Assembly (NCBI GenBank): GCA_965223845.1
Contig: CBDCXR010000004.1
Coordinates: 1,792,001 to 1,856,000 of the forward strand
From: Planctomycetota bacterium
GTDB lineage: Bacteria; Planctomycetota; UBA8108; SXIK01
DNA: 64,000 nt
Reading direction: 5' to 3'
Part shown: positions 1 to 64,000 of the stretch, piece after piece
How positions within the stretch are numbered: the first letter of the stretch is position 1
How the letters are laid out: each line of letters opens with the position of its first letter
Position numbers and translations under genes: made by a program
Notes under the pieces: generated by a model
Database searches by the model: none
The model's input: the letters and a program-made list of their open reading frames with translations, nothing else
Told to the model about the DNA's origin: nothing

Positions 1-2
1 CC

Positions 3-830
3 GCGCCGCACCGCTCGCTCGCGCTCGATCTCATTCGTGCGAACGGGCGCTCCGTGGACGCGTTCCTCGCACCGAGTCGCGCCTACGCCGATCACATGGA
101 GAAGTGGGCGGGTCTCGATCCGGACCGGATCGCGGTCGTCGAACCGGGCGTCGCGCTCTCTACCTCGAACGCGCCCGCAGACCCCGAGCGAAGTCTGCGG
201 CGCGAGGACGGCGTGCTCGCGATCGGCTTTCTGTCGAGAATGGCGCCGGAAAAGGGACTCCATCTCCTCGTCGATGCATTCGTTCGCCTGGTGCAAACGG
301 GCGATGTCCCCGGCCTCCGGCTTCGCATCGCAGGGTATTCGAGCCGCCGGAGCAGCGCCTACGTCCGCGCGCAGAGGCGGCGCGTCGATGCGGCGGGACT
401 GAGCTCCCAGGTCGAGTTCCTCGGTACGCTCGACGGCGCAGCAAAACGCGACTTTTTTCGCTCGATCGACGTTTTTGCGATGCCTTCGGTCCACGTCGAA
501 TCGAAGGCTCTCCCGGTCCTCGAGGCGCTCGCCCACGGAGTTCCGGTGGTCGTTCCGGCGGCCGGCTCGATCCCGGAGTGGATCCATGCGACCGAGGGAG
601 GGCTCCTCCACTCACCGGATTCGACGGATGAGCTCACCGCCGGCCTGCGTAAGCTACTTCGCGACGCGGAGCTCCGCCGCAAGCTCGGAGCGAGCGGCTC
701 GCGCGTCGTCCGCGAGCGCTTTGGCTCGCAGCACATGGCAGAGCGTGCCGTCGCCGTTTGGTCACGACTCGGCGAGTCACGCTCGGGTCCCGCCTCGTCT
801 TCGGACTCGAAAAGGCCCACGATCGAATGA
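3..830 (+). CDS. GT4-family glycosyltransferase (5'-truncated by window)
   Basis: Frame is open from base 3. GT-B C-terminal motifs SRMAPEKGL, DVFAMPS..E, VLEALAHGVPVV. Confidence 0.9.
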   Translation, partial: APHRSLALDLIRANGRSVDAFLAPSRAYADHMEKWAGLDPDRIAVVEPGVALSTSNAPADPERSLRREDGVLAIGFLSRMAPEKGLHLLVDAFVRLVQTGDVPGLRLRIAGYSSRRSSAYVRAQRRRVDAAGLSSQVEFLGTLDGAAKRDFFRSIDVFAMPSVHVESKALPVLEALAHGVPVVVPAAGSIPEWIHATEGGLLHSPDSTDELTAGLRKLLRDAELRRKLGASGSRVVRERFGSQHMAERAVAVWSRLGESRSGPASSSDSKRPTIE

Positions 831-1270
831 CTCACGAGTTTCGCCACGAGCGGCGCGTCGAGTTCGCCGACACCGACTGCGCCGGTATCATTCACTTTTC
901 CCGCTTCGCTTGCTACGCGGAAGAAGCAGAGCACGCATTTCTCCGCTCGCTCGGACTGAGCGTCCAGATGAAACACGAAGGACACACGATCGGCTTTCCG
1001 CGCCTCGCAAGTCGCTTTGAGTACTCGCGGCCGATCCGCTTCGAGGACGTCGTCGACATCCGGCTCCGGGTCGTGCGACTCGGTGCGAGCACCGTCACGT
1101 ATCAATTCCTTTTCGAGAAGGACGGCGACGAGGTCGCTCGTGGGGAGTTTACCGTCATCGCGTGTCGTGTGTATCCTGAGGGACGCATCGAGAAGACCGC
1201 GCTCCCGAACGCGTTCACGGATCTCGTTGAAATCGCGCCCGAGGGGGCACTCGATTTTCGCGAACGATGA
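827..1270 (+). CDS. Acyl-CoA thioesterase (4HBT/YbgC hot-dog fold)
   Basis: RVEFADTDCAGIIHFSRF matches the DTD.GxxH motif. ATG at 827 overlaps the upstream stop (ATGA). Confidence 0.88.
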   Translation: MTHEFRHERRVEFADTDCAGIIHFSRFACYAEEAEHAFLRSLGLSVQMKHEGHTIGFPRLASRFEYSRPIRFEDVVDIRLRVVRLGASTVTYQFLFEKDGDEVARGEFTVIACRVYPEGRIEKTALPNAFTDLVEIAPEGALDFRER

Positions 1271-1312
1271 CCCCGATCGACGGATCGACCGAGCGAGACG
1301 CCGGAGGATCGA

Positions 1313-2032
1313 TTGCCCGAACTCGAAGTTCACGCCCTCTCTAAGGAATACCCCACCCCGGCCGAGCCGCTCGTCGTCCTCGATGGCGTCGAGTTCGAGC
1401 TCGAGATCGGCGACGCGGCGGCGATCACCGGTCCGTCCGGATGCGGGAAGAGTACCCTGCTCCACATCCTCGGCGCTCTCGACACGCCGACATCCGGTCG
1501 CGTCACACTCGGAGGCGAGGACCCGTCGACTCTGAACGAGACGGATCTCGCGCGCTTTCGCGGCGAGAAGATCGGATTCGTCTTCCAGGACCATCATCTT
1601 CTGCCGCAGTGCTCGGCGCTCGAGAACGTGCTCGTACCGACGCTCGTCGAGCGAAGTGCGGCCGCGTCGGGCGAGAAGCGCGCGCGCGACCTTCTCGAGC
1701 GTGTCGGACTCTCGGACCGCAGCGACCACCTGCCGTCCGAGCTCTCGGGAGGTGAGCGGCAGCGCGTGGCCATCGCTCGCGCGCTCATTCGGTCGCCGCA
1801 GCTTCTCCTTTGCGATGAGCCGACCGGGAACCTCGACCCGGCGAGCGCGCGCCACGTCGGAGACCTCTTTCTCGAGCTCGCGGGATCGCGCGACCACGCG
1901 CTCGTCGTCGTCACGCACAGCGTCGAGCTGGCCGAGCGTTTTCCCCGCCGCTTCGTTCTCGACGACGGGAAGCTCCGAGCAGTGGGCGACGAGGCCCGTC
2001 GCGACGCTCCGCGAGCGCCGACTGCGACATGA
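1313..2032 (+). CDS. ABC transporter ATP-binding protein (LolD/MacB-like)
   Basis: Walker A GPSGCGKST, LSGGERQR signature, LLCDEPTGNLD. TTG start preceded by GGAGG. Confidence 0.93.
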   Translation: MPELEVHALSKEYPTPAEPLVVLDGVEFELEIGDAAAITGPSGCGKSTLLHILGALDTPTSGRVTLGGEDPSTLNETDLARFRGEKIGFVFQDHHLLPQCSALENVLVPTLVERSAAASGEKRARDLLERVGLSDRSDHLPSELSGGERQRVAIARALIRSPQLLLCDEPTGNLDPASARHVGDLFLELAGSRDHALVVVTHSVELAERFPRRFVLDDGKLRAVGDEARRDAPRAPTAT

Positions 2033-5000
2033 GCTCCGGGCGTGCGTTCGATCTCCGCGCGCTCGCGCTCCGCGGACTCCGGTGGCACCGCCGCTCGTAT
2101 CTCGCTTCGGTAGCGATGATCGCCGTCGCGACGGCGGTCGTGACCGGCGCCCTACTCGTCGGTGATTCGGTGCGGGGAAGCCTGCGCGACCGCGCGCTCG
2201 AGCGTTTCGGCGCCGTCGACTTCGCTCTCTCGAGTCGCACGGGTTTCTTCCGCGAGGAGTTGCTGCGGGACGAGTCGTCTCAGGCTCGCAGCCCGGACCG
2301 TGGCGACGAGGACGGCGCCCGGGACGAGAGCTCGATCCGCGCGACGTCCGTCATCCTCCTCCGGGGGTCGGCGGTCCACGCAGAGTCGCGTCAGCGCTCC
2401 GCCCGCGTTCACATCATCGGAGTGGACTCGACGTTTTGGTCGTTCTGGGAGGAGACGGAGTCGCTCGCCGAGCCGTTTCGAGGCGAAGAAGGTCGGCGCT
2501 GGTGCTGGGTGAATCCCGCCCTCGCCGCCGCGATCGGCAGCGAAGCGACCGACACGCTCCTGCTCTCTCTCGGCAAGGCGGAGTCCGTCGCATCCGAACA
2601 CCTCCTCGGCGCGCGCGACGACGCCGTTCGCACGCTCCGAGTCGCGTGCCGCCGGGTGATCCCTGCGGCCGGTCCGGCGTACTTCCGGCTCGATCAGGGG
2701 CAGGACGATCCGCACGTCGTTTACGTTCCCCTCTCGTTTCTTCAGCGAACTCTCGAGCGAGAGGGGGAAGCGAACGTCGCTCTCATCGCGGCCGGCGGAC
2801 CACAGGACGAAGCCTCGAGCGCCCTGCGGGCGCGGATCCGCGAGAGGCTTCAGGTCGGAGATCTCGGACTCGCGGTGCGGTCGGTCGCAGCCCGGGGCGA
2901 TCCCGCGTCTCCGGAATCGGCGCGGAGCGAGCTCGTGCTCGAAAGTCGAGAGCTCGTGCTCCCGGACGCGGTCGTCGAATCCGCCGAGCAGACCGCGCGC
3001 GCGCTCGGGGCGACGACCCGCCGCGTGTTGACGTATCTAGCGAACACGGTTCGCGTCGGTGAGCGCGAGATTCCCTATTCGACGATCACTGCCGTCGAGG
3101 ATGGCGGTTCAGCGGAACGACTCTTCGCTGAAGCGGTGTCCGGACCGCTCGCCGGAGAGAGCATCGTCCTCAATGATTGGGCCGCCCGCGAGCTCGACGC
3201 GAAGGTGGGGGAGAGCGTGACCCTTCGCTACTTCGTCGTCGTCGCCGGGAATGAGCTGCGCGAAGCCGAGGCGACGTTTCAGCTCGCGGGAATCGTTCCG
3301 ATCGACGAGGGACCGTTCGACGCGTCCTGGACTCCGACCTTTCCCGGAATCTCGGACAGCGCATCGCTGCGTGACTGGGACCCGCCGTTCCCCGTCGATT
3401 TCGATCGCATCGAGGATCGCGATGAAGAGTACTGGGATGAGTACCGCGCGACGCCGAAGGGCGCGATCGCGCTCGCCGAGGGAATCGAGCTCTGGGCGAC
3501 GCGATTTGGGCGGGCGACGTCCGTGCGTGTCGACCCCGCGGAGACTGGGCTTTCGGCGGAGACGTTCGCGAGCGCCCTCCTCGATCGACTCGATCCCGGA
3601 GCGGCCGGACTTTCGCTCGACGCCGTCAAGGCTCGAGCCCTCACCGCCGCGCGCGGAGCGACGGATTTTGCGATGCTCTTCGTCGCGTTCAGCTTCTTTC
3701 TCATCGTGAGCGCCCTCGTGCTTCTCTCGCTCGTCTTTCGACTGGCGGCTGAGCTGCGCGCGCGCGAACTCGGTACGCTTCTCGCGACGGGGTTTACCGC
3801 ACGAGACGCGACGACGCTTCTTCTTCGCGAAGGGAGAGGGCTCGTGGTGATCGGCGCCATCGTCGGCGCGGTCGGCGGAGTCGGCTACGCCGCCGCGCTC
3901 GTCGCGGGCCTTCGCACGCTCTGGAGTGGGGCCGTCAGCGCGCCCTTTCTCGAGCTTCACGTCACCGCCGGCTCGATCGCGATCGGGCTCTCGGTGACAG
4001 CGATTCTCGCGTTCGCCGTCATCATCGTCGTTGCCCGGCGGATCACGAGGACTGCGCCCCGCGCTCTCCTCGCCGGTGTTACGCGCGACGACCCGGTTCT
4101 CAGGCGAACGTCGACCCGTAGCCGAGGCTTCGTCGTCGTCGCCGGCGGCGTTGCCTGCGCAGTGCTGACTCTTGTGGGGACGCTCGATGCGTGGGCCCCG
4201 GAGGCGTGCTTTTTCGGCGCGGGAGCGGCGGGTCTCGTCGCGGGACTCGCGGCGCTCGACGTCGCGCTCCGCAAGCTCGCGCCCCAGGGGTTCGCCGGTC
4301 GGGGCGTCCGCGCCCTGATCGTCCTCGGTGTGCGCAACGCGGGCCGTCGCCCGGCCCGTAGTCTCCTCACGGCGTCCGTGCTCGCCGTCGCGGCGTTCAT
4401 CGTCATCGCCGTGGCCGCACAGCGGCGCGATGTCCGGCACGACGATCCCCAGCGCGATTCCGGCGACGGCGGGTATTCGCTTGTCGCACGGTCGGCCGTG
4501 CCCCTCACACGCTCCCTCGGGTCACGCGACGGTCGGGAGGCCCTCAATCTCGTCGGCGCGGCGGATGCGCTGGTCGGTGCGGCGGAGATCCACGCGCTCC
4601 GCGTGAAGCCCGGTGACGACTCGAGCTGCCTCAATCTCTACCGACCGCAGTCTCCGCGCATCGTCGGTGTTGAGAGCTCGTTTCGCGCCGCGGGAGGTTT
4701 TCGTTGGGCGAAGACCCTCGCGGACTCCGCCGAAGAGCGCGCGAACCCGTGGCTCCTCCTAGAGCGCACGCTTCCGGACGGCGCGATTCCCGCGATCGCC
4801 GACCTCAACACCGCCCAGTGGATTCTTCACGTCGGACTCGGAGACGAGATCGAAGTCCTCGCGGAAGACGCTCGACCGGTGAAGATTCGCCTTGTCGGAC
4901 TCCTAGCTCACAGCATTTTCCAGAGCGAGCTCGTCATCGCATCGGAGACCTTCGTCCGCGCGTTTCCGCGCGAGACCGGTTGGAGTCAGTTCCTCTTTCG

Positions 5001-5523
5001 CACCGATGTCCCGAACGGACCCGCGCCCGTCGACCTTTCCGGCGCGCTCGAGTCGGCGCTCGCGGATTACGGGTTCGACGTTCGGACGACGGGGGAAGTC
5101 CTCGCGGCGTTCAAGCGCGTCGAGAACACGTACCTCTCAACGTTTCAGATCCTCGGCGGACTCGGACTCCTCCTCGGGACGCTCGGCCTCGCCGTCGTTC
5201 TCGTCCGCAACGTCAACGAGAGACGCGCGGAGATCGGGCTGCTGAGGGCGGTCGGGTATACGCCGGCCGCGGTGCGGTGGGTCGTTTTCAGCGAGACCGG
5301 CACGCTTCTGGCCGGTGGCCTCGTTGTCGGTGGCGGTGCCGCGCTGCTCGCGTCCGTGCCCGTTTTCTTGAGCGGCGCCGGCGAGGTATCGGTCTCCGGC
5401 GTGCTCGGGACGGTTGCGGTGATCGCCGCCGCCGGGCTCGGCGCCGCGGCTCTGTCCATGCAGCGCGCGCTCGCGAGCTCATCCCCGGTGGACGCCCTCC
5501 GGGGCGAGAGCCGTCCCCGCTAG
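2029..5523 (+). CDS. Large FtsX/MacB-type ABC permease (two FtsX-like halves)
   Basis: RELGTLLATGF and ERRAEIGLLRAVGY FtsX motifs, multiple hydrophobic segments, large extracytoplasmic loops. ATGA overlap with the ATPase. Confidence 0.88.
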   Translation: MSSGRAFDLRALALRGLRWHRRSYLASVAMIAVATAVVTGALLVGDSVRGSLRDRALERFGAVDFALSSRTGFFREELLRDESSQARSPDRGDEDGARDESSIRATSVILLRGSAVHAESRQRSARVHIIGVDSTFWSFWEETESLAEPFRGEEGRRWCWVNPALAAAIGSEATDTLLLSLGKAESVASEHLLGARDDAVRTLRVACRRVIPAAGPAYFRLDQGQDDPHVVYVPLSFLQRTLEREGEANVALIAAGGPQDEASSALRARIRERLQVGDLGLAVRSVAARGDPASPESARSELVLESRELVLPDAVVESAEQTARALGATTRRVLTYLANTVRVGEREIPYSTITAVEDGGSAERLFAEAVSGPLAGESIVLNDWAARELDAKVGESVTLRYFVVVAGNELREAEATFQLAGIVPIDEGPFDASWTPTFPGISDSASLRDWDPPFPVDFDRIEDRDEEYWDEYRATPKGAIALAEGIELWATRFGRATSVRVDPAETGLSAETFASALLDRLDPGAAGLSLDAVKARALTAARGATDFAMLFVAFSFFLIVSALVLLSLVFRLAAELRARELGTLLATGFTARDATTLLLREGRGLVVIGAIVGAVGGVGYAAALVAGLRTLWSGAVSAPFLELHVTAGSIAIGLSVTAILAFAVIIVVARRITRTAPRALLAGVTRDDPVLRRTSTRSRGFVVVAGGVACAVLTLVGTLDAWAPEACFFGAGAAGLVAGLAALDVALRKLAPQGFAGRGVRALIVLGVRNAGRRPARSLLTASVLAVAAFIVIAVAAQRRDVRHDDPQRDSGDGGYSLVARSAVPLTRSLGSRDGREALNLVGAADALVGAAEIHALRVKPGDDSSCLNLYRPQSPRIVGVESSFRAAGGFRWAKTLADSAEERANPWLLLERTLPDGAIPAIADLNTAQWILHVGLGDEIEVLAEDARPVKIRLVGLLAHSIFQSELVIASETFVRAFPRETGWSQFLFRTDVPNGPAPVDLSGALESALADYGFDVRTTGEVLAAFKRVENTYLSTFQILGGLGLLLGTLGLAVVLVRNVNERRAEIGLLRAVGYTPAAVRWVVFSETGTLLAGGLVVGGGAALLASVPVFLSGAGEVSVSGVLGTVAVIAAAGLGAAALSMQRALASSSPVDALRGESRPR

Positions 5524-5638
5524 CCGGAATGAAACCGCACATCCGACGGTGGAGTCTCCGCCGACGGCGTTCGGCGCGGCGGAGGTCACCTGAGAGGCGG
5601 GATCCGCGCGGGCCGAGAGTCGGAAGTCTCTAGGCCGC

Positions 5639-5722
5639 TTACCGCGCGGGGCGGGTGTAGCGGAAGAGATCAGCGAAGGAGTTCAACAATCCGGCGAGAA
5701 GAGATCGCAGTGAACGCATCAT
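5639..5722 (-). CDS. Putative 27-aa amphipathic small peptide MMRSLRSLLAGLLNSFADLFRYTRPAR
   Basis: Hand-translated; below the ORF-track cutoff. SD-like GTGAGGTAGG immediately before ATG. Hydrophobic residues fall at i/i+3/i+4 spacing. Confidence 0.45.
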   Translation of the reverse strand: MMRSLRSLLAGLLNSFADLFRYTRPAR

Positions 5723-6020
5723 GCCTACCTCACTTCTTTTCGCCCCGCCAAACAAAACACTAACCCAGACGCTCGTCCGTTCCCAGCCCAAACCTTAGGG
5801 CTCAGACCGGACCTTACGGCCCGGACCTTTACGGCACCGCGCAGCTCCGTCGAGCGGCTCGAGGCGGACATCCGTCTCGCCTGTGGGCAACGCTCGGCCG
5901 GACGCGGCGACGGCGGCACTCTTCGAACGGGATGCTCCGGATGGCCGGCGCCTCGAACCCTCTCGCCGTCCTCTGAGACCCGTGAGGACGACCCGAGCCG
6001 CTACCGTTACCGGAACTACG
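5723..6020 (-). ncRNA. Putative structured leader or sRNA
   Basis: Minus-strand hairpins CCGGGCC-GTAA-GGTCCGG (GNRA loop) and GTCGTCCTC-N10-GAGGACGGC, whose G-U pairs favour the minus strand. Not recognised as a known RNA family. Confidence 0.35.
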
Positions 6021-6025
6021 TTCAC

Positions 6026-6054
6026 TTGTTAAGTGTTTCACGCCCGGATGTCAA
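6026..6054 (-). promoter_or_regulatory. Putative sigma70 promoter TTGACA-N17-TAACAA
   Basis: Perfect -35 at 6049-6054. Imperfect -10 overlapped by the CACTT-N3-AAGTG inverted repeat. Confidence 0.4.
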
Positions 6055-6058
6055 CCGT

Positions 6059-7873
6059 TCACCGGCTCGCCAGGCGGCCTAGCGCGCGCCGGAGGGCCGC
6101 TGCCGCGTAGACCGGAGGATAGAGGCGCTCGAAGTACCAGAGGTCGGCGAAGTAGAAGCCGATCGGGGTCGGATCCTCGAGTCCGCCCGCCTCGACCGTG
6201 CCCACGAGCCACTCGAGCCCCCGCTGGACGGCATCCTCGCCCGAGAGATCGCCGTCCGTTTCCGCCCCGAGCAACGCGTAGAGCGCGAGCGCCGACTCCT
6301 CGACGCTCGACGGCGCCCCGTGGTCGCCACCCCAGCCGCCGTCCTCGTTCTGCGCGTCGACGAGCCAACGCTGCGCGTTTCGCCGCACGGACTCCCCGAT
6401 CGGAACCTCCGCGTCCTCGAGGGCGATGAGGACCCGACTCGTCCCGTAGACGGGGCTCTCGTTCTGGGGGACGTGTTCGTTCCCGAACCAGAGCGGAAGC
6501 CACGCGCCGTCGGCCCGTTGCGTGCGCTCGAGGAATGCTCCCATCGCGCGAGTCGCCCGGTCGAGCCTCGGGGCGAGATCCGGAAACGTCCCGCGCCACG
6601 CGGAGAACGCTCGCAGGGCGTGAGCGGTCAGGTCCGCGCCGCTCCGATCGAACGGCAGCCGTCCCCAACCGCGGCAAAACGTCGGAATTCCACCGTCGCG
6701 ATTCTGCAGGTCGAGAAGCCAAGAGAGTCCCGCGGCCGAGGCGCGCCGCGACTCGGCATCGCCTTCGCCGAGGCACTTGAGAGCGAGGAGCGCACCCGCT
6801 GTATCGTCCGCGTCGGGAACGCCGCCGGGAAGATCGGTCCAAGCCCATCCCCCCGGCGCCGCCCCGGTGTACGGATGAACGGTTCGGTACTGCTGACTGA
6901 GAAGCCAACGGCGGATCGGTTCTCGGTCAGCGGGAGAGAGCGCGGACGCCCCCGCTTCAGCGAGCGCTCCAACCGCGAGCGTCGTCACCCAGGTCGCGAG
7001 ATCGGTGTCGATCGGCCAGCTTCCGTCCTTCCGTACTGAGTGCTCGAGGAACCGCGTCGCTTCGCGCACGACGGGGTGGCCCGCCGAACCGCTCGCGGCA
7101 AGACTCATCGTAACGAATGCCGTCAACGGCACCGCTTCGAGAAAACCGCCGCTCGCCGGCTGGATCTCGCGCAGAACGTTCAGCGTACGCGCGCGTGCCG
7201 CTGCGCGCGCCACTCGGGTCAAGGGATTCCGCGTGGGGCGATGGTGGTGGTGTACTTGCCCGACGGCGATCAAGGCCGGGAGGGCGTAGCTGACGACGGG
7301 AAGCCCGAGGAAACGAAACCAGCGACGGGGGAGCGCGGCGAGCTCGAACGGGAGAGACTTCACTGACCTCCAAGCATCGCGTCCCTCGCCTAGGCATCCG
7401 GCGAGGGCGCAGTGGGTGAGGATAGGCACGCTGAACGTTCGATCCTCACCGTAGACGGCGAGGATCGCCGCGGCGAGAGCGTCGGGCGAAGTCGAGCCGG
7501 CGCGCGCCGCGATCCAGTCCTCGGCACCCCGAATGGCGGACTCGACCTTCCCCTCTGACCGTGCGACCGCTCGCAGCGTCGCCCAACAGAGCGTCGTCGT
7601 GCTGATGTTGCTCCGGCTCGCCGGCGTGTCGCCCCAGCCGCCGTCCGTGTGAACGTTTTCCGCTAGCCAATGTGCTCCCCGCGCGACGAGCTCGCGGTGC
7701 TCCGGTCCACCGTGCTTCTCCACGAGTGCAAGCGCGAGAGTAGCGGTCGCGGTCGAGAGCGCACTCGTCGAGAGCTCGCCGCGCCAGTGGCCATCGGAAG
7801 TGCGTTCACCGAGCAGTCGCTGCTCGACGAGATCCGCGGCGCGCTTGAGTCTGTTGTCGAAGTCGTCCGTCAT
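6059..7873 (-). CDS. Squalene-hopene cyclase-like class II terpene cyclase
   Basis: GGWAW..PDADDTA (DxDD), QW repeats (LQNRDGGI, TQRADGAW, AQNEDGGWGG), WFGN and PIGFYFADLWY tail. Confidence 0.85.
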   Translation of the reverse strand: MTDDFDNRLKRAADLVEQRLLGERTSDGHWRGELSTSALSTATATLALALVEKHGGPEHRELVARGAHWLAENVHTDGGWGDTPASRSNISTTTLCWATLRAVARSEGKVESAIRGAEDWIAARAGSTSPDALAAAILAVYGEDRTFSVPILTHCALAGCLGEGRDAWRSVKSLPFELAALPRRWFRFLGLPVVSYALPALIAVGQVHHHHRPTRNPLTRVARAAARARTLNVLREIQPASGGFLEAVPLTAFVTMSLAASGSAGHPVVREATRFLEHSVRKDGSWPIDTDLATWVTTLAVGALAEAGASALSPADREPIRRWLLSQQYRTVHPYTGAAPGGWAWTDLPGGVPDADDTAGALLALKCLGEGDAESRRASAAGLSWLLDLQNRDGGIPTFCRGWGRLPFDRSGADLTAHALRAFSAWRGTFPDLAPRLDRATRAMGAFLERTQRADGAWLPLWFGNEHVPQNESPVYGTSRVLIALEDAEVPIGESVRRNAQRWLVDAQNEDGGWGGDHGAPSSVEESALALYALLGAETDGDLSGEDAVQRGLEWLVGTVEAGGLEDPTPIGFYFADLWYFERLYPPVYAAAALRRALGRLASR

Positions 7874-8015
7874 CGCGCGGCGGCGCCGCCCTCCTGTCGT
7901 TCGGCGAGCGACCTACGACAGGACCGCGACGACTCGTCGTAGAGCCTCGGTACGGAGGTGAGCTGCACTCGCCGGTTCGGTGTGCAGGACTCCCCGCGAG
8001 ACCGCGCGTTCGCGT

Positions 8016-8765
8016 TCAACCGCCCGCCCCCCGGATCTTCGTTCCCATCCATCCCGAACGCGTCCGCGTCGCGATCACGAGTCCCGAGCCAACTCCGCTG
8101 AGGCGCGCGACGAGTTCGCCTCCTTCGGACCAGATCGAGCTCCCGCCCGCGGTGTCGAGCGTCGTCGACGGAGCGCCGTGATTCGCGAGAACTACGGCCA
8201 TCGAGTGCTCCCGAGCGTATCCGGAGAGCTTCTCCGAGACCGACTCGAACTCCGCCGGCGAGAAGAGCACGCCCGCGAGGTACAGCGTCGCGCCGCGCGC
8301 CGCGGCACTCCGGGGATGGGACGCGTGATTCGTGTCGGCGCAGATCGCGACCGCCGCGACGTCGTGCCCGATTCGAGTGAGCGGGTCACGCTCAGCCGGA
8401 TCGAACACGTCCAGCTCGTCGCCCCCGAGGTGGCGCTTCGTGTAGATCGCCTCCCGGCCATCCGCCCCGACGATGAACGCGCCGATGTGAAGTCCCGACG
8501 CGAGCCGGATCGGCGCGCCGACGACGAGCGTCACGCCGTGCTCGGCGGCCGCGTCACGGAGCGGGGCCAGCCGGTCGTCGCGCTCGGAGAACGCGAGGGC
8601 GTCGGCGAGATCCAATTCGTATCCCGTGAGCGACAATTCGGGAAAGACGAGAAGCTGGACGTCGTGTGCCGCCGCGACCGCGACCAGTCGGATGTGACGA
8701 TCGAGGTTATCGCGAACATCTCCCCGGAGTGACTCGATCTGGGCGGCACCGACGGTCACGCTCAT
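8016..8765 (-). CDS. Carbon-nitrogen hydrolase (nitrilase superfamily)
   Basis: Triad motifs VFPELSLTGY (E), YTKRHL (K), AICAD (C). Start moved to ATG at 8765. Confidence 0.88.
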   Translation of the reverse strand: MSVTVGAAQIESLRGDVRDNLDRHIRLVAVAAAHDVQLLVFPELSLTGYELDLADALAFSERDDRLAPLRDAAAEHGVTLVVGAPIRLASGLHIGAFIVGADGREAIYTKRHLGGDELDVFDPAERDPLTRIGHDVAAVAICADTNHASHPRSAAARGATLYLAGVLFSPAEFESVSEKLSGYAREHSMAVVLANHGAPSTTLDTAGGSSIWSEGGELVARLSGVGSGLVIATRTRSGWMGTKIRGAGG

Positions 8766-8802
8766 CTCGCGCGTCCCTTTGTCCTTTAGCATCCGGCGCC
8801 TG

Positions 8803-9687
8803 TCAGAGACTCAAGTGACCGAGCGCGAGGAGCCCGTAGTACGTGTACTCGCAGTCGAGCGTGTCTTCGGCCCAGTGGCCGTAGAAGCTCCCGCGACTCG
8901 TCCAAAGGGTATCGATGAACTCGAGGCAATCGTCGCGAATCGAGTCGAGAGGACACTCGAGCGCAGCGAGCGCGTGGAGCGCCGTCGCCGTCGACAAGAG
9001 GTCGGGCACCGGCGTGCGCGGCCCGGCGCAGAATCCGCCGGCGCGACGGCAGCTACGGACGAGCCACTCGCCCGCCGAGGCGGGACAATCGATCCCGAGA
9101 GTCCGCGCGACGGTCACCGCGGCCGCCGTCGCGGGCGTCGCGCCCTCGGCGACGCGGGCGTCGTTCGCATAGCCTCCGTCGCTCTGCCGGCGTGCCGACA
9201 GAAACTCAGCGATCCGGGACGACGGGATTTCGCTCCCGAGGTCCTGGAGCGCACCGACGGCGAGAAAGACTCCGTAGACGTTCCCCATGTCCGCTCCGCG
9301 TTCGGTCGCGTAACCGCCGTCTGGGGTTCGGTGTCGGTCGATCTCGGCCTCGAAAGCGGCGCGGGCCGCGGTCGAAACCTCGAGCCCGCGGCTCGCCGTC
9401 GCTCGCACCGCAGAGGACAGATGGACGAGATCGAGGCTCGCGATCGTCTCCGGATCGGTGAAGGAGCACAGATACTCTCGCGTATCCGGAGGAAACTCCG
9501 TTCTCAGCGCGAGAAGGCATTCCGTGCCGAACAGCGTGTAATAGAGATCGGCCGCGCCGTCGCGATCACGAAACCCACCGTTCGGTGCGAGCTGGTCGAG
9601 AACGAACGCAGCGACGAGCTCCGTCGACTCACGCAGAAGCTGCGGCGCCAGTCTCGCGACCTGCAGCATTTCGAGTCTCATGCTCAC
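8803..9687 (-). CDS. Prenyltransferase/squalene-oxidase repeat protein (GGTase-beta-like alpha barrel)
   Basis: Repeats QLAPNGGF, TPDGGY, QSDGGY, AGGF; DLYYTLF and DCEYTYYGL motifs. Confidence 0.75.
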   Translation of the reverse strand: MSMRLEMLQVARLAPQLLRESTELVAAFVLDQLAPNGGFRDRDGAADLYYTLFGTECLLALRTEFPPDTREYLCSFTDPETIASLDLVHLSSAVRATASRGLEVSTAARAAFEAEIDRHRTPDGGYATERGADMGNVYGVFLAVGALQDLGSEIPSSRIAEFLSARRQSDGGYANDARVAEGATPATAAAVTVARTLGIDCPASAGEWLVRSCRRAGGFCAGPRTPVPDLLSTATALHALAALECPLDSIRDDCLEFIDTLWTSRGSFYGHWAEDTLDCEYTYYGLLALGHLSL

Positions 9688-11353
9688 GGCACCAGCCCTT
9701 GATCTCGGCGTCGCCGAACATCTTGCCGATGACGCGCCGGAGGAGACCCTTCACGCTCGCGTTGCCGAGCGGCCAGAGAGACCGTATCGCCTCTTCCTTG
9801 TAGGCGTCGAAGAGCTCGCGGCAGCGAGCGACCGCGCCGAGCTCTTCCATGCGGCGCCGCACGGTGTCGGCGGGAACGGCCGCCTCGCGTCGCCAGAGTG
9901 CGTCGAAGAGCTCCCGATCGACTCCCTTCGCCTTTTCCCGCGCCACCGCGAGCGGAAGCGTCGGACGCAGAGCTTCGAGGTCGCCGGCCTCCGCCGTTTC
10001 GGCGAGATCGTCGAGGTCGTCGCGAATCTGGTACGCGATGCCGAGGGAGCGACTGAAATCCGTCACCACCTTCGCCGTCGCGTCGTCGCCGCCGCCGTAG
10101 AGAAGTCCGATCTGGAGCGCGACCTCGAATGCGGGCGCCGTCTTCTCGCGAAAGATGTTCACCACATCGATCGGCGCGAGTGGAGCGGGCCGGCGGGCCC
10201 AGCAGAGTTCTGCACCCTGGCCGCGGCAGAGCGTCCGGTGTCCTTCGGCCGCGACGCGAAGCATCGCGGCGCGCGTTTCAGGCGCCGCCTCGCACTCCGC
10301 GAGGATTCGGTACCCTTCGCCGATCAGAAGGTCGCCGACGTTGAGCGCGACCGGGACGCCGAGCTCGGCGTGGAGAGTCTCTTCGCCGTAGCGCACCGCA
10401 TCGTCGTCCTCGATGTCGTCGTGGACGAGCGATGCCTTGTGGAAACACTCGACGGCGATCGCGACGCGACGAAGATCGTCCGCGAGCTCCGCGTCGGGTT
10501 CCGCAGCGAGCGCCTGCTGCATCGCCACCGTCAGAATCGGACGCCAGCGCTTTCCGCTCCGTGCGAGCCAGGCGCGCGCGATCTCCTCCGTCTCCCCGGT
10601 CGGCTTGCCGAGAAGACGATCGAGCGACTCGCGCGTAAACCACTCGCGCACCTCGTCGCGGAGCGCGGCGAGGTCGAGGCGGCGCGTGCGATCGTCAGCC
10701 GTGAGCTGGATGACGTCCCAAATCCACTCCAGGTCGACGTTCGTATCCACGCAGTCGTCCTGCAGAAGCGGAATCGCCACGCCCGGGATCGCGGCCGCCT
10801 CCATGTACGGAAACGCGCGCTCGAGCACGCTGAGACAGCTCACCCCGACGATCGCATCGATCTTGCCGGTCTCGATGATCGACATCACGATGGGCGATCC
10901 CTCGGCGACCAGAACGGCGTAGCCGAGCCGCTCTGCCTCGGACTGGAGATCCTGAATCGAGCACATGCCGCACTTCTTGCAGAGGAGCCCGAACTCGTCG
11001 AAGGGCGCCGGACAGTGGGACTCGAGTCGGAGGCACTTCGGGAGGAGGAGAAGACGGCGCTCGAACGGAATCGTCGCGAGAGTCTCTCGCCAGAGCTCGT
11101 TGTTGAGAAGCACGCCGGTGAAGTCGACGAAGTTCTGGTCGATGCCAGTCTTCTTCAGAAGCTCGAGCGTCCTCTCACGCAGGGCGTCGATCGGAACCGG
11201 CGGAACGAGATCGTTCTCGGCGACGTAGCCGCGGACGAGTTCGCGCAGTCGCTCGCGCTCGGCGGCGGTCGCGGGGATGTTGCTCTGCGTGGGCCGACTC
11301 GGAATCTCGGCCGGCAGAGTCGGCAGCAGCTTGAGCGGAGGGGGGCTCGACAC
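9629..11353 (-). CDS. Polyprenyl diphosphate synthase with N-terminal Cys-rich DUF116-like domain
   Basis: GKRWRP, HKASLVHDDIED (FARM), KTA, YQIRDDLDD (SARM). N-terminal LPKCLR..CPA..CKKCGMCSI..GVSC. Confidence 0.85.
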   Translation of the reverse strand: MSSPPPLKLLPTLPAEIPSRPTQSNIPATAAERERLRELVRGYVAENDLVPPVPIDALRERTLELLKKTGIDQNFVDFTGVLLNNELWRETLATIPFERRLLLLPKCLRLESHCPAPFDEFGLLCKKCGMCSIQDLQSEAERLGYAVLVAEGSPIVMSIIETGKIDAIVGVSCLSVLERAFPYMEAAAIPGVAIPLLQDDCVDTNVDLEWIWDVIQLTADDRTRRLDLAALRDEVREWFTRESLDRLLGKPTGETEEIARAWLARSGKRWRPILTVAMQQALAAEPDAELADDLRRVAIAVECFHKASLVHDDIEDDDAVRYGEETLHAELGVPVALNVGDLLIGEGYRILAECEAAPETRAAMLRVAAEGHRTLCRGQGAELCWARRPAPLAPIDVVNIFREKTAPAFEVALQIGLLYGGGDDATAKVVTDFSRSLGIAYQIRDDLDDLAETAEAGDLEALRPTLPLAVAREKAKGVDRELFDALWRREAAVPADTVRRRMEELGAVARCRELFDAYKEEAIRSLWPLGNASVKGLLRRVIGKMFGDAEIKGWCREHETRNAAGRETGAAASA

Positions 11354-11383
11354 GGTGTTCAGTCTCCCGGTGCTTCTCTCTCG

Positions 11384-12271
11384 TCAAGAGGACTCGCCCG
11401 AAGGCGCGTCCGCGCTCCCAGTGTTCGGCCCTCGAGCTCCCGCCTCAGCGGCTCGGGCGCGAATCTCGTCCATCGACGGAAGCGACATCAGCACTTCCTC
11501 GGGGATGTCGAGATCGGACTGCAGCTTCTTCAGGCAGCGCATTCGCTCCTTGAGAGCCTTGCTCTCATCGCGCTCTTTCGAGAATCGCGACTCCGCCCGT
11601 CGATGGCGCTCCCGGAGAGCGCTGTAGATATCGCCGCCGAGTAGGGCGGAGATGTCGACCTTCATTTTCTCGCGCTCGACGTCCTCGTCACTCACGTTCG
11701 CGCCGTTGATGGGGCCGGCGCCGTATTTCGGGAAGAGGATGGCGACTTCCGGGCAAACCCGCGAGCAGGCCGGGCAGTTCGTCTTACACTTGTCCGGGTT
11801 CTTCACTTCGATCTGCGAATCCGCGTCGACCCCGTAGACGTCGAACAGGCAGAAGCTGAGGCACTGCATGCAGTTCGTGCAGCGCTCGAAGTCGATAACG
11901 GGAAACCACGGCTTCCACGCGCCCGGCTCGGGCGCACCGGCGTCTCGCGCCACGGATTCGACGAGCTCCGCCACGGCCGTCGGCTCGACCGAAGCGATGT
12001 CGTGCACTCCGTTGTGTTCGGCGGAGGATTCCGGCTTCTCGTCACGACCGTCGCGAAGAACGATCGTATCGGCCGGGAGAGCCTCGTTCCCTCCGCCCGC
12101 GAACGACGAGGCATCGCTGCCGGCGTACCGCACGGCGAAGCCCTTCTCGAGCACGGCCTTCAAGACGTCGCGCCGGCGCTCGACGGCCGCGTCCGAGTCG
12201 GCGACGGGGCCGCGCAAGAGCACGGGAACTCTCGCCCGCGAGGGGGCTGGGGTCGCTGCTTGGGGCGGCAC
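11384..12271 (-). CDS. 2[4Fe-4S] ferredoxin-domain protein
   Basis: CTNCMQCLSFC and CKTNCPACSRVCP cluster motifs. Confidence 0.85.
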   Translation of the reverse strand: MPPQAATPAPSRARVPVLLRGPVADSDAAVERRRDVLKAVLEKGFAVRYAGSDASSFAGGGNEALPADTIVLRDGRDEKPESSAEHNGVHDIASVEPTAVAELVESVARDAGAPEPGAWKPWFPVIDFERCTNCMQCLSFCLFDVYGVDADSQIEVKNPDKCKTNCPACSRVCPEVAILFPKYGAGPINGANVSDEDVEREKMKVDISALLGGDIYSALRERHRRAESRFSKERDESKALKERMRCLKKLQSDLDIPEEVLMSLPSMDEIRARAAEAGARGPNTGSADAPSGESS

Positions 12272-12349
12272 TGGGCTTCCTCCGACTCGGTCGGCTCCGC
12301 GGTTAGTGTTCCCGACCGAGCCGCGTCGCTCGGTCGCGCCGTCGTCGAT

Positions 12350-12721
12350 TCAGGTCTCCGCACTCGCGGGTCGCGCGGAAGGCTCGCGAAGAAGCGTCTC
12401 GACGATCGTCTTCGGATCCTCTTCGCGCATGTTGCAGATCTCGACCGGAGGTGCAGACTCCCCCTCAGCCAGCGGCGCTCCCGCCGCCTTGAAGAGCCAC
12501 TTCACCGACCGGGGAAAACAGGCCGCGATGCGAACCTCGGCGTTCGGTTCCGCCAATCGCGCGAGAGACGGGTCGCGCCGAGCCGAGAGTTCACACAGGT
12601 CGGCGACCGCCTCGAACGGTTCGCCCGAGCGGGCGAGCTCCGCGAGAACCGCATCCTTTACGCCAGGCGAGATGATCTTCGCGTAGGCGCAATGGCAGTA
12701 GAGGATCCGAGTCGGTGCCAT
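12350..12721 (-). CDS. Small Cys-motif protein (possible Fe-S partner of the ferredoxin gene)
   Basis: YCHC, DLC and ACFPR motifs. Start placed at ATG 12721, downstream of the predicted promoter. Confidence 0.65.
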   Translation of the reverse strand: MAPTRILYCHCAYAKIISPGVKDAVLAELARSGEPFEAVADLCELSARRDPSLARLAEPNAEVRIAACFPRSVKWLFKAAGAPLAEGESAPPVEICNMREEDPKTIVETLLREPSARPASAET

Positions 12722-12779
12722 GAGAAGTACCACGAGATAAACCCCGGTCGAGGAGACGACTCTCGGGCCGAATCCCGAC

Positions 12780-12808
12780 ATGCTATCAGGATCGGCGGAG
12801 GATGTCAG
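12780..12808 (-). promoter_or_regulatory. Putative sigma70 promoter CTGACA-N17-TAGCAT with extended -10 TG
   Basis: Read directly in the 200-bp gap between the CobW gene and the Cys-protein gene. Confidence 0.5.
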
Positions 12809-12931
12809 CTCCCGTGCCAGGGAAGCCAAGACGGGATAGGGAGTTACGTCGATTGCGCGGAGCTCGGAGCGCGCTCGGCGGCGGCCGGGCGCACGAGTCC
12901 CGAGATTCTCCTCGGGGCTTCGCTCCTCCCG

Positions 12932-14029
12932 TCATTCCTCCATGCGGTGCGTCGGCTGGGGCTCGCCCGGACGGAAGCTCTCGAGATCGTCGACCCGGAC
13001 GTCGGGGACCGAGATCTCCTCGAGGACCGACGCGACGGCTTCGCGGAGGACCGCGGGATCGGCCTCGGCGCGCAGATTGATGATCAGCTCGCCCGAACGA
13101 ATCGGGGTAGAGAGGCGCATTCCCGTCTCGGGGACGAATTCATTGCCGACGAGCTGACTCACCGCGAGCTCGCCGAGCACGGTACCGCTCGAGAGCGTGA
13201 GTTTCAGGTGCGCGATGTCGCGGACGTCACCCCGCAGGCGCTCCTGCAGCGACGCCATGATCCCGTCGACGAACGCGTTGCCGTCGAACTCTTCGGCGTG
13301 GCTCACGGTCGCGGTCGCGTTCAGCCACCCGAGGAGAGCCTCGCCCTCGCCGTAGATCGCGTAGTCGAGGTCCATCGCTTTCCCGCCCGGGAGATCCTCC
13401 GCGAGGATCCGATCGAGCCACGCGTCGAGGCCCTCGCCGCTCCGCGCCGAGACCTGAATCACGTCCGCACGCGCAAAGCGTTCCGCGAGAGCGCTCTCGA
13501 GCGCACGTCTCTCGTCCGGCGAGAGCAGATCGATCTTGTTGATCGCGATGAGGTGCGCCTCCTCGAGCTGCTTCTCGTAGATGTAGACGACTTTGCGCGA
13601 GAATTGCCGTCCGGATTCGAGCCCGAGTACCCGCATCGCTCGGCGCGGATCGACGAGCACGGTGAGCGGGGCGATCCGATAGCGCTCACCGTACATTCGC
13701 CGTAGCGGGTAACTGACCGAGGCGACGAGATCGGTGCAACTACCGACCGGCTCAGCGAGGAATACGTCGGGGCGATTCGCCGCGCTGAGATTGTCCGCCG
13801 CCGCGAGGAGGGAGCTGAACCGGCAGCAGAAACAACCGCCCGCGATCTCTTCAACGGCGTAGCCGCGCGCGCGGAGGAACCGCGTATCGACGAGGCCCTC
13901 TCCCTGATCGTTCGTGATCAATCCCACGGAGAGTCCCCGGGCGACGATCCGCTTCGCGAGCTCGGCGAGGGCCGTCGATTTACCCGCGCCGAGGAAGCCG
14001 CCGACCATGATGTAGTGTGCTCGATCCAA
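12932..14029 (-). CDS. CobW/COG0523-like G3E metallochaperone GTPase
   Basis: GGFLGAGKST, GGCFCC metal motif, EPVGSC, NKID. Confidence 0.85.
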   Translation of the reverse strand: MDRAHYIMVGGFLGAGKSTALAELAKRIVARGLSVGLITNDQGEGLVDTRFLRARGYAVEEIAGGCFCCRFSSLLAAADNLSAANRPDVFLAEPVGSCTDLVASVSYPLRRMYGERYRIAPLTVLVDPRRAMRVLGLESGRQFSRKVVYIYEKQLEEAHLIAINKIDLLSPDERRALESALAERFARADVIQVSARSGEGLDAWLDRILAEDLPGGKAMDLDYAIYGEGEALLGWLNATATVSHAEEFDGNAFVDGIMASLQERLRGDVRDIAHLKLTLSSGTVLGELAVSQLVGNEFVPETGMRLSTPIRSGELIINLRAEADPAVLREAVASVLEEISVPDVRVDDLESFRPGEPQPTHRMEE

Positions 14030-14059
14030 GGGATCCTCGAGTTTTCTCGTATCGGTGGG

Positions 14060-14566
14060 TCAGCAGTCGGCGCCACCCGCGCCGAGGTCCACTCCGCTCC
14101 GCCAGGGTTGCTCGAGCATCTTGTCGATCGTCGCGTGGAGCTGCGCGACGTATCCCTCGACGTCGACGGCCTTCGGATCGGGCGTCCCGCGGAGCGCGAA
14201 CAGCCAACCGTCGCCGTACGGATCCTTGCAGATCAGCTCGGGGTCCTCGCGGACGGCGGGATTCACGCCAGCGAATTCACCGCCCGCCACAGAATAGATA
14301 TCCGAGACCGCCTTAAACCCTTCGATCCAGCCGAGGGCCTGCGCGACCTCGACTTTTTGCCCCTCGTCGACTTCAAACTCGAACTCCACGATTTCGCCGA
14401 GCATTCGAGTTGCGAACCCGGTGAGTCCGACTCGCCACGTGGATGCGTCCTTCTCGTCGGGGCACGTGAGCCAGTAGTGCGAGAGCGTGTAGACGTACTC
14501 GCGGGGCAGTCGAGTCGAGAAGTGGTTTCGCTTGAAGCGAATCGGGCCGTCGTCCGGGGCGGTCAT
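14060..14566 (-). CDS. Glycine cleavage H-like (lipoyl-carrier fold) protein
   Basis: YTLSHYW, RVGLTGFA..LGEIV, IEGFKAVSDIYS (Lys retained), DPYGDGW. Start trimmed to ATG 14566. Confidence 0.8.
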   Translation of the reverse strand: MTAPDDGPIRFKRNHFSTRLPREYVYTLSHYWLTCPDEKDASTWRVGLTGFATRMLGEIVEFEFEVDEGQKVEVAQALGWIEGFKAVSDIYSVAGGEFAGVNPAVREDPELICKDPYGDGWLFALRGTPDPKAVDVEGYVAQLHATIDKMLEQPWRSGVDLGAGGADC

Positions 14567-14580
14567 CGGTGTGACTTTTC

Positions 14581-15786
14581 TCAGCGCTCGCCGGTTGGAA
14601 GGCAGTGATCGGCGCGCGGGGCCGATCGGGGTCGAGCGCGCAGCTCGGTCACGGCCGCGATCACCGAGTCGGCGGCTCGCTCGATCTCGTCGGGCGTCGT
14701 CGTTCGTCCGAGACCGAATCGCAGCGACCCCTCCGCGGCCGCGCTCGAGCCGTAGAGCATCTGGAGGACGTAGGAGCCGGTTTGCTTCGCCGACGAACAC
14801 GCGGCGCCGGACGAGACCGCGACGCTGGGGATGGCGCGGAGGAGGTCCTCGCTGTGAACGCCGAATCCGACGCTCAGATTGTTCGGGAGACGATCCGTCA
14901 TCGTTCCGTGGAGGGTGACACCCTCGAGCCCCGTGCGCAGACGGTGCCAGAGGCGGTCCCGCAGTTTGGAGATGCGTTCGCTGTCGCGGTCTCGCTCCTC
15001 GGCGACGATCGCGGCCGCGCAGCCGAAGCCCACGATCCCCGGAACGTTGAGTGTTCCCGACCGCAGACCGCGCTCGTGTCCACCCCCGTCGATTTGCGCG
15101 CGCAGTCGCACCCGCGGCCGACGCCGGCGCACATAGAGGGCGCCGACGCCTTTCGGCCCGTACATCTTATGCGCGGAAAGCGAGAGGAGATCGACGCCGA
15201 GCTCGTCGACCCCGAGCGGAAGATGCGCTCCGGCCTGGGCGGCGTCCGAATGAAGGAGCGTGCCGTGCCGACGACAAATCGCCGAGATCTCTCGGAGCGG
15301 ATGCACCGTGCCGATCTCGTTGTTCGCGTACATGAGGGAAACGAGCGCAGTCTCGTCGCGAATCGCATTCTCGAGTCGATCGAGGTCGAGCGTTCCGTCC
15401 GCGTCGACTCCGAGATAGGTCACCTCGAACCCGTCTTCCTCGAGGCGTGCGCAGGTATCGAGAACCGCTTTGTGCTCGGTCCCACAGGTGACCAGGTGTC
15501 GTCCGCGCGCACCGGTCGCGGTCATGACGCCTTTGAGCGCGAGGTTGTTCGATTCCGTCGCGCCCGAGGTGAATACGATCTCGCGGGGATCCGCGGCGAG
15601 CAGATCGGCGACTTCCGCGCGTGCGCGCTCGACGTGGCGAGCCGCGGCCCGTCCGGCCGCGTGCTGTGCGCTCGCGGCGTTTCCGAACGTCTCCGCGAAC
15701 ATCGGGAGCATCGCTTCGACGACGCGGGGATCGCACGGCGTCGTCGCGTGGTGATCGAGATAAATCGGTGAAAATTCAGCGGCCAA
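14581..15786 (-). CDS. iscS: Cysteine desulfurase (IscS/NifS type)
   Basis: YLDHHATTP, FTSGATESNN, SAHKMYGPKG (PLP Lys), SSGAACSS (catalytic Cys). Start uncertain; TTG 15786 chosen. Confidence 0.88.
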   Translation of the reverse strand: MAAEFSPIYLDHHATTPCDPRVVEAMLPMFAETFGNAASAQHAAGRAAARHVERARAEVADLLAADPREIVFTSGATESNNLALKGVMTATGARGRHLVTCGTEHKAVLDTCARLEEDGFEVTYLGVDADGTLDLDRLENAIRDETALVSLMYANNEIGTVHPLREISAICRRHGTLLHSDAAQAGAHLPLGVDELGVDLLSLSAHKMYGPKGVGALYVRRRRPRVRLRAQIDGGGHERGLRSGTLNVPGIVGFGCAAAIVAEERDRDSERISKLRDRLWHRLRTGLEGVTLHGTMTDRLPNNLSVGFGVHSEDLLRAIPSVAVSSGAACSSAKQTGSYVLQMLYGSSAAAEGSLRFGLGRTTTPDEIERAADSVIAAVTELRARPRSAPRADHCLPTGER

Positions 15787-16208
15787 GAGAGGTCCGAACG
15801 GGGACGTGGCGAGGTCGGAGAGCAGTCTCGGTGGTGGTCTACGCGGTGCCGGAGATTCTATCGCGACTCGCACGATCGATCCAAAACCGTCGGCGACGCG
15901 AGCCGCTTGGGCCGCGGCGGCCGCCCGAGCGTTTTCGGTACTTGTCGGGAGCGGTTCCCGACCGACCGCTCGCGACGAGCACCGGCGCGACTCCCGCGCG
16001 GCGGGGCGATTCCCGTCGCATCCTTCGGGCGAGGAGGATCTCAATCTTGCCCGCTCGAGTCCGAGCGCGCCTCGGCGCGCTGTGGGTCGAAATCCTTTCT
16101 TGTCCGGCAGCCGCCCTCTTATGATCACTCTGTCCCGACTTCAAACGCTGAGACAGCCGAGTCGAGTGACGTCGATTTCTCCATCTCTCCGCGACTCTCA
16201 CCAACGCG

Positions 16209-17513
16209 ATGACGACGCCCCTCTCCGAAGAAGATACCGAAGTCGGTAGTTACTTCATCTCGAACTACCCGCCGTTCAGCTTTTGGAAGCCGGAGCACGT
16301 AGATTCCGCCCGGGCGGCCATCGATCGATCGCCCGCGCCGGACGTACCGCTCGGACTCTATCTCCACATCCCGTTTTGCCGAAAACGGTGCAAGTTCTGC
16401 TACTTTCGGGTCTACACCGAAAAGAACAGCCGTGAAGTGGAGCGCTATCTAGCCGCACTCGTTCGCGAGATCGCTCTATACAGCGAGCGGCCCGTCCTCG
16501 AGGGGCGACCGTTTCGATTCGCGTATTTCGGCGGTGGAACGCCGTCGTTCCTCAGCGAGAAGCAGCTCCTCTCCCTGGTCGATCGACTGCGCGCGTCGAT
16601 CGATTGGGACGACGCCGAGGAGGTCACGTTCGAGTGCGAGCCGGGAACGCTCACCGAACGAAAGCTGCGGGCGATCCGCGAGCTGGGAGTGACGCGCCTC
16701 AGTCTCGGCATCGAGAATTTCGACGACGCCATTCTCGAAGAGAACGGACGGGCACACCGCAGTCCGGAAGTGTTTCGCGCGTACGAGTGGGCTCGGGCGA
16801 TCGGATTCCCACAGATCAACGTCGATCTCATCGCCGGGATGGTCGGTGAAACGACAGAGAACTGGCACGAGTGTGTGCGGAAGACGATCGAGCTCGCGCC
16901 CGATTCGGTGACGATCTACCAGCTCGAGCTTCCGTTCAACGCGGTGTACTCGAGCGAGCTCCGAACGGGCGGCGAAGTCTCCGTCGCGACGTGGGGGCGG
17001 AAGCGGGAGTGGGTGGCCTACGCGTTCGACGCGCTGCGCGAAGCCGGCTATTCCGTCTCGAGCGCTTACACCATGGTGAAGGACCCCGACGCCAAGTTCG
17101 TCTATCGCGATGCGCTCTGGCGCGGCGCCGACATGCTCGGGACGGGGGTCGCTTCGTTTTCGCACGTCGCCGGCGTGCATTTTCAGAATCTTGACACCGA
17201 CACGCAGTACCTGGAGTCGCTCGAGAGCGGCGAGCTTCCGATCGGACGCGCGCTTCCCGTCACGGATCGCCAACGCATGATTCGCGAATTGATCCTCCAG
17301 CTCAAGCTCGGCTCGGTGGACCCGGCGTACTTTGAGCGCAAATTCGGGTTAAGGATCACGCGAGAGTTCGGTTCGGTCTGGGACGACCTTCGTGACCACG
17401 GGTATCTCGAGTCCGGCGACCCGCCCACTTTGACGCGAGACGGGCTTTTGCGCGTCGACGCGTTCCTCCCGCGATTCTTCGAGCCGGAGCACCAAGGCGC
17501 TCGGTATACGTAA
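16209..17513 (+). CDS. HemN-like radical SAM protein
   Basis: YLHIPFCRKRCKFC (CxxxCxxC), YFGGGTPS, N-terminal SNYPPF. Confidence 0.9.
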   Translation: MTTPLSEEDTEVGSYFISNYPPFSFWKPEHVDSARAAIDRSPAPDVPLGLYLHIPFCRKRCKFCYFRVYTEKNSREVERYLAALVREIALYSERPVLEGRPFRFAYFGGGTPSFLSEKQLLSLVDRLRASIDWDDAEEVTFECEPGTLTERKLRAIRELGVTRLSLGIENFDDAILEENGRAHRSPEVFRAYEWARAIGFPQINVDLIAGMVGETTENWHECVRKTIELAPDSVTIYQLELPFNAVYSSELRTGGEVSVATWGRKREWVAYAFDALREAGYSVSSAYTMVKDPDAKFVYRDALWRGADMLGTGVASFSHVAGVHFQNLDTDTQYLESLESGELPIGRALPVTDRQRMIRELILQLKLGSVDPAYFERKFGLRITREFGSVWDDLRDHGYLESGDPPTLTRDGLLRVDAFLPRFFEPEHQGARYT

Positions 17514-17526
17514 GTCGAATTCGGCC

Positions 17527-18084
17527 ATGACACCGACCGTTCAGCTGACGACTCTCCTCGATTCTTTCCCGGACGGTCCTTTCCGTTCGAGCGATCTAGA
17601 GCTCATCTCACCAGCCGAGGTGCCGGAGCCCTACGCGCGGCTCCTCGTCCACAACCACCACATGACGGTGACGCTCGAAGATTTCCACCGAGCGACGCTT
17701 TCTCTCCAGGTGCTTGGCGAGAAGCGGACGGACGACAGCTACACGCGGCGGCTCACGCTGAGCGTGGGCTCTCCTGAAGAAGACCGACGGGTCGTCCTCG
17801 CAGGAATCATGCGCATCGCGCTCGATCGCTGCAGCGACCGAGTACGGCACGAGATCCTCTCCGGGGCGACACCCCTCGGGCGAATCCTAATCTCGAATCG
17901 CGTTCTTCGCCGAGTCGAGTCCAACGCGTATCTTCGCGTGAAGCTGAGCGCGCCCATCCGGACGATGTTCGCGCTCGCCGATGACACCAAGGGGTTCGCC
18001 TACGGACGCATCGCGCGCATCTTCTGCGACGGTGAGCAGGCGATCGAGCTGCTCGAGATCGTTCCGCCGGAGCCGGAAGAATGA
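17527..18084 (+). CDS. Chorismate-lyase/UTRA-like fold protein
   Basis: LLVHNHHMTVTLE and ILSGATPLGRIL resemble UbiC/DUF98-type motifs (T..LE, PLG.IL). Confidence 0.5.
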   Translation: MTPTVQLTTLLDSFPDGPFRSSDLELISPAEVPEPYARLLVHNHHMTVTLEDFHRATLSLQVLGEKRTDDSYTRRLTLSVGSPEEDRRVVLAGIMRIALDRCSDRVRHEILSGATPLGRILISNRVLRRVESNAYLRVKLSAPIRTMFALADDTKGFAYGRIARIFCDGEQAIELLEIVPPEPEE

Positions 18085-19343
18085 ACGATCGAGTCCCGGT
18101 AGTGGTGATCGGCGGTGGGCCGGCGGGCTCGACGGTCGCGGCGCTTCTCGCGGACGCGGGAGTCGGCGTGCGGCTCTTAGAGCGTGCGACGATGCCGCGC
18201 TTTCACATCGGAGAGTCTCTCATCACGGAAACCTACTGGACGTTCGAGCGCCTCGGGGTTCTCGATCGCTTGAAGGCCTCGGACTTCCCGAAGAAGTACA
18301 GCGTTCAGTTCATCTCCGAGAGCGGGCGTGCCTCTCGTCCGTTTTATTTCTACGAGCGGGATCCGCACGAGAGCTCGATGACTTGGCAGGTCGACCGCGC
18401 GGAGTTCGACCAGATGCTCCTTCAGAACGCGGCCGCGAAGGGGGCAGATGTCCGTACCGGCTACGGAGTTCGCCGCGTCCGCTTCGACGGCGAGCGCGCC
18501 GTGGGGGTCGAAGGGACGGACTCCGCGGGCGAACCATTCGCACTCGACGCGGATGTCGTGGTCGACGCGACGGGCCTTCACGCGCTCCTCGCTCGCCAAG
18601 AAAACCTCCTCCAGCGGGACCCGCATCTCGTCAAGGCCGCCGTATTCACGCACTTCGAAGGGGCGAGGCGAGACGAGGGAATCGACGAGGGCGCGACGCT
18701 CATCATCCACACGAAGGGAAACCGCGGCTGGTTTTGGTACATCCCGCTCAGTCGGGATCGCGTGAGCGTCGGAGTGGTCGGATCATCGCGGGAACTCATG
18801 CAGGGAGGCGTGAAACCGGACGAGATCCTCGCGCGCGAGATCGAAGCCTGCGCCGCGGTCAAGGATCGCGTTGCCGGCGCGCGACGCGTCAGCGACGTCC
18901 ATGTCACGAGCGACTATACCTACCGGGCGACGCGCTGTGCGGGCGACGGTTACGTGCTCGTCGGCGACGCGTTCGGGTTTCTCGATCCGATCTACTCCTC
19001 CGGCGTCCTGCTCGCGCTGAAATCGGGAGAGCTCGCGGCGGATACGATCGCGGCAGCCCTCGCCGACGGCGACATGTCGGCCGAACGTCTCAGCGCGATG
19101 GGCGCTCCGATCGCGACGGGAATGGAAGCGTTTCGGAAGATGGTCTACGCGTTCTACACACCGGGGTTCAGCTTCGCGAATTTCGTCGCGCAGCATCCGG
19201 AACATCGCGATGCCCTCGTTCGCGTCCTCATCGGAGACGTGTTCAAGGGTGACACCGATGAGATCTTTCAGGCGATGGGCGCGATGTGCGAGCTTCCCGA
19301 GGAAGTTCCTCTCGGCGGGGAAGGACCCGAGCACCGGGCGTGA
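18081..19343 (+). CDS. FAD-dependent halogenase-like oxidoreductase
   Basis: GGGPAG, HIGESL, FPKK, WFWYIP (WxWxIP), GDAFGFLDPIYSSG. Confidence 0.82.
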   Translation: MNDRVPVVVIGGGPAGSTVAALLADAGVGVRLLERATMPRFHIGESLITETYWTFERLGVLDRLKASDFPKKYSVQFISESGRASRPFYFYERDPHESSMTWQVDRAEFDQMLLQNAAAKGADVRTGYGVRRVRFDGERAVGVEGTDSAGEPFALDADVVVDATGLHALLARQENLLQRDPHLVKAAVFTHFEGARRDEGIDEGATLIIHTKGNRGWFWYIPLSRDRVSVGVVGSSRELMQGGVKPDEILAREIEACAAVKDRVAGARRVSDVHVTSDYTYRATRCAGDGYVLVGDAFGFLDPIYSSGVLLALKSGELAADTIAAALADGDMSAERLSAMGAPIATGMEAFRKMVYAFYTPGFSFANFVAQHPEHRDALVRVLIGDVFKGDTDEIFQAMGAMCELPEEVPLGGEGPEHRA

Positions 19344-19397
19344 TCGGAAAGAGCTCGACCACAATCTGCGGAGCGGCTTCGGGCCGAGAATGAGTCC

Positions 19398-20966
19398 TTA
19401 GAGGGTCGGTCCCAGTGACCACGGGCAAAACTCTTCCTCTCCGACGCCGTGGAGCTCGCTCTTCGTTTTCTGCCCGCTCGCGACGGCCAGCATCAATTCG
19501 AAGAGTTCGTCACCAACCTCGGGAAGCGGGACGCCTTCGAGCACCTTCCCGGCGTTGACGTCCATGTCGTCCTTCATGCGCTCGTACATCGGCGTGTTCG
19601 AAGCAATCTTGATGCACGGCGTCGGGCGGCAGCCGTAGACGGATCCCCGGCCGGTCGTGAACGCGCAGATGTTGGCCCCGCCGGCAACGATCCCCGTCAT
19701 CGACGCCGGATCGTAGCCCGGTGTATCCATTACGACGAAGCCCTTCTCGACGACGGGCTCGGCATACTTGTACACCGCTCGAAGCGCCGTCGAGCCGCCC
19801 TTCGCGATCGCTCCGAGTGATTTCTCGTAAATGGTCGTGAGGCCGCCTTCCTTGTTGCCGGGCGTGGGGTTGTTGTTGATCTCTGCGCCGAAGAGTTTCG
19901 TGTACCACTCCCACCAGCGGATGCGATCGAGAAGCGCTTCGCCGACTTCGCGGCTGATCGCCCGGCGCGTGAGAAGATGCTCCGCGCCGTAGATCTCGGT
20001 AGTCTCGCCGAGGATCGCCGTACCGCCGTGAGCGACGACGAGATCGGAGGCGAGACCGACCGCCGGATTCGCGGTGACGCCGCTGTAGCCGTCCGAGCCA
20101 CCACATTCCGTCCCGAAGACGAGGTGCGACGCCGGCACTTCGACTCTCTTCTCCGCCGCGGCTCGCGGGAGGAGCTCGGTGACCGCGCGAACTCCCGCCT
20201 CGACCGTTTTCGTGATGCCGCCGGCTTCTTGAATCGTCACGACGAGCGGGACACCTGCGTTCTCACCGTGCGAGGATACGCCGTCGACTTGAACGAGACG
20301 CTCAGTCTCGACCAGGTACGAAGCCTGACCGACTTCGCAGCCGAGGCCGATCAAGATGTAGCCGGCGATGTTCGGGTGGCGGGCGAATCCAGCGAGAGTG
20401 CGGCTGAGTTGCGCGTGGTCCGGGCTGTCGTACGCCATGCCGCAGCCGGTCTTGTGTGTGAGCGGAATCACGCCGTCGACTCCGGGGTACTCACGGAGAA
20501 CGTCGTCGCGAATTCGATCGGTGACGAAGCGGCTCGTCGACGCCGAGCAATTGACGGTGCTGATCACGGCGACGTAGTTTCGGGTGCCGACTCGGCCGTC
20601 GGCGCGGAGGTAGCCCCGAAAACTGCGAGTCTCCGGCGGAGCCGCCGGCGGGGGAGGGACATCCTCGGCGAACGCGTAGTCGCGCTCGAAGGCTTCCGCC
20701 GCGCAGTTGTCGACGTGAACGTGATCCCCCGGTGCGATGTCATTCGCCGCAAACCCGATCGTATGACCGTATTTCCGAATCGGATCTCCGGCGGGGATGC
20801 GCTCGGTCGCAATCTTGTGTCCGCGCGGGACGGCGGTCGTCGTCTCGATGTCGACTCCCGCGACACTCACGCACTCGCCGGGCCGCAGGTGGCGACAAAC
20901 GACGGCGATGTTGTCGTCGTCGCGGAGTCGAATCGCGGATCGGGTCGCGGCGTCCGGTGAAGGCAT
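19398..20966 (-). CDS. UxaA/GarD family sugar-acid dehydratase with SAF domain
   Basis: DNIAV, GHKIA, HVDNC, GRVGTRNY, ECGGSD, NNPTPGNKEGG, FTTGRG. Confidence 0.9.
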   Translation of the reverse strand: MPSPDAATRSAIRLRDDDNIAVVCRHLRPGECVSVAGVDIETTTAVPRGHKIATERIPAGDPIRKYGHTIGFAANDIAPGDHVHVDNCAAEAFERDYAFAEDVPPPPAAPPETRSFRGYLRADGRVGTRNYVAVISTVNCSASTSRFVTDRIRDDVLREYPGVDGVIPLTHKTGCGMAYDSPDHAQLSRTLAGFARHPNIAGYILIGLGCEVGQASYLVETERLVQVDGVSSHGENAGVPLVVTIQEAGGITKTVEAGVRAVTELLPRAAAEKRVEVPASHLVFGTECGGSDGYSGVTANPAVGLASDLVVAHGGTAILGETTEIYGAEHLLTRRAISREVGEALLDRIRWWEWYTKLFGAEINNNPTPGNKEGGLTTIYEKSLGAIAKGGSTALRAVYKYAEPVVEKGFVVMDTPGYDPASMTGIVAGGANICAFTTGRGSVYGCRPTPCIKIASNTPMYERMKDDMDVNAGKVLEGVPLPEVGDELFELMLAVASGQKTKSELHGVGEEEFCPWSLGPTL

Positions 20967-21128
20967 GAGACGCTTCCTAACGGTGAACTCGAGTGTGGGC
21001 GATGGGCATGATAGCAGAGCCGCCCGGCGGTTTCCTGTTCGGCGATCTGGCCTTCACGTCCCCGCACGGTAGAATGCCCGGCTCCGCCCGAATGGTTCGG
21101 GTTTCTTTCCAACGCACTCGAGATCACG

Positions 21129-22325
21129 ATGACTGCCGGCGACCCCGTCTCGATCCCACCCGGTCTCCGCCGGGAGGTCGATCGTACGCTCGAATTCGCG
21201 AGCGACCAACTGCGTGTCACGTGCCAGAGGTGGCCCGCCGGGCTCGCCGCCCCGGTGTATACCGTCGAAGGAAGATGGTACCGCGCTAGAGATCTTTGGA
21301 CCGACTGGACACCCGGCTTTCTCGCCGGCCAGCAATGGATTCTCGCGAAGCTCCTTCGCGACGAAGAATGGCGAACGAGCGGCGAAGAGTACTCGCGGGC
21401 GCTCCGACCCCGCCGTTTCGACCGCGATGTTCACGACCTCGGGTTCATCTTTCTCTCATCGCACGGACGATGGCTCGACGCGATCGCGCCGGACGATCCC
21501 GAGTCCGCGCGAATTCGCGACGTTCTCGTCACCGCCGGGACCGTGCAGTCGTTTCGCTGGAACGGGATCGGCGAACGCGGGTTCATCTATTCCTTCAACG
21601 GTCCGCAATCGCTCTTCGTCGACATCATGATGAACGTCCGTCTCCTCTTCTGGGCGGCGCAGAACGGCGCGGAGGAGGAGGTCGGACGCCGCGCGGTCGA
21701 GCACTGTCTGACCTCCGCCCAGTTCCTCGTCCGGCGCGACGGCCCGGGCCTCGGCGAAGAGGACGGCAACACCGTGCACGAGGCGATTTTCAACACCGAC
21801 CCCGGGCGCGGCGAATTCCGGTGCTGGTCGACCCAGCAGGGATATTCTCCCTTCACGTGTTGGTCCCGCGGTCTCGGCTGGGCGCTGTACGGCTTCAGTG
21901 AGGCGTACCGCTATACGCGCGAACGAGAGTTTCTCGCCGCGGCGGAGCGGTGCGCCAACTACTACTTCGAGCACACTCCGGATCACGGCGTTCCGTACTG
22001 GGACTACGGGGCGCCCGGCATCCCGGATGAGCCGTTCGACAGCTCGGCCGCGGCGGTGATCGGCTGCGGCCTCTTCCTTCTCGCGGAACACGCGCAGCCG
22101 GAAGCCGCCGCGCGATATCGGCGCGGCGCGCTGCGAATCGTGGAATCGCTCACGTCGGACGAATTCCTCGCCCGGGGACGGCCCGGTGAAGAAGGGATCC
22201 TCCTCCAGGGCGTCTACCACCGGCCTCGCGGGTGGGGTGTGAACGCGTCGGTCATGTGGGGCGAGTACTTTTTCCTCGAGCTCCTCGAGCGCGTCGTAGA
22301 AGCTGACTCGGAGCTCGGCTCCTAG
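21129..22325 (+). CDS. GH88 unsaturated glucuronyl hydrolase
   Basis: WTPGF, HDLGF, VDIMMN, TQQGY, WSRGLGWALYGF, DSSAAA, WGEYFFLE. Confidence 0.85.
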   Translation: MTAGDPVSIPPGLRREVDRTLEFASDQLRVTCQRWPAGLAAPVYTVEGRWYRARDLWTDWTPGFLAGQQWILAKLLRDEEWRTSGEEYSRALRPRRFDRDVHDLGFIFLSSHGRWLDAIAPDDPESARIRDVLVTAGTVQSFRWNGIGERGFIYSFNGPQSLFVDIMMNVRLLFWAAQNGAEEEVGRRAVEHCLTSAQFLVRRDGPGLGEEDGNTVHEAIFNTDPGRGEFRCWSTQQGYSPFTCWSRGLGWALYGFSEAYRYTREREFLAAAERCANYYFEHTPDHGVPYWDYGAPGIPDEPFDSSAAAVIGCGLFLLAEHAQPEAAARYRRGALRIVESLTSDEFLARGRPGEEGILLQGVYHRPRGWGVNASVMWGEYFFLELLERVVEADSELGS

Positions 22326-22355
22326 ATCGACGCGGAGACCACCGGAAGGAATCAA

Positions 22356-22937
22356 ATGCCCAGCGAGACGGTCGCGTTTCTCCGTGAGTACTTTCGCGGT
22401 CCCCGCGCAGTCGGCGCCGTCGCGCCGAGCTCACGCTTCCTCGCGCGCACGATGGTCGAGAGTGGCGATCTCGCCGCGGCAAAGACGATCGTCGAGCTCG
22501 GACCCGGCACGGGCGCGTTTACTCAGGCCATCGCCGAAGCCGTCGATGACTCGGCGACGTTCCTCGCACTCGAAATCAATCCGGAGTTCGCCGAACGCGT
22601 CCGTGAGCGAGTGCCCCGCGCGACGGTGTACAACGACTCGGCCGCGAATCTCGCGTCGTATCTCGAGAGACACGGGAAAGACGGAGCCGATTGCGTCCTT
22701 TCCGGACTACCCTGGGCGAGCCTTCCGATGAAGGTGCAGGACAGCGTGATGGCGGCGGTGGTGGACAACCTCCGACCCGGCGGAATCTTCGCGACTTTCG
22801 CGTACATCCACGCGCTCGCGCTTCCGAATGCACGCAAGTTTCGCCGGCGGCTCGAGTCGCTCTTCGGCAAAGTCGAGTTGAGCCCAATCGTGTGGCGAAA
22901 CGTTCCGCCTGCGTTCGTCTATCGTTGCCGACGGTGA
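22356..22937 (+). CDS. Class I SAM methyltransferase (PmtA-like phospholipid N-methyltransferase family)
   Basis: GAVAPSSRFLA, VELGPGTG, LSGLPW, RNVPPAFVY. Confidence 0.82.
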   Translation: MPSETVAFLREYFRGPRAVGAVAPSSRFLARTMVESGDLAAAKTIVELGPGTGAFTQAIAEAVDDSATFLALEINPEFAERVRERVPRATVYNDSAANLASYLERHGKDGADCVLSGLPWASLPMKVQDSVMAAVVDNLRPGGIFATFAYIHALALPNARKFRRRLESLFGKVELSPIVWRNVPPAFVYRCRR

Positions 22938-22942
22938 CGGCG

Positions 22943-25900
22943 ATGCGGCGCGAACCGAGAGGCGACCGGACGGTGAACTGGATTCGAACGCCGCGGCGCC
23001 TCACTCTCGCCCTCTTCGTGCTTGCATTCTCGACCGGCGCCGCGGCCGAGGACGTCACCTGGCTCGTGCGCGAAGGTAAGCCCGTCGGCGTTCACCTCGA
23101 CGCGGGGGAATGGTACCCGCGCGGACGGTTCGTTGAGGGGCGCGGCGTCGAGAACTATCTCTACGCGAAGGCGACCCCGGCGGGCGCGAATTTTCGCGTC
23201 GTTGCTCGGGTCCGCATCCTCGAGCAGCGGGGGAGTGCAGCTTCGTTCTTTCTCGGTCCGGGACACTTCGGTTTCGAGGGCGCGCGCGAGACGCTCTACG
23301 TGAACGGGGGAATCTTCGGCGGACTCTCGCTCCTCGGATCGCCGACGGAGTACTTCCCTCGCGGCGAGTGGTTCGACTTTGAGGTCGTCGGCAAAGAGGG
23401 CGAGATCGAATTTAGGCTGAACGGAAAACTCGCGCACCGAGTGACCTACGACGGATCCGGTTTCGAACGCGTCGGATTCAGCCCGTGGCGATCGCAGATG
23501 CAGATCGAGAAGTTCGTTCTCTACGGCGGGACGCGACCCTACGCGCTCCCGGCGTCGCGCGGGTACTCGGTCCCGACGCTCGATCTCTCGAGCGACCGAC
23601 ATCGTCAAATCGTCGTCGACCGGGAAGCAGGACAGTACCTCGGCCATCCCACCACGGTTCTCCTCGAGGACGGTCGAACTCTCCTCTGCGTGTATCCAAA
23701 GGGGCACGGTCGCGGCGGAATCGTCTACAAGCGAAGCCGCGACGGCGGCCGGACGTGGAGCGAGCGACTGCCGACGCCGGCGAGCTGGGCGACGAGCAAG
23801 GAGGTCCCGACGATCCATCGGGTCGTCGACGCCGCGGGGAAGAAGCGACTGATCCTTTGGTCGGGTCTTTACCCCGCCCGACTCGCTGTCAGCGAAGATG
23901 ACGGCGCGTCGTGGAGCGAGCTAGTCCCTGCGGGGGACTGGGGCGGCATCGTCGTGATGGGATTCGTCGAGAAGCTCAAAACGCCCGGGCGTTACCTCGC
24001 TATGTTCCACGACGATGGACGATTTCTTGGCGCACAGCCGAATCGTCGAAACCCGGCGCGATTTCAACTCCTCAAAACCTTCTCGGGTGACGGCGGGCTG
24101 ACGTGGTCGTCGCCCGAGGTCGTCTACGAGGACTCGAACGTGCATCTCTGCGAGCCAGGTTGCATCCGCTCTCCGGACGGCAAGCGGCTCGCGGTGCTCC
24201 TCCGCGAGAATTCGCGCCAGCGGAACTCGTTTGTGATCTTCAGCGACGACGAGGGAGCGACGTGGACGGCGCCGCGCGAACTTCCGGGATCTCTCACCGG
24301 AGATCGCCACACCGGGAAGTATCTCCCGGATGGTCGGTTGTTCGTTTCGTTTCGGGACCGCACGCACGACAGTCCGACGAAGGGGGACTGGGTCGCCTGG
24401 GTCGGCACGTTCGAGGACATCGTCGCGGGAAAGGAGGGGCAGTACCGCGTTCGGCTGATGCGGAACACGAAGGACGCGGATTGCGCGTACCCGGGAGTCG
24501 AGGTGCTCCCCGACGGGACGATCGTCGCGACGACCTACGGACACTGGACGAAGGGGGAACCTCCCTACGTCGTCAGCGTTCGGCTCAAGGTGGAAGAGCT
24601 GGACGCGCTCGCGGCGAAGCTCGAGCCCGAGCTCGAGCCCGCCGGAACGACGCGGAAGAACGTTCTGTTCATCGTCGTAGACGACCTCCGGCCGGAGCTA
24701 GGTTGCTACGGGTCGACCATCGTGAAGAGTCCAAATATCGACCGTCTCGCCCGAGAGGGAGTCCTCTTCGACCGGGCTTACTGTCAATTCGCTCTCTGCA
24801 ACCCGTCGCGCACGAGCGTGCTCACCGGGATGCGCCCCGATCGCGTGGGAGTCGTGGGAAACCACTCCCACTTTCGCGATCGGCATCCGAGCCTGGTCAC
24901 CCTGCCCGAACACTTCAAGCGGCACGGCTACGAGACGAGGGCCGTAGGAAAGATCTACCACGGAGTGTTTCCAACCGGATCGAGCGTGCAGCCGGCCGAC
25001 ACGATGGGAGATCTCGCGTCTTGGTCCGCTCGCCCCTACCGCCCAGGCCCGCGCTACTACTACACGAAAGAGGGAGTCGCGGCGGCGAAGCGGGCCTACG
25101 CGCGAATGTACCGGGTGGAAGATCCAGCGCCGCACGATTGGACCTCGCGTCTCGTCTTCGGCCCGATGACGGAAGCGCCGGATGTTCCGGACGAAGATCT
25201 CTACGACGGCGACGTCGCGCGGCGTGCAGTCGAGCTACTCCGCGAGCTTCGTGATCGACGTTTCTTTCTCGCCGTCGGTTTCATCAAGCCGCACACGCCG
25301 TTCGTCGCCCCGAAGCGCTATTGGGACCGCTACGATCCGCGGGAGATCGCGCTCGCCGCGCGAAGCACGTTGCCGGCGGACGCCGCCTCGTTCGCCGGAC
25401 ACTCGTCCGGGGAGGTGAGGCGGTACACGGATCAGCCGAAACGGGGTCCTTTCTCAGCGGAAAACCAGCGCCGGATGCGGCACGGCTACGCTGCGTGCGT
25501 TTCCTTCGTCGACGCGCAGGTCGGTCGGCTCCTCGACGAACTCGACCGTCTCCGGCTGAGAGAGAGCACCGCCATCGTTCTCTTCGGCGATCACGGCTGG
25601 CACCTCGGTGAGCACGGACTCTGGGGAAAGGTCACGAACTTCGAGCTCGCGACTCGCTCGCCGCTCATCGTGTCGGCGCCCGGACTCCCGCGGGGCGAGA
25701 AAACTCGATCGCTCACCGAGCTCCTCGATATCTATCCGTCGATCTGCGAGCTCGCGGGACTTCCGAATCCGCGGCACCTCGATGGGCGAAGCTTCGTGCC
25801 CGTGTTGCGAAAGAGCGAGTCGAACGTGAAGACGGCTGCGTTTTCTCAGATGTCTCGCGGCGGTGTCATGGGCTACTCCGTGCGAGTCGACGGGGCTCGC

Positions 25901-27544
25901 TACACGGAGTGGATCGATTCGTCGAGCGGGGCAGTTCGCGCGCGGGAACTCTATCACTATGAGGGCGGACCGGTAGAGAGCCGGAATCTCGCCGAGCAGC
26001 CGCAAAGTCGCGATCAAGTCGAGCGATTGTCGGCTCGACTGCGTGAGTCGCGGCGTCTCCCGAACGCCGGCCGTCTCTCGCTCGCACGAGTCTTTCAGGA
26101 CCATATGGTCCTCCAGCGCGATTCGCCGATTCGTGTTTGGGGTCGAGCTCCGCCGCGAGAGCGCGTGCACGTTCAGCTCGGAGAGTTGAGCCGCTCGAGC
26201 GTCGCGAACGATCGAGGAGATTGGCGCGTACAGTTTCCCGCGCTCGCAGCGAGCGACACGCCACGAAGACTTGTGGCTCGCACGAACAGCGATGCAGTCG
26301 TGATTCGAGATGTACTCGTCGGAGAGGTATGGCTCTGTGCGGGTCAGTCGAACATGGAGTGGCCGCTTTCGCAGTCGAACTCCGGACCGGCCTCGCTCTC
26401 GCAGCCTCTCAGTCCTCGCATTCGGCTCGTCGATCTGCGTGGAGCGGCGCGAGGCGGATCGGGCGTGTATTCACCCGAGACGATCGCACAGCTGAAACCG
26501 AAAGCGTTCGCTCGGGGCGCGTGGCGGGTGAGCTCGCCGCCCGCCGCTCGTGGATTCTCGGCCGTGGGTTTCTACTTCGGCCGGGCGATCGAGAGAGAGC
26601 TCGACGTGCCGGTCGGTCTCATCGATGTCTCGATCGGCGGGACGCCGATCGAGTCTTGGATTCGACGCTCGGCTATCGCCGCCGACCCCGAGCTCCGTGC
26701 GCTCGTCGATGGCGATTGGCTCGAGAACGAGCTCCTCGATGTGTGGTGTCGCAATCGAGCTCGACAGAACCTCGGTCGGGCGATGACGGCCGGGGAAGAG
26801 ATTCCGGGCGACGCTCTCGGTCCGAATCACTCGTTCAAGCCGGGATTCATGTGGTCGGCCTCCGTCGAGCCGCTCGTCCCGTTCAACGTTCGCGGCGTAC
26901 TCTGGTACCAAGGTGAATCGAACGCCGAATCCGTGGCCCAGGTTGCGCGCTACGGCCGCCTTTTTGAGCTCCTCGTCGGCGACTGGCGTGCGCGATGGGA
27001 TCGGAAGGACTTACCGTTCGCGTTTGTTCAGCTTCCCGCGCTCAGACGACCGCATTGGCCTCTGTTTCGAGAGGAACAGCGACGCGTGCTCGATCGCGTG
27101 CCCGGAACCGGCATGGTGGTGACGATGGATATCGGCGCCCCGTCGAACGTACATCCGACACTCAAGAAACCCGTTGGCGATCGACTCGCGCGGTGGGCGC
27201 TGGCGACGGTGTACGGGCGAGTGAATGCGGACGCGAACGGACCGCTCATCACATCGGCTCGCCGAAGCGGTCGACGTGTGATCCTGCGCTTTCACCAGGC
27301 GACTTCGGGACTCGATACGGCGGACGCCCGACCGCCCCGGCATTTTGAGCTTGCCGGCGAGGACGGCGAGTTCCGCGCTGCGGCGGCGCGAATCGACGGC
27401 GACGCGGTGATCGTTACCGCAGACGACGTCGCGATTCCGAAGACGGTGCGGTACGCGTGGACACCCTATCCGGAACCGCCGGTGAACTTTGTGAACGGAG
27501 ATCGGCTCCCGGCCTCCCCCTTCTCGGTCGACGTCGAGGACTGA
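22943..27544 (+). CDS. Secreted multidomain enzyme: beta-sandwich + BNR/sialidase-like propeller + sulfatase + sialate O-acetylesterase
   Basis: Signal peptide (LALFVLAFSTGAAA). Four Asp-boxes (SRDGGRTW, SEDDGASW, SGDGGLTW, SDDEGATW). Sulfatase DDLR, CNPSR, GKIYH, DHG. SASA GQSNM, WYQGESN, NVHP. Start could be 22934, 22943 or 22973. Confidence 0.85.
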   Translation: MRREPRGDRTVNWIRTPRRLTLALFVLAFSTGAAAEDVTWLVREGKPVGVHLDAGEWYPRGRFVEGRGVENYLYAKATPAGANFRVVARVRILEQRGSAASFFLGPGHFGFEGARETLYVNGGIFGGLSLLGSPTEYFPRGEWFDFEVVGKEGEIEFRLNGKLAHRVTYDGSGFERVGFSPWRSQMQIEKFVLYGGTRPYALPASRGYSVPTLDLSSDRHRQIVVDREAGQYLGHPTTVLLEDGRTLLCVYPKGHGRGGIVYKRSRDGGRTWSERLPTPASWATSKEVPTIHRVVDAAGKKRLILWSGLYPARLAVSEDDGASWSELVPAGDWGGIVVMGFVEKLKTPGRYLAMFHDDGRFLGAQPNRRNPARFQLLKTFSGDGGLTWSSPEVVYEDSNVHLCEPGCIRSPDGKRLAVLLRENSRQRNSFVIFSDDEGATWTAPRELPGSLTGDRHTGKYLPDGRLFVSFRDRTHDSPTKGDWVAWVGTFEDIVAGKEGQYRVRLMRNTKDADCAYPGVEVLPDGTIVATTYGHWTKGEPPYVVSVRLKVEELDALAAKLEPELEPAGTTRKNVLFIVVDDLRPELGCYGSTIVKSPNIDRLAREGVLFDRAYCQFALCNPSRTSVLTGMRPDRVGVVGNHSHFRDRHPSLVTLPEHFKRHGYETRAVGKIYHGVFPTGSSVQPADTMGDLASWSARPYRPGPRYYYTKEGVAAAKRAYARMYRVEDPAPHDWTSRLVFGPMTEAPDVPDEDLYDGDVARRAVELLRELRDRRFFLAVGFIKPHTPFVAPKRYWDRYDPREIALAARSTLPADAASFAGHSSGEVRRYTDQPKRGPFSAENQRRMRHGYAACVSFVDAQVGRLLDELDRLRLRESTAIVLFGDHGWHLGEHGLWGKVTNFELATRSPLIVSAPGLPRGEKTRSLTELLDIYPSICELAGLPNPRHLDGRSFVPVLRKSESNVKTAAFSQMSRGGVMGYSVRVDGARYTEWIDSSSGAVRARELYHYEGGPVESRNLAEQPQSRDQVERLSARLRESRRLPNAGRLSLARVFQDHMVLQRDSPIRVWGRAPPRERVHVQLGELSRSSVANDRGDWRVQFPALAASDTPRRLVARTNSDAVVIRDVLVGEVWLCAGQSNMEWPLSQSNSGPASLSQPLSPRIRLVDLRGAARGGSGVYSPETIAQLKPKAFARGAWRVSSPPAARGFSAVGFYFGRAIERELDVPVGLIDVSIGGTPIESWIRRSAIAADPELRALVDGDWLENELLDVWCRNRARQNLGRAMTAGEEIPGDALGPNHSFKPGFMWSASVEPLVPFNVRGVLWYQGESNAESVAQVARYGRLFELLVGDWRARWDRKDLPFAFVQLPALRRPHWPLFREEQRRVLDRVPGTGMVVTMDIGAPSNVHPTLKKPVGDRLARWALATVYGRVNADANGPLITSARRSGRRVILRFHQATSGLDTADARPPRHFELAGEDGEFRAAAARIDGDAVIVTADDVAIPKTVRYAWTPYPEPPVNFVNGDRLPASPFSVDVED

Positions 27545-27550
27545 GACGAA

Positions 27551-28744
27551 ATGCATCAAGACGATAAGGGAGGACGGGGCACCGCCGAGGTTCAGCGTCT
27601 GATCCGCGTCTATCGCGACGGGCTCCTCGAGGATGTCCTGCCGTTTTGGATCGAGCACTGCGTCGATCGGGAGCACGGCGGTTTTCACATGGCGCTAGAT
27701 CGCGACGGGACGCTTCTCGATACAGACAAGGGCGTCTGGCAGCAGTGTCGATTCACTTGGCTGCTCGGCGAGCTCTACAACAACGTGGAAGCGCGAAGCG
27801 ATTGGCTCGAGCTCGCGCGTCACGGAATCGATTTCATCGATCGCCACTGCTTCGATCCCGCCGACGGGCGCATGTGGTTCCACGTCGACCGGAAAGGCGC
27901 GCCGATTCGAAAGCGACGTTACGCGTTCTCCGAGAGCTTCGCGGCCATCGCTTACGGCGAGCTCGCGCGAGCGACTGGTGAAGCCCGGTACGCCGAGAAG
28001 GCGCGGAAAACGTTTCGGCGATTCATCGATCACCATCTGGAGCCGAAGAACATTTCGCCGAAATTCACGGACCTCCGGCCGACTCGAGGGCTCGGTTTCC
28101 CGATGATCACGATCAACACGGCGCAGGAACTCCGCGAGTCCATCGGACTCGAGGACGCCGACGCTTGGATCGATCGGAGCGTCGATGCGATTCGCCGCTA
28201 CCACGTGAAACCCGAGATCGAGTGTGTGATGGAGACCGTCGGCCCGAACGGCGAGCTGATCGACCATTTCGATGGTCGCACTCTCAATCCCGGACACGCC
28301 ATCGAAGGGGCATGGTTCATATTCGCCGAGGGGGAACATCGCGGAGATCGAGACCTGATCGAGCTCGGCTCTCGGATGCTCGACTGGATGTGGGGGCGCG
28401 GCTGGGACGAAGAGTACGGCGGTCTTCTCTACTTCACCGACGTCAAAGGACTGCCCGTCCAGGAGTACTGGCACGACATGAAGTTTTGGTGGCCGCACAA
28501 CGAGGCCATCATCGCGACGCTCTACGCCTACCGGCTCACGGGCGAAGAAAAGTACCGCGCGTGGCACCATGCCGTCCACGACTGGTCCTATCGCCACTTT
28601 CCCGATCCCGAGCACGGGGAGTGGTACGGTTACCTCCACCGCGATGGTCGCATCTCCGTTCCGCTCAAGGGGAATCTTTGGAAGGGTCCGTTTCACCTTC
28701 CGAGAATGCAACTGCGGTGCTGGAAGCTTCTCGAGCGCGATTGA
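27551..28744 (+). CDS. N-acylglucosamine 2-epimerase (AGE family)
   Basis: LPFW..D..GG, DKGVWQQCR, NPGHAIE, MKFWWPHNE, KGPFHLPR. Confidence 0.9.
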   Translation: MHQDDKGGRGTAEVQRLIRVYRDGLLEDVLPFWIEHCVDREHGGFHMALDRDGTLLDTDKGVWQQCRFTWLLGELYNNVEARSDWLELARHGIDFIDRHCFDPADGRMWFHVDRKGAPIRKRRYAFSESFAAIAYGELARATGEARYAEKARKTFRRFIDHHLEPKNISPKFTDLRPTRGLGFPMITINTAQELRESIGLEDADAWIDRSVDAIRRYHVKPEIECVMETVGPNGELIDHFDGRTLNPGHAIEGAWFIFAEGEHRGDRDLIELGSRMLDWMWGRGWDEEYGGLLYFTDVKGLPVQEYWHDMKFWWPHNEAIIATLYAYRLTGEEKYRAWHHAVHDWSYRHFPDPEHGEWYGYLHRDGRISVPLKGNLWKGPFHLPRMQLRCWKLLERD

Positions 28745-28760
28745 CGACGAGAACGTACGT

Positions 28761-29702
28761 TCAAACGGCGGTGGTCTCGTCCGGCTCTCGCACGCCAGAG
28801 AAACCAATGCGTTCGAGCTCTTTGGCCATCGCGTCGTATTCGTCGCGCTCCAGGGGACGGAGAGGCCGCCGCACCGGGCCGCAGTCGATTCCGGTCAGTT
28901 TCATCGCGGCTTTCATCGCTCGGTGGCCACCGTAGCGAAGAAACACATCGATGAACGACATGCTCTGTAGCTGAAGCTCCCGCGCCGTGCTCCAGTCTCC
29001 GGCCGCGAAGGCGTCGAGGAGACGGAGGTAGAGCGGAGCGGCGAACGCGTATGTGGTCCCGACGGCGCCGTCGCACCCGAAGGCGAGCCCGCTGAGCAGA
29101 ATCTCGTCGCAGCCGAAGAGGATGTTGTACCGGCCACCTTCGAGAGCGACGCACCGCGCGAGCTCCATCAGGTCGGTGTCGCTGAATTTGACGCCCGCGA
29201 GATTGGGAATCACGCTCGCACTGCGCTCTAGGAACTCGACTACGGATAGATGAACGCCACTTAGCGCGGGCAAGTGGTAGAAGTAGAATGGGAGCTCCGG
29301 CGCGCCGGCCGCCACCCCGGCGCAAAACTCGACGAGATCACTCGTGCTCGCCGGGGTGAAGAAGTACGGTGCTATGCATGCGATCGCGTCGGCGCCCACC
29401 GACTGAGCGGACTCCGCGAGCGCGCGACACTCCGCGATCGACGTACCGCCGACGTGAGCGACGATCGCGAGATCCGTTCCGGCTGCGGCGTCGACCCATC
29501 GGCGGCACACCGATCGGCGTTCATCCGCGGTGAGCGAGCTGAATTCGCCCGTCGTACCGCAGGGAAACGCGCCATTCACTCCGTCCGCCACGAGTCTCTC
29601 CGCGAGTGCATCGATCGTATCGAGAGCGAGCGAGCCGTCCGGCCGCATGGGTGTGTACGGCGCCGCGATCAATCCGGTCAGTTTTCGCTCGTATGCGCTC
29701 AT
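28761..29702 (-). CDS. nanA: N-acetylneuraminate lyase (DapA/NanA family)
   Basis: CGTTGE, FYFYHLP, GVKFSD, GCDE, GAVGTTY; sits next to the AGE epimerase. Confidence 0.8.
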   Translation of the reverse strand: MSAYERKLTGLIAAPYTPMRPDGSLALDTIDALAERLVADGVNGAFPCGTTGEFSSLTADERRSVCRRWVDAAAGTDLAIVAHVGGTSIAECRALAESAQSVGADAIACIAPYFFTPASTSDLVEFCAGVAAGAPELPFYFYHLPALSGVHLSVVEFLERSASVIPNLAGVKFSDTDLMELARCVALEGGRYNILFGCDEILLSGLAFGCDGAVGTTYAFAAPLYLRLLDAFAAGDWSTARELQLQSMSFIDVFLRYGGHRAMKAAMKLTGIDCGPVRRPLRPLERDEYDAMAKELERIGFSGVREPDETTAV

Positions 29703-29718
29703 GTTCGTTCGGCCCACT

Positions 29719-32700
29719 TCAGGGGCAGATCTCCGGGCAGCCTGCGATGGGCACGCACGTCACGCCGCGAACGGGACGAGGGCCGCTCTGAAAGAGGTAA
29801 TTGAGTAGATAGATGACATCGGCGATATTCACGCCGTCATCGCCGTTCGCGTCAAGAAGCGCGACATTACCGGTATGCTCGAACGTGCCGTCGCCGCAGG
29901 GAACGGTGTCGTCTCCCGCGACGAAGAGTCGCTGAACGAGGAACACGGCGTCGGATATGTCGAGATTCGCATCTTGGTTCGCGTCGGAGGGAATCTGACG
30001 GCCTCCGGCCGGAGTCGGTGCGATTCCGGGCGTCCCGAGCGTTTCTCCACTCGCTCGCCACGCGGTCGAGTCGCTCCATTCGCTCGGATCACTCGTCGCG
30101 TCGACGATCTCGAGCGACGCGCCGTCTCCGTCTGCCGCCGGATACCAGTCATCGCGGTACGCAAATTCGAGGATCAACCGACCCGCGGCGTCGGTGAGCG
30201 CCACCACGTCGCCAGCGTTTCCCAGGTTACCGTCGTACTCCCCGGCTACGGATAAATCATCTCCGTAGCGGCTCTCGAACGCGGCGCGATTCTTGACGAG
30301 AAGCACGACCTCGCCTGGAGCGAGATCGTCGGCGGGGTCGGGAGAGGAGAAGCGAAATCGAATGCCGGTAAGCTCGACGCCGAACGCACTGAGCGGTTTC
30401 GCTCCTATGTTCTGGAGCTCGAGAAACTCGAATTCGTCGCGCGCGAACGGGCTGTCGGCTTGAGGAGCAGGGGGATGAAACATCAGCTCGGTGACCCGAA
30501 GTGGAGACGTATCGCCTACAAACGTCGCTTCGTTGAGCGCGCTCCAGGTTTCGCCGACGCGCGCGCGCGCACGGACGAGCGTCGTTCTTTCGAGGGAAAT
30601 TCCTCCTGCGGCGGTGCCGACAGCGACGAGTTCGGGCACGAACAATAGATCGCTGCTGTTCGCACCGGCGTTGAGCCCGTGGATCGCGAGGAGATTTTCG
30701 CCGGGGCGGAGCGCGTCGATGTGGGCGCTCACATCGACGCTTTCGAATTCGAGCGCCGCGCCGTCGGAGTGCCCGCGGGTCGCCCCTGCGTTCCAGACGA
30801 GGTCGTCCGGTGCATTTCGACTAGCCACGAGCCGACCGTTCAGATAGGCCGCGTAACCGTCGTCGTACTTCATTCGAAGAGTCAGAATCGAGAAGCCGGA
30901 GGGATCCTCGACCGAGAACGGGATGCGCACGTAAACGGACTCGTTTTGGTCGAACGCGTCCGCCTCGACGTCGAGACCGATCTCGTCTTCGAATCCGGAA
31001 GTACGTTCATAACCGACACCCGTCGTGCCGGCGATCCAACTCGCATCGTTGAACTCGATTTCCGTCCAGCTTCGACCGAGACCATCATCGCTCGGGACGA
31101 ACGCGCGCGCTGATGCACCCTCGGCAACGAGAACGAGACCCTGGTTCTCGACGCGCTGGGCTTCCGGGGAGATCGCACCGCCCTCGAGGCGTGGGTCGGC
31201 GCCGTCGAGCGTGTAGAACATCTCGCCCTCGGCCGCGTTGACCGCGAGCGCGAATCCGTTTCCGATCGGGCCGCCGTGCTGACTGAAGACCGGTGCGTCG
31301 ACGTCGGGATAGAGATCTACGCTCCGGAATTGACTGAGGACGATGTCCGTTCGGAGAGGAAAGTACCGCGTGAGCTTGTCAGCGATCACCACTTCCCACT
31401 GATCGATGCGGTTCCGGGGAGGTTCGATCCGAGTGTCGCCCCAACGCGCCGCCTCGGGATCCATCGCACGCTCGAGCTCCTCGACGATCCCGCGGAACCG
31501 CGCTGAGTTCGCTTCCGGAGTGAACGCCCCGGCGTGAAAGAAATGCCGGTGAACTCGATCCCCGAAGCGAACGCGAAACTCCGCATTGCGTCTCAGACGA
31601 TCGTAGAGAATCCCGGGAGAATGATCGACCGCGGTCGTGAGCTTTCCGCTTTCCGCGAGGCGAAACATGAAGTTTTCGGCATCCCACGAAACGAAGTGAA
31701 ATGGCTCGACGTCTTCCGCGTCCCGGATCGCGTACCAGTTGTTGTGCGGCCAGTCCTGGTTTCCGCCGAAGAGATTGAGAATCAGATAGTCGATGAAGGA
31801 ATCGAGCTCGAGGCGCTCGGATACCTCGGCGTAGACCGCATTCGAAGCGATATTGCCCTTCACAAGGGCGATCAACTCGTCCCACGCGTCGCGAGTTCCG
31901 CTCACGAGCTCCGGCGGACTCCCGTTCGCGGAGCCGCGCGGCCGCTGCTTGAGGACGTCGTAGTCCTCGGCGTCGCCGCCGAAATACGATGCCGCGAACT
32001 CCTCGTCGGGTCGCTCGGTTACGTTGTAGACGCCCCAGTAGAGGCCATCGATGTACAGGTGCACCCAGGTTCCGCGGAGCGAGTGGTGTCCCGTCGCCCA
32101 CTGACTCAGATAGGCGAATCGATCGCGGAAGAGGAGAGCGGACTCCCAGCCGATCGTTTCGCCGTCACCCGCTGTGTGGACGGACCACGTATCGAAGTAG
32201 TTGCCACGGAGGACGAGCGTATCGAAGGAGTCGGCGGCCTCGGGGCCGAGAACGGGCTGACGAAGCCTCCCGGCTCCGTACTCTCGTCTGAAGGCGAGAC
32301 GAAACGATTTCTTTCCGAGCGGGCGGAATCGGCTGCCCGCGCCCTGAATGCGTACGCCGGCGTTCAGCTGAAACTCGAGCCTGCCATCGGGATCGATCCA
32401 CTCGACCGAGGTTTCGCGTTCCCACGCTCGGCCCGACAGGGTGGGATTGGCGTGAATCCCGTTCGGTCCGAACATGTCTTCGACCGGAAGCACGAGCGAG
32501 AGAGCGGGGAGCGAACGAAAATCCTGGATGATGTCCGTGCCGAGTCGAGGGTCGTTCACGACGTTCGGGTCGACGTCGTAATCCCAGTCCGAGTTGTTCG
32601 GGAATCCCGCTCCGGTCTGCTCGAGGACGTCGTTCAGAAAAATGTACGTGTGAGTCACGACAGGCGACGGACCCCATCCCGGGCGCGTCGCGATCGCGCG

Positions 32701-34077
32701 GAGCGCAGTCGTCGTCGCGATCGGGACCGACCCCGACGCGACGAAGCCGTGCGACGGGCTCGGCTTCGATCCGTCGAGCGTGTAGCGAATCTCACTCTCC
32801 GGTGTCGCCGAGGCTAACGTGACGTCGAACGGCGCATCGTAGTACCCTCGGCGGACGCTGAACTCGGGCGGCTCGACGAACCCCTCGACCGCTTCGCCGT
32901 TCGGCTGCCCGGGAGTGGGCGTGAGGAAATAGCCTTCCTCGCCGTAGGAGACGTCGACGAACTGCTCGGGATACCGAGGGGTGAACTCCGTCGTCACTCG
33001 ACCATCGGGCGCGACGAGCGCGAAGTACTCACCGGTCGAGCTCAGACGAAAGTTCGTGTGCAGCTCCGGCAGATCGGTCGACGCTCCAGGCGGCGCAAAG
33101 ACGCCCGTCGCATCCCAACGAACGTAGTCGACTTCGCCGGCGGCTTGGCCCGATGAACAACAGTCGAGCATAAAGATCGATCGCCGCGCGTCCGCACCGT
33201 CGTCGCCGAGCGCATCTCCGATCAGCTCGCCGTTGCGCCACACAAAGTAGACCTCCCGATCCGCATCGTACGCCACCCGGAACGTTACGAAGGTCGTCGT
33301 GTTGTCGCCTTCGTGAAGGAGGGTGCCGGACCAGGTGCGAGTCTCCTCGAGGTCGACCCGGAGAATGACGCGCTCCGTGCCGTTCGCGAGCCAGAGAATC
33401 GCTCCGGGATTCGAGCCCGCGGAGGCCGTCACCCGAAGGCGCGTCTCGAAGGTGTACGATGTCGCGGGGTCCACTTCGTCGCTCCAACTCGCCGAGTTGA
33501 TGAGTGCCCACTGTCCGCTGAGGACGGTTTCGAACGAGAGGACGCCCGCTCCGACCGAGAGTGCCGGCGGCTCCGCGCCCGCACCGAGATTGAATCCGTC
33601 CATCGTCCAGCCGTCGGCGGCGCCTTCCTCCGTCGGCAGCACGCCATCGGCGCTGAACTCGAGGCCGTGCGGAAACTCGCTTGACGCGCGCGGAAGGAAT
33701 CGTCCCCCGCCGCCGTCGACCGCGCGGCGATCCTTGCCGGACGCGAATACGACGAGGCGGTCGCCCGACGGGATGTCCACGGACGGAAAAACCCACTTCG
33801 CGAGGTCGGAAGGGTCATCGGTCACCGACCAACCCTCGGTGGACACCGAGTCCGGACCGGGGTTGAAAACTTCGAACCAGTCAGATCGCTCGCCATCCAC
33901 GTCGCGGAGCGACGAGTCGTTCAGCGTGAGAAACTCGGCGAGAACGAGATCTTGAGCTGGGAGTCTCGGCGTCGCGAGGGTGCCGACTAACGCGATGAAC
34001 GCACACGTCGACACGATTGCCGCGCCCGGTGCGACGCGCGAGAGAGCACGTACTCGTCGCTCGTCAGCAAGACACAT
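29719..34077 (-). CDS. Secreted CotH-kinase-family protein with lamin-tail domains, an inserted lectin-like domain and a dockerin-like tail
   Basis: LTD motifs SDWFEVFN and ELHTNFRL; IRYTLDGS; CotH motifs RIQGAGSR, KKSFRL, YWGVYNVTER, NQDWPHNN, WDAE; DANQD/DANGD tail. Start uncertain. Confidence 0.8.
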   Translation of the reverse strand: MCLADERRVRALSRVAPGAAIVSTCAFIALVGTLATPRLPAQDLVLAEFLTLNDSSLRDVDGERSDWFEVFNPGPDSVSTEGWSVTDDPSDLAKWVFPSVDIPSGDRLVVFASGKDRRAVDGGGGRFLPRASSEFPHGLEFSADGVLPTEEGAADGWTMDGFNLGAGAEPPALSVGAGVLSFETVLSGQWALINSASWSDEVDPATSYTFETRLRVTASAGSNPGAILWLANGTERVILRVDLEETRTWSGTLLHEGDNTTTFVTFRVAYDADREVYFVWRNGELIGDALGDDGADARRSIFMLDCCSSGQAAGEVDYVRWDATGVFAPPGASTDLPELHTNFRLSSTGEYFALVAPDGRVTTEFTPRYPEQFVDVSYGEEGYFLTPTPGQPNGEAVEGFVEPPEFSVRRGYYDAPFDVTLASATPESEIRYTLDGSKPSPSHGFVASGSVPIATTTALRAIATRPGWGPSPVVTHTYIFLNDVLEQTGAGFPNNSDWDYDVDPNVVNDPRLGTDIIQDFRSLPALSLVLPVEDMFGPNGIHANPTLSGRAWERETSVEWIDPDGRLEFQLNAGVRIQGAGSRFRPLGKKSFRLAFRREYGAGRLRQPVLGPEAADSFDTLVLRGNYFDTWSVHTAGDGETIGWESALLFRDRFAYLSQWATGHHSLRGTWVHLYIDGLYWGVYNVTERPDEEFAASYFGGDAEDYDVLKQRPRGSANGSPPELVSGTRDAWDELIALVKGNIASNAVYAEVSERLELDSFIDYLILNLFGGNQDWPHNNWYAIRDAEDVEPFHFVSWDAENFMFRLAESGKLTTAVDHSPGILYDRLRRNAEFRVRFGDRVHRHFFHAGAFTPEANSARFRGIVEELERAMDPEAARWGDTRIEPPRNRIDQWEVVIADKLTRYFPLRTDIVLSQFRSVDLYPDVDAPVFSQHGGPIGNGFALAVNAAEGEMFYTLDGADPRLEGGAISPEAQRVENQGLVLVAEGASARAFVPSDDGLGRSWTEIEFNDASWIAGTTGVGYERTSGFEDEIGLDVEADAFDQNESVYVRIPFSVEDPSGFSILTLRMKYDDGYAAYLNGRLVASRNAPDDLVWNAGATRGHSDGAALEFESVDVSAHIDALRPGENLLAIHGLNAGANSSDLLFVPELVAVGTAAGGISLERTTLVRARARVGETWSALNEATFVGDTSPLRVTELMFHPPAPQADSPFARDEFEFLELQNIGAKPLSAFGVELTGIRFRFSSPDPADDLAPGEVVLLVKNRAAFESRYGDDLSVAGEYDGNLGNAGDVVALTDAAGRLILEFAYRDDWYPAADGDGASLEIVDATSDPSEWSDSTAWRASGETLGTPGIAPTPAGGRQIPSDANQDANLDISDAVFLVQRLFVAGDDTVPCGDGTFEHTGNVALLDANGDDGVNIADVIYLLNYLFQSGPRPVRGVTCVPIAGCPEICP

Positions 34078-37000
34078 ACTCGTCACACCCGATGTCCTGA
34101 GGGGATCCGACGGGATCGGGATCCTCTCCGCACGCTGTCTCCGGGCTCCCCGGTGTCGTGACCGGCGGACCGTCACCGAAAAGATGATTGAGGAGGTAGA
34201 TCGCGTCCGCGATGTTCACTCCACCATCATTGTTCGCGTCGCCCGATTCCGCGCACTGGGGAGGGTCGCCATCGCCAAACAGACCGTTCAGAAGAAAGAT
34301 CGCGTCGGCGATGTTCGAGGCGGCGTCGTCATTCGGATCGCCGCGGTTGAACCGCGGGCGCGGATCGCCGTCTCCGGGGGCGTAGGCACCTGTGGCGTCC
34401 CAATAGATCGCGTCGAATTCACCGTCGACCTGGGCGGATGAGCAGCAATCGATGAGAAACACCGCCGTTCGCGCGTCCGCACCTTCGTCCGGAAGACTCT
34501 CGCCGATGAGCTCGCCGTTGCGCCAGACGAAGTAGAGACCGGTCGGGGCGTGGAAGGCGACACGGATCGAAACGAACTCTCCCGCGTTCTCTTCCTCGTC
34601 GAGGACGACGCCCGACCACGTGACGACGCTCGCTAGGTCGACGCGGAGGATCAGCCGGTGAGTACCGTTCGCGAGCCACAGAATCACGCCGGGATTGGGC
34701 GCGTCGGTCGCGTCGACCTTGACGCTGACCTCGAAGGTATAGGATCTGCTCACATTCACCTCCGCGGCCCACGCCGACCCGCCGGCCATGACGATCGACT
34801 GCTGACCCGGGAGAACGGAACGAAAACGAAGCACCCCGTCGACGACCGTCAGCGACGGTGGAGTATCGCCGTCGATATTCCACGCGAGGTCTTCCACCCA
34901 GCCGTCGTTCGCTCCCTCGACGGACGGAAGGACTCCGTCCTCGTCGAAGTGGAGCTGGTGCTCAAAGTCCTCCGCGGCGAGCTCAGGGAATTCGTCGAAT
35001 CGGTCCGGAGTCGCGGAGACTTCCGCGGAGTTCGCGGATTCGTTCCCGGCGAGATCGACTGCGGTCACGACGTAATAGTAGGTGGTTCCGAGGTCGACAG
35101 CGTCATCGAAATACTCGAGCTCGAGGAGATCGAGTCCCTCCGCGAGTAGCTCGTACGGACCGCCGCTCGCCTCGGCCCGATAGACGTTGTAGCCGCTCGC
35201 GTCGAGTTCGGGACCGAGCGCCCACTCGAGCCGCACCTCGCCGGCGATAGTGGCGCGCGCCGAGACGCCGGTCGGCGGAAGAGGAGGCGTGATGTCGATT
35301 CCCGCCAGCGGAGTGAGCGCGATTTCGTCGGATACATCCGAAATGTTCCGATTCACGTCGACTGCGGCGACGACGTAGTAGTAGGTCGTGCCATTCGTCA
35401 GCCCTTCGTCGATGTAGGTCGTCGACGATCCCGAGTGAACGACGACGTAGTCACCGCCCGAAGTTTCACTTCGGCCGACCTCGTAGCCGCTCAGATCGTC
35501 CTCCGTATTCGCATTCCAGCTGAGGTGCACGCGGGAATCTTCGATCTCTCCTGCGAGCCCCGTCGGTTTCGCAGGTGGGGTCGTGTCCCCGGGATCGGTG
35601 GGGGGAAAGTACGCGCCCGTCGCGTCCCAGCCCACAAAATCGAACGCACCGGTCGCCTGTGCACTCGAGCAGCAGTCGATGAGAAAAATCGATCGCCGCG
35701 CGTCGCCGCCGTCGTCGAGGAGCTCGCTCCCGACGAGCGAACCGTTCCGCCACACGTAGTAGCCATCCGTCGGTGCGTCGTACGCGACGCGGATCGTCAC
35801 GAGCTCGGTGTTGTCCCCTTCGTCGAGAAGGTTTCCCGTCCACTGGGTCGTGCTCGCGGTATCGACGCGTACGATGATCCGCTCGACACCGTTCGCGAGC
35901 CAGAGCACTGCGCCGGGATTGGCGCCGTCGGAGCTCGTGACCCGGAGCTTCGCCTCGAACGTGTACGACGTTCCCGGGTCGACTTCCTCCGCCCACGCGA
36001 CGTTGTTGATCAGCGCCCACTGACCCGCTAGCGCGGTATCGAAGACGAGTTCTCCGCCGACGACGTCGAGTGACGGAGGCACGGCGCCGGGCCCGGTGTT
36101 GAAGCCGTCCATGGTCCAGCCGTCGGCGGCTCCCTCTTCGGTCGGGAGAACGCCGTCGGAATCGAAGGCGAGCTGGTGGGGGAACTCGTCCGCGTCTTTC
36201 TCGACCTCCTCGTCGATGCTCACGGTGAGAACGGAACTCGCCTCGGCGCTCGGCGTGGAAGGGTTTCCCGCTTCGTCCACAGCGACGATGACGTAGTAGT
36301 AGCGAACGAGGAAGACGGCGCTCTCGTCGACGTACTCGCTCACACCGACGCCTTCGGCGACCAAATCCTCATACGGTCCACCAGGAGTCTCAGCGCGAAG
36401 CACGTCGTATCCCGCGAGGTCGGCCTCGAGATTGTCGTCCCAGTCGAGCCGGATCCCGCCGCCGTCCGGCGTTGCCATCACCCCGGTTGGAGCTGCGGGT
36501 GGCGTGACGTCCTGTCCCACTTCCGGAGTAGCGTCGACCTCCGCCGAAGCATCCGATTCGTTGCCGCTCCCGTCGGTCGCCGTGACGACATAGTAGTACG
36601 TCATTCCATTCGTGACGTTGTCGTCGACGAATTCACTCGCAAAGACACCCGTACGCGTGAGCGTAGGATCGCCGCCACTCGTCTCCGACCGCTTTACGGT
36701 GTAGCACAGAAGGTCACTCTCCGCGTTGTCATCCCAGTCGAGGAGAACTCGTCCGTCTTCAGCCTGGGCGATGAGTCCGGTCGGCGCGTCGGGCGCCGTC
36801 GCATCGCCGCCGCCGCCGGTCGGCGCATACGCACCGCTCGAGTCCCAACGAATCCAGTCGATCTCGCCGGCCGATTCGTTGGTCGACCCGTAGTCGACGA
36901 TGAATACCGCGTTGCGCGCGTCGTTTGCCGTTCCATCGGGGTCGCGGGCGATCAGCTCACCGTTTCGCCAGACGAAGTACCAGCCGGTGTCGGGGTCGAA

Positions 37001-37567
37001 CGCGATTCGAACCGTGACGAAATCGGAGGCGTTGTCCCCCTCATGAATCACGGGCGCCGCTCCGCCGACGCCCCAGCGAATCTCGTCGACGTCCACGATC
37101 GCGACGGCGCGTCGACCGGTTCCGTTCGCGAGCCAGATCGCCGTGCCGGGGTCGGAAACGGATTCGGCACCGTCTACGGGACTGGTGACCTTGAGACGAA
37201 TCTCGAAGGTATAGGGCGTGTCGGGCCCAATCTCAGAGGACCAAGCGGAATTGCCGTCGGGTTGGTCGATGGAAAAGAATCGTCCGCCGCCCTCGCCCTG
37301 ACCCGTTGTATCGAACGCGAACACCCCGCCGGCGACGGAGAACGACGGCGGAACGTCGGCGTCCGCAACCCACGCCCCGGTCTCGACCCAGCCATCGGCC
37401 ACTCCCTCCTCCGAGGGCAGCACGCCGTCCGCCTCGAACTCGAGGAAATGGTCGAACTCGGACGAGTTCAGAGGGTCGAGAGAGTCGCCGAACGCCGGGG
37501 AAAGACCGATGCCGCCGAGAACGACGGCGAACGCGGCACGGAAGATCTTCATCGTGGTTTCTCTCAT
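34064..37567 (-). CDS. Secreted protein: three lectin-like repeats, four Fn3 domains, dockerin-like tail
   Basis: Signal peptide. Fn3 motifs (PTGL..L.W..YYYVVTA.D..GNES). FNRGDPNDD..NIADAI and GDANNDGGVNIADAI. Confidence 0.85.
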   Translation of the reverse strand: MRETTMKIFRAAFAVVLGGIGLSPAFGDSLDPLNSSEFDHFLEFEADGVLPSEEGVADGWVETGAWVADADVPPSFSVAGGVFAFDTTGQGEGGGRFFSIDQPDGNSAWSSEIGPDTPYTFEIRLKVTSPVDGAESVSDPGTAIWLANGTGRRAVAIVDVDEIRWGVGGAAPVIHEGDNASDFVTVRIAFDPDTGWYFVWRNGELIARDPDGTANDARNAVFIVDYGSTNESAGEIDWIRWDSSGAYAPTGGGGDATAPDAPTGLIAQAEDGRVLLDWDDNAESDLLCYTVKRSETSGGDPTLTRTGVFASEFVDDNVTNGMTYYYVVTATDGSGNESDASAEVDATPEVGQDVTPPAAPTGVMATPDGGGIRLDWDDNLEADLAGYDVLRAETPGGPYEDLVAEGVGVSEYVDESAVFLVRYYYVIVAVDEAGNPSTPSAEASSVLTVSIDEEVEKDADEFPHQLAFDSDGVLPTEEGAADGWTMDGFNTGPGAVPPSLDVVGGELVFDTALAGQWALINNVAWAEEVDPGTSYTFEAKLRVTSSDGANPGAVLWLANGVERIIVRVDTASTTQWTGNLLDEGDNTELVTIRVAYDAPTDGYYVWRNGSLVGSELLDDGGDARRSIFLIDCCSSAQATGAFDFVGWDATGAYFPPTDPGDTTPPAKPTGLAGEIEDSRVHLSWNANTEDDLSGYEVGRSETSGGDYVVVHSGSSTTYIDEGLTNGTTYYYVVAAVDVNRNISDVSDEIALTPLAGIDITPPLPPTGVSARATIAGEVRLEWALGPELDASGYNVYRAEASGGPYELLAEGLDLLELEYFDDAVDLGTTYYYVVTAVDLAGNESANSAEVSATPDRFDEFPELAAEDFEHQLHFDEDGVLPSVEGANDGWVEDLAWNIDGDTPPSLTVVDGVLRFRSVLPGQQSIVMAGGSAWAAEVNVSRSYTFEVSVKVDATDAPNPGVILWLANGTHRLILRVDLASVVTWSGVVLDEEENAGEFVSIRVAFHAPTGLYFVWRNGELIGESLPDEGADARTAVFLIDCCSSAQVDGEFDAIYWDATGAYAPGDGDPRPRFNRGDPNDDAASNIADAIFLLNGLFGDGDPPQCAESGDANNDGGVNIADAIYLLNHLFGDGPPVTTPGSPETACGEDPDPVGSPQDIGCDEYVSC

Positions 37568-37649
37568 GCGAACCGAGATTCAAACTTCGACGCGGAATCG
37601 GGCGGCCTCTCGATCGCCTAGCGAGAAGGCCGCCGAGCTCCGCCGCACG

Positions 37650-40600
37650 TCACGGGATGTCCGCCGGACATCCATCACTCCCGGCACAGTCGAATGCCTC
37701 GACCACGCCGAAACAGTCGACACCTTGAACCGGTGGGGCTCCGCCGTCGAACAGGTATCGAGCGAGCGAAATCACATCGTTGATGTCGAACGCCCCGTTC
37801 CCACTCACGTCGAGGATGGCGTCGGTACCTTCCCCCGTACCGCAGGGCGGTTCCACCGGATCGGCGAGCAGAAAGAATCCCGGGAAGAGAACGTGGATCC
37901 CGCAGATCACGTCGGAGAGGTTTCGTGTCCCGTCGACGTTGCAGTCGCCGGCGAGGACCGGAGTCCCGGCGGGTCCGAAGATCCCCGTCGAAGTCCAGCA
38001 GACGTGATCGAACTCTCCCGTAACCTGTACGCTCGAACAGCAATCGATGAGGAACACCGCGGTTCGCCCACCCGCGGCGGCGGCTTGGGGCGGAAGACCG
38101 TTTCCGATGAGGACGCCGTCCCGCCACACGAAGTAAAGTCCGCTCACGGCATCGTATCCGATGCGGAAGGTGACGAAATCGGATGCGTTCTCGTTCGCGT
38201 CGAGCGGAATGTCCGGCCAGGCGAAAGTGCCCATAGTGTCGACGCGAAGAATGAATCGCGTTGAGCCGTTCGCGAGCCAGAGAATTACGCCGCCATTGTC
38301 ACCGGAGCTCGCCGCCACCTTCATTCTGACTTCGAATGTGTACGACACGTTCGCGTCGATCGACTCCTCCCACGTCGAGCCGTCGCCCAACGTGATCGCT
38401 TGCTGTCCACCGAGAACCGAGTCGAACACGAGTCGTCCTCCGAACACGGCGAGCGTGGGCGGATCCGGGTCGTTGGCGTTCCACGGCGCGTCCTCGGCCC
38501 AACCCTGCTCGGCACCTTCGACCGACGGGAGCTGTCCGTCCGTGTCAAACGTTAGACAGTGGAACCCTCCCGCTCCGCGTGGTTCGGGGGCGTTCGGCGT
38601 CGCGCTCGCTTCGTCGGAGTCGCCGGACTCGTTGCCAGAGGTATCGACGGCGGTCACCACGTAGAACGATTCGACGCCATTCGTGACGTCGTCGTCGATG
38701 TACTCACTCGCGAGGACCCCCTCCGCGATCAGGTCGTACGGTCCCCCGGTCACCGCCGAGCGCCGAACGTTGTAGCTGGCGACATCGTCCTCGGGGTTCG
38801 TGTCCCAATCGAGTGCGACGACGTTGACGCCACCGACCGCCGTGAGTCCGGTAGGGGGGCCGGGAGGAACATCGTCGATCTGAGTCGCCGGCGGGAAAAT
38901 TCCCTCGCCGTCCCAGCAGACGTAGTCCATCTCACCCTCGGCTTGTGTGCTCGAGCAGCAGTCGATGAGGAAGATCGCCGTGCGTCCCGTATCGGCCTGG
39001 GGCGCCAGTCCCGCGCCGATCTCGAATCCGTTCCTCCAGACCCAATAGCGCTTGGAGATCCCGTCGTATCCGATGCGGATCGTGACGAAGTTCGTCATGT
39101 TGTCGCCTTCGCGGAGCGTCTCGTCGGAGAAGCGCGCAACGCGATCGGGATAGATGCGGAGGATCAGGCGATTGCTCCCGTTCGCGATCCAGAGGATCGC
39201 ACCGCCCTCACTCGATGCGACCCGGATGCTCGTCTCGAACGTGAACGAGGTCGAACCGTCGATTTCCGTCGACCACGCCGAGGCGCCGCCAGCCGGTTGA
39301 TCCACGGAGTGCTGACCGGGGAGGACGGAGTTGAACTGGACGACGCCCCCCGACACCGCCAGGGTCGGAGGTTCCCCTTCGGTCGCGTTCCAGCTCGCGC
39401 TCTCGGTCCAGCCGTCGGCGGCTCCCTCGACCGAAGGGAACTCGCCTTCGATGTCGAACGTGAGGCAGTGAGTGAACTGGTCCGCGTCCAGGACTTCGCC
39501 GAATCCTTCCGTGGCGCTCGACTCGTCGGACGGATCGGACTCGTTGTCGCAGTTGTCGACCGCCGTCACGACGTAGAAACGCGGTGCGCCATCCGCAAGC
39601 GACATGTCGACGAAATCGCTCGAGCTCACTGCTTCCGCGATGAGGTCGTACGGTCCGCCGGTGGTGTCCGACCCGTAGACGTTGTAGCCGACGACGTCTT
39701 CTTCGACGTTCGAGTCCCAATCGAGACCGATCGCGCCGACTCCGGGTGCGGCGATGAGTCCGGTCGGAGCGGCCGGCGCGATATCGTCGCAATCGCCGCC
39801 GGGCGGCGGGTAGATGCCGGTCGCATCCCAGCAGACGTAGTCGACTTCTGCGTCGACCTCATTCGAGCCGCCGAAGTCGACGAGGATCACCCAGTTGTTC
39901 GCCACCTGGATGTCGCCGGGCCCGAGGTCGGTCGCGATTTCGACCCCGTTTCGCCACACCGTCGCGAGGCCCGTCGCCCCGTCATGACCGATGCGCACGG
40001 TGACGAAGTCCGACGAGTTGTCCCCTTCGTGGATCGTCGTGTTTCGGCCCCAACGGATGTCGTTCATCCCCACGATCGCGACTGCCGTCTCGCTGGCTTC
40101 CCCGTTCCCGAGCCAGATCGTGAAGCCCGGGTCCGCACCGCCTTCGTTCGTCACGCGAACGCGTGCTTCGAACGTGTAGGACGTCCCCGGATCCACCTCT
40201 GCCGCCCACGCCGAGGTGTCCACCGGCTGGCGCACGTCGTGACCGCCGCCCACGCCGACCGTCTTCACCGTCAGGAGCCCACCAGCGACCTCGAGCGACG
40301 GTGGGTTCCCCGGAATGTTCCAGCCCGTCTCCTGCCAACCGTCTGCGGCGCCCTCCACCGACGGAATCTCGCCGTCCGTATCGAATTCGAGCGCGTGGGG
40401 GAATGTCGAGGAGTCCTTCGCCGCAGGCGTAAATGCTCCCGTCGCGTCCCAGCGAACATAGTCCACTTCCGCCGCTACCTCGTTCGCGCCCCCGAAGTCA
40501 GCGAGAATCACCCAGTTGTTGGCGCTCTGGATCTCGGTGGAACCGAGGCCCGTCCCGACCTCCACCCCGTCTCGGTACACCGTCGAAAGACCGGTCCCCG

Positions 40601-42362
40601 CGTCGAAAGCGATGCGCACCGTCACCAGGTCACCCGAGTTGTCGTTCGTATCGAGGCTCTGCGTGTTCGTTCCCCACATCAGCTCGTTCGTCCGCACCTG
40701 AAGCACGGCCGTCTCGGCGGCAACTCCGTTCCCGAGCCACACGCTGAATCCCGGTGACGAACCGCCCTGATCCGTCACGCGAAGACGAGTCTCGAACGTG
40801 TACGAGGTCGTGTCGTCGACTTCGGTCGCCCAGGCCGAGGTCCCTGTCGGTTGGCGCACGTCGTGACCGCCGCCTACCCCGACTGTGTCGATGCGCAGTA
40901 GACCACCCGAGACCTCGAGCGACGGCGGCTGGCCAAAGTTCCAGCTCGTCTCCTGCCAGCCGTCTGCCGCTCCCTCGACGGACGGAATCTCTCCGTCCGT
41001 GTCGAAGAGGAGCTTATGCGCGAGCTCGGATGCGTCGCGCGTACCGTCGTCCGGTTCGTAGATGCCGGTCGCATCCCAGCGAACGTAGTCGACTTCTGCG
41101 TCGACCTCATTCGAGCCGCCGAAGTCGACGAGGATCACCCAGTTGTTCGCCACCTGGATGTCGCCGGGCCCGAGGTCGGTCGCGATTTCGACCCCGTTTC
41201 GCCACACCGTCGCGAGGCCCGTCGCCCCGTCATGACCGATGCGCACGGTGACGAAGTCCGACGAGTTGTCCCCTTCGTGGATCGTCGTGTTTCGGCCCCA
41301 ACGGATGTCGTTCATCCCCACGATCGCGACTGCCGTCTCGCTGGCTTCCCCGTTCCCGAGCCAGATCGTGAAGCCCGGGTCCGCACCGCCTTCGTTCGTC
41401 ACGCGAACGCGTGCTTCGAACGTGTAGGACGTCCCCGGATCCACCTCTGCCGCCCACGCCGAGGTGTCCACCGGCTGGCGCACGTCGTGACCGCCGCCCA
41501 CGCCGACCGTCTTCACCGTCAGGAGCCCACCAGCGACCTCGAGCGACGGTGGGTTCCCCGGAATGTTCCAGCCCGTCTCCTGCCAACCGTCTGCGGCGCC
41601 CTCCACCGACGGAATCTCGCCGTCCGTATCGAATTCGAGCGCGTGGGGGAATGTCGAGGAGTCCTTCGCCGCAGGCGTAAATGCTCCCGTCGCGTCCCAG
41701 CGAACATAGTCCACTTCCGCCGCTACCTCGTTCGCGCCCCCGAAGTCAGCGAGAATCACCCAGTTGTTGGCGCTCTGGATCTCGGTGGAACCGAGGCCCG
41801 TCCCGACCTCCACCCCGTCTCGGTACACCGTCGAAAGACCGGCCCCCGCGTCGAAAGCGATGCGCACCGTCACCAGGTCACCCGAGTTGTCGTTCGTATC
41901 GAGGCTCTGCGTGTTCGTTCCCCACATCAGCTCGTTCGTCCGCACCTGAAGCACGGCCGTCTCGGCGGCAACTCCGTTCCCGAGCCACACGCTGAATCCC
42001 GGTGACGAACCGCCCTGATCCGTCACGCGAAGACGAGTCTCGAACGTGTACGAGGTCGTGTCGTCGACTTCGGTCGCCCAGGCCGAGGTCCCTGTCGGTT
42101 GGCGCACGTCGTGACCGCCGCCTACCCCGACTGTGTCGATGCGCAGTAGACCACCCGAGACCTCGAGCGACGGCGGCTGGCCAAAGTTCCAGCTCGTCTC
42201 CTGCCAGCCGTCTGCCGCTCCCTCGACGGACGGAATCTCTCCGTCGACACTGAATTCGAGACCGTGTCCGAATGCGCTCGAATCTCGCTTGCCATCGATC
42301 GCGAACACCGTCGTTCCCAGGGCGATGCTCGCGATCACGGCCAAAATGTTCGACTTGAACAT
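37650..42362 (-). CDS. Secreted protein: six lectin-like repeats, two Fn3 domains, dockerin-like tail
   Basis: Signal peptide MFKSNILAVIASIALGTTVFA. Repeated EGAADGW..SYTFE..WL.NG..VTVRI..DYV.WD unit. GDCNVDG and DVSGNG tail. Confidence 0.85.
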   Translation of the reverse strand: MFKSNILAVIASIALGTTVFAIDGKRDSSAFGHGLEFSVDGEIPSVEGAADGWQETSWNFGQPPSLEVSGGLLRIDTVGVGGGHDVRQPTGTSAWATEVDDTTSYTFETRLRVTDQGGSSPGFSVWLGNGVAAETAVLQVRTNELMWGTNTQSLDTNDNSGDLVTVRIAFDAGAGLSTVYRDGVEVGTGLGSTEIQSANNWVILADFGGANEVAAEVDYVRWDATGAFTPAAKDSSTFPHALEFDTDGEIPSVEGAADGWQETGWNIPGNPPSLEVAGGLLTVKTVGVGGGHDVRQPVDTSAWAAEVDPGTSYTFEARVRVTNEGGADPGFTIWLGNGEASETAVAIVGMNDIRWGRNTTIHEGDNSSDFVTVRIGHDGATGLATVWRNGVEIATDLGPGDIQVANNWVILVDFGGSNEVDAEVDYVRWDATGIYEPDDGTRDASELAHKLLFDTDGEIPSVEGAADGWQETSWNFGQPPSLEVSGGLLRIDTVGVGGGHDVRQPTGTSAWATEVDDTTSYTFETRLRVTDQGGSSPGFSVWLGNGVAAETAVLQVRTNELMWGTNTQSLDTNDNSGDLVTVRIAFDAGTGLSTVYRDGVEVGTGLGSTEIQSANNWVILADFGGANEVAAEVDYVRWDATGAFTPAAKDSSTFPHALEFDTDGEIPSVEGAADGWQETGWNIPGNPPSLEVAGGLLTVKTVGVGGGHDVRQPVDTSAWAAEVDPGTSYTFEARVRVTNEGGADPGFTIWLGNGEASETAVAIVGMNDIRWGRNTTIHEGDNSSDFVTVRIGHDGATGLATVWRNGVEIATDLGPGDIQVANNWVILVDFGGSNEVDAEVDYVCWDATGIYPPPGGDCDDIAPAAPTGLIAAPGVGAIGLDWDSNVEEDVVGYNVYGSDTTGGPYDLIAEAVSSSDFVDMSLADGAPRFYVVTAVDNCDNESDPSDESSATEGFGEVLDADQFTHCLTFDIEGEFPSVEGAADGWTESASWNATEGEPPTLAVSGGVVQFNSVLPGQHSVDQPAGGASAWSTEIDGSTSFTFETSIRVASSEGGAILWIANGSNRLILRIYPDRVARFSDETLREGDNMTNFVTIRIGYDGISKRYWVWRNGFEIGAGLAPQADTGRTAIFLIDCCSSTQAEGEMDYVCWDGEGIFPPATQIDDVPPGPPTGLTAVGGVNVVALDWDTNPEDDVASYNVRRSAVTGGPYDLIAEGVLASEYIDDDVTNGVESFYVVTAVDTSGNESGDSDEASATPNAPEPRGAGGFHCLTFDTDGQLPSVEGAEQGWAEDAPWNANDPDPPTLAVFGGRLVFDSVLGGQQAITLGDGSTWEESIDANVSYTFEVRMKVAASSGDNGGVILWLANGSTRFILRVDTMGTFAWPDIPLDANENASDFVTFRIGYDAVSGLYFVWRDGVLIGNGLPPQAAAAGGRTAVFLIDCCSSVQVTGEFDHVCWTSTGIFGPAGTPVLAGDCNVDGTRNLSDVICGIHVLFPGFFLLADPVEPPCGTGEGTDAILDVSGNGAFDINDVISLARYLFDGGAPPVQGVDCFGVVEAFDCAGSDGCPADIP
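39810..40997. repeat. Direct repeat copy 1 (1188 bp)
   Basis: Matches 41058-42245 at offset 1248. I saw differences only at 39833-39834 and 40595. Confidence 0.95.
41058..42245. repeat. Direct repeat copy 2 (1188 bp)
   Basis: See copy 1; shadow ORFs are duplicated at the same 1248-bp offset. Confidence 0.95.
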
Positions 42363-42419
42363 CGGCTGCTCCTTTCAGACCCTCGTATCTTCCTCAAGGA
42401 CCCGCGACCCACGGATGCT

Positions 42420-43211
42420 TCAGGTAGTTTCCTCGTTCGATGAGATCGCCTGATCTCGATTGCGTTTCGTGTAGTCGAGAACGTACTGCCGCCCGATTCG
42501 GATGTGCTCGAGCATCCATTCCCGCGCGCCGTCGCTGTCTCGAGCGCGAAGGAGGGCGACGAGACGTCCATGTCCCCGGTGCGTGGATTCAGCGGCTTCA
42601 CTCGTGAGCAGATCGGGTTGCGTGCGTACGGGCGCAAAGGCTGACGCCACGAGGAGAAGATCGGAGACGATCTTCGTAAGCCAGCGGTTCCGCGCCGCCC
42701 GAACTAGCGCGATGTGAAAACGCTCCTCGTTGGCGCCCCATCGCGACGCTTGTTCGGTCGTCGCAGCCGCTCGTTCGTTGACCGCGATCTCGTCGATGAG
42801 CTCGCGCCACTCCGCGAGGAGGTGGTCGAGCTCGTCGAGTTCGTGTTGAGTGATATGGATCGCGGCCTCGGCCGCGGCAAACGGCTCGAGGTTCTCGCGC
42901 AGATCGTAGAGCTGAGCGAGCTCGACGCGCGAGAGTGTGCGCACGTACGCACCGCCGCCGCGGACGTACTCGACGAGTCCTTCGCTCGCGAGCTGATTGA
43001 TGGCTTCGCGAACGGGCGTGAAGCTCGTTCCGAGCTCCTCCGCGAGAGCGCGATTGACGAGACGCGTTCCGGGAGGGAGATCACCGCGAGCGAGCCGGAC
43101 TCGGAGCTCGTCGTAGGCACGTCGAGCGAGTGTGTCTTTCAATCTCGATCCCTCTGTGGAGGGGGACGAAAAAGGGGTTCGGACCGCGGGGCGGTCGACC
43201 GACAGCGGCAT
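42420..43211 (-). CDS. GntR/FadR-family transcriptional regulator (FCD domain)
   Basis: LPPGTRL..LAEELGTSFTPVREAI..L..EGLV; FCD motifs RENLE, FH..L..AARN, EHI. Confidence 0.9.
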   Translation of the reverse strand: MPLSVDRPAVRTPFSSPSTEGSRLKDTLARRAYDELRVRLARGDLPPGTRLVNRALAEELGTSFTPVREAINQLASEGLVEYVRGGGAYVRTLSRVELAQLYDLRENLEPFAAAEAAIHITQHELDELDHLLAEWRELIDEIAVNERAAATTEQASRWGANEERFHIALVRAARNRWLTKIVSDLLLVASAFAPVRTQPDLLTSEAAESTHRGHGRLVALLRARDSDGAREWMLEHIRIGRQYVLDYTKRNRDQAISSNEETT

Positions 43212-43228
43212 GTGTGCAGCGCCGATCA

Positions 43229-43238
43229 TGTTATAACA
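43229..43238. promoter_or_regulatory. Palindrome TGTTATAACA, candidate GntR operator and extended -10
   Basis: Perfect 10-bp palindrome in an AT-rich patch between divergent genes. Fits the GT-Nx-AC GntR operator pattern. Confidence 0.55.
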
Positions 43239-43396
43239 CGCAATAATAATCAATAGCGAATCCGGGAGAACCTCGGAATTGAGGTGCGCCAGGCCGGCCG
43301 GATCCGGGAGAGAATACGGGGCCTCCGCCGACCACGACTCCGTGAGAACGACGAACTCTCGTGCTTGAATCCGGCTCTTCTACGACGATCTCGACG

Positions 43397-45454
43397 ATGG
43401 TCCGCCTGGCGCTCGTCCTCGCCGTCGGCTCTCGGATGACCGCGGCCGGATCGGACGTACGAGGGCCGACGCCGGTCCCGGATCTAGCCGCGTTCTTCGC
43501 GAAGTACTGCCTCGACTGCCACGACGACGAGACTCGTCGCGGCGATCTCTCACTCGAAGAGTTCGACGATCTCGGCGCCCTGAACGGTCCGAGGCTCGAG
43601 CTCTGGCGGCTCATCCGCGAGCAGCTCGAATTCGGCGACATGCCACCGACGAAGAGCGAGCAGCCGACGCCGGAGGAGCGTCGCGCGGCCGTCGACTCGA
43701 TGCGGTTGCGGCTCCTCGAGACACAGGAGCCCGGTGCGATCTCCGACGACAAGCTCGATCTCCCGCAGTTCGGAAACTACGTCGATCACTCGGCCCTGTT
43801 CGGCGCGAGGCGTCCTCGGGTCGACCCCGCACCCGCGCGCCTCTGGCGGCTTCGGCCCGCGATCTACACCTCCGCGATGGCGAAGTTCGCCGATCGCATC
43901 GGGCCGCTCGCGAACGGGCTCAATACGACGGACGGCTCGGAGTTTAAAGATTACGCGGCCGCGTACTTCCTCGACGAGGCGGCGACGGCGACGCTTCTCG
44001 CGAATGCGAAAACGATCGCTAGCGCCATGATCGGTCCCCGGTCAAAACTCCGCGTGTTTGCGCGTCTTGCAAAGAGTACGGGCGAAGTCGAGCGGGAACG
44101 AGTGGACTCCGCGGTGGAGTCCGGGTTTCGCACGATCGTCGGACGCGCTCCGAGTTCCGAGGAGCTCAAGCGCTACCGGGAGTTCTTTGGGCGAGCGATG
44201 GAGATCGCGGACGGCGAAACGGCGACGAAGGCCCTTTTAGCCGCGATCCTGGTGCAGCCGGAGGTGCTCTTTCGGACGGAGCTCGGGGATGGCCGAGTCG
44301 ACGCTCACGGACGCGTGCGCCTCGCGCCGGTAGAGATCGCGTACGCGCTCTCGTACGCCCTCGGGAACCAGCCGCTCACCGAGTTTCTGCGCGCCGCCAC
44401 GTCGGGGCGCCTCGCTACCGCCGACGGGGTCGCGGAGCACGTCCGCACTCGACTCCTCGATGAGTCTCCGCTTCACGATAAGAATCCCCGCGTCCTTCAG
44501 TTCTTTCGCGAGTACTTCAACTACCCGTTCGCGAACGAAGTGTTCAAGGACAAGCCCGAGGGCGGAGTCCACGAGCCGGCGCTGCTGGTGGGGGACCTCG
44601 AGCTCACGATCCGCGAGATCCTCAAGCGCGACCGTCGCGTGCTCGCAGAATTGTTGACGACGCGAGAGTACTACGTGAACGCACGGCTCAAGCGAAACAA
44701 AGAGAGTAAGTCCTACTCGCTCGAGCGCGCCCACGATCGGAAGTGGCCCTACCACGCGACCTTCGGTCTTCCTCTCGACTGGAAGTGGGCGGCGGAAAGA
44801 CAGCCCGTCAAATTCCCGCGAGACGAACGCGCCGGCGTGCTGACTCATCCCGCGTGGCTTGCCGCCTGGTCGGGCAACTTCGACAACCATCCGGTGCAGA
44901 GAGGGAAATGGATACGGACGCGTCTCCTCGGCGGCACCGTGCCGGACGTTCCGATCGGAGTCGACGCGCGCATACAAGAGAGCGAGCACGAAACGCTTCG
45001 GGATCGACTCGAGCGAACGACGAACAAACCCGAGTGTTGGCGCTGCCATCGGAAGATGGACTCGCTCGGCGTCGCGTTCGAGCGCTACGATCACTATGGA
45101 CGCCATCGTCGCCTCGACGCTAATCAGCCGGTAGATGCGAGCGGGGCGGTGTCTCGGACGGGTGTCACCGATCTCGATAGTAAGTTCGAGGGGCCGACAG
45201 AGCTTCTGCGGCACCTCGCCGGATCGAAGCACGTAGAGCAAGTGTTCGTGCGTCACGTATTCCGGTTTTACATGGGACGCAACGAGACTTTGGGAGATGC
45301 GAACACGCTTCAAGACGCACACGCCGCCTATCGAGAGGGCGAGGGTAGTTTTCGCGAGCTCGTCGTCTCTCTCCTGAGCTCAGACTCATTTCTCTTTCGT
45401 AGCGTTCGCGAATTTCCCACGGAGCAAACGCCCGAAACCAGGGGACGCAGATGA
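43397..45454 (+). CDS. DUF1588/DUF1592-type planctomycete cytochrome c domain protein
   Basis: CLDCH..MPP, RAGVLTHP, HPVQRGKWIR, CWRCHRKMD, GR.R, VDASG. Confidence 0.82.
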   Translation: MVRLALVLAVGSRMTAAGSDVRGPTPVPDLAAFFAKYCLDCHDDETRRGDLSLEEFDDLGALNGPRLELWRLIREQLEFGDMPPTKSEQPTPEERRAAVDSMRLRLLETQEPGAISDDKLDLPQFGNYVDHSALFGARRPRVDPAPARLWRLRPAIYTSAMAKFADRIGPLANGLNTTDGSEFKDYAAAYFLDEAATATLLANAKTIASAMIGPRSKLRVFARLAKSTGEVERERVDSAVESGFRTIVGRAPSSEELKRYREFFGRAMEIADGETATKALLAAILVQPEVLFRTELGDGRVDAHGRVRLAPVEIAYALSYALGNQPLTEFLRAATSGRLATADGVAEHVRTRLLDESPLHDKNPRVLQFFREYFNYPFANEVFKDKPEGGVHEPALLVGDLELTIREILKRDRRVLAELLTTREYYVNARLKRNKESKSYSLERAHDRKWPYHATFGLPLDWKWAAERQPVKFPRDERAGVLTHPAWLAAWSGNFDNHPVQRGKWIRTRLLGGTVPDVPIGVDARIQESEHETLRDRLERTTNKPECWRCHRKMDSLGVAFERYDHYGRHRRLDANQPVDASGAVSRTGVTDLDSKFEGPTELLRHLAGSKHVEQVFVRHVFRFYMGRNETLGDANTLQDAHAAYREGEGSFRELVVSLLSSDSFLFRSVREFPTEQTPETRGRR

Positions 45455-46851
45455 TCGGACCGCGACAAGTCTCCCGCAGAACGTTTTTTCGCGGTGCGGC
45501 GCTCGGCGCCGGCGGAGCGTACCTCGCGCCGTTTTTGCGAGGGCTCGAGGCCACGACGCGCGGGAGCGTCCGACCGCGAGTGCTCTTTTTTGTGCAGGGG
45601 AACGGTGTCTATCCGGACGAGATCCAGCCGAGCACGATCGCCCGGCCGAAGCGGCCGACGCAGGTCGAAGATCGGCCGCTCACGGATCATGAGCTACCCC
45701 CGAGTCTCGAGCCGCTCACGCCCTGGATCCATCGGATGACGTTTGTCCACGGGCTTTCGGGTCGCATCGCGCGCGGGAGTCATAACTCCGGTTTCGCGGC
45801 GCTCGGCTGCTGGCCGATGGGAAAGAAGGCTCACGGAGAAACGATTGACGCGGCCCTCGGGAGGAATCTCGCCGGCGTCTATCCGCACGTCGGGCTCGGC
45901 GTTTCGAACAAGCCTTCGTCGGTCACGTACAACTTGACGTCGACCGCACGGGGAAAAGCGCTCCCGACGCTGCTCGACCCGGTGCTCGCCCACCGCCAGT
46001 TCTTCGCTGCCGGGGCTCGCGGCGCCGCGCGGCGGGAATTCGACGTCGATACGAACCTTCTCGATTTTCTCGCGGACGACGTTCGACGAATGCGGGCGCG
46101 ACTCGACGGATCGGAGCGCGACAAACTCGACCGGTACCTGGAAGCGTTCGAATCGATGAGCGGACGCCAGGCGAAACTCGCGCGGATGTCCGAGCGGATC
46201 GCGCAAGCAGCGCCGAAGGTCGATACCTCGCTCGGTGAAATCGTCGACTCGAAGTCCGAACACACGGGTGTCTTCGATCGTCTCGACGCGCAGTTCGACA
46301 TCGCCGCCGGCGTGCTTCTCGCCGGATTGACGAACGTCGTCACGGTATCGGCCGGCGCCGGTCCGGACCGCATCGGTCTGAGCTGCATGGCAACTGAGGT
46401 CGGCGCAAGCGGCGGCTACGTCGGCGCGCACGCCATCGGACACGGAAGGGGACCTCACGGGAAGAATTCCGGCGAGTGGCATGCTCTGATCCGCCGGCGC
46501 TGCCTCGAGGGGCTCGCGCGAGTTCTCCGCACTCTGGAGTCCGTACCAGTGGGCAACGGGACAATGCTCGACCACACTCTCGTCGTCTACATGTCCGATT
46601 CGGCCGAAGGACATCATCCGGTTTGCGAGGAGTGGCCGTTCGTCCTCATCGGCGATCTCGGCGGTCGGCTCAACCTCGGCAATCGCTACTTGCGGTATCC
46701 GTGGTACGGGCAGCCCGGACACCGAACGATCGCGAGTCTCTACCTCTCTCTTCTACACGCGATCGGTGAACGGCGAGCGAGTTTCGGAGTGAAAGATTTC
46801 AATCTCCTCGATCTCGATCAGGAGGGGCCGCTCACGGAGATCATGGCTTGA
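45451..46851 (+). CDS. DUF1552-type Tat-exported protein
   Basis: SRRTFFRG Tat motif, [27 protein letters not shown]; translationally coupled to its partner. Confidence 0.8.
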
Positions 46852-46853
46852 AC

Positions 46854-49166
46854 ATGAGCACGCGGCTCTTCTGCCTTCTCCTGATCTCGACCGCGGTCGC
46901 AGTTCCGGATTTGACCTTCGCCGAGCACCGCGTCGCGATTCTCATCGACAACCGATCGCTCGAGAGCGAAGAGGGCGCGCCCCCCGATGCGCGATGGCCA
47001 GAGTTCGCGGGCGTCCTCGAGCGGTACGGATTCCGCGTGCGTCGGCACCGAGGCCTCGACGAGCGCGAGCTGTCGTCCGTTCTCGAGGAGTTCGCGCGGA
47101 CGACTCCGACGCGGGGGACAGCGCTCGTCTACTTTTCGGGCCCGGTCGCGCAAAGCTCGGACGGAAACGATCCTCGGATCGTCCTCTCCGCCGCCGGGGG
47201 GAAACGTGGGCGCGGCTACGAACTTCAAAGGCTCATCCGCCATCTCAGCGAACGCGGTGGAAGCAGCCTTCAGATCGTGGTCGTCGACCCCACTGAAGGC
47301 GTGCGAGCAATCGAGGGTGCGATACCGCAAAGTTCGGTCGTCATCGTCGGGATCGACGGGGCGCCCCTCGGGACGTCGGGGAACGACGACGACCTGATCG
47401 CGACGCTTCGACGAAACGCCTCCTTCGCTCGTGCCAATCTCGCGCCGGGAGAAGTGCTCGTCGGTCGCGGATCGACGGCGATCGCGCCGCCCGACGTGGT
47501 TCCGGTCGGACAAGCCGCGGGCGACGAGTGGGTGAACTCCCGGGGAATGGTGTTTTGCTGGTGTCCCCCCGGACGTTTCGTGAGAGGAAGTCCGGCCGAC
47601 GAGCTGGGGCGCTATTCGGACGAGCGGCGCTCCGAGGTCGAGTTTGCCGTCGGGTTCTGGATCTCGAAATACGAAGTCACGCTCGGCCAGTGGCGAGGGC
47701 AGAGGTCGCGCGAGTGCATTGCCACGCACAAGAATCATCCCATGAACATGCTCAGTCAGTCGAAGGACACTCGCGACCGAGAGCTCAAGCCGCTCAATAA
47801 GGCGGAGCGCGATGCGGGACGCTTGCCTCTCGAGTGGGAGTACCGTCTCCCGAGCGAGGATCAGTGGGAATATGCCGCGCGGGCAGGAACGACGACCGCG
47901 TGGTCGTTTGGAAGCGAACCCGAGCATCTACCGGTCTACGCGAACTTCGGGGACAAGTCGTATTACGACACTCGTGAAATCGCGGCGAACGCGGCCCACC
48001 GCACTCTCGACGACGGCCGCGCGAAGCTCGCTCGAGTCGGCAGCTACCTGCCCAACGCGTGGGGTCTCCACGACGTTCACGGCAACGTCGCCGAATGGTG
48101 CCGCGGGGCGATGGTTCGCGGTGGATCGTGGGTGAGCACGCCTGCGAGCTGCCGGAGCGCGCACCGAATGAAGCACGGCGATCGCGACAAGCGAAACTAC
48201 ATCGGAGCGCGGTTCGTCGTAGAGCGAGTCGAGCGCTCGACCGCGATCGTTTCGCGGAAGCGCCCGGAGGACGATCCGACGGCGAGCAGCACGTGGATCG
48301 AGCTGAGGGGGCACACGGGATGGGTGAGCGACGTCGCGTTCAGCCGCGACGGGCGTCGCCTCGTCTCAAGTGGGCACGACGCAACCGTGCGGGTGTGGGA
48401 CGCTCGAAATGGCGACGGGCTAGGCGTGATCCGGAGATTCGACTCGGCGGTGACGAGGATCGCGTTTCTCGCGGGAGGTCGGCGCCTCGCCGCCGGAACG
48501 TGGAGCGGCCGACTCGAAATTCGAGACGCACGGTCGGGCGGGATCGTCCAGACGCTCGAAGGGCACACCGAAAACATCACGTCCTTCGCTTTGGACGAGC
48601 CCCACGGCCGACTGGCCTCCGGGAGCGGAGACGATACACTTCGAGTTTGGAGCTTGGCGGACGGCGAAGAGACTCTCGCCCTCGCCGGTGACAACGAGTA
48701 CGACGTCACCGCCGTGGCGTTCAGTCCGGACGGAGCGCGGATCGTCTCCGGTGACGGCGAGAGCGCGCTCAGGGTTTGGGGCACCGAGAGCGGCGACGAG
48801 CTATTCACGATCGAGGGTCACGAGGCCGCGATCTCGGCAGTAGCATTTCGGCCAGACGGGAAACGAATCGCTTCGGGAAGCTGGGACAAGACCGTGTTGA
48901 TCTGGTCGGAGAACGGCGAGTCGCTCCACATTCTGCGCGGCCACGACAGCGACGTAACGTCTATCGCGTGGAGTCGAGACGGGAAATGGCTCGCTTCGGC
49001 AAGCGAAGACAGAACCGTGCGCATCTGGAACGCGGACGAGGGCCGATCAGCGAAAACGCTGCGCGGCCACGAAGCGAGCGTCACTGCGGTCGCGTTCGAC
49101 CCGAACGGAAACCGCATCGCGTCGGCGAGCCGAGACGCCGTACGGATCTGGGACTGGCGCGAATGA
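46854..49166 (+). CDS. Secreted FGE-sulfatase-fold (SUMF1-like) + WD40 repeat protein
   Basis: [46 protein letters not shown]; then about seven GH..WD repeats. Confidence 0.85.
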
Positions 49167-51676
49167 ACACGGCTCGAACCTTTCTTGCCGCGGCGATCGC
49201 GACCGCTGGCCTCCCTTTCACGGGCGCATTCGGCGACTCATTCGACGACATCGTTCAGCCTGTGCTTCGCGATCACTGCTCGGACTGCCACGGTGCAGAG
49301 AAGCAAAAGGGCGGCGTTCGCTTCGACCGCGCGAGCTCGTTTCGCGGGGATGATCTTCATTTGTGGACGCTAGTCTACGGCCAGCTCTCCGCCGGTGAAA
49401 TGCCCCCGGAGGGTCGCCCGGGACCGAGTGTCGAGGAGAAACGCGCCGTTCTCGCGTGGATCGAGAACGAGCAGCGCACCCGACGTGCGGACAGTACGCG
49501 GCGACTCAATCGGCGAGAGCTGTCGGCGCTCCTCCGCGATTTGACGGGTCTCTCGGTCGACTACGCCGCCGCACTTCCCGGAGACGGGAAAGTCGCCGGG
49601 TTCGATACCGGGGCCGCGGGCCTGCAAGACTCGGCGGACTCGGTGGCCAGAGTGCTCGAGATCACGCGCCGTGCCGTCGAAGGGATTCGATTTCTCGAAC
49701 CGCCGCGCGGCAAGACGTTCGTCGCTGATCTTCGCGAGTCAAAGGATCGAAAGGGGCGATTCGACGCACGACCGGCTTTCGAGGAGTGGAAGGATGGCGG
49801 CGCCTACGTGAAAGTGCGCGGCGTCGGCGAGTTGGGAAAGGGTCTCTACATCGAACCGAAGTGGCTCGGCGACCGGGGCGGCTTTTCCATGAACGTCCCG
49901 CCGCCGGAAGACGGCCGTGGCGTGGTCCGGATCAAGGCTCTCGTCTCGTCGACGACGGGAAAGTTCGACGGGGTCCCCGATCCGCACCTCTGGTTGCGAG
50001 TCGGGGGAACGACCTTCGACATGCGAGAGCTCGCGGCGACCGCCGGTCCTCGCGAGTTGGTCTACGAGGTGCAGGTGGACGACTTGCCCGTAGAGGCGCG
50101 TGGTCTCAGCGTCGTACTCATCAACCGCGTAGAGGTACCGTACCGCGTCGCGGGGTTCGAGAACGAAGATCGAAGCAAGCCGAAGGACGAAGTCCCCGGC
50201 GGGACTGGACTCTTTCGTCCCGCCTACGACCGAAAGAAAAAAGCAGCGCCGGAAGAGAAACCCGTTCCGTGGGTCATTTTGGGGCGTCTCGAGATCGAGA
50301 CCGACTACGTCGCGGTGTGGCCGCCGGAGCGGTGGCAGGTCGACGTCGGCGAAATCGGCGACGACCGCGGGAGCGCGGCACGTCTCCTCGCCCTCTGGAT
50401 CGATCGTGCTTGGAGGCGACCTTCGACCGCGGAGGAGCGCGATCGCTTCCTCGCTCTCTATGATCGCGTCCGCGCGAAGGGAGCGTCGTTCGACGACGCA
50501 TTGCGTGCGGCGTTTCAGTCGGCGCTCCTCAGCGCACCCGCGCGCGAGCTCGTGTCGCCGAAACGAGCGGGTCCAGGGAACGAGGCGCACGCCATCGCTT
50601 CGCGCCTCAGCTTCTTTCTCCACGGCGCCCCGCCCGACCGCGCGCTGCGCGCGAAGGCGTCGGCCGGCACGCTCCGTGAGCCTTCCGCCCTCGCTCGAGA
50701 GGTCGACCGACTTCTCGACGATCCCCGGCGCGAAGCCTTCTTCCGCTCGTTCATCGAGCAATGGCTTGTCCTCGGGCAGCCGATCACGATCGCGATGGAT
50801 CACTTGAAGAAGCAGGACTTCCGCTTCGGCCGCCATCTCAAGGCGTCGATGCACGAGGAGACGATCGCGTATATCACTCGCCTCTTCATCGAAAACCGTC
50901 CCGCGCGGGAACTGGTCGCGAGCGATTGGACGATGATGAACGACATCCTCGCGCGTCACTACGGCTACGAGGGGATACGCGGGGAGACACTCCGGCCCGT
51001 GACTATCCGGGGCGACGATCCACGGGGCGGCGGGCTTTTCGCTCACGCGGGGATTCAGTCGATGCTGTGCTGGATGGGGGAGAACTGGGTGATCTACCGC
51101 GGCGCCTGGACGCTCCGACACATTCTCGACGATCCACCGCCCCCGCCGCCTCTCGAAGTGCCCGAGCTGATTCCGTCGGACGATGGCAATCGAGGGAAAT
51201 CCTTCCGCGAGCTTCTCGACCAGCACCAAAAGGACGAGAACTGCTCGGTCTGCCACAAGAAGATGGATCCCCTCGGCTTCGCGTTTCAGAATTTCGACAT
51301 CAGCGGGCGTTGGCGTGATGTCGAATTCGAGCGCTACGAACGAAACGAGATCGACGGAAAGATCGCCTGGCGGGGCGCGGGGGCGACTCGCCCGGTCGAT
51401 GCTTCCGGAGTTCTTCCGCGCGGCGAGAGATTCACGAGCTTCGCCCAGTTCAAGAATCTCGTCGTCGAGCACTACCTCGACGATCTCGTCCGCGGACTTC
51501 TCAAGAACTTGGTCATTTACTCGACAGGACGCAAACCAGACGTTGCCGACATGGCCGAGATCCGTTCGATTCAGGCGCGAGAGCGACCGAGAGGCTATCG
51601 ACTGAGAAACCTGCTAAAGGGTATCGTACAGTCGAGAGCGTTCCTCGAGGCGGAAGGGAAAACACGGGCGTTCTGA
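49163..51676 (+). CDS. DUF1592/DUF1588-type cytochrome c domain protein
   Basis: [43 protein letters not shown]. Start at ATG 49163 (ATGA overlap). Confidence 0.85.
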
Positions 51677-51687
51677 GGCACCGTTTC

Positions 51688-53028
51688 ATGAGCAGTTTCG
51701 ATCGACGAATCTCGCGGCGGACCGTTCTCCGCGGCCTCGGCGCCACCATTGCGCTCCCTTATCTGGAGGTCATGGGCCTTGGGAAGAAGGCGGTCGCGGC
51801 AGCTCGCAGCGCAGCCGATCCGGCGCGTCTCGCCTGTTTCTACATTCCGGGCGGGATCAGTCGGTACGGTTGGTTCCCCGAGGACACCGGACCGAACTAC
51901 ACGCTCGCCTCGTCGCACCGACCGCTCGAGCATCATCGCGCTCGGTTCTCGGTGCTGACGAATCTCTCTCACATCGAGGGGCGCATCTCCGGGCACGAGC
52001 ATCCGTACAACTGGCTCACCGGGCACAACATCAAGATCACTCCCGGGACGATCACGAACACGATCTCGATGGATCAGGTCGCGGCGCAGCACCTGGGTCC
52101 CACGTACCTCCGGTCGCTCGCGCTCTCGTGGCAGGACGGCGTCGGCACGAGATCGCTTTCGCGAAACGCGTTGGGGGTCGACATCCCCGCTATCGGGAGC
52201 TACCGGGCGGTGTTCGAACGACTCTTTCCGCCCGCCGATCGAAAGCAGCTCACCGAAGCGCAGGAACGCATCGAGCTCGATCGGAGCATCCTCGACACGG
52301 CGGTCGGGAGCGTGAACGACCTCCGGCGCCGACTCGGACGCGCCGACGATCGACGACTCGACGAGTATCTCGAATCGATCCGAGAAGTGGAGAAGCGTCT
52401 CACCGACAAGGAGGCGATCCTCGAGCGAGGTCGACCGCGGTTCGACGAGGCGAGCGTGCGCCTCGAGCCGGCGGGTAAGAACAGCATGGCGGAGCACATC
52501 GAGCTCATGATGGACTTGATCGTGCTCGCATTTCAGACCGACATGACACGCGTCGTCACGCACTGCCTCGGCGGTGAGGGCGGTCCGAACTACGTCGAGT
52601 ACAAGGACTGGGCGGGAGAGGCCGGCGGCCAGGTTCGCGGCGCTCACGATTTTCACCACAAGGGATCCGGCGCGCGCGGCGCCGACCATCCGGACGTCAA
52701 GGTGCTCGCCTACCGCGACACGATGCTCTGCGCGTCGCTCGCGCGCTTGATGGACAAGCTCGAAGCCATCGAGGCCGAAGACGGCACACTTCTCGATCAC
52801 TCGGTGCTCCTCTTCGGCGGCTCGCAGATTAGCAGCCACTCCGGAAAGAGCTTCCCCACTATTCTCGCCGGCGGCCGTAAGCTCGGCTTCCGGCACGGTC
52901 AGCACCTGCGGTGGAAGACGGATGAGCGGCCGATGTCGGACCTATTCCTCACGATTCTTCAGCAGATCGGTTGTCCGGTGGCGAAGTTCAAGGAAAGCCG
53001 GGCACCGCTGACCGAGCTCCTCGCCTGA
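51688..53028 (+). CDS. DUF1552-type Tat-exported protein
   Basis: SRRTVLRGLGATIALPYLE, ISMDQVAA, RSILD, LAFQTDMTRV, TLLDHS. Confidence 0.85.
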   Translation: MSSFDRRISRRTVLRGLGATIALPYLEVMGLGKKAVAAARSAADPARLACFYIPGGISRYGWFPEDTGPNYTLASSHRPLEHHRARFSVLTNLSHIEGRISGHEHPYNWLTGHNIKITPGTITNTISMDQVAAQHLGPTYLRSLALSWQDGVGTRSLSRNALGVDIPAIGSYRAVFERLFPPADRKQLTEAQERIELDRSILDTAVGSVNDLRRRLGRADDRRLDEYLESIREVEKRLTDKEAILERGRPRFDEASVRLEPAGKNSMAEHIELMMDLIVLAFQTDMTRVVTHCLGGEGGPNYVEYKDWAGEAGGQVRGAHDFHHKGSGARGADHPDVKVLAYRDTMLCASLARLMDKLEAIEAEDGTLLDHSVLLFGGSQISSHSGKSFPTILAGGRKLGFRHGQHLRWKTDERPMSDLFLTILQQIGCPVAKFKESRAPLTELLA

Positions 53029-53137
53029 GCTGACTCCTGAGTCTCCACCGGGAACTCGGCGACCGCGCCAACCTCGGAGCCGGGCCGTTCGGAGGATCGC
53101 GACGCGTCTCCGCCTCGACGATCTCTCACTCCTCGCG

Positions 53138-54328
53138 ATGAAAACTACCGTCACAAGTTCTCTTGTCCTCCTCGCTCTCACTGTCGCGTGTGTTGTCCCA
53201 CTTTGCGCGAACGAGGGCCGGTACTTCGAGACGCTCGTCCGGCTCGAGACGCCCAAGAAAAAGGAGGGGCGCACCGAAGGAGGACTCGAGCACGCTCCCT
53301 TTCGTTGCTGGCTTCCGCCCGACGCAAAGACGATTCGCGGCCTGACGTTCAACCCGTTCTACACCAAGGCCGTGACCCAAAAGCACTGGCAGGCCGCTTG
53401 TCGTCAGTGGGGATTCGGAATCCTCGGGTCCAACCTCTTCGGAGTGAAGAAGGGAGAGTTTCCGCGCCTGATCGATGCGGCTCTCGAAGAGGTCGCGAAG
53501 GCGAGTGGTCAGCCCGAGCTCGCGAAAGCAAAGCTCTGTCCGATCGGGATGTCGGCGGGCGCCGGAATGAGCACTCAGGTCGCGAGCCTGATGCCGGATC
53601 GAGTGATCGCGGTCGGTCCGGTGTGTCTCGAAGTCGGTCCCCGCGACGAAGCTGCGCTGGCGATTCCTATGCTCACGGTCTTCGGTGAGCGCGACGGATC
53701 GCAGTACGACAAGCTGCTCACGAAGTTGCCCGCCGCCCGCGTGGGAGGGGCTCGATTCGGCATCGCGGTTCAGTGGGGGCGACGCCATGAGTTTGCGCGT
53801 GCGAACAACCTCCTGATGCCACTCTTCGATGCGGCGATTCGAAGGCGACTCGGAGCGCCCGGAGAGCCCCTCCGTCCATTCCCGGAGAGCGCGGGGTGGC
53901 TCGGAGATGTCTCGAACTGGCGAGACAGCGTCGCGATCATCGCCCCGATCGCGGAGTTTCCCGGGGAGCGCGCGAACGCGTGCTGGCTTCCGAACGAGAC
54001 TACCGCCCGTGCATGGCAGGCGTTCGTGACTCGCGAACCGGTCTTCGAGTTGACTAGCCCGCCGGGTCTCGGTGACGGTCAAGCGTTCGTCCTCCGTCGA
54101 ATCGGAGAGCCGATCGAGGTCGCCATGAAGTGGAACGAGAAACGGCTTGCGCTCCGCGGAGGCGTGACGGTGTTCGCCGGCGAGCGGAAGCTCGGTGACC
54201 TTGGGAGAGACGGCCTCGAGGTTACATTCGAGAAGCCGGGGATCTATCCGATGTTTCTCCAGGCAACGCTCGTCGACGGCGGAACCGCGCTCTCCCGACC
54301 GAACACGGTGATCGTCGCGGGGAAGTAG
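53138..54328 (+). CDS. Secreted alpha/beta-hydrolase-like protein
   Basis: Signal peptide; GMSAG nucleophile elbow; GERD and RHE candidate Asp/His residues. Confidence 0.6.
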   Translation: MKTTVTSSLVLLALTVACVVPLCANEGRYFETLVRLETPKKKEGRTEGGLEHAPFRCWLPPDAKTIRGLTFNPFYTKAVTQKHWQAACRQWGFGILGSNLFGVKKGEFPRLIDAALEEVAKASGQPELAKAKLCPIGMSAGAGMSTQVASLMPDRVIAVGPVCLEVGPRDEAALAIPMLTVFGERDGSQYDKLLTKLPAARVGGARFGIAVQWGRRHEFARANNLLMPLFDAAIRRRLGAPGEPLRPFPESAGWLGDVSNWRDSVAIIAPIAEFPGERANACWLPNETTARAWQAFVTREPVFELTSPPGLGDGQAFVLRRIGEPIEVAMKWNEKRLALRGGVTVFAGERKLGDLGRDGLEVTFEKPGIYPMFLQATLVDGGTALSRPNTVIVAGK

Positions 54329-54423
54329 CCCGGGAGTCTCCCGGGTCGACGCAGGTTTTTTCGGTCATCTCTCTTGTCGATTTCCGTCTCAGTCTTCATG
54401 AAGACACCGGAAGGCGAGACGCG

Positions 54424-57400
54424 ATGACTCTCTCCACGAGCTTCCCTTCGGATTCCCGGCTCGTTCGCCGTGCCCTGGCACGCGATCCAGCCGCGTTCGA
54501 GGCTCTCGTTTCCCGCTACCAGCGCTCCGCGTACGCGATCGTGCGTTCGCTCGGAGTAGGGGAACCGAGCGCGGACGATGTCGTTCAGGAGGCGTTCCTC
54601 AAGGCATTCGAGAATCTGTCACGCTTGCGGTCGGAAGACGCGTTCGGTCCGTGGTTCCTTCGGATCGTCCGAAACGCCGCGCGTGACCAGTTTCGCTCCC
54701 GTCGATCGATCTCGATCGATGCCGCACACGATATGCCATTCGAATTCGCGTCGGCGCCGGCCCTCGAGCGGAGTGAGCTGCGAGACCGGGTCTGGCGGAT
54801 CGTCTCGGAGCTTCCGGAGCCGGTTCGGGAAGTCATCTATCTCTACTACTACGACGGCGAATCGGTTCGCAGCGTCGCAAAGGCGCTCGGGCTCACGAAG
54901 TCCGCCGTCGTGAAGCGCATGCAGCGCGGACGGGATCTCCTCCGGGCGCGGCTCTGGGCCGAGCTCGAAGAGACTCTCCGAGAGATGATTCCTTCGGCGC
55001 GCGACTGGCAGCGGCGGGGACGCCGTCTCGCGCTTGTTCTTCTGGGTGCGACCGCCGGTGCATCGACTGCACGCGCGGCCTCGATCGTGCCGAGTACGAT
55101 TGTCGTCCAGAAAACCGTTGCGGGAGGATTCGGAATGGGAGGAAAGAAATCCGCGGTGCTCGTCGGGATCGGAATCTGTCTGCTGCTTACGGGGATCTAC
55201 GTTGTTCGCAACCGGATTCTCCCGCGCGGAGACGAGCTCGACGCCGAGATCGCTCGGGGGCAGAATCCCGAAGCCGCGAAAGACGATTCGACGGATCCCG
55301 GGGCGACCGCGGCTGCGCGCACCGGCGAAGAAGCCGAGATCGCTCGTGCCATCGATCTCACGCGACCTCCCGCTCTCGCCGGCACTGTTCGCGACGCGGA
55401 CGGTCGCCCGATCGCCGGAGCGAGAGTCGTCGCCCTCGATGTCTCCGCCTGGCGACAACCGTTCGTCGAGAGCGGAAGCGGAATCTGGGACGCACGTGCA
55501 CACACACGAGATCGAACGAGCGCTCTCGGCGAGCTCCACGCCGCCTACCGGAAGCGCGGTGCGGAGTTCGCCCACGCGGAATCCGGCACGGACGGGTCAT
55601 TTCGATTCGCGCGTCTGTCCGCGGGAGAGTATCGCGTCCTGGCGGGACATCCGGAGCACCTTTCCTCAGTGGACACGACGGTCTTCGTCCGAGCCGATGA
55701 GGGAACCGAGTGCGAGATCGTTCTCGCTCCCGGAAATTCGATTCGCGGACGAGTCGTCAATGACGCCGGCGAGCCGCTAGACAACGTTCGCGTGACCGCC
55801 CGCGCGTCGAGCGAACGAGCGGTCCGGGGCGGCGCCAGAATCGAGCTTCTCGCCAAAGAGTGGGTGCGCGGCGAGTTCCTAGTGGCGAGCTCTTCAGAGC
55901 GTACGCGCAGAGATGGACGCTTCACGATTGGCGCTCTGCCGCTCGATCGATTCGATCTGACTCTCTCGCGTCCCGATTTCGCCGAGACTCGACGCTACGA
56001 CGTTGTCGCGGGCACACAGGATCTCGAAATCGTCCTCGAACGCGGCCTCGAGGTCACCGGGCGAGTGCTCGACGAACGGGGGGACCCGATTCCTGGCGCC
56101 GTGGTTTTTCTCAGTCCCGTCCCCGCCGAACGCGAGCGGCCGATCGCGATCGGAGAGCCGATCCATCCCGTCGTCGTCGGAGTTCCCGACGCGTCGTTAC
56201 CCGCGAGGCTCGAATCGCCGGCCGATGAGTTCGCTCGCTTCCAGTTTCGAAATCTCTTGCCGGGGGATTATCAACTCAGCGCGAACCATCCGTCTCATCC
56301 CACCTGGGAAGCACGAGTCGCGCTCGAGAACGAATCGGTCGAGGTGGAGATTCAGCTCGAGCCATCGCTCGCGATATCAGGAACGGTTTACGCACCCGAC
56401 GGTCGTCGAGTAGCCGGCGCACGGGTCTGGATCGAGAAAGACGTGCGCGGCGGGATCATGAGCTGGGGCGGCCGCGATTTCACCCCGGTCGCGCTTGTCG
56501 AGTGCGAGGCGGAAGAGAACGGAGACTTCGAGCTGACGGGAATCCCCGCCGGAGTCTATCGACTGCGTGCGGGGTCCGAGGACTTTGCGGAGACCGTACT
56601 TCCTCGTGTTCCCGCAGGCGCAGCGGGTGTCGACATTCGCCTCGAGAAGGGGGCGACGATTCGGGGGATCGTCGTCGACGAAGATCTCGATACACCGATC
56701 GTCGGCGCGCTTGTCGAGGTGGGAATCGGCGTCGCGTTCAACAGGCATCCGGGAAAGGTCGCGACCACGGATCAAGCGGGGCGATTCGAGATTCCCGGCG
56801 TACCGCGGCGCTCGGTGTATCTCCGCGCGAGCCACGATGAGTATCCCGAACTGCCCGAACGAATCCGAATTCGACCCGGTTACACCGAGCGCGAGATCGA
56901 GATCCGACTCCGGCGACCGGACACGATTCGCGGGATCGTCGTCGACGAGGAGGGGAATCCGGTCGCGCGCGCCGTCGTGATGCTCGAAACGGGTCGTATC
57001 CAGACGATCTATCTCCGCCGAGACGTCGCCGCGGGCTTGCGGCGCGCGGTCACCGCGCCGGACGGTAGCTTCTCGCTTCGACTGTCGCAGAAGCATCGGC
57101 AAGAGCAGTGGGCGCCATCTACCATCGTCGCGCGTCATGCTCGCTTCGGGATTGGACGAACGGCTCCGCTCGTCGGTCCGGGCGAGGGCGAGCCGTGGCC
57201 GGAGATCGAGATCGTATTGGCACCGCCGTCGTCGATCACCGGCCGTGTGGTCGGCTCGGGTGGCGCCGCCGTCCTGGGCGCGCGAGTCCACGCCACGCGA
57301 ATGGAGCTCGTGCAGGGGGAAGAGAGGGACACCGCCGTGACGGCGACGACCTACTCCGGTGCTAACGGTGCGTACCGACTCGACGGAATCGAACCCGGAA

Positions 57401-58722
57401 TCTACCTCGTCGACGTTCGCGCGACGGAGTTCGCCCCGCTCGTCGGGCAGAGGCTCGAGATGATGGACTCTCCCCTTTCTCAAGATTTCCGCTTGGAATC
57501 CGGATTTCGTGTCGACGGACGGGTCGTCGACACCGCGGGTTTGCCGATCGAGGGCGCCGAAGTCCTCGCGTTTCCCACGCTCGAAACAGACGAAGATCCG
57601 AGTCACGTGAAGTCGCGGGCGCGACGCGAGGAGACCGTTGGCTCCAGTTCGGCACGAACGGATCGGGACGGACACTGGTCGCTCGCGAATCTCCCTCGCG
57701 GCGAGACAACACTCGTCGCGAGGATCCCCGGGTACTTGTCGAGCGACTTGGCCATGGTCGAACCGGGAGATCACTCGCTCGAGCTTGTCGTCGAGGAGTT
57801 CGCATCGGTCTCCGGGGCTGCGCGGGACGGAAAGACCGGGCAGCCAGTGAGCGCATTCGAGATCGCTCTGCTGCGACCCGAGGATCATCGGTCCCGCTTC
57901 AAGGGCGATGCCTATACTTACCCCACGCGAGAGTTTGCTGCTCCGAGCGGCACGTTCCTCGTCGAGGACATTCCGGCGGGCCGGTACACCGTCGGAATCT
58001 CGGCGCACGGTTACGGAATCGAGGTCGCCGAGGTCGTGCTCCGCCCGGGCGACGATGCCGCGGTCGAATTCGTCCTTCGGCGCGGACGGCGCGTCGTCGC
58101 GACGGTGTTCGAGCTCGAGTCGAATCGACGGCTCTCCGACATTTCGATCGGCCTCTCGCCCGTCGACCGGAACGCGGGTGAGAGACTCCACATGCCGAAC
58201 CCGTACCGCGGCGTCACCGATGAGAACGGAGTCGCGATCCTCGACGGACTCGTGGACGGGAAGTTCCGCGTCAGAGCTCGACATCCGGAGTACAGGCTTC
58301 CGGATGAGCGGCTGGAGTTTCAGATCGAGAGCGGAGACGACGCGGTCGAAGAACTGACGCTCGAGATCGGCCTCGTCGCGCGGAGAGAGGGCGCTCTTCG
58401 CGGCACGATTCAGAATCGTCACGGACGCGACTCGTTCGGCCATCGACTCGTTCTCGTCAACCTCGATGACGCTGACGCGAAGCCGCTCCCGACCACGATC
58501 GAGTTCCACACCGGAAAGTATGAGCGGCGGGCCATCCCGCCGGGGGACTACGAAGTGCGCTTCGAGGAGCGAATCCTCACCGAAGAAGGAAGGCGCGTAG
58601 CCGAACGGACCGGCGGGATGCGGTACGACCTGTCCGTCGAACGATTCACCGTGCTCGGCAGCGTTCGAATCGTTGAGGGAGCGACGGCGAAGTTCGATGC
58701 GGTGCTGAACCCGGACAAGTGA
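54424..58722 (+). CDS. ECF sigma factor fused to a TM helix and carboxypeptidase-regulatory-like beta-sandwich repeats
   Basis: Sigma2 DDVVQEAFLKA..FGPWFLRIVRN; sigma4 LPEPVREVI..VAKALGL; TM AVLVGIGICLLLTGIYVV; repeated G.V.D..G.P..GA.V..T..DG.F units. Confidence 0.88.
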   Translation: MTLSTSFPSDSRLVRRALARDPAAFEALVSRYQRSAYAIVRSLGVGEPSADDVVQEAFLKAFENLSRLRSEDAFGPWFLRIVRNAARDQFRSRRSISIDAAHDMPFEFASAPALERSELRDRVWRIVSELPEPVREVIYLYYYDGESVRSVAKALGLTKSAVVKRMQRGRDLLRARLWAELEETLREMIPSARDWQRRGRRLALVLLGATAGASTARAASIVPSTIVVQKTVAGGFGMGGKKSAVLVGIGICLLLTGIYVVRNRILPRGDELDAEIARGQNPEAAKDDSTDPGATAAARTGEEAEIARAIDLTRPPALAGTVRDADGRPIAGARVVALDVSAWRQPFVESGSGIWDARAHTRDRTSALGELHAAYRKRGAEFAHAESGTDGSFRFARLSAGEYRVLAGHPEHLSSVDTTVFVRADEGTECEIVLAPGNSIRGRVVNDAGEPLDNVRVTARASSERAVRGGARIELLAKEWVRGEFLVASSSERTRRDGRFTIGALPLDRFDLTLSRPDFAETRRYDVVAGTQDLEIVLERGLEVTGRVLDERGDPIPGAVVFLSPVPAERERPIAIGEPIHPVVVGVPDASLPARLESPADEFARFQFRNLLPGDYQLSANHPSHPTWEARVALENESVEVEIQLEPSLAISGTVYAPDGRRVAGARVWIEKDVRGGIMSWGGRDFTPVALVECEAEENGDFELTGIPAGVYRLRAGSEDFAETVLPRVPAGAAGVDIRLEKGATIRGIVVDEDLDTPIVGALVEVGIGVAFNRHPGKVATTDQAGRFEIPGVPRRSVYLRASHDEYPELPERIRIRPGYTEREIEIRLRRPDTIRGIVVDEEGNPVARAVVMLETGRIQTIYLRRDVAAGLRRAVTAPDGSFSLRLSQKHRQEQWAPSTIVARHARFGIGRTAPLVGPGEGEPWPEIEIVLAPPSSITGRVVGSGGAAVLGARVHATRMELVQGEERDTAVTATTYSGANGAYRLDGIEPGIYLVDVRATEFAPLVGQRLEMMDSPLSQDFRLESGFRVDGRVVDTAGLPIEGAEVLAFPTLETDEDPSHVKSRARREETVGSSSARTDRDGHWSLANLPRGETTLVARIPGYLSSDLAMVEPGDHSLELVVEEFASVSGAARDGKTGQPVSAFEIALLRPEDHRSRFKGDAYTYPTREFAAPSGTFLVEDIPAGRYTVGISAHGYGIEVAEVVLRPGDDAAVEFVLRRGRRVVATVFELESNRRLSDISIGLSPVDRNAGERLHMPNPYRGVTDENGVAILDGLVDGKFRVRARHPEYRLPDERLEFQIESGDDAVEELTLEIGLVARREGALRGTIQNRHGRDSFGHRLVLVNLDDADAKPLPTTIEFHTGKYERRAIPPGDYEVRFEERILTEEGRRVAERTGGMRYDLSVERFTVLGSVRIVEGATAKFDAVLNPDK

Positions 58723-58738
58723 CGCTGGCTCGGTACTC

Positions 58739-61700
58739 CTACGGAAGCTGTGTTTCGAGGTCCAATCGAACACCCCGAGTCACGTTCGCGTCTTCGAGCT
58801 CGAGATACTCTCCGCCCTCCTGCGCTCGGCGCACGGCGACGGAGAATCGACCCGCCGGCAATTCTCGGAGTACAAACGATCCGCCGGCGCCCGTTCGCGT
58901 TCGGAATTGTTCGTGCTTCGCCGCGAATTTCGGTCGAAGCAAGATCTCGACCCCGTCCTCTGGTTCGCCGCCGGAATCGCTCAGCGTTCCCGTGAGCTCG
59001 ATCCCTCTGCGATCGTTCCCGATCGTCAGGTGGGATCTTTGAGACGCGGTAACCGATACCCGCTCCCGAATGCGCGTTTCGGTTCGAGCGCGGACTCGCG
59101 GACCGACGGTCCACTCGACAAAAAACGCCCCGGGGGAGAGATCATTCCAGCTGAACCGACCCTCGGCGTCCGTGATCGTGTCCTCGCTCCATGCCTCTCT
59201 CGGATACTCAGCGACGCGATCCTCGTCATGAAGACGAATCAATCGGACGGTTCGCCCGGTAGCGGGCTTGCCGTCCTCAACGAGGATTCCTTCGATGACC
59301 TCTCCGGGCGAGAGTGCGACCGAGAGTTCGCCGGCATCGCCGCGTAGCTCCGGCCACTGCTTGCTCGAGAGCGCGACGCGTTGATAGCCCGGCGCCCGGA
59401 CGAGGAGAGTTCCTTCGTTCTTCGCGGTGAATTGAAACGCGCCATCCGCGGCAGTGACGATCTTCTCCACTCCGCGCATCCGCGAGAGCGTTCGTTCATT
59501 CCACACGTCTGAATGACCCGTTTTGCTGCTCAGATAAACGAGAGCGTTCGGAATCGGATCTCCGGAACTCGCGTCGAAGACGTAGCCTTCGAGTTTCGTG
59601 CCTCGTTTCAATCGAATGAGATGCTGCGGCGCCGCATCCGCTCGTGCGGGATGAACGCCGGTGAGTTCGGCCTTCGCGTACCCGTCCGCCTCGACAGCGA
59701 AGCTGAACGGCACCGGGGTGCCGGATCGGTAGAGGTTCTCGAGAACAAACCGACCGTCGGGAACCGAGAACGATTCGCCGACGACTCCACGGCGCGAGCT
59801 GTAATTCGTTCCGCCCGTGATGCGAACGCGAAACTGGTTCACGGGTTCATCGCTCGCATCGTCGACGACGCGGCCCCGGACGATCCCGGGCCGATAGAGA
59901 ACGACCGAGAGCTCCTCCTCAGTGCTCGGATTCGCCTTGCTCCAGTCAGAGTATCCGCGTGCACTCACACGAATTCTTCGCAGCCGGCGCGCCACGTCCC
60001 GGAGCGAGAACCTGCCCGGTGCATCGGTCACGGTTCGGTGGGGCACGCCGGGAAGCAGAAGCGAGACGCTGTAGGGCGTTCCGACCGAGATCGCTTCGAC
60101 ACGAGCACCCTCTACCGGGATCCCTTCCTCGTCGGTAACGGTTCCGGAGAATTCACGCGACTCACTCAGCGTGAAGTCCATCTTCGTCGGTTCGTCCGGC
60201 GTTCCCACCTTCACGTTGGGACGGATCTGTGGGGCCCAGCCGTCGGCGTAGGCGACAAGGAGGATCTCGGGAGCACGGTTCGTAAACTCGAGACGATAGG
60301 CTCCGCTACCACTCGTTTGCGCGTATTCGCTCCACGTTTCGCCGCCGAAGGACATCGTACCGTCGTTGTAGCCGACGAGAGCTCCAGCGACGGGTCGGCC
60401 ATCTGGATCGAACACGGTCCCTTCGATCGCCCGTACGCTGCGAGAGAGCGCTTCGATGACGATCCGCGACGACCATCTACCGACTTGGTCTGAGTTCGGT
60501 CGCAAATCGCCGACGGAGACGACGGTGTAGCCCTCCTTGGATATGCGGAACTTCGGTTCTCGGCGGCGGAAGGTGCTATCACGCCAGACGACCGCTTCGC
60601 CGTTCGCATCGGTGAGTGCGACGAACCTGCGCCCGTAGGAGGCGTAGCCACCGCGCTCTTGTTCCGGCGACTCGACCTCGACGTCCGCGATGGCGTGCCC
60701 GTCGGTGTCGACGACGCGAACAACGACCTCCAGCGCCGGATTGAGCTGGACGTCGCACTCGGTTCTTCCTCGTTCGGTCACGTGGAGCGCGACCTCACGC
60801 CGTGCGTAACTCTCCGCCCAAACAGCGAGCCGCGTCTCGCCCGCGCCGTTTCGCGCGAGGGAATAGACGCCGTCCTGACCCGAACGTGCACTGGACTCGG
60901 GAGTTCCCGAAGATGACTCGATCAGCGCGTTCTCGATCGGAGCCCCGGTCGTCGCGTCCGTGACGCGTCCCGATACGATGTACGCCGGATCGAGACGGAT
61001 CACGATGGGAGCCGAGGACTGCGGCCGGGTGAGGTCGACGTCGGTTGTCGCCTGGACCGCGAGCGCGTGAGCGACGACTACGCGAACGGAATCCCAGGAA
61101 TTGGGATACTCTAGGCGGGCCACGCCGCGCTCGTTCGTCGTACTCGGGGGAAGAGTGCTCGCGCGCTCGACGGCGCGCGTTCCCTCAGCGCCGGCCTGCC
61201 TGCTCTGGCGGTAAGAATCGATCCGAGCGTCCGCCACGGGTTCGCCGGATTCCGACCACACCACTCGTATCGGCAGCGCGATTTCTTCCCGCGCGTCGTC
61301 CGTTGGAAGCGCGTCGCCGGCCCCGAGGGGTGCGTCTCGGGGTTCAGGCGGCAGGTCGACGACAGCCGCGACCGATCCGGCTGGCACGGGAGCGGTCCCA
61401 TCGTCACCTTCCGTCCACACGCTGACCAGAACCGCGAGCGATGTGGCGGCGACTCCAATCACCGCAAGGGCCCCGACGGCACGCGAGAAACCACCTCCGG
61501 AAGTCGGCGCTGCCCCAGGTGAGCGCGAGAGCTCGGGCGTCGACAGTCCGGAGATCGCGATCTTTCCGAGCTTAGTGGTTAGTGAGCTCGGAACCGTCGC
61601 GAACGCGTTCTTCGTCAGCAGAGACGCGAACACAGCCGCACCGATCGGCACGCCGGCGGATCGCAGTCGAGCGCGAATGCGCTCGACCGCCTTCGCTCCG

Positions 61701-62170
61701 CGATAGCTGACGGTGCGGTGACTCAACCCGAGCGAACGGGCGATCGCCGCGATGGTCTCTTGCTCCAAATAATGCCTGACGACGACTTCACGCTGGTCGG
61801 TCGGGAGAGAGTCGATCGCCTCGTCGACGAGCGACTGGATGTCATCCCACGATACCTCGTCGATCGGAGGAGGGGGGGAGAGCGCGACTTCCCGTTCGCG
61901 GCGGCGCGATTCTCGCTTGACGAGATCGAGCGAGCAGCGGGTCGCAACGCGGTGAAGCCAGCCGGCGAGCGATGTTCGCACGCTCGTGCTTCTCTGCGCG
62001 AGCTTGAGAAAACACTCCTGCGTCGCGTCCTCAGCGTCGGCGTCGTTCCGGAGAATTCGTCGACAGGTTCCGTGCACCATGCCGGCATGCCGTTTGAGGA
62101 TTTCCGCAAACGCATCCGGGTCCCGGTTCGCGCGCCAGGCGTCGAGGAGAAGATCGTCGGAAGATGCCAT
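58739..62170 (-). CDS. ECF sigma factor fused to a TM helix and carboxypeptidase-regulatory-like repeats
   Basis: DAEDATQECFLKL..SLAGWLHRVA; LPTDQREVV..IARSLG; TM ALAVIGVAATSLAVLVSVW; same repeat type as the other ECF fusion. Confidence 0.88.
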   Translation of the reverse strand: MASSDDLLLDAWRANRDPDAFAEILKRHAGMVHGTCRRILRNDADAEDATQECFLKLAQRSTSVRTSLAGWLHRVATRCSLDLVKRESRRREREVALSPPPPIDEVSWDDIQSLVDEAIDSLPTDQREVVVRHYLEQETIAAIARSLGLSHRTVSYRGAKAVERIRARLRSAGVPIGAAVFASLLTKNAFATVPSSLTTKLGKIAISGLSTPELSRSPGAAPTSGGGFSRAVGALAVIGVAATSLAVLVSVWTEGDDGTAPVPAGSVAAVVDLPPEPRDAPLGAGDALPTDDAREEIALPIRVVWSESGEPVADARIDSYRQSRQAGAEGTRAVERASTLPPSTTNERGVARLEYPNSWDSVRVVVAHALAVQATTDVDLTRPQSSAPIVIRLDPAYIVSGRVTDATTGAPIENALIESSSGTPESSARSGQDGVYSLARNGAGETRLAVWAESYARREVALHVTERGRTECDVQLNPALEVVVRVVDTDGHAIADVEVESPEQERGGYASYGRRFVALTDANGEAVVWRDSTFRRREPKFRISKEGYTVVSVGDLRPNSDQVGRWSSRIVIEALSRSVRAIEGTVFDPDGRPVAGALVGYNDGTMSFGGETWSEYAQTSGSGAYRLEFTNRAPEILLVAYADGWAPQIRPNVKVGTPDEPTKMDFTLSESREFSGTVTDEEGIPVEGARVEAISVGTPYSVSLLLPGVPHRTVTDAPGRFSLRDVARRLRRIRVSARGYSDWSKANPSTEEELSVVLYRPGIVRGRVVDDASDEPVNQFRVRITGGTNYSSRRGVVGESFSVPDGRFVLENLYRSGTPVPFSFAVEADGYAKAELTGVHPARADAAPQHLIRLKRGTKLEGYVFDASSGDPIPNALVYLSSKTGHSDVWNERTLSRMRGVEKIVTAADGAFQFTAKNEGTLLVRAPGYQRVALSSKQWPELRGDAGELSVALSPGEVIEGILVEDGKPATGRTVRLIRLHDEDRVAEYPREAWSEDTITDAEGRFSWNDLSPGAFFVEWTVGPRVRARTETRIRERVSVTASQRSHLTIGNDRRGIELTGTLSDSGGEPEDGVEILLRPKFAAKHEQFRTRTGAGGSFVLRELPAGRFSVAVRRAQEGGEYLELEDANVTRGVRLDLETQLP

Positions 62171-62493
62171 ATTCGCGTTGTCGCCCTCGTCGGCTGCTCA
62201 GTCGAAGTTGCGTCGGTCGGGCAGGCGCGCCGCGCGCTCGCTCCTACGAAGAGACGACGCTCGTTCAGCGAATGAACAAAGAATTTCGGGCGCGGAACGG
62301 TGACCAGTGGGGTCGCGCGAGTTCGGCGAAGAGTTCGGAACGCGGAGCTGTCGCGGAAAAGCAGGACTCTCCGCTACGATGCGGCCGCCGATGAGCGCTG
62401 GAGAAGCCCAGTCACCGAGACTGGGATTCACGACGGACGGCGCGTCTCAGCGAAAGTGATCCAAACCCCTGAACCATTCACCGGAACGGGCGC

Positions 62494-62889
62494 ATGAGAA
62501 TTCGACTCGAGAGCGTGTTCATTTCCGACATCGACAAAGCATTGTCGTTTTACACCGAAGTGCTCGGCTTCGTTAAGAAGCGGGACATTCCGATGGGCGA
62601 CACGCGATTCGTTACGGTCGTTTCGCCCGAAGAGCCCGATGCCGCGGAGTTGATCCTCGAGCCGAACGGCGAGCATCCTCCGACCAAAGCGTTCAAACGA
62701 GCGCTCTACGACGAAGGAATCCCGCTGACCGCCTTCGCGGTCGACGACATCGCCGAGGAGTATGCGCGACTGACGAATCTCGAGGTCGAATTCCGCACGA
62801 CGCCCAAACGGTACGGAGAGGAGACCGTGGCCACCTTCGACGATACGTGCGGGAATCTCATCATGATCTACCAAACCCACGCGGAATGA
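62494..62889 (+). CDS. VOC/glyoxalase family protein
   Basis: DIDKALSFYTEVLGF, FAVDDI, FDDTCGNLI. Confidence 0.9.
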   Translation: MRIRLESVFISDIDKALSFYTEVLGFVKKRDIPMGDTRFVTVVSPEEPDAAELILEPNGEHPPTKAFKRALYDEGIPLTAFAVDDIAEEYARLTNLEVEFRTTPKRYGEETVATFDDTCGNLIMIYQTHAE

Positions 62890-63258
62890 CGGCGCCCGCT
62901 CGCGTTTGGGTTCGCGATCGTTGCGGTCTTCGGCTCGAGACGCGCTAGAACCGCCGCGAACGTGGACGAAGTTTCTCTGCATCCAATTTCTTGGAATCGG
63001 ATTTCGCCACGTGTTCCCGCAGGAGCGTGGCGGCCCGCGGTCGCTCTCGCTGGATGCGGTCGAGCTCGAATCCGGCGGTGTTACCTGAGGCGTAGATCGA
63101 CGATCTCTCGGCGGCAGAGGAACGCAGTCACGTGGAGCGGTGTGTTGCCGTCCCGATTCGTCACCGCGACGCGCGTGCCGCTTGCAAAATCGAACGATCA
63201 TGCGACGCAAGCCGCTCCTACCCGGCGCTTCGGGGCATCGCCCGCTCGACGGCGCTCG

Positions 63259-63267
63259 TGCTACAAT
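63259..63267 (+). promoter_or_regulatory. Extended -10 element TGcTACAAT
   Basis: About 60 bp upstream of the ATG at 63330. Confidence 0.4.
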
Positions 63268-63329
63268 GTCGGCCACTCGTCAAGTGAGGGTTTATCGCCG
63301 CGGCATCGCGCAGGTTGGAGGGTTTGGCT

Positions 63330-64000
63330 ATGCATAGAGGAGCGGTTGTGTCCCGAGATCCGTCTCGAGACCGGATTCTTGTGGTTCGGGCAGTTGGCAT
63401 CGCGCTCGCGTGCGTACTCGCCCGTCCGGTGGTTGCGGATCCGACGCTCGGATCCTGGGGAGCGGTGCAAGCGCTCCCATGGCGTCCCGTACACTCGGTA
63501 CTTCTCCCCACCGGCAAGGTCCTCATCTACGCGAACACGGACGTCTACACCTGGGATCCCGTGAGCGAAACGCTCACGGACACGAACGATCACGGGTACA
63601 ACGCGTTCTGCGGCGGACATACGCTGCTCGCCGATGGCCGCGTCTTTTTCACGGGCGGGCACATCCCCGGCTGTAACGGTCTGCCCAACGCGACCTACTA
63701 CGATCCGTGGACCGACACCTTCACGCCGGTACCGAACATGGCGGGAGGACGCTGGTATCCATCCATGGTCACTCTCGGGAACGGTGACGTGGTGACGATG
63801 TCGGGCAAGCTCGAAGACGGCAGCAAGAACCTGATTCCGGAAGTGTGGGAGGTCGATGCCGGCGCTTGGCGCCCGCTCACGACGGCGTCCCTCAATCTGC
63901 CGCTTTTCCCCGCGGCGTTTCTCGCGCCGAACGGCCAGGTCTTTCTGGCTACGAGCACGTCGCGATTCCTCGATACCTCGGGAACGGGAACCTGGACGAC
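63330..64000 (+). CDS. Galactose-oxidase/AA5-like kelch copper radical oxidase (3'-truncated)
   Basis: Hand-translated, absent from the ORF track because there is no stop. GGAGG SD, signal-like N-terminus, VHSVLLPTGKVL, FCGGH..LADGR..GG, RWYPS. Confidence 0.8.
   Translation, partial: MHRGAVVSRDPSRDRILVVRAVGIALACVLARPVVADPTLGSWGAVQALPWRPVHSVLLPTGKVLIYANTDVYTWDPVSETLTDTNDHGYNAFCGGHTLLADGRVFFTGGHIPGCNGLPNATYYDPWTDTFTPVPNMAGGRWYPSMVTLGNGDVVTMSGKLEDGSKNLIPEVWEVDAGAWRPLTTASLNLPLFPAAFLAPNGQVFLATSTSRFLDTSGTGTWT

Follow-up and report, generated by a model that had tools for sequence, protein, structure and literature searches.

A squalene-hopene cyclase-like gene cluster with conserved Fe-S, radical SAM, and lipoyl-carrier genes in a planctomycete

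We wanted to understand what is made by a planctomycetal locus that encodes a class II terpene cyclase next to a polyprenyl synthase and several Fe-S and metal genes. The locus lies in a 64-kb stretch of DNA, the whole of which is called the window here. The original prediction, made from the sequence alone, had described it as an orphan cluster for a cyclized, tailored, and exported terpenoid or meroterpenoid. Overall, its observation was confirmed, while its interpretation is partly supported.

Gene content and layout

The genes listed in that prediction are present, as judged mainly from Pfam and NCBIfam models, in the three transcription units it had described: a plus-strand unit, a convergent minus-strand unit, and a divergent plus-strand unit.

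3-830, plus strand: GT4 glycosyltransferase (Pfam; truncated at its 5' end by the window edge)
827/758-1270, plus strand: YbgC/4HBT-type thioesterase (TIGR00051, 4.5e-14)
1313-2032, plus strand: LolD-like ABC ATPase (Pfam, NCBIfam)
2029-5523, plus strand: FtsX-domain permease, 1164 aa (Pfam, NCBIfam)
6059-7873, minus strand: SHC-like class II terpene cyclase, 604 aa, beta-gamma didomain (Pfam SQHop_cyclase_C and _N)
8016-8792, minus strand: CN-hydrolase, nitrilase-superfamily amidase-like (Pfam CN_hydrolase, 1.2e-21)
8803-9687, minus strand: prenyltransferase-beta-like single alpha-alpha toroid (PTb), 294 aa (Pfam Prenyltrans)
9629-11353, minus strand: DUF116 fused to a trans-polyprenyl diphosphate synthase (DUF116-IDS), 574 aa (Pfam DUF116 and polyprenyl_synt)
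11384-12271, minus strand: 2x[4Fe-4S] ferredoxin-domain protein (FER), 295 aa (Pfam Fer4 families)
12350-12829, minus strand: small 4-Cys protein (no Pfam family; likely true start 12688, 112 aa)
12932-14029, minus strand: CobW/HypB-type (COG0523-like) GTPase (Pfam cobW, 1e-23)
14060-14800, minus strand: GcvH-like lipoyl-carrier (Pfam GCV_H, 1.5e-21; conserved part 14060-14560, ORF start uncertain)
14581-16128, minus strand: IscS/NifS-type cysteine desulfurase (Pfam Aminotran_5; NF010611, 480 bits versus a cutoff of 548)
16209-17513, plus strand: HemN-like radical SAM protein (CxxxCxxC, GGGTP)
17527-18084, plus strand: 185-aa protein (U185), possibly of chorismate-lyase/UTRA-type fold (ESM-Atlas lead, no Pfam)
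18081-19343, plus strand: flavin-dependent halogenase-like FAD enzyme (Pfam Trp_halogenase, 8.8e-35)

Four features were not mentioned in that prediction: the DUF116 domain N-terminal to the polyprenyl synthase, the CN-hydrolase between barrel and cyclase, the GcvH-like protein (14060-14560/14800), and the small 4-Cys protein (12350-12688).

The cyclase is not a canonical squalene-hopene cyclase

The acid motif of the cyclase, VPDADDTA, corresponds to the DxDDTA proton-donor motif of squalene-hopene cyclase (SHC), and all 20 family members compared share D354-A-D-D-T358 without change. The closest PDB match was the A. acidocaldarius SHC; this match is confined to the C-terminal half, in which the SHC-type residues align. 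The cyclase shares with SHC the beta-gamma alpha-alpha toroid fold, the DxDDTA acid, and the cavity-lining aromatics. The motif, together with database records that call some family members "squalene--hopene cyclase," would fit an ordinary hopanoid locus in which this protein serves as the SHC of the organism, with the squalene genes at another site of the genome. However, the window cyclase reached only 122 bits with the SHC equivalog model TIGR01507 (cutoff, 431.1), and all six homologs from related loci remained below the cutoff as well (90.3 to 111.8 bits), while four of four SHC/SqhC control proteins passed at 461 to 800 bits. Indeed, the cyclase fell below the cutoff of both SHC/OSC NCBIfam models. 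Its alignment with SHCs spanned only 34 to 55% of the length, at approximately 30% identity and with a divergent N-terminal half, and none of the 46 plasmid records that matched it (27 to 33% identity) covered at least 80% of the query. In a quick maximum-likelihood tree of 38 rows, which bears only on the separation from canonical SHCs, the four SHC controls split off behind a branch of length 4.94 (SH-aLRT, 100). The cyclase thus does not group with true SHCs and is not a canonical SHC, in good agreement with the original prediction.

Gene content led to the same picture. The control SHC loci bear hpnC/D/E, hpnH, or hpnA, whereas no squalene-synthesis (hpnCDE/sqs) or hopanoid-tailoring gene was found among the ORFs called in the 64-kb window, as had been noted before for the squalene genes, and none of the families SQS_PSY, HpnH, and UbiA is represented there. 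Neither did any squalene-synthesis or hopanoid-tailoring family recur across 80 related loci. In addition, planctomycetes usually encode an SHC and a separate SHC-like protein, according to the supplement of PMC7306690. Taken together, we regard an ordinary hopanoid locus as very improbable.

In its features, the cyclase fits a published "SHC-like" clade of PVC bacteria and Acidobacteriota, a class II terpenoid cyclase clade also labeled "unknown function" (excerpts of Santana-Molina et al. 2020, PMC7306690, and McShea et al. 2025, PMC12414744). Shared with this clade are the taxa, the size (604 aa, against 550 to 700 aa), the catalytic residues (DADDTA), and a polyprenyl synthase nearby, here the DUF116-IDS, which the window encodes, as do 36 of the 80 related loci. 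The excerpts of PMC7306690 place a polyprenyl synthase usually close to planctomycetal and verrucomicrobial SHC-like genes and consider a precursor other than squalene likely for SHC-like enzymes. Relatives occur in the genomes of at least 464 species, the phyla represented being Planctomycetota, Verrucomicrobiota, Acidobacteriota, and Hydrogenedentota, and both the clade and its polyprenyl synthase link are published, so the label "orphan" does not hold.

An MstE-type assignment does not fit the cyclase: MstE is a single beta domain of approximately 350 aa with a catalytic DxD, and the 604-aa protein is a didomain instead.

Conserved partners of the cyclase

Across the 80 related loci, 50 of which have at least 9 kb of upstream sequence, the conserved block runs IscS, GcvH-like carrier, CobW, 4-Cys protein, FER, radical SAM, DUF116-IDS, PTb, and cyclase. 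This core order, on whose presence elsewhere the original prediction had been made to depend, is repeated in other phyla, indicating that the arrangement goes beyond chance. Within the 50-locus subset, PTb was found in 32 loci, adjoining the cyclase, DUF116-IDS in 28, FER and the 4-Cys protein in 24 each, GcvH in 20, and CobW and IscS in 17 each. Over all 80 loci, the counts were 25 to 26 for FER, 25 for the 4-Cys protein, 20 each for the GcvH-like carrier and IscS, and 17 for the CobW GTPase. In 15 of the 50 loci, PTb, IDS, and FER are all missing beside the cyclase, and these partners therefore need not be adjacent to it. Because they are part of the conserved block, the Fe-S and metal genes are core members rather than the accessory support genes for which they had been taken. 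The polyprenyl synthase is the sole neighbor mentioned in the excerpts of PMC7306690 and PMC12414744; neither the Fe-S/GcvH block nor the DUF116 fusion nor the barrel is named there.

FER, which has extra N- and C-terminal regions, keeps eight cysteines in all 28 sequences compared, and C45, C47, C79, and C104 of the 4-Cys protein, whose Atlas neighbors are unnamed clusters, are invariant in 19 of 19. All 18 sequences of the GcvH-like protein that were compared retain the lysine of EGFKA; with 77 bits for PF01597 (cutoff, 22.2) and 78.4 bits for the gcvH equivalog (cutoff, 115.85), the protein is a GcvH-like carrier and not GcvH itself. Among 32 DUF116-IDS sequences, C107, C114, C125, C128, C131, C173, and C201 are invariant or nearly so, as are DDIED and a second DD..D motif. 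Comparison with the PDB gave no structural relative for DUF116, so only the conserved cysteines point to its putative Fe-S role. Small residues before the first DDxxD suggest a product longer than C20, an argument that goes back to work on the Thermotoga octaprenyl synthase.

The seven DUF116 cysteines and the carrier lysine would also suit another role, in which the Fe-S and radical SAM proteins, together with the GTPase, the H-protein, and the desulfurase, mature an unusual metallocofactor of DUF116 or build a modification on the GcvH-like lysine, the prenyl enzymes serving that modification rather than a free membrane lipid. Radical SAM enzymes, a GTPase, and a lipoyl H-protein are indeed the recipe for H-cluster maturation in [FeFe]-hydrogenase (HydE/G/F; excerpts of PMC11736057 and PMC12752695), and in sulfur oxidizers a GcvH homolog (LbpA), two radical SAM enzymes (LipS1/S2), and an FAD reductase (LipT) build lipoate (excerpt of PMC10332631). 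What these systems have in common with the window is a composition (radical SAM, GTPase or FAD reductase, GcvH-type carrier, and sulfur supply) and not homology: HydE, HydG, HydF, LipS1, LipS2, and lipoate ligase were all missing from the best 25 NCBIfam families per protein, and nothing in them corresponds to the link with terpene enzymes. Furthermore, the catalytic motif of the cyclase is complete and speaks for genuine cyclization. We consider a purely cofactor- or protein-modifying function unlikely.

The AF2 model of PTb (pLDDT, 97.6) gave RabGGTase beta as the best Foldseek match (TMq, 0.74), while MstE reached 0.66; a single alpha-alpha toroid fold is common to PTb, RabGGTase/FTase beta, and MstE. 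Neither an invariant Cys nor a DxDD was seen in the 34 PTb sequences compared, and no DxD/DxDD acid was identified in PTb. Protein prenyltransferase beta subunits bind zinc through an Asp/Cys/His site and pair with an alpha subunit. PTb lacks the invariant zinc-site Cys, and no PPTA-repeat gene (prenyltransferase alpha subunit) is present among the called ORFs of the window, and we rejected this assignment.

A radical SAM gene is present in the block of all 26 FER-bearing loci. It is of a 398-aa type in 22, of an approximately 520-aa type in three, and HemN-like in one. Neither of the first two types is encoded in the window, and the radical SAM type that it lacks occurs in 24 of the 80 loci. 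The window instead has the HemN-like gene, divergent from IscS across an 81-bp gap. Its product contains CxxxCxxC and scored below the cutoffs for hemN (175 versus 325), HemW (166.7 versus 205.4), and HutW (171 versus 400), and it probably belongs to the HemN/HemW/ChuW radical SAM superfamily. Orthologs of approximately 60% identity adjoin GcvH-FER-cyclase in locus L067, while in L058 and L069 their distance to the cluster is 5 to 7 kb. The family is very widespread in Planctomycetota (62 to 73% identity), and this protein may have a housekeeping role in heme metabolism, its proximity to the cluster being due to chance only.

The CN-hydrolase, in which we found FPE, TKRH, and AICAD, presumably its E/K/C-type motifs, was seen in none of the 80 related loci and appears to be a lineage-specific insertion between barrel and cyclase. 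With this extra gene and without the radical SAM type of those 24 loci, the window cluster may be an atypical or partly remodeled copy. On the other side of the cyclase, GT4 and the FtsX permease were each absent from all 80 related loci, and the ABC ATPase had weak matches in four (28 to 35% identity, i.e., generic ABC similarity). Comparison thus lends no support to the predicted glycosylation and export, and these three genes are probably neighbors, their cluster membership not being supported. The thioesterase (827-1270), whose start codon shares the sequence ATGA with the stop codon of GT4, belongs in the window to the GT4-ABC operon; it is a possible cluster satellite.

The divergent unit and a proposed pathway

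The genes of the divergent unit raise the question of an aromatic product, as originally inferred. U185 had been called chorismate-lyase-like: an ESM-Atlas lead of 0.95 points to clusters named chorismate lyase family, in which the Pfam families are assigned to 11 to 19% of the members, while no Pfam match was obtained for U185 itself even at an E value of ≤10, including PF04345 and PF01947 (chorismate lyase). The halogenase-like gene, whose start overlaps the U185 stop by four bases, encodes GGGPAG and GWFWYIP. Flavin-dependent halogenases carry the signature GxGxxG plus WxWxIP, and bromophenol pathways pair a chorismate lyase with such an enzyme. The window enzyme scored 120.9 bits with PF04820 (cutoff, 21) and 179.7 with the CmlS equivalog (cutoff, 900), and K71/K72 is a candidate for the catalytic Lys.

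The unit could be part of a meroterpenoid pathway, in which U185 converts chorismate to an aromatic acid that is tailored by the halogenase-like enzyme and a HemN-like methyltransferase. Once this acid is prenylated with the polyprenyl chain, folding of the tail would fall to the cyclase, as with MstE or Lon15. In line with this reading and with the original prediction, which had tied the unit to the cluster, its genes were seen again beside or near the cluster in L067, L051, L058, and L069. A U185 homolog of 44% identity lies 3' of DUF116-IDS in L051, and L058 and L069 encode homologs of U185 (31 to 32%) and of the halogenase-like enzyme (46 to 47%), followed 3' by a 4HBT thioesterase and, in L069, also by a PaaK-like AMP-binding enzyme. 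The reported sister clade of the SHC-like cyclases, moreover, includes meroterpenoid cyclases (excerpts of PMC12414744). However, no UbiA- or ABBA-type aromatic prenyltransferase was found among the called ORFs of the window, the radical SAM, U185, or FAD gene occurs within 10 kb in only three of the 80 loci, and unrelated genes (GmrSD, HEPN, and PQQ propeller) separate unit and cluster in L058 and L069. With the aromatic prenyltransferase missing and the aromatic-type unit confined to a minority of loci, a meroterpenoid seems rather unlikely.

The epoxy-polyprenyl cyclases Lon15, AtoE, Bra4, and PlaT2 are reported as a sister clade. Compared by description only, their clusters resemble the one studied here in their regular head-to-tail polyprenyl substrates and clustered polyprenyl synthase but use an epoxidase and are found mostly in Actinomycetes.

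On balance, we favor, with moderate confidence, the reading that 6059-19343 is the planctomycetal version of a widely conserved cluster for a non-hopanoid polycyclic terpenoid whose precursor is a regular polyprenyl diphosphate, combined with an Fe-S/radical SAM layer. We infer from the gene set that the DUF116-fused synthase would supply a regular head-to-tail polyprenyl diphosphate instead of squalene, and that the PTb barrel would bind or hand over this chain. The cyclase would then protonate a terminal double bond via DADDTA, folding the chain into a polycyclic non-hopanoid. A redox, radical, or sulfur-dependent step, acting on the substrate or on a DUF116 cofactor, may involve the HemN-like radical SAM protein, FER, the 4-Cys protein, CobW, the GcvH-like carrier, and IscS. 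The conservation of Fe-S, radical SAM, and lipoyl-carrier genes beside an SHC-like cyclase thus offers a concrete handle on its product.

Gene layout and conservation of the cyclase block

Because the window is G+C-rich (62 to 69%), genes were picked from codon-position G+C together with family matches. The window proteins were compared by tblastn (E ≤ 1e-8, at least 40% of the query) with 80 related cyclase loci from other genomes, 50 of which have at least 9 kb upstream.

Genes of the three units and number of related loci with a match (of all 80; where a second figure is given, of the 50 with at least 9 kb upstream)
Unit 1
3–830, +, GT4 glycosyltransferase, truncated by the window edge; 0/80
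ATG at 827, +, YbgC/4HBT thioesterase, ATGA overlap with the GT4 stop; 2/80
1313–2032, +, LolD-like ABC ATPase; 4/80
2029–5523, +, FtsX-domain permease, 1164 aa; 0/80
Unit 2 (16128 to 6059, −)
14581–16128, −, IscS-type cysteine desulfurase; 20/80, 17/50
14060–14560/14800, −, GcvH-like carrier; 20/80, 20/50
next in order, −, CobW-type GTPase; 17/80, 17/50
12350–12688/12829, −, small family-less protein (4-Cys protein); 25/80, 24/50
11384–12271, −, 2x[4Fe-4S] protein (FER); 25/80, 24/50
9629–11353, −, DUF116 fused to a polyprenyl synthase (DUF116-IDS); 36/80, 28/50
8803–9687, −, 294-aa Prenyltrans protein (barrel); 40/80, 32/50
8016–8792, −, CN-hydrolase; 0/80
6059–7873, −, 604-aa SQHop_cyclase protein (cyclase)
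Unit 3 (start 81 bp from IscS)
16209–17513, +, HemN-like radical SAM; 3/80
17527–18084, +, 185-aa protein (U185); 3/80
18081–19343, +, Trp_halogenase-family FAD enzyme; 3/80

Every gene listed in the original prediction was present, but its inventory had missed the DUF116 fusion, the CN-hydrolase, the GcvH-like carrier, and the 4-Cys protein. The predicted synteny was borne out, the cluster core being found by tblastn among the best 80 related loci elsewhere, and all-against-all clustering of the ORFs across loci recovered the same families plus one that the window is without. In 15 of the 50 loci with 9 kb or more upstream, the cyclase was solitary. The proposed glycosylation and export received no comparative support, as judged from the counts for GT4, the FtsX permease, and the ABC ATPase (the latter at 28 to 35% identity). 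Three queried genes past position 19343 (19398 to 22937) were found in none of the 80 loci.

A promoter and terminator scan of positions 1 to 20000 gave no signal above shuffles, and no Rfam family or tRNA was found in the window. The remainder of the window holds typical planctomycete families (PSCyt, PSD, DUF1552, and sulfatases), and several further features were recorded there.

Other features of the window
22356–22937, +, small methyltransferase, closest to the ornithine-lipid N-methyltransferase model OlsG (7.6e-31; 107 bits, below the cutoff of 350)
22691–27544, +, 1617-aa protein with BNR/sialidase-like, sulfatase, and SASA acetylesterase domains, adjoined by GlcNAc 2-epimerase-like and DHDPS/N-acetylneuraminate-lyase-family genes; the group resembles a locus for using sialic acid or sulfated glycans
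37650–42362, −, 1570-aa ORF with coding-like codon bias and no Pfam family at E ≤ 1e-5
40–42 kb, strongest G-C skew of the window (−0.142)
43361–46851 and 48776–53028, +, two PSCyt/PSD (planctomycete cytochrome-like) plus DUF1552 gene pairs, either side of an FGE-sulfatase/WD40 protein
54424–58722, + and 58739–62170, −, convergent giant proteins (1432 and 1143 aa), each an odd fusion of ECF-type sigma-70 regions 2 and 4 at the start with many CarboxypepD_reg repeats

The cyclase and the SHC-like clade

Judged by its sequence, the window cyclase is not a canonical squalene-hopene cyclase (SHC). Against the NCBI hopene-cyclase model (cutoff, 431.1 bits), its score was 122 bits, with 90 to 112 for six homologues taken from other loci; four SHC controls, three annotated shc beside hpnC/D/E, hpnH, or hpnA and the fourth a Brevibacillus homologue, reached 461 to 800 bits, all above the cutoff. 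Grouping with true SHCs had been named as an outcome that would speak against the prediction, and a quick 38-row ML tree placed the four controls apart from the window cyclase, behind a branch of 4.94 substitutions/site (SH-aLRT 100). One row of that tree, L045, sits on a branch of 9.28 and is probably a mis-picked ORF. The acid motif reads VPDADDTA, with D-A-D-D-T invariant in 20/20 relatives, and the family profile aligned in the PDB to the Alicyclobacillus acidocaldarius SHC over the C-terminal half only (E 1e-32). Among 46 plasmid records matching the cyclase (27 to 33% identity), none covered 80% of the query.

The family is large: all 8000 scored candidates were significant, the best 120 being 51 to 63% identical, and relatives occur in at least 464 species genomes. 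The top 80 loci are distributed over Verrucomicrobiota, Planctomycetota, Acidobacteriota, Hydrogenedentota, Sumerlaeota, and Methylomirabilota. By its published description, the "SHC-like" clade fits the window cyclase. In the text available to us, McShea et al. (PMC12414744) describe a clade without known function in PVC, FCB, Spirochaetota, and Acidobacteriota, and Santana-Molina et al. (PMC7306690) report that the catalytic residues are retained in the SHC-like proteins of planctomycetes and verrucomicrobia, that their genes usually have a polyprenyl synthase nearby, and that an SHC is usually encoded in planctomycetes alongside the SHC-like protein. On its own, a cyclic terpenoid made from something other than squalene is therefore not a new proposal. 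We found no paper linking an SHC-like cyclase with the DUF116 fusion or with the block of Fe-S, GcvH, IscS, CobW, and radical SAM genes, although figures or closed supplements might describe such a link; the supplement text of PMC7306690 has 0 occurrences of either "radical SAM" or "DUF116". Literature searches on DUF116, and on terpene cyclases combined with cysteine desulfurase, radical SAM, or glycine-cleavage proteins, returned nothing relevant.

Partner proteins and the radical SAM slot

The barrel was modelled at a pLDDT of 97.6, and its closest folds were RabGGTase beta (TMq 0.74), followed by MstE and short myxobacterial cyclases (about 0.66). It has no invariant cysteine and no DxDD and is thus neither a zinc prenyltransferase nor an obvious cyclase; we read it as a prenyl-binding partner. 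The DUF116 domain carries seven invariant cysteines, a CxxCxxC among them. Its AF2 model (pLDDT 78.7) found no PDB match by Foldseek at E ≤ 0.001 (best, 0.02), and a PDB sequence search gave 0 matches. In the fused synthase domain, DDIED and the second Asp-rich motif are kept, with Ala-Ser at −5/−4 and Phe at −8. Residues before the first Asp-rich motif reportedly allow chain length to be inferred, from work on the Thermotoga octaprenyl synthase; by this analogy, they suggest a product longer than C20 and of bounded length. FER keeps eight cysteines, the GcvH-like protein keeps its EGFKA lysine (18/18 sequences), and the 4-Cys protein keeps four cysteines. The family of the latter is unnamed, as are its Atlas neighbours, and its hits in a PDB sequence search were limited to designed proteins and one weak match.

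Several further genes were noted beside these partners. The CN-hydrolase lies exactly between barrel and cyclase and has apparent Glu/Lys/Cys motifs. A DCC1-like thiol-disulfide oxidoreductase directly precedes the cyclase in nine other loci and occupies the same barrel/cyclase slot in L034 and L038. In four Verrucomicrobiota loci (L053, L076, L079, and L080), a dihydrolipoamide-dehydrogenase-type flavoprotein (Pyr_redox_2 plus dimerisation domain) lies within about 1 to 2 kb of the barrel or cyclase and may have a bearing on the lipoyl-type carrier. In the planctomycete locus L077, the gene right after DUF116-IDS (13864 to 14280) encodes a CbiX-type chelatase. Considered alongside the CobW GTPase and the radical SAM similarity to HemN-like and NirJ/Ahb-like types, it hints at tetrapyrrole or metal-insertion chemistry.

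Between FER and DUF116-IDS, 24/80 loci carry a 398-aa radical SAM protein, mostly 60 to 69% identical across phyla, and L024, L033, and L074 a different one of about 520 aa. In L067, a HemN-like gene stands immediately ahead of GcvH-FER-cyclase. A radical SAM gene, of one of these three unrelated types, thus accompanies FER in 26/26 cases. The window lacks the 398-aa protein, and indeed any radical SAM gene, in this slot, and its own HemN-like gene shares about 60% identity with the L067 one. On this basis, we regard units 2 and 3 as functionally linked. This is further supported by L051, in which a U185 homologue (44% identical) follows DUF116-IDS, and by L058 and L069, in which HemN-like, U185, FAD, and 4HBT thioesterase genes lie 5 to 7 kb downstream with unrelated genes intervening. 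The HemN-like family is very common in Planctomycetota (62 to 73% identity), leaving room for a housekeeping role.

An apparent U185-FAD fusion in L058 and L069 was discarded, because the long ORFs arise from read-through in the wrong frame ahead of the true FAD start. Mobile or defence-type genes occur within or beside the cluster in other genomes, namely, a ParE toxin gene between FER and cyclase in L067 (9645 to 9965) and GmrSD and HEPN genes after the cyclase in L058 (12011 to 13741).

Pathway readings and biological meaning

No ORF called across the window belongs to the squalene-synthase, HpnH, or UbiA families. U185 had no Pfam match, but its Atlas lead (0.95) pointed to clusters bearing the name chorismate lyase family, and the FAD enzyme carries GWFWYIP, a halogenase signature. 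The cluster could possibly make a meroterpenoid, as originally proposed, but no aromatic prenyltransferase was among the called ORFs. The most economical reading is that a regular polyprenyl diphosphate would be converted into a polycyclic, non-hopanoid terpenoid. The Fe-S/radical-SAM step would be obligatory in such a pathway, served by the cysteine desulfurase, the GTPase, and the lipoyl-type carrier.

The set is alike in composition to [FeFe]-hydrogenase cofactor maturation, for which the available text of two papers describes two radical SAM enzymes, a GTPase, and a lipoyl H-protein (PMC11736057 and PMC12752695), and to LbpA lipoate assembly, as far as described in the accessible part of PMC10332631. 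Among the NCBIfam matches listed, none indicated homology to the enzymes of either system, and the likeness is therefore an analogy only. A bolder reading, which we consider rather unlikely, is that the cyclase would not act alone on a plain polyprene and that DUF116 would carry a special Fe-S-type cofactor, built or served by the cysteine desulfurase, the lipoyl H-protein-like carrier, the GTPase, and radical SAM, the set performing reductive, radical, or sulfur-inserting polyprenyl chemistry without precedent before or after cyclisation.

The partners of the cyclase in its block are of three kinds, namely, the polyprenyl synthase with its fused DUF116, the putative prenyl-binding barrel, and a module of Fe-S, radical SAM, GcvH, IscS, and GTPase proteins. 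This membership tells which genes to co-express and suggests why a lone cyclase might be inactive, and it marks out DUF116 and the unnamed 4-Cys family as targets for study. What the SHC-like clade cyclises, and into what, is a question posed in the fields of cyclase evolution and biomarker geochemistry, and a later study of the clade would, according to the text seen of PMC12414744, constrain evolutionary scenarios. If the special-cofactor reading were true, PVC bacteria and Acidobacteriota would make polycyclic isoprenoids of a new class, which might contain sulfur and could explain orphan sedimentary biomarkers.

Follow-up and report, generated by a model that had tools for sequence, protein, structure and literature searches.

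A DUF116–polyprenyl synthase fusion in a planctomycetal gene cluster predicted to make a ring-bearing lipid

We analyzed a 64,000-nucleotide stretch of planctomycetal DNA, here called the window, which encodes a fusion of a DUF116 domain with a trans-polyprenyl diphosphate synthase (9629..11353, minus strand; 574 aa, GTG start, assigned from the open reading frame and its two Pfam domains). Judged from the neighboring genes, the fusion appears to stand at the center of a gene cluster that is conserved and would make a ring-bearing lipid. Building on the observed domain architecture, conservation, operon and co-occurrence, we propose that DUF116 is a putative iron-sulfur redox module, which would serve to modify the polyprenyl product by reduction or radical chemistry ahead of its cyclisation. 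We give this reading about even odds (0.5).

Domain architecture and cysteines of the fusion

Pfam assigned residues 65–214 to DUF116 (PF01976; 10712..11161, minus strand) with 128.3 bits against a cut-off of 25, the match covering profile positions 6–154 of 155, and residues 256–491 to polyprenyl_synt (PF00348; 9881..10588, minus strand) with 144.9 bits against a cut-off of 27. A sequence-only reading of this DNA had described a DUF116-like domain fused to a prenyl synthase, and both matches, far above their cut-offs, bear this out. The full-length AlphaFold2 model had a pLDDT of 92.3 and a pTM of 0.89 over 574 aa. Since these values hold for the whole fusion, the two domains are predicted to be in fixed packing, i.e., the model depicts a single rigid two-domain protein.

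The fusion was found in at least 579 species. Among the 120 matches listed, the 119 relatives besides the window's own protein had both Pfam domains at 62–71% identity; the database name of the family is 'polyprenyl synthetase family protein'. The window fusion is one more member of a family in print since 2015, when Makarova et al. pointed out, e.g., Psta_0175 of Pirellula staleyi (PMC5898192), in which DUF116 (COG1852, arCOG02078) is likewise N-terminal to the polyprenyl synthetase. The window fusion shows no substantive difference from the family as described there; section 3.6 of that paper gives it a single sentence, in which operon, chain-length analysis or experiment do not feature.

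The DUF116 domain is modeled with high confidence (AlphaFold pLDDT 94.5) as a four-stranded parallel α/β core preceded by soluble helices. A Cys-rich loop follows strand 1 (10961..11035, minus strand) and has the spacing C107-x6-C114-x10-C125-x2-C128-x2-C131, exactly the pattern previously noted for the N-terminal half. A single distal cysteine had also been described; there are two, C173 and C201. In both the domain and the full-length models, DSSP places C107, C173 and C201 directly after strands 1, 3 and 4, respectively. All seven cysteines, the five of the loop included, were invariant in an alignment of 58/58 fusions. When the window domain was aligned with stand-alone DUF116 proteins, which are membrane-anchored and share 23–28% identity with the fused domains, 4/4 of these had kept all seven. 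The seven cysteines are therefore a family signature and not a chance feature, and the earlier view of the fused domain as a separate Cys-rich module holds, as it is independent and strongly conserved.

The domain contains a cluster-type motif, i.e., CxxCxxC (C125, C128, C131) with a remote Cys-Pro (C114-P115), which may indicate iron-sulfur binding. Fold searches returned exclusively generic Rossmann/flavodoxin-like matches (best Z 7.6); two such searches found no Fe-S relative, and Foldseek gave no match at E ≤ 0.001. From the models, DUF116 would have a flavodoxin/Rossmann-like fold without a solved relative. For the family, Makarova et al. had likewise predicted that it adopts a flavodoxin-like fold and takes part in electron transfer (PMC5898192).

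The conserved gene cluster

Across related loci the genes follow the order GcvH-like, CobW-like, CxC, Fd, radical SAM, fusion, toroid and SHC-like DxDD cyclase. Upstream of the fusion in the window lie a ferredoxin-like protein of 295 aa (Fd; 11384..12271) and a small four-Cys protein of 123 aa (CxC; 12350..12721), found in 51 and 47 of 80 related loci, respectively. All three genes are on the minus strand with gaps of 30 nt (fusion–Fd) and 78 nt (Fd–CxC), and this common strand and short spacing suggest their co-transcription.

Fd consists of an N-terminal domain, a 2x[4Fe-4S] motif block (residues 119–190) and a conserved helical C-terminal part with an invariant C246. Its motifs C131-x2-C-x2-C-x3-C141 and C162-x3-C-x2-C-x3-C173-P comprise eight cysteines that were invariant in 27/27 sequences, and Pfam scored Fer4_2 at 27.6 (cut-off 24.5) and Fer4_10 at 27.8 bits (cut-off 25.5). 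The CxC protein carries CxC, DLC, AC..R and NMR motifs; its four cysteines were invariant in two alignments (28/28 and 21/21 sequences), and it matched no Pfam or NCBIfam family. CxC and Fd are fused in some lineages (5/29 homologous ORFs). Pfam and the invariant cysteines thus agree with the previous description of the two upstream genes as encoding a 2[4Fe-4S] protein and a CxC/DLC/AC-motif protein. The fused domain regularly comes with such ferredoxin-type proteins of its own.

Downstream, a single α/α-toroid protein with prenyltransferase repeats (8803..9681, minus strand; PF00432, 51.7 bits; in 51/80 loci) begins within the fusion gene, its start overlapping the fusion 3' end by 53 nt. 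Such overlaps, of 41–74 nt, were present in 19 of the 47 loci in which both genes are adjacent. An 'SHC-like' class II terpenoid cyclase follows (6059..7873, minus strand; in 34/80 loci), with SQHop_cyclase_N and SQHop_cyclase_C matches of 82 and 130.1 bits and a DxDD motif, PDADDT, invariant in 25 sequences. Scoring 122 bits with TIGR01507 (cut-off 431.1), it was ruled out as a canonical hopene cyclase.

In a 201-genome sample of the phylum, the fusion occurred in 52 genomes and the SHC-like cyclase in 51; 49 genomes had the two together, and 147 had neither. These counts overstate independence because the sampled genomes are kin. Together with gene order, this co-occurrence supports the link of the fusion to the neighboring cyclase that the sequence-only reading had drawn. 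Many carriers of the cluster are metagenome-assembled genomes (MAGs).

Three accessory genes lie on the other side of CxC, all on the minus strand: a CobW/COG0523-type GTPase with a CxCC motif (12932..14029; cobW 84.3 bits; 34/80 loci), a GcvH-like carrier protein (14060..14569; GCV_H 77 bits, under the NCBIfam GcvH cut-offs; 34/80 loci) and a NifS-type cysteine desulfurase (14581..16128; Aminotran_5 256.8 bits; 28/80 loci). The last is found on either side of the cluster among the 80 loci. Its Aminotran_5 match begins at residue 122, and its true start is probably downstream of the first start codon of the ORF.

Radical SAM enzyme and electron supply to DUF116

A radical SAM enzyme, overlooked in the sequence-only reading, belongs to the core of the system. 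Its gene is directly upstream of the fusion in 45/80 loci as type A and in 2/80 as type B; in the source genome it lies ~1.08 Mb away, outside the window cluster. All 38 genomes with type A in the 201-genome sample carry the fusion. Fd was present in 5/5 fusion genomes without type A and adjoined the fusion in 3/3 loci fetched from such genomes, where a different, unrelated radical SAM type takes the same slot. We also compared the radical SAM protein of the system (P0121) with HpnH and rejected this assignment (TIGR03470, 39.9 bits against a cut-off of 225.05).

In the scheme that we prefer, and for which we infer metal content, direction of electron flow, chain length and chemistry, the synthase domain, its 'stop' residue replaced by Ala, would make a head-to-tail chain, probably >C20. 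DUF116 would be a self-contained seven-Cys module, most likely carrying iron-sulfur centers: a ferredoxin-like site of C114 (followed by Pro), C125, C128 and C131, and a three-Cys site of C107, C173 and C201 at the C-terminal edge of the parallel sheet. Electrons would arrive from the operon's CxC protein and 2x[4Fe-4S] Fd, and DUF116 would either act on the polyprenyl product directly or relay them to the radical SAM enzyme. Next, the toroid protein, whose translation is coupled to that of the fusion, would receive the product, and the DxDD SHC-like cyclase would close it to a non-hopanoid cyclic isoprenoid. By motif and topology, DUF116 may bind iron-sulfur rather than zinc, and it may be a catalyst instead of an electron carrier.

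As a sub-case of this scheme, DUF116 might only relay electrons, or serve as a docking adapter, between CxC–Fd and the radical SAM enzyme, performing no lipid chemistry of its own and tethering the synthase for hand-over of the nascent chain. We regard this restriction as rather doubtful. The upstream position of the radical SAM gene, the fusion in every type A genome and the use of one slot by two unrelated radical SAM types all favor it, but the last would also require docking on two dissimilar proteins. Moreover, among the proteins examined DUF116 was fused to the synthase and never to a radical SAM protein or Fd, and neither an Fd::DUF116 nor a radical-SAM::DUF116 fusion occurred among 15 odd-length representatives. 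Within the fetched flanks (up to ~8 kb, shorter at contig ends) of 20 stand-alone DUF116 loci of the same phylum there was no type A radical SAM gene (0/20) and one weak type-B-like match, i.e., stand-alone DUF116 is without the operon-type radical SAM neighbor.

The same 20 loci bear on a second alternative: Fd was also absent from their flanks (0/20), so the link between DUF116 and Fd is operon-specific, not family-wide. DUF116 might be a structural or regulatory Cys/Zn domain without electron transfer, e.g., one that promotes oligomerisation, docks to the membrane or to a partner, or gates the synthase through thiol/redox sensing, while Fd and CxC would serve only the radical SAM enzyme. 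The latter needs a reductant, is encoded in the same operon in 47/80 loci and is an obvious alternative user of ferredoxin electrons; the seven cysteines could bind zinc instead, in keeping with a domain that has generic fold matches and no solved Fe-S relative. We consider this alternative unlikely, as the seven cysteines persist at 23–28% identity across fused and membrane-anchored stand-alone proteins, and CxxCxxC with Cys-Pro is an arrangement typical for cluster ligands. In addition, the three loci fetched with the other radical SAM type still have Fd beside the fusion gene, and DUF116 family members adjoin redox enzymes in methanogens (PMC5898192).

Polyprenyl product and cyclase substrate

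Both Asp-rich motifs of the synthase domain are kept (DDIED, residues 312–316, and DDLDD, residues 445–449), with D312, D313, D316, D445, D446 and D449 each reaching ≥90% conservation across 94 sequences. Foldseek with the full-length model found the all-helical isoprenoid synthase fold (5jfq_A, E 1.8e-12, TM 0.85 on target), with 1wy0, 6kd7 and 4jyx as similar matches. In sequence as well as fold, the synthase domain was best matched by the archaeal-type (type I) GGPP synthases 5jfq and 1wy0 (E 8e-28 and 1e-27; TM on target 0.84–0.87), which likewise have both Asp-rich motifs, the first without insertion. The fusion differs from them by its extra N-terminal 250-aa Cys-rich module and by the residue at position −5 before the first Asp-rich motif, which is Ala307 (with Ser308 at −4) in the fusion, Phe in 5jfq and Tyr in 1wy0. 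By these features it would be a trans-polyprenyl diphosphate synthase of the archaeal GGPP synthase type that looks active; its NCBIfam equivalog scores are far under every cut-off (best 125.6 against 450). Under the chain-length rule for position −5, Ala in place of the aromatic residue of 5jfq and 1wy0, its nearest solved relatives, makes a product longer than C20 likely. Short-chain-type and long-chain-type synthases are encoded separately in the genome, so the fusion synthase appears to be an extra, dedicated enzyme.

The window cyclase shares the DxDD motif with the SHC-like, or 'unknown function', cyclase clade (Santana-Molina et al. 2020, PMC7306690; 2025 preprint, PMC12324236), which is present in Planctomycetes, Verrucomicrobia and Acidobacteria. 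For this clade a non-squalene precursor is expected (PMC7306690), and its sister group consists of cyclases that act on head-to-tail polyprenyl chains, C25 and C40 (PMC12324236). Passages of both papers that deal with the cyclase discuss no DUF116 fusion, Fe-S proteins or radical SAM.

Elsewhere in the genome there are two PF00494 genes of the squalene/phytoene synthase family (270.3 and 192.8 bits, above cut-off), one of them HpnD-like (partial match of 243 bits, cut-off 278.6). The genome also encodes a true hopene cyclase (681 bits with TIGR01507), so that nothing needs to replace HpnCDE. The idea of the sequence-only reading that the Fe-S domain couples or reduces prenyl chains to a squalene-like substrate, supplying the cyclase without HpnCDE, can draw on the fusion in 49 of the 51 cyclase genomes, on a cluster with no head-to-head synthase gene and on the expected non-squalene precursor, but it is weakened by these retained genes, by the head-to-tail sister cyclases and by Ala at −5, which predicts head-to-tail elongation beyond C20 and not the coupling of short chains to a squalene-like product, and we consider it very improbable.

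As in hpn clusters (squalene-hopene cyclase, HpnH and HpnCDE), a class II cyclase is combined here with radical SAM and isoprenoid precursor genes; in contrast to them, a polyprenyl synthase takes the place of the head-to-head synthases, and Fd, CxC, GcvH-like and CobW-like proteins are added. The feeding of a head-to-tail polyprenyl chain into an SHC-family cyclase is also described for the Bacillus sporulenol route, with its dedicated synthase (heptaprenyl diphosphate synthase, YtpB, SqhC), and for the epoxy-polyprenyl cyclases Lon15 (C40) and AtoE (C25) (PMC7306690, PMC12324236). Compared with these, the cluster has Fe-S and radical SAM proteins instead of a YtpB-type synthase or an epoxidase.

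IspH and IspG set a precedent for Fe-S enzymes that reduce prenyl diphosphates and have a small electron carrier of their own, and DUF116 may work in a similar way, a likeness of working only. Both are [4Fe-4S] enzymes of the MEP pathway that catalyze reductive C–O cleavage of isoprenoid diphosphates and receive electrons from ferredoxin or flavodoxin; the IspH cluster is ligated by three cysteines from α/β domains. With regard to LytB (PF02401), Pfam matches of the fusion at E ≤ 0.01 were confined to PF00348 and PF01976, and the DUF116 fold-search matches listed were generic, LytB being absent among them. Stand-alone DUF116 adjoins an IspH::UbiA fusion gene in 3/20 loci, all of one family, and DUF116 is also reported next to IspH in a Bipolaricaulota cluster (10.1101/2025.11.21.689855).

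Architecture of the fusion and its likely product

The fusion gene (9629-11353, minus strand) encodes a protein of 574 residues and starts with GTG. Pfam places DUF116 (PF01976) at residues 65-214 with 128.3 bits (cut-off 25) and a trans-polyprenyl synthase domain (polyprenyl_synt, PF00348) at residues 256-491 with 144.9 bits (cut-off 27). The pattern C-x6-C-x10-CxxCxxC that a sequence-only reading had assigned to the N-terminal half was found exactly, i.e., C107-x6-C114-x10-C125-x2-C128-x2-C131, and is followed by two distal cysteines, C173 and C201, where that reading had seen one. All seven cysteines were invariant in 58 of 58 aligned fusions, as was C303 right before the first Asp-rich motif; C555 near the C-terminus was found in 54 of the 58.

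A search of 5.8 billion proteins returned at least 120 matches, every one listed with both domains. Among the matches listed, the 119 others shared 62-71% identity with the fusion of the window and came from Planctomycetota, Verrucomicrobiota, Acidobacteriota and other taxa. Scanning one genome per species for the pattern gave 593 matches, 579 of which encode a relative of the fusion. With residues 40-235 only as phmmer query against 1.84 billion representatives (50% identity clusters), 924 matches were obtained at E ≤ 0.001, and the best 150 of these 924 were mostly fusions of 480-660 residues or fragments. The fusion has been in print since 2015: in their text on this family, Makarova et al. 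describe DUF116 (COG1852, arCOG02078) fused to a polyprenyl synthetase in Pirellula staleyi and predict for it a fold like that of flavodoxin and a part in electron transfer (PMC5898192). Our literature search on DUF116, its locus tags and its operon found no functional study; the only mentions found were this paper and one figure legend.

Both Asp-rich motifs of the synthase domain are present and conserved. Among solved structures, its closest matches are 5jfq (E 8e-28) and 1wy0 (E 1e-27), both archaeal GGPP synthases. At position -5 from the first motif these have Phe or Tyr, with which Ala307 of the fusion, inside the conserved stretch ECFHKASL, is aligned. We take the aromatic residue at -5 to cap these GGPP synthases at C20, and its replacement by Ala307 makes a product longer than C20 likely for the fusion. 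As far as we found, this argument from PDB alignments is new. None of the NCBIfam equivalog cut-offs was reached by the synthase domain (best 125.6 versus 450). Besides the fusion, the window's genome has two PF00348 genes, i.e., one of long-chain type, for which heptaprenyl and solanesyl models score best, and one of short-chain IdsA type with Phe-Phe at -5/-4. The presence of a long- and a short-chain synthase makes the fusion a third, dedicated one.

The gene cluster and its SHC-like cyclase

The ferredoxin gene (Fd; 11384-12271, minus strand) lies 30 nt upstream of the fusion. Its product exceeds the Pfam cut-offs of Fer4_2 and Fer4_10 and contains two four-Cys ferredoxin motifs plus C246, invariant in 27 of 27 sequences. 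The next gene (CxC; 12350-12721, minus strand) encodes 123 residues with four invariant cysteines in CxC, DLC and AC..R contexts. The 2[4Fe-4S] protein and the CxC/DLC/ACxPR protein that the sequence-only reading had placed upstream were hence borne out by the Fer4 scores of the former and by the conserved cysteines of both. CxC had no family match in Pfam or NCBIfam, and neither a relationship to DUF116 by hhalign nor one to the Fd N-terminus by BLASTP was found. An MvhD/FlpD-like [2Fe-2S] protein was considered for CxC and rejected, with no Pfam match in 21 members and a best PDB sequence match at E 0.085. In five of 29 homologous ORFs (L025:5664-6665, L030:2632-3600, L033:1628-2707, L035:2247-3041 and L039:154-1047), CxC is fused N-terminally to Fd and replaces the N-terminal domain of the latter; we therefore conclude that CxC and Fd act as one unit. 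These fusions are, as far as found, new.

Shared strand and spacing suggest that CxC, Fd and the fusion are co-transcribed, as the sequence-only reading had it. Promoter and terminator counts in 5500-16500 were not above those of shuffles (1 versus 0.7 and 4 versus 5.3). Downstream, the gene of an alpha/alpha-toroid protein (8803-9681, minus strand) has a conserved start (MRLEML...) inside the fusion gene, so that the two share the 53 nt at the 3' end of the latter (9629-9681). Of 47 loci with both genes adjacent, 19 have an overlap of 41-74 nt and nine more a gap of 2 nt. The conserved 53-nt overlap, likewise new as far as found, points to translational coupling.

Clustering the ORFs of 80 loci with related fusions revealed a radical SAM gene of about 430 codons between Fd and fusion that is absent from the cluster in the window. 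In 45 of the 80 loci, this type A gene is the immediate upstream neighbour of the fusion; three more, which overlap the fusion start (L012, L014, L076), were scored as misses, and nine loci are too short upstream to tell. In NCBIfam, NirJ2 and other SPASM-type models scored best and HpnH reached 39.9 versus 225 bits, all far below cut-offs. The window's genome does encode a type A ortholog (60% identity), located about 1.08 Mb from the window on the same contig (C4:716637-717908; L085:1471-2772, minus strand). Its neighbours, both on the opposite strand, are a hydrophobic ORF and one that contains a GGDEF motif. A dissimilar radical SAM gene of about 510 codons, type B, occupies the same slot in three genomes without type A ortholog (L115:9048-10583, L116:5929-7596, L117:6827-8353) and also lies between Fd and fusion in L025 and L030. 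Its core lies at residues ~223-410, and the protein gave weak scores with a B12-binding/radical SAM model (74 versus 251 bits) and with MiaB-like models. Type B is a non-orthologous replacement of type A. That the radical SAM enzyme is dispensable, given 14 of 52 fusion genomes without type A, was rejected with type B in the slot of three such loci fetched.

With the window proteins as tblastn queries, the 80 loci yielded matches for the toroid protein and Fd in 51 each, for CxC in 47, for the SHC-like cyclase, a CobW-like GTPase and a GcvH-like protein in 34 each, and for a NifS-like protein in 28. Many of these loci end at contig ends and the counts are therefore lower bounds. Two genes of the window had no tblastn match in any of the 80 loci. 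A CN-hydrolase gene (8016-8792, minus strand; CN_hydrolase 77.7 bits) between the toroid and cyclase genes looks like a lineage-specific insertion, because none of the related loci carries a homologue there. A HemN-like radical SAM gene (16209-17513, plus strand; Radical_SAM 87.4 bits), divergent from the NifS-like gene, is outside the conserved cluster.

In a phylum sample of 201 genomes, 69 had a DUF116 match at E ≤ 1e-10. Of these, 52 were classed as carrying the fusion, by E ≤ 1e-26 and long open frames, and the other 17 as carrying a stand-alone gene; orthologs of the SHC-like cyclase (E ≤ 1e-90) were found in 51. Fusion and cyclase occurred together in 49 genomes, the fusion alone in three, the cyclase alone in two and neither in 147, with the genomes being kin and thus not independent trials. 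Type A radical SAM (E ≤ 1e-84) was found in 38 of the 201 genomes, all of these related genomes having the fusion. This genome-level co-occurrence, for which the count of 49 of 52 is new as far as found, matches the synteny. The fusion probably supplies the SHC-like cyclase, as the dedicated chain-building enzyme of its system.

The cyclase of the window (6059-7873, minus strand) scores only 122 bits with the hopene cyclase model TIGR01507 (cut-off 431.1) but keeps the DxDD motif. According to Santana-Molina et al. 2020 (PMC7306690), planctomycete SHC-like proteins retain the catalytic residues, and the genes around them speak for non-squalene precursors. In a 2025 preprint (PMC12324236), which states the substrate of this 'unknown function' clade as unknown, its sister group consists of cyclases that act on head-to-tail epoxy-polyprenyl chains of C25 and C40. 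The clade was thus flagged before, and both texts name the SHC-like substrate and product as an open question for cyclic terpenoid evolution and the fossil record. The window's own contribution is modest: it adds one more member, with the radical SAM gene missing from the cluster. Two traits set it apart: the radical SAM gene lies far away, and a CN-hydrolase gene is inserted between the toroid and cyclase genes.

The sequence-only reading also suggested that the fusion could bypass HpnCDE, the squalene route. The fusion is no stand-in for HpnCDE: far from the window, the genome has a canonical hopene cyclase (C4:6917481-6919448; TIGR01507, 681 bits) and two PF00494 genes (C4:1555279-1556061 and C4:1989211-1990107), one of them HpnD-like; the two PF00494 scores are 270.3 and 192.8 bits. 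The SHC-like system is therefore probably accompanied by an ordinary squalene/hopanoid route.

DUF116 fold and its possible roles

AlphaFold2 modeled residues 40-235 from 102 sequences with pLDDT 94.5 and pTM 0.89, as three N-terminal helices followed by a parallel alpha/beta core of four strands. Strand 1 (100-104) leads into the Cys loop (105-131), C173 follows strand 3 (167-172) and C201 follows strand 4 (191-195). In a natural split of the seven, C114, next to a proline, would form a candidate ferredoxin-like site together with C125, C128 and C131. The C-terminal sheet edge is the ligand-binding side of Rossmann-type folds, and C107, C173 and C201 would form a candidate three-Cys site there; the strand-edge topology of these three is new as far as found.

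Foldseek against the PDB gave no match to the DUF116 model at E ≤ 0.001. The search against all structure representatives reached Z 7.6 at best. The chains matched there were designed Rossmann folds, receiver domains and sugar-binding proteins, and such a Z is within the range expected of a common arrangement. Likeness to cobalamin-binding domains (helical cap and Rossmann core) was too weak to keep, with B12-domain chains topping the Foldseek results at E 0.02-0.1 and TM ~0.3. Searching the PDB with a profile built from the DUF116 alignment gave matches confined to the synthase part, and likewise only the synthase half of the full-length model matched solved chains. The C-terminal tail of this model (pLDDT 92.3, pTM 0.89 over 574 residues) is of low confidence. 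No low-confidence stretch links the two domains, for which rigid packing is therefore predicted.

We propose, at roughly even odds, that DUF116 holds Fe-S centres, receives electrons from the CxC-Fd pair and has its role in a step, reductive or radical, that the polyprenyl product undergoes ahead of cyclisation. DUF116 may itself be a catalyst that works at the diphosphate end. This is favoured by the constancy of its fusion to the synthase, by the three-Cys site, by the occurrence of stand-alone modules and by a cluster without class I synthase or phosphatase. Alternatively, it may relay electrons to the radical SAM enzyme, in line with the adjacency of that gene. Complex prediction for the DUF116 domain, Fd and CxC (three chains with own alignments, run without controls) gave 0.22 and 0.28, with the mark at 0.32, which speaks neither for nor against a complex. 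We consider it rather unlikely that the seven invariant cysteines belong to a Zn domain whose role is purely structural or regulatory. More doubtful still is a new family of site-differentiated Fe-S reductases, in which the fused DUF116 with CxC-ferredoxin electrons would cleave the allylic C-O(PP) of a finished C25-C35 polyprenyl diphosphate by IspH-type chemistry. No O2, NAD(P)H or class I terpene synthase would be required for the resulting polyprene hydrocarbon, a regular head-to-tail chain that the radical SAM enzyme would tailor and the SHC-like cyclase would fold into regular polycyclic terpenoid lipids; if true, these would be a new class, possibly with their own fossil hydrocarbons.

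Should DUF116 prove to be a redox enzyme, as we propose, this would be the first function for its family (924 representative clusters, also in methanogens) and a new type of catalyst for oxygen-independent terpenoid tailoring. The six-gene core, i.e., CxC, Fd, radical SAM, fusion, toroid protein and cyclase, is open to expression and knockout.

Stand-alone DUF116 proteins of the same phylum keep all seven cysteines at 23-28% identity; their N-termini are hydrophobic, in contrast to the soluble helices of the fusion. In the fetched flanks of 20 stand-alone loci, the operon Fd and type A radical SAM were each found in 0 of 20, with one weak type-B-like match; stand-alone genes without these partners are, as far as found, new. 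A Rosetta-stone search among 15 representatives of odd length found no DUF116 fused to Fd or radical SAM. Three stand-alone loci of one family have the gene order IspH(LytB)::UbiA, DUF116, ThiD2/ThiE. The first ORF has 577 residues in L096 (7569-9302, minus strand; LYTB 295 bits), with homologues in L099 and L105, and its C-terminal part is weakly UbiA-prenyltransferase-like (27.9 bits, below cut-off). For a terpenoid cluster of a Bipolaricaulota isolate, a figure legend of a 2025 preprint puts DUF116 at a distance of two genes from IspH (10.1101/2025.11.21.689855). We regard these neighborhoods as leads toward isoprenoid Fe-S chemistry, not as proof. Three further loci from small planctomycete genomes (L095:7318-8846, L098 and L103) contain tandem pairs of stand-alone DUF116 genes, probably membrane-anchored, which adjoin priA and a gene for an Rce1-like CAAX prenyl protease.

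Follow-up and report, generated by a model that had tools for sequence, protein, structure and literature searches.

The locus described here raises the question of why one lectin-like module should be encoded ten times beside genes of sialic-acid breakdown, and what the proteins that carry it do. It lies in a window of 64,000 nucleotides, the whole stretch of Planctomycetota DNA that was analysed. A sequence-only reading had placed three co-oriented secreted proteins between gntR and nanA, likened their repeats to the lectin wings of the Vibrio cholerae sialidase and assigned them to a multivalent surface complex, a 'sialosome', that captures sialylated glycans. As a whole, this interpretation is partly supported by the results below.

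All three open reading frames are present on the minus strand (Table 1), and the gene order is gntR, six-unit gene, three-unit gene, one-unit/CotH gene, nanA. The intergenic gaps down this string are 57, 82, -23 and 1 nt: 57 nt separate the GntR/FCD gene from P0001, the six-unit gene downstream of it, the start of P0003 overlaps the end of P0002 by 23 nt, and the P0003 stop codon is 1 nt from the nanA start. The genes may be co-transcribed. P0001 consists of a signal-peptide-like N-terminus, four units, an Fn3-like linker, a unit, a second such linker, a unit and a dockerin-like tail, and P0002 of a signal-peptide-like N-terminus and three units separated by two pairs of Fn3 domains, again with a dockerin-like tail. 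In P0003, whose database form is P0016 (1455 aa), an LTD domain is followed by the unit, a CHB_HEX_C/Fn3_assoc region, CotH, a second LTD stretch and the tail (Pfam CotH 84 bits, LTD 46 bits in two stretches, Fn3_assoc and CHB_HEX_C_1). As had been proposed, two of the proteins are without a recognizable catalytic domain: the Pfam and NCBIfam scans of P0001 and P0002 gave only Fn3, and Pfam fn3 itself has no match in P0001 at E<=0.01. A BNR/sialidase domain is absent from all three proteins in the same two libraries. Six-unit orthologues of P0001 are P0004, P0005, P0006 and P0008, and three-unit orthologues of P0002 are P0010-P0014.

Table 1. Features of the lectin-array locus and its neighbours, with positions in the window
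Feature	Position	Strand	Basis
GntR/FCD-family regulator, head of string	42420..43253	-	Pfam GntR 65 bits, FCD 75 bits
P0001, six-unit lectin-array protein, 1570 aa	37650..42362	-	ORF; motif and profile counts
P0001 unit 1, DFGG type, without both Arg	41685..42287	-	Alignment, profile
P0001 unit 2, DFGG type	41064..41666	-	Alignment, profile
P0001 unit 3, 96% identity with unit 1	40437..41039	-	DNA repeat, alignment
P0001 unit 4, protein 100% identical to unit 2	39816..40418	-	DNA repeat, alignment
P0001 Fn3-like linker	39489..39815	-	DNA repeat family D10, common with P0002 Fn3 region
P0001 unit 5, R...R...DCCSS type	38901..39488	-	Alignment, profile
P0001 Fn3-like linker	38574..38900	-	Weak NCBIfam MXAN_2561_fam, aa 1163-1257; DNA repeat D10
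P0001 unit 6, R...R...DCCSS type	37983..38573	-	Alignment, profile
P0001 dockerin-like two-loop module and Cys-rich end	37653..37982	-	Dockerin_1 13.0 bits
P0002, three-unit lectin-array protein, 1167 aa	34064..37567	-	ORF; motif and profile counts
P0002 unit 1, R...R...DYGS type	36833..37468	-	Alignment, profile
P0002 Fn3 pair	36200..36832	-	NCBIfam stretch aa 255-349; Pfam fn3 in P0002
P0002 unit 2 (unit 8 of ten, modelled), R...R...DCCSS type	35615..36199	-	AlphaFold, Foldseek
P0002 Fn3 pair	34979..35614	-	Pfam fn3 aa 667-739, E 1.5e-11
P0002 unit 3, R...R...DCCSS type	34388..34978	-	Alignment, profile
P0002 dockerin-like module and Cys-rich end (modelled tail)	34067..34387	-	Dockerin_1 21.9 bits
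P0003, one-unit protein, ORF 1485 aa	29719..34176	-	Likely start GTG at 34086
P0003 unit, R...R...DCCSS type	33103..33690	-	Alignment, profile
P0003 CotH kinase-like domain	31429..32355	-	Pfam PF08757 aa 608-916, E 1.4e-23
P0003 dockerin-like module and Cys-rich end	29722..30039	-	Dockerin_1 17.8 bits; tail alignment
N-acetylneuraminate lyase (NanA-like), last gene of string	28761..29717	-	Pfam DHDPS family
N-acylglucosamine 2-epimerase (AGE), convergent with nanA	27551..28744	+	Pfam GlcNAc_2-epim, E 1e-46
1617-aa fusion: BNR_2 sialidase-like propeller, sulfatase, SASA sialate O-acetylesterase	22691..27544	+	Domain scan

The repeat is a unit of ~195 aa, present in 6+3+1 copies. The motif H.L.F..[DE]G..P[ST].EG and the closing D..(.)W(D/T)..G were each counted six, three and one times in the three proteins, and a ten-unit profile searched against the six-frame translation of the window recovered exactly ten units (E 1e-84 to 1e-93), with no further copy at E<=1e-3. 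This copy number, which agrees with the initial count, is far beyond chance. The ten units can be aligned over ~200 columns, 33 of them invariant, and diverged copies are 40-70% identical. The loop variation noticed earlier is real and falls into DCCSS (five units), DFGG (four) and DYGS (one). Units 1+2 and 3+4 of P0001 form a 1248-nt tandem duplicate with 96-100% identity, and the units therefore represent at least two sequence types.

The unit family is new to the Pfam-A and NCBIfam libraries scanned. A unit alone has no Pfam, NCBIfam or PDB sequence match: none of the ten matches any Pfam family, PF09264 included, at E<=10, and the ten-unit profile alone found nothing among PDB sequences (best E 0.2). 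The connection to Vibrio can thus be made only through the wider family or through the fold. In an AlphaFold model (pLDDT 95.2, pTM 0.91), unit 8 folds into a ConA-like beta-sandwich with ~190-200 residues, on which the Vibrio lectin wing can be superposed. [quoted passage not shown] A profile of the wider unit family, A2 (51 rows), had 13 matches among PDB sequences at E<=10. The best three belong to the V. cholerae sialidase (1W0O, 2W68 and 1KIT, with E-values running from 3.1e-7 through 2.1e-6 to 2.4e-6) and cover its N-terminal lectin at residues ~20-217, and the fourth appears only at E 0.043. The relatives P0023 and P0024, which the ten-unit profile recovered with E-values of 1.7e-52 and 3.4e-49, exceed the PF09264 gathering score within the unit region (29.3 and 28.5 versus 25.8 bits), and P0024 shares 30-33% identity with unit 8; among 146 relatives PF09264 has two matches over the gathering score and a third under it. 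The proposed likeness to the sialidase wings is supported by the fold, the A2 profile and the PF09264 matches of the two relatives, together with the domain fusions and the recurrence of the cassette described below. The unit is a ConA-like lectin module and a remote homologue of the N-terminal wing of the V. cholerae sialidase, the founding Vibrio-type CBM40. The second lectin wing of this enzyme belongs to the same Pfam family and has no known sialic-acid binding; homology by itself leaves the ligand of the units unfixed.

According to a review citing Moustafa 2004, Neu5Ac is contacted in the Vibrio domain by Arg74, Arg118, Gln188, Gly196, Ser197 and Ser198. Counterparts of these residues were mapped by A2 profile alignment, not by superposition. 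The 'ANG..R' of the units aligns with YANGTQR118, and the Arg118 counterpart is Arg in six of the ten units and Thr in four. Unlike the Vibrio wing, the units have no counterpart of Arg74 (Gln in five, Gly in five), and Gln188 is replaced by Arg in the six units having the Arg118 counterpart and by Asn in the other four. Vibrio N195-G196-S197-S198 is aligned with a (D/N)-x-x-S loop, where the counterpart of G-S-S is C-C-S in five units, Y-G-S in one and F-G-G in four; the vicinal cysteines thus stand where Vibrio has Gly-Ser. When all 35 units of the four species are compared, each of the six columns that correspond to Vibrio contacts shows variation. An 'R..R..DCC' group comprises 17 of these units, and the apparent enrichment of contacts in it is circular, because four columns defined the group. 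Binding of sialic acid or other nonulosonic acids by the units is a prediction, and the residues support it in part: of the two arginines that contact the carboxylate in Vibrio, six of the ten units retain one, and the remaining four, units 1-4 of P0001, retain neither. The unit types (R..R..DCCSS, DYGS, DFGG) probably read different epitopes.

The genes around the array form the second line of evidence. NanA, AGE and a BNR_2/sulfatase/SASA fusion neighbour the array genes, and together with the GntR/FCD regulator they place a lyase, an epimerase and a sialidase-like enzyme side by side, the make-up looked for in a nan locus. The closest PDB relatives of the NanA-like protein are N-acetylneuraminate lyases (E 1e-76), as are its top NCBIfam models, scored under their equivalog cut-offs; AGE reaches 390 bits against the NCBIfam AGE model (cut-off 600), and the PDB matches of the fusion to sialidases are weak (E 1e-7). 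By its family, the regulator is a NanR-like candidate. No sialic-acid transporter or ManNAc kinase was recognised among the window ORFs scanned; these genes may lie elsewhere in the genome. The cassette also occurs in three other Planctomycetia metagenome-assembled genomes, with 6+3+1, 5+3+1 and 6 (up to the contig end) units, preceded by a GntR/FCD gene in these genomes, loci L001 and L002 included. In L001 and L002 it adjoins GH33-type sialidases, a GDSL-sialidase fusion, AGE and sulfatases, an arrangement different from that of the window. Positional orthologues across species were found for the units at positions 5-6 of the first gene and for those of the second and third genes.

By the ten-unit profile search, the unit family comprises 387 clusters at 50% identity, and domains were scanned in 146 representatives. 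GDSL/SGNH esterase domains occur in 14 of the 146, five of these also with SASA, and BNR_2 in five; carriers of either number 16. M60 peptidase and GH95-like domains occur in one representative each. Not every GDSL or BNR_2 domain is a sialic-acid enzyme. PEP-CTERM is present in 39 and Dockerin_1 in 14 representatives, so the family typically resides on surface or secreted proteins. One member (P0155) bears both Cohesin and Dockerin_1. The proposed linkage to sialic-acid genes is thus upheld by the gene string, the synteny in other genomes and the domain fusions.

Each array protein ends, as described before, in a two-loop D.N.D...(I/L)(S/A)D module with a Cys-rich extension. Two D.N.D...(I/L)(S/A)D...LF segments, a duplicated Ca-binding loop and helix, are seen in all seven aligned tails, and the extension has three invariant cysteines. 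The Pfam Dockerin_1 gathering score of 22.9 is not reached by P0001, P0002 or P0003 (13.0, 21.9 and 17.8 bits). An AlphaFold model of the P0002 tail has a pLDDT of only 75, with helices at 26-37 and 59-70. In Foldseek it has no match at E<=1e-3, and all matches listed to rank 29 (23 rows) are type-I/group-1 dockerins (TMt 0.32-0.79, identity 18-33%, E 8e-3 to 0.3), seven of those listed at rmsd below 2 Å. By this model the tail has a type-I dockerin fold. A tail profile matched the three lectin proteins, their orthologues and nothing else, and found no tail on the BNR_2/sulfatase/SASA fusion. The lectin proteins have the tail and the neighbouring enzyme does not, so that the cellulosome layout is reversed here.

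Distant kinship to the Vibrio wing, combined with a gene string shared with sialic-acid breakdown genes, suggests that the arrays probably capture sialic-acid glycans. We somewhat favour the view that these CBM40-like arrays catch sialylated glycans for the neighbouring fusion and NanA/AGE. The string would be expressed under the NanR-like GntR/FCD regulator, and the modules, strung six, three and one on signal-peptide-bearing, non-catalytic proteins with Fn3 spacers, would be located outside the cell. There many weak sites could jointly hold sialylated glycans, probably sulfated and O-acetylated as well, near the cell by avidity, the sialidase-like/sulfatase/SASA enzyme would strip them, and NanA and AGE would catabolise the freed sialic acid. 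The most likely role of the tail is to anchor the proteins, either on a partner or on the cell envelope.

The units might instead be generic ConA-like/LamG-type adhesin modules or CBMs with a non-sialic ligand, such as sulfated galactans, glycosaminoglycan-like chains or the underlying desialylated glycan. Their Vibrio likeness would then mean common descent only, and the adjacency to nanA would reflect a broader sulfated-glycan locus. This accords with the variation of the contact columns between unit types, with the four units without both arginines and with the wider family, in which only 56 of 207 domains have Arg as the Arg118 counterpart. Sulfatases in the window, L001, L002 and L004 make sulfated glycans an alternative ligand, the distant Bacteroidetes relative L004 having GH2 enzymes, a sulfatase and a hydrolase of the GtaA type as neighbours, and many ConA-like folds score too (358 Foldseek matches at E<=1e-3). 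However, it is specifically the sialic-acid-binding wing that heads both the fold and the profile matches, nearly all catalytic fusion partners are SASA/SGNH esterases or BNR propellers, the others being an M60 peptidase of the mucin type and one GH95-like domain, and P0003 runs up to the very start of nanA; we regard this reading as rather unlikely. Enzymatic units, GH16-like glycanases or PL7-like lyases, are highly improbable. Such enzymes do appear among the Foldseek matches from rank 12 (TMq 0.5-0.63) but rank under the Vibrio lectin; the alignment has no strand of the ExDxxE type, the catalytic motif of GH16, its single invariant Glu lying in SYTFE, and ten tandem Fn3-spaced copies are typical of binding modules.

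A further question is whether the proteins form a complex, as the 'sialosome' idea had it. In a true cohesin-dockerin system the three proteins would plug into a cohesin scaffold encoded elsewhere in the 7.87-Mb genome, giving a surface machine comparable to the cellulosome or to the proposed 'planctosome'. The duplicated loop-helix pattern and dockerin fold of the tails, the family members with Dockerin_1 or with both Cohesin and Dockerin_1, and the LTD of P0003, a domain found also in the anchoring protein proposed for the planctosome (PMC6461901), are in its favour. Against it, the ORFs scanned in the window, L001 and L002 gave no Cohesin match, the tails score under the Dockerin_1 cut-off and are restricted to the lectin proteins and their orthologues, and the adjacent enzyme, as a candidate for docking on a cohesin scaffold, bears no dockerin. 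Moreover, Dockerin_1 directly precedes a PEP-CTERM anchor in P0065, P0091, P0116 and P0140, where it need not be the tether. On this evidence the complex as originally claimed is putative, and we consider such a scaffold unlikely. A bolder version is in our judgement quite improbable as well: the arrays would be the glycan-catching arms of a non-cellulosomal dockerin machine on the Planctomycetes surface, with mixed specificities and fast-reshuffled units. Cys-stabilised dockerins would tether the arrays to a cohesin or another anchor encoded elsewhere, whole sialoglycans bearing sulfate and O-acetyl groups (mucins, or polymers of marine or host origin) would be reeled in for the sialidase/sulfatase/esterase fusion, and tandem duplication and gene conversion would reshuffle the number and type of N-terminal units, tracking glycan targets.

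Several known systems resemble parts of the favoured arrangement, CBM40-like arrays serving a sialic-acid pathway. The Vibrio wing (CBM40; 1W0O/1W0P/1KIT, 2W68; PF09264 Sial-lect-inser) is likewise a ~195-residue ConA-like beta-sandwich, has the N-terminal GW and (A)NG..R landmarks in common with the units and, like the unit relatives with BNR_2, is joined to a sialidase-like propeller; the window units, by contrast, are not on a GH33 enzyme but on proteins that end in a dockerin-like tail and are either non-catalytic or CotH-bearing. In the study behind 2W68, Connaris et al. (2009) reportedly engineered multivalent CBM40 proteins by repeating the V. cholerae domain in tandem. These multimers and the natural arrays alike carry several copies of one lectin fold per chain, but the former repeat a single identical domain, whereas the latter are conserved across species and combine at least two or three unit types with Fn3 spacers and a dockerin-like tail. 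Tandem repeats commonly raise the weak affinity of such modules through avidity, as a review states (PMC12598746), and the title of PDB entry 2W68 likewise states an affinity gain by multivalency/avidity. The planctosome, as described by Andrei et al. 2019 (PMC6461901), is a hypothetical non-cellulosomal cohesin/dockerin assembly of freshwater Planctomycetes that includes an LTD-bearing protein; it is a model only, proposed for peptide degradation with peptidases as cargo. As described there, it includes neither lectin arrays nor sialic-acid genes, and the present locus is without cohesin in the ORFs scanned. Cellulosomes share with this locus the duplicated loop-helix dockerin fold and substrate binding by a non-catalytic protein, but there the enzymes bear dockerins and the scaffoldin bears cohesins and the CBM, whereas here the lectin proteins bear the dockerin, and compared with cellulosomal type-I dockerins the tails add the Cys-rich extension.

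If correct, our interpretation would add a widespread lectin family to the small set of sialic-acid-recognising folds, and the tandem CBM40 avidity that protein engineers have built by hand for tight binders would already be used in nature. In practice, the units are candidates for reagents that detect sialoglycans or related acidic glycans, and one locus may supply several specificities. Planctomycetes have many sialidases and sulfatases, and glycan uptake in them is poorly understood; the arrays would offer a concrete handle on how these bacteria find and hold sialylated or sulfated glycans.

Three array proteins, P0001, P0002 and P0003, are encoded in the window, which belongs to a 7.87-Mb contig, has a G+C content of about 65% and contains planctomycete-specific PSCyt/PSD and DUF1552 gene pairs. 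The opening and closing motifs of the lectin-like module (hereafter the unit) were counted six, three and one times in the three proteins, exactly as the sequence-only reading had it. The alignment of the ten units contains 33 invariant columns, and the ten-unit profile recovered only these copies (E from 1e-84 to 1e-93) and no eleventh from the six-frame translation of the window. The spacers between units are Fn3 modules. P0001 and P0002 carry no catalytic domain by Pfam and NCBIfam, in agreement with what had been noted for two of the proteins; P0003 additionally contains LTD, CHB_HEX_C/Fn3_assoc and CotH kinase-like domains (Pfam). Besides these domains and Fn3, the whole proteins have only chance-level matches to Pfam and NCBIfam. 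The N-termini of all three, read by eye, look like signal peptides. The unit is distinct from PF25832 and PF25833, two families with precomputed matches in some orthologues; the six-unit protein carries neither.

On the minus strand the genes follow the order gntR/FCD, P0001, P0002, P0003 and nanA, with gaps of 57, 82, -23 and 1 nt. Based on this spacing, we infer that the whole string is co-transcribed. The scan for promoter-like sites (0 found, 1.7 expected by chance) and terminator-like sites (10 found, 10.3 expected) set no operon boundaries. Among solved structures, the nanA product is closest to N-acetylneuraminate lyases (E 1e-76). Convergent with this string are the AGE gene and a single ORF in which a BNR_2 sialidase-like propeller is joined to a sulfatase and to a SASA sialate O-acetylesterase; its product would act on O-acetylated, sulfated sialoglycans as a 'decapping' enzyme in one chain. 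Among the window ORFs scanned, none was recognisable as a sialic-acid transporter or kinase.

Coordinates of the features discussed (positions in the window, or in the locus named)
Feature	Position	Strand	Remark
gntR/FCD	42420-43253	minus	upstream of P0001
P0001	37650-42362	minus	ORF, 1570 aa, six units
Units 1-4 of P0001 (two copies of the two-unit block)	39816-42287	minus	
P0002	34064-37567	minus	ORF, 1167 aa, three units
Unit 2 of P0002 (unit 8)	35615-36199	minus	unit modelled; contains a D-C-C-S-S loop
P0003	29719-34176	minus	ORF, 1485 aa, one unit; database form begins at GTG 34086
Dockerin-like tail with Cys-rich extension, P0001	37653-37982	minus	
Dockerin-like tail with Cys-rich extension, P0002	34067-34387	minus	
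Dockerin-like tail with Cys-rich extension, P0003	29722-30039	minus	
nanA	28761-29717	minus	after P0003
AGE	27551-28744	plus	convergent with nanA string
BNR_2 + sulfatase + SASA fusion	22691-27544	plus	1617 aa; convergent with nanA string
ORF without Pfam family	17981-19252	plus	
ORF without Pfam family	21129-22325	plus	weak GH88 match
ORF without Pfam family	53138-54328	plus	weak NCBIfam TIGR03769 match
ORF without Pfam family	62428-63276	minus	
Sigma-70/CarboxypepD_reg ORF	54424-58722	plus	1432 aa
Sigma-70/CarboxypepD_reg ORF	58739-62170	minus	1143 aa
FGE-sulfatase/WD40 ORF	46848-49166	plus	
PSCyt/PSD + DUF1552 pair	43361-46851		
PSCyt/PSD + DUF1552 pair	48776-53028		
BNR_2 + sulfatase fusion, L001	1-2511	minus	related Planctomycetia MAG
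GDSL + GH33-type sialidase fusion, L001	4701-7538	minus	related Planctomycetia MAG
Protein with a partial unit copy, L004	9731-12391	plus	Bacteroidetes MAG

Four other window ORFs, of 282-423 aa, have no Pfam family at E<=0.01 and no signal beyond the two weak matches tabulated; two of the four are located just upstream of the sialidase fusion. In two convergent giant ORFs, 5-7 CarboxypepD_reg repeats are attached to ECF-type sigma-70 regions 2 and 4; P0109, a member of the unit family from outside the window, likewise joins a sigma-70 domain to the unit. An FGE-sulfatase (sulfatase-maturing enzyme-like) domain joined to a WD40 propeller is flanked by PSCyt/PSD and DUF1552 pairs.

The unit defines a real family: the ten-unit profile, run against 1.84 billion representatives, matched 387 clusters at E<=1e-3, of which 122 remained at E<=1e-10 and 16 at E<=1e-30. 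None of the ten units matched a Pfam family at E<=10, the unit alone had no NCBIfam model, and the best match of the ten-unit profile to PDB sequences had an E of 0.2. The broader A2 profile, in which eight window units were aligned with 43 short family members, found the N-terminal lectin wing of the Vibrio cholerae sialidase as its top three PDB matches (E 3.1e-7, 2.1e-6 and 2.4e-6); the fourth-best match was already at E 0.043. Unit 8 was modelled confidently with AlphaFold from the A2 alignment (pLDDT 95.2, pTM 0.91), and the model gave three chains of 2W68, the isolated sialic-acid-binding domain of this sialidase, at Foldseek ranks 1-3 (E 2.9e-8, TM 0.70/0.71), and the full-length enzyme at ranks 4, 5, 7 and 9; Emp46p/47p, GH16 and other ConA-like folds followed at lower TM. 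Two close relatives of the units from outside the window, P0023 and P0024 (E 1.7e-52 and 3.4e-49 with the ten-unit profile, 30-33% identity), score above the threshold that Pfam sets for PF09264 ('Vibrio cholerae sialidase, lectin insertion'), which a further relative, P0098, matches below that threshold; P0024 alone had no match among PDB sequences. Since the A2 profile, Foldseek and the PF09264 relatives agree, the likeness to the Vibrio sialidase lectin that the sequence-only reading had proposed is supported in fold and as a remote homology. The ESM Atlas leads DUF6645 and PF22585 (Sialidase-like_CBM) were matched by no scanned family member at the thresholds used.

Units 1+2 and 3+4 of P0001 form a 1248-nt tandem duplicate with 96-100% identity; Tandem Repeats Finder, whose limit is below the period of the unit block, called no repeat in the window. 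In L001, a locus of an uncultured Planctomycetia MAG with the same 6+3+1 arrangement, the best match was the positional counterpart (59-65% identity) for units 5 and 6 of the first gene, units 1 and 3 of the second and the unit of the third, and unit 2 of the second gene tied between its own position and the third-gene unit (60% each). Units 1 and 3 of the first gene in L001 and in the related locus L003 are of a third type (R, N, DCCG), and window units 1-4 are all of the DFGG type. Units 1 and 3 are 96-100% identical to each other in the window and in L003 and 80-82% in L001, as are units 2 and 4, but units 1-4 are only 40-71% identical across species; the five-unit first gene of the third locus, L002, has no such near-identical pair. 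This pattern points to repeated duplication of the two-unit block, or to its homogenisation by gene conversion (concerted evolution). The 157 family proteins with one or more domains divide into 87 with a single unit, 53 with two, 11 with three, one each with four and five, and four with six; the last are all P0001 orthologues.

A scan of genome contigs identified four loci, which are support rather than a statistical test because they are few and three are mutually related. The three related ones, L001-L003, belong to uncultured Planctomycetia MAGs and carry the cassette with 6+3+1, 5+3+1 and 6 units (the last at a contig end). A GntR/FCD gene is present upstream of the cassette in L001 and L002, and the neighbours there include GH33-type sialidases with BNR_assoc_N, a GDSL-sialidase fusion, AGE, sulfatases and a BNR_2-sulfatase fusion in a gene order unlike that of the window; the sequence covered in these two loci reaches into the third gene, short of the place where nanA lies in the window. 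L001 has both a BNR_2+sulfatase fusion and a GDSL+GH33-type sialidase fusion. The fourth locus, L004, contains a distant partial unit copy (E 5e-8), together with two GH2 enzymes, a sulfatase, a GtaA-type hydrolase, T9SS-tail proteins and a BNR_2 protein.

Domain fusions were counted in 146 family representatives out of a list of 150; the omitted four are close orthologues of the window proteins. Sialate esterases and sialidase-like propellers are fusion partners of the unit family: a GDSL/SGNH esterase domain is present in 14 proteins (five of them with SASA too), BNR_2 in five, and one or the other in 16. In one such protein, P0153, a BNR_2/BNR_3 sialidase-type propeller is joined to a unit with the R...DCCS signature that also occurs in the window. 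One protein each has an M60 peptidase with a classical sialidase N-terminal domain, a GH95-like domain, and Cohesin plus Dockerin_1. PEP-CTERM was found in 39 representatives and Dockerin_1 in 14; in four family members Dockerin_1 is immediately ahead of the PEP-CTERM anchor.

The N-terminal Vibrio lectin contacts its ligand through Arg74 and Arg118 (carboxylate), Gln188, Gly196, Ser197 and Ser198 (available text of PMC12355970, citing Moustafa et al. 2004). These positions were mapped, not by superposition, but by profile alignment of the units to A2 and counting through the A2/Vibrio alignment. The 'ANG..R' motif of the sequence-only reading indeed falls on the Vibrio YANGTQR118 segment. In six of the ten units (P0001 units 5-6, all three of P0002 and that of P0003), Arg is present at the Arg118 position and a second Arg at that of Gln188; P0001 units 1-4 have Thr and Asn there. 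The Arg74 counterpart is Gln in five units and Gly in five, and the Gly196-Ser197-Ser198 counterpart is C-C-S in five, Y-G-S in one and F-G-G in four. Across 35 units from four species none of the six site columns is invariant. Among 17 'R..R..DCC' units, five of the six are among the 30 invariant of 191 columns, which is a description rather than a test because four of these five defined the group. The vicinal Cys-Cys pair of the D-C-C-S-S loop aligns with Gly196-Ser197 and occurs in five of the ten window units and in 40-42 of 207 wider-family domains; a vicinal disulfide in the predicted binding loop is possible.

Aligned with four orthologous tails, the three dockerin-like tails all have two D.N.D...(I/L)(S/A)D...LF segments. 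Their Pfam Dockerin_1 scores (13.0, 21.9 and 17.8 bits) are below the cut-off of 22.9. For the P0002 tail, AlphaFold gave a model of moderate quality (pLDDT 75), and all of its Foldseek matches listed through rank 29 (23 rows) are dockerins, with TMt of 0.32-0.79, identity of 18-33% and E of about 1e-2, none reaching E<=1e-3. Given the two-segment alignment, the model and these matches, 'dockerin-like' is a fair description at the fold level, but the proposal of a complex fared less well. A true cohesin-dockerin machine would suit such tails, and similar assemblies ('planctosome') have been proposed for Planctomycetes, without proof (PMC6461901, in the part available). However, no Cohesin match was obtained in the scanned ORFs of the window, L001 and L002, the tail profile matches the lectin proteins and their orthologues only, missing the adjoining sialidase-like/sulfatase/SASA enzyme, and in the four family members mentioned above Dockerin_1 abuts a PEP-CTERM anchor; we consider such a machine improbable. 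A short Cys-rich extension follows each dockerin-like module, and three Cys are invariant in all seven aligned tails; the extension may serve as a disulfide staple or a sorting signal.

The ligand of the unit could also be non-sialic. Against sialic-acid binding, the profile alignment shows Arg74 kept in none of the ten window units and neither Vibrio arginine in four of them, and Arg is present at the Arg118 position in only 56 of 207 wider-family domains. Taken with the lectin fold and the sialate-related fusion partners, we regard a non-sialic ligand as unlikely, though less so than a cohesin-dockerin machine. The closest known module, the Vibrio-type CBM40, shares its fold with the window units and is probably their remote homologue; unlike it, they keep the ligand residues only in part and are not attached to a GH33 enzyme, and the unit is not filed as a proven CBM40. 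That the units of this lectin fold are themselves catalytic is very hard to credit. Judged from sequence and model, the unit is a lectin that probably works like, and descends from, the Vibrio-type CBM40. The non-catalytic six-module arrays are a natural parallel to engineered tandem CBM40 proteins (title of 2W68; available part of PMC12598746). No published description of such arrays was found in the open-access literature searched, and the terms 'CBM40' and 'dockerin' are absent from the available text of a study of the sialidases and Nan clusters of Planctomycetota (PMC11929135).

Ten units of a lectin fold related to the sialic-acid-binding Vibrio wing are distributed over three proteins with dockerin-fold tails, and the array genes, tightly packed with nanA behind a GntR/FCD gene, are conserved in related species. 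The mechanism that we favour, with modest confidence as a whole, is one of multivalent sialoglycan capture. The array proteins would be exported and, tethered to a partner by the tail, would bind sialylated, probably also O-acetylated and sulfated, glycans via many weak sites acting jointly, with different unit types recognising different epitopes. The bound glycans would be handed to the sialidase-like/sulfatase/SASA enzyme, and the freed sialic acid would be processed via NanA and AGE.
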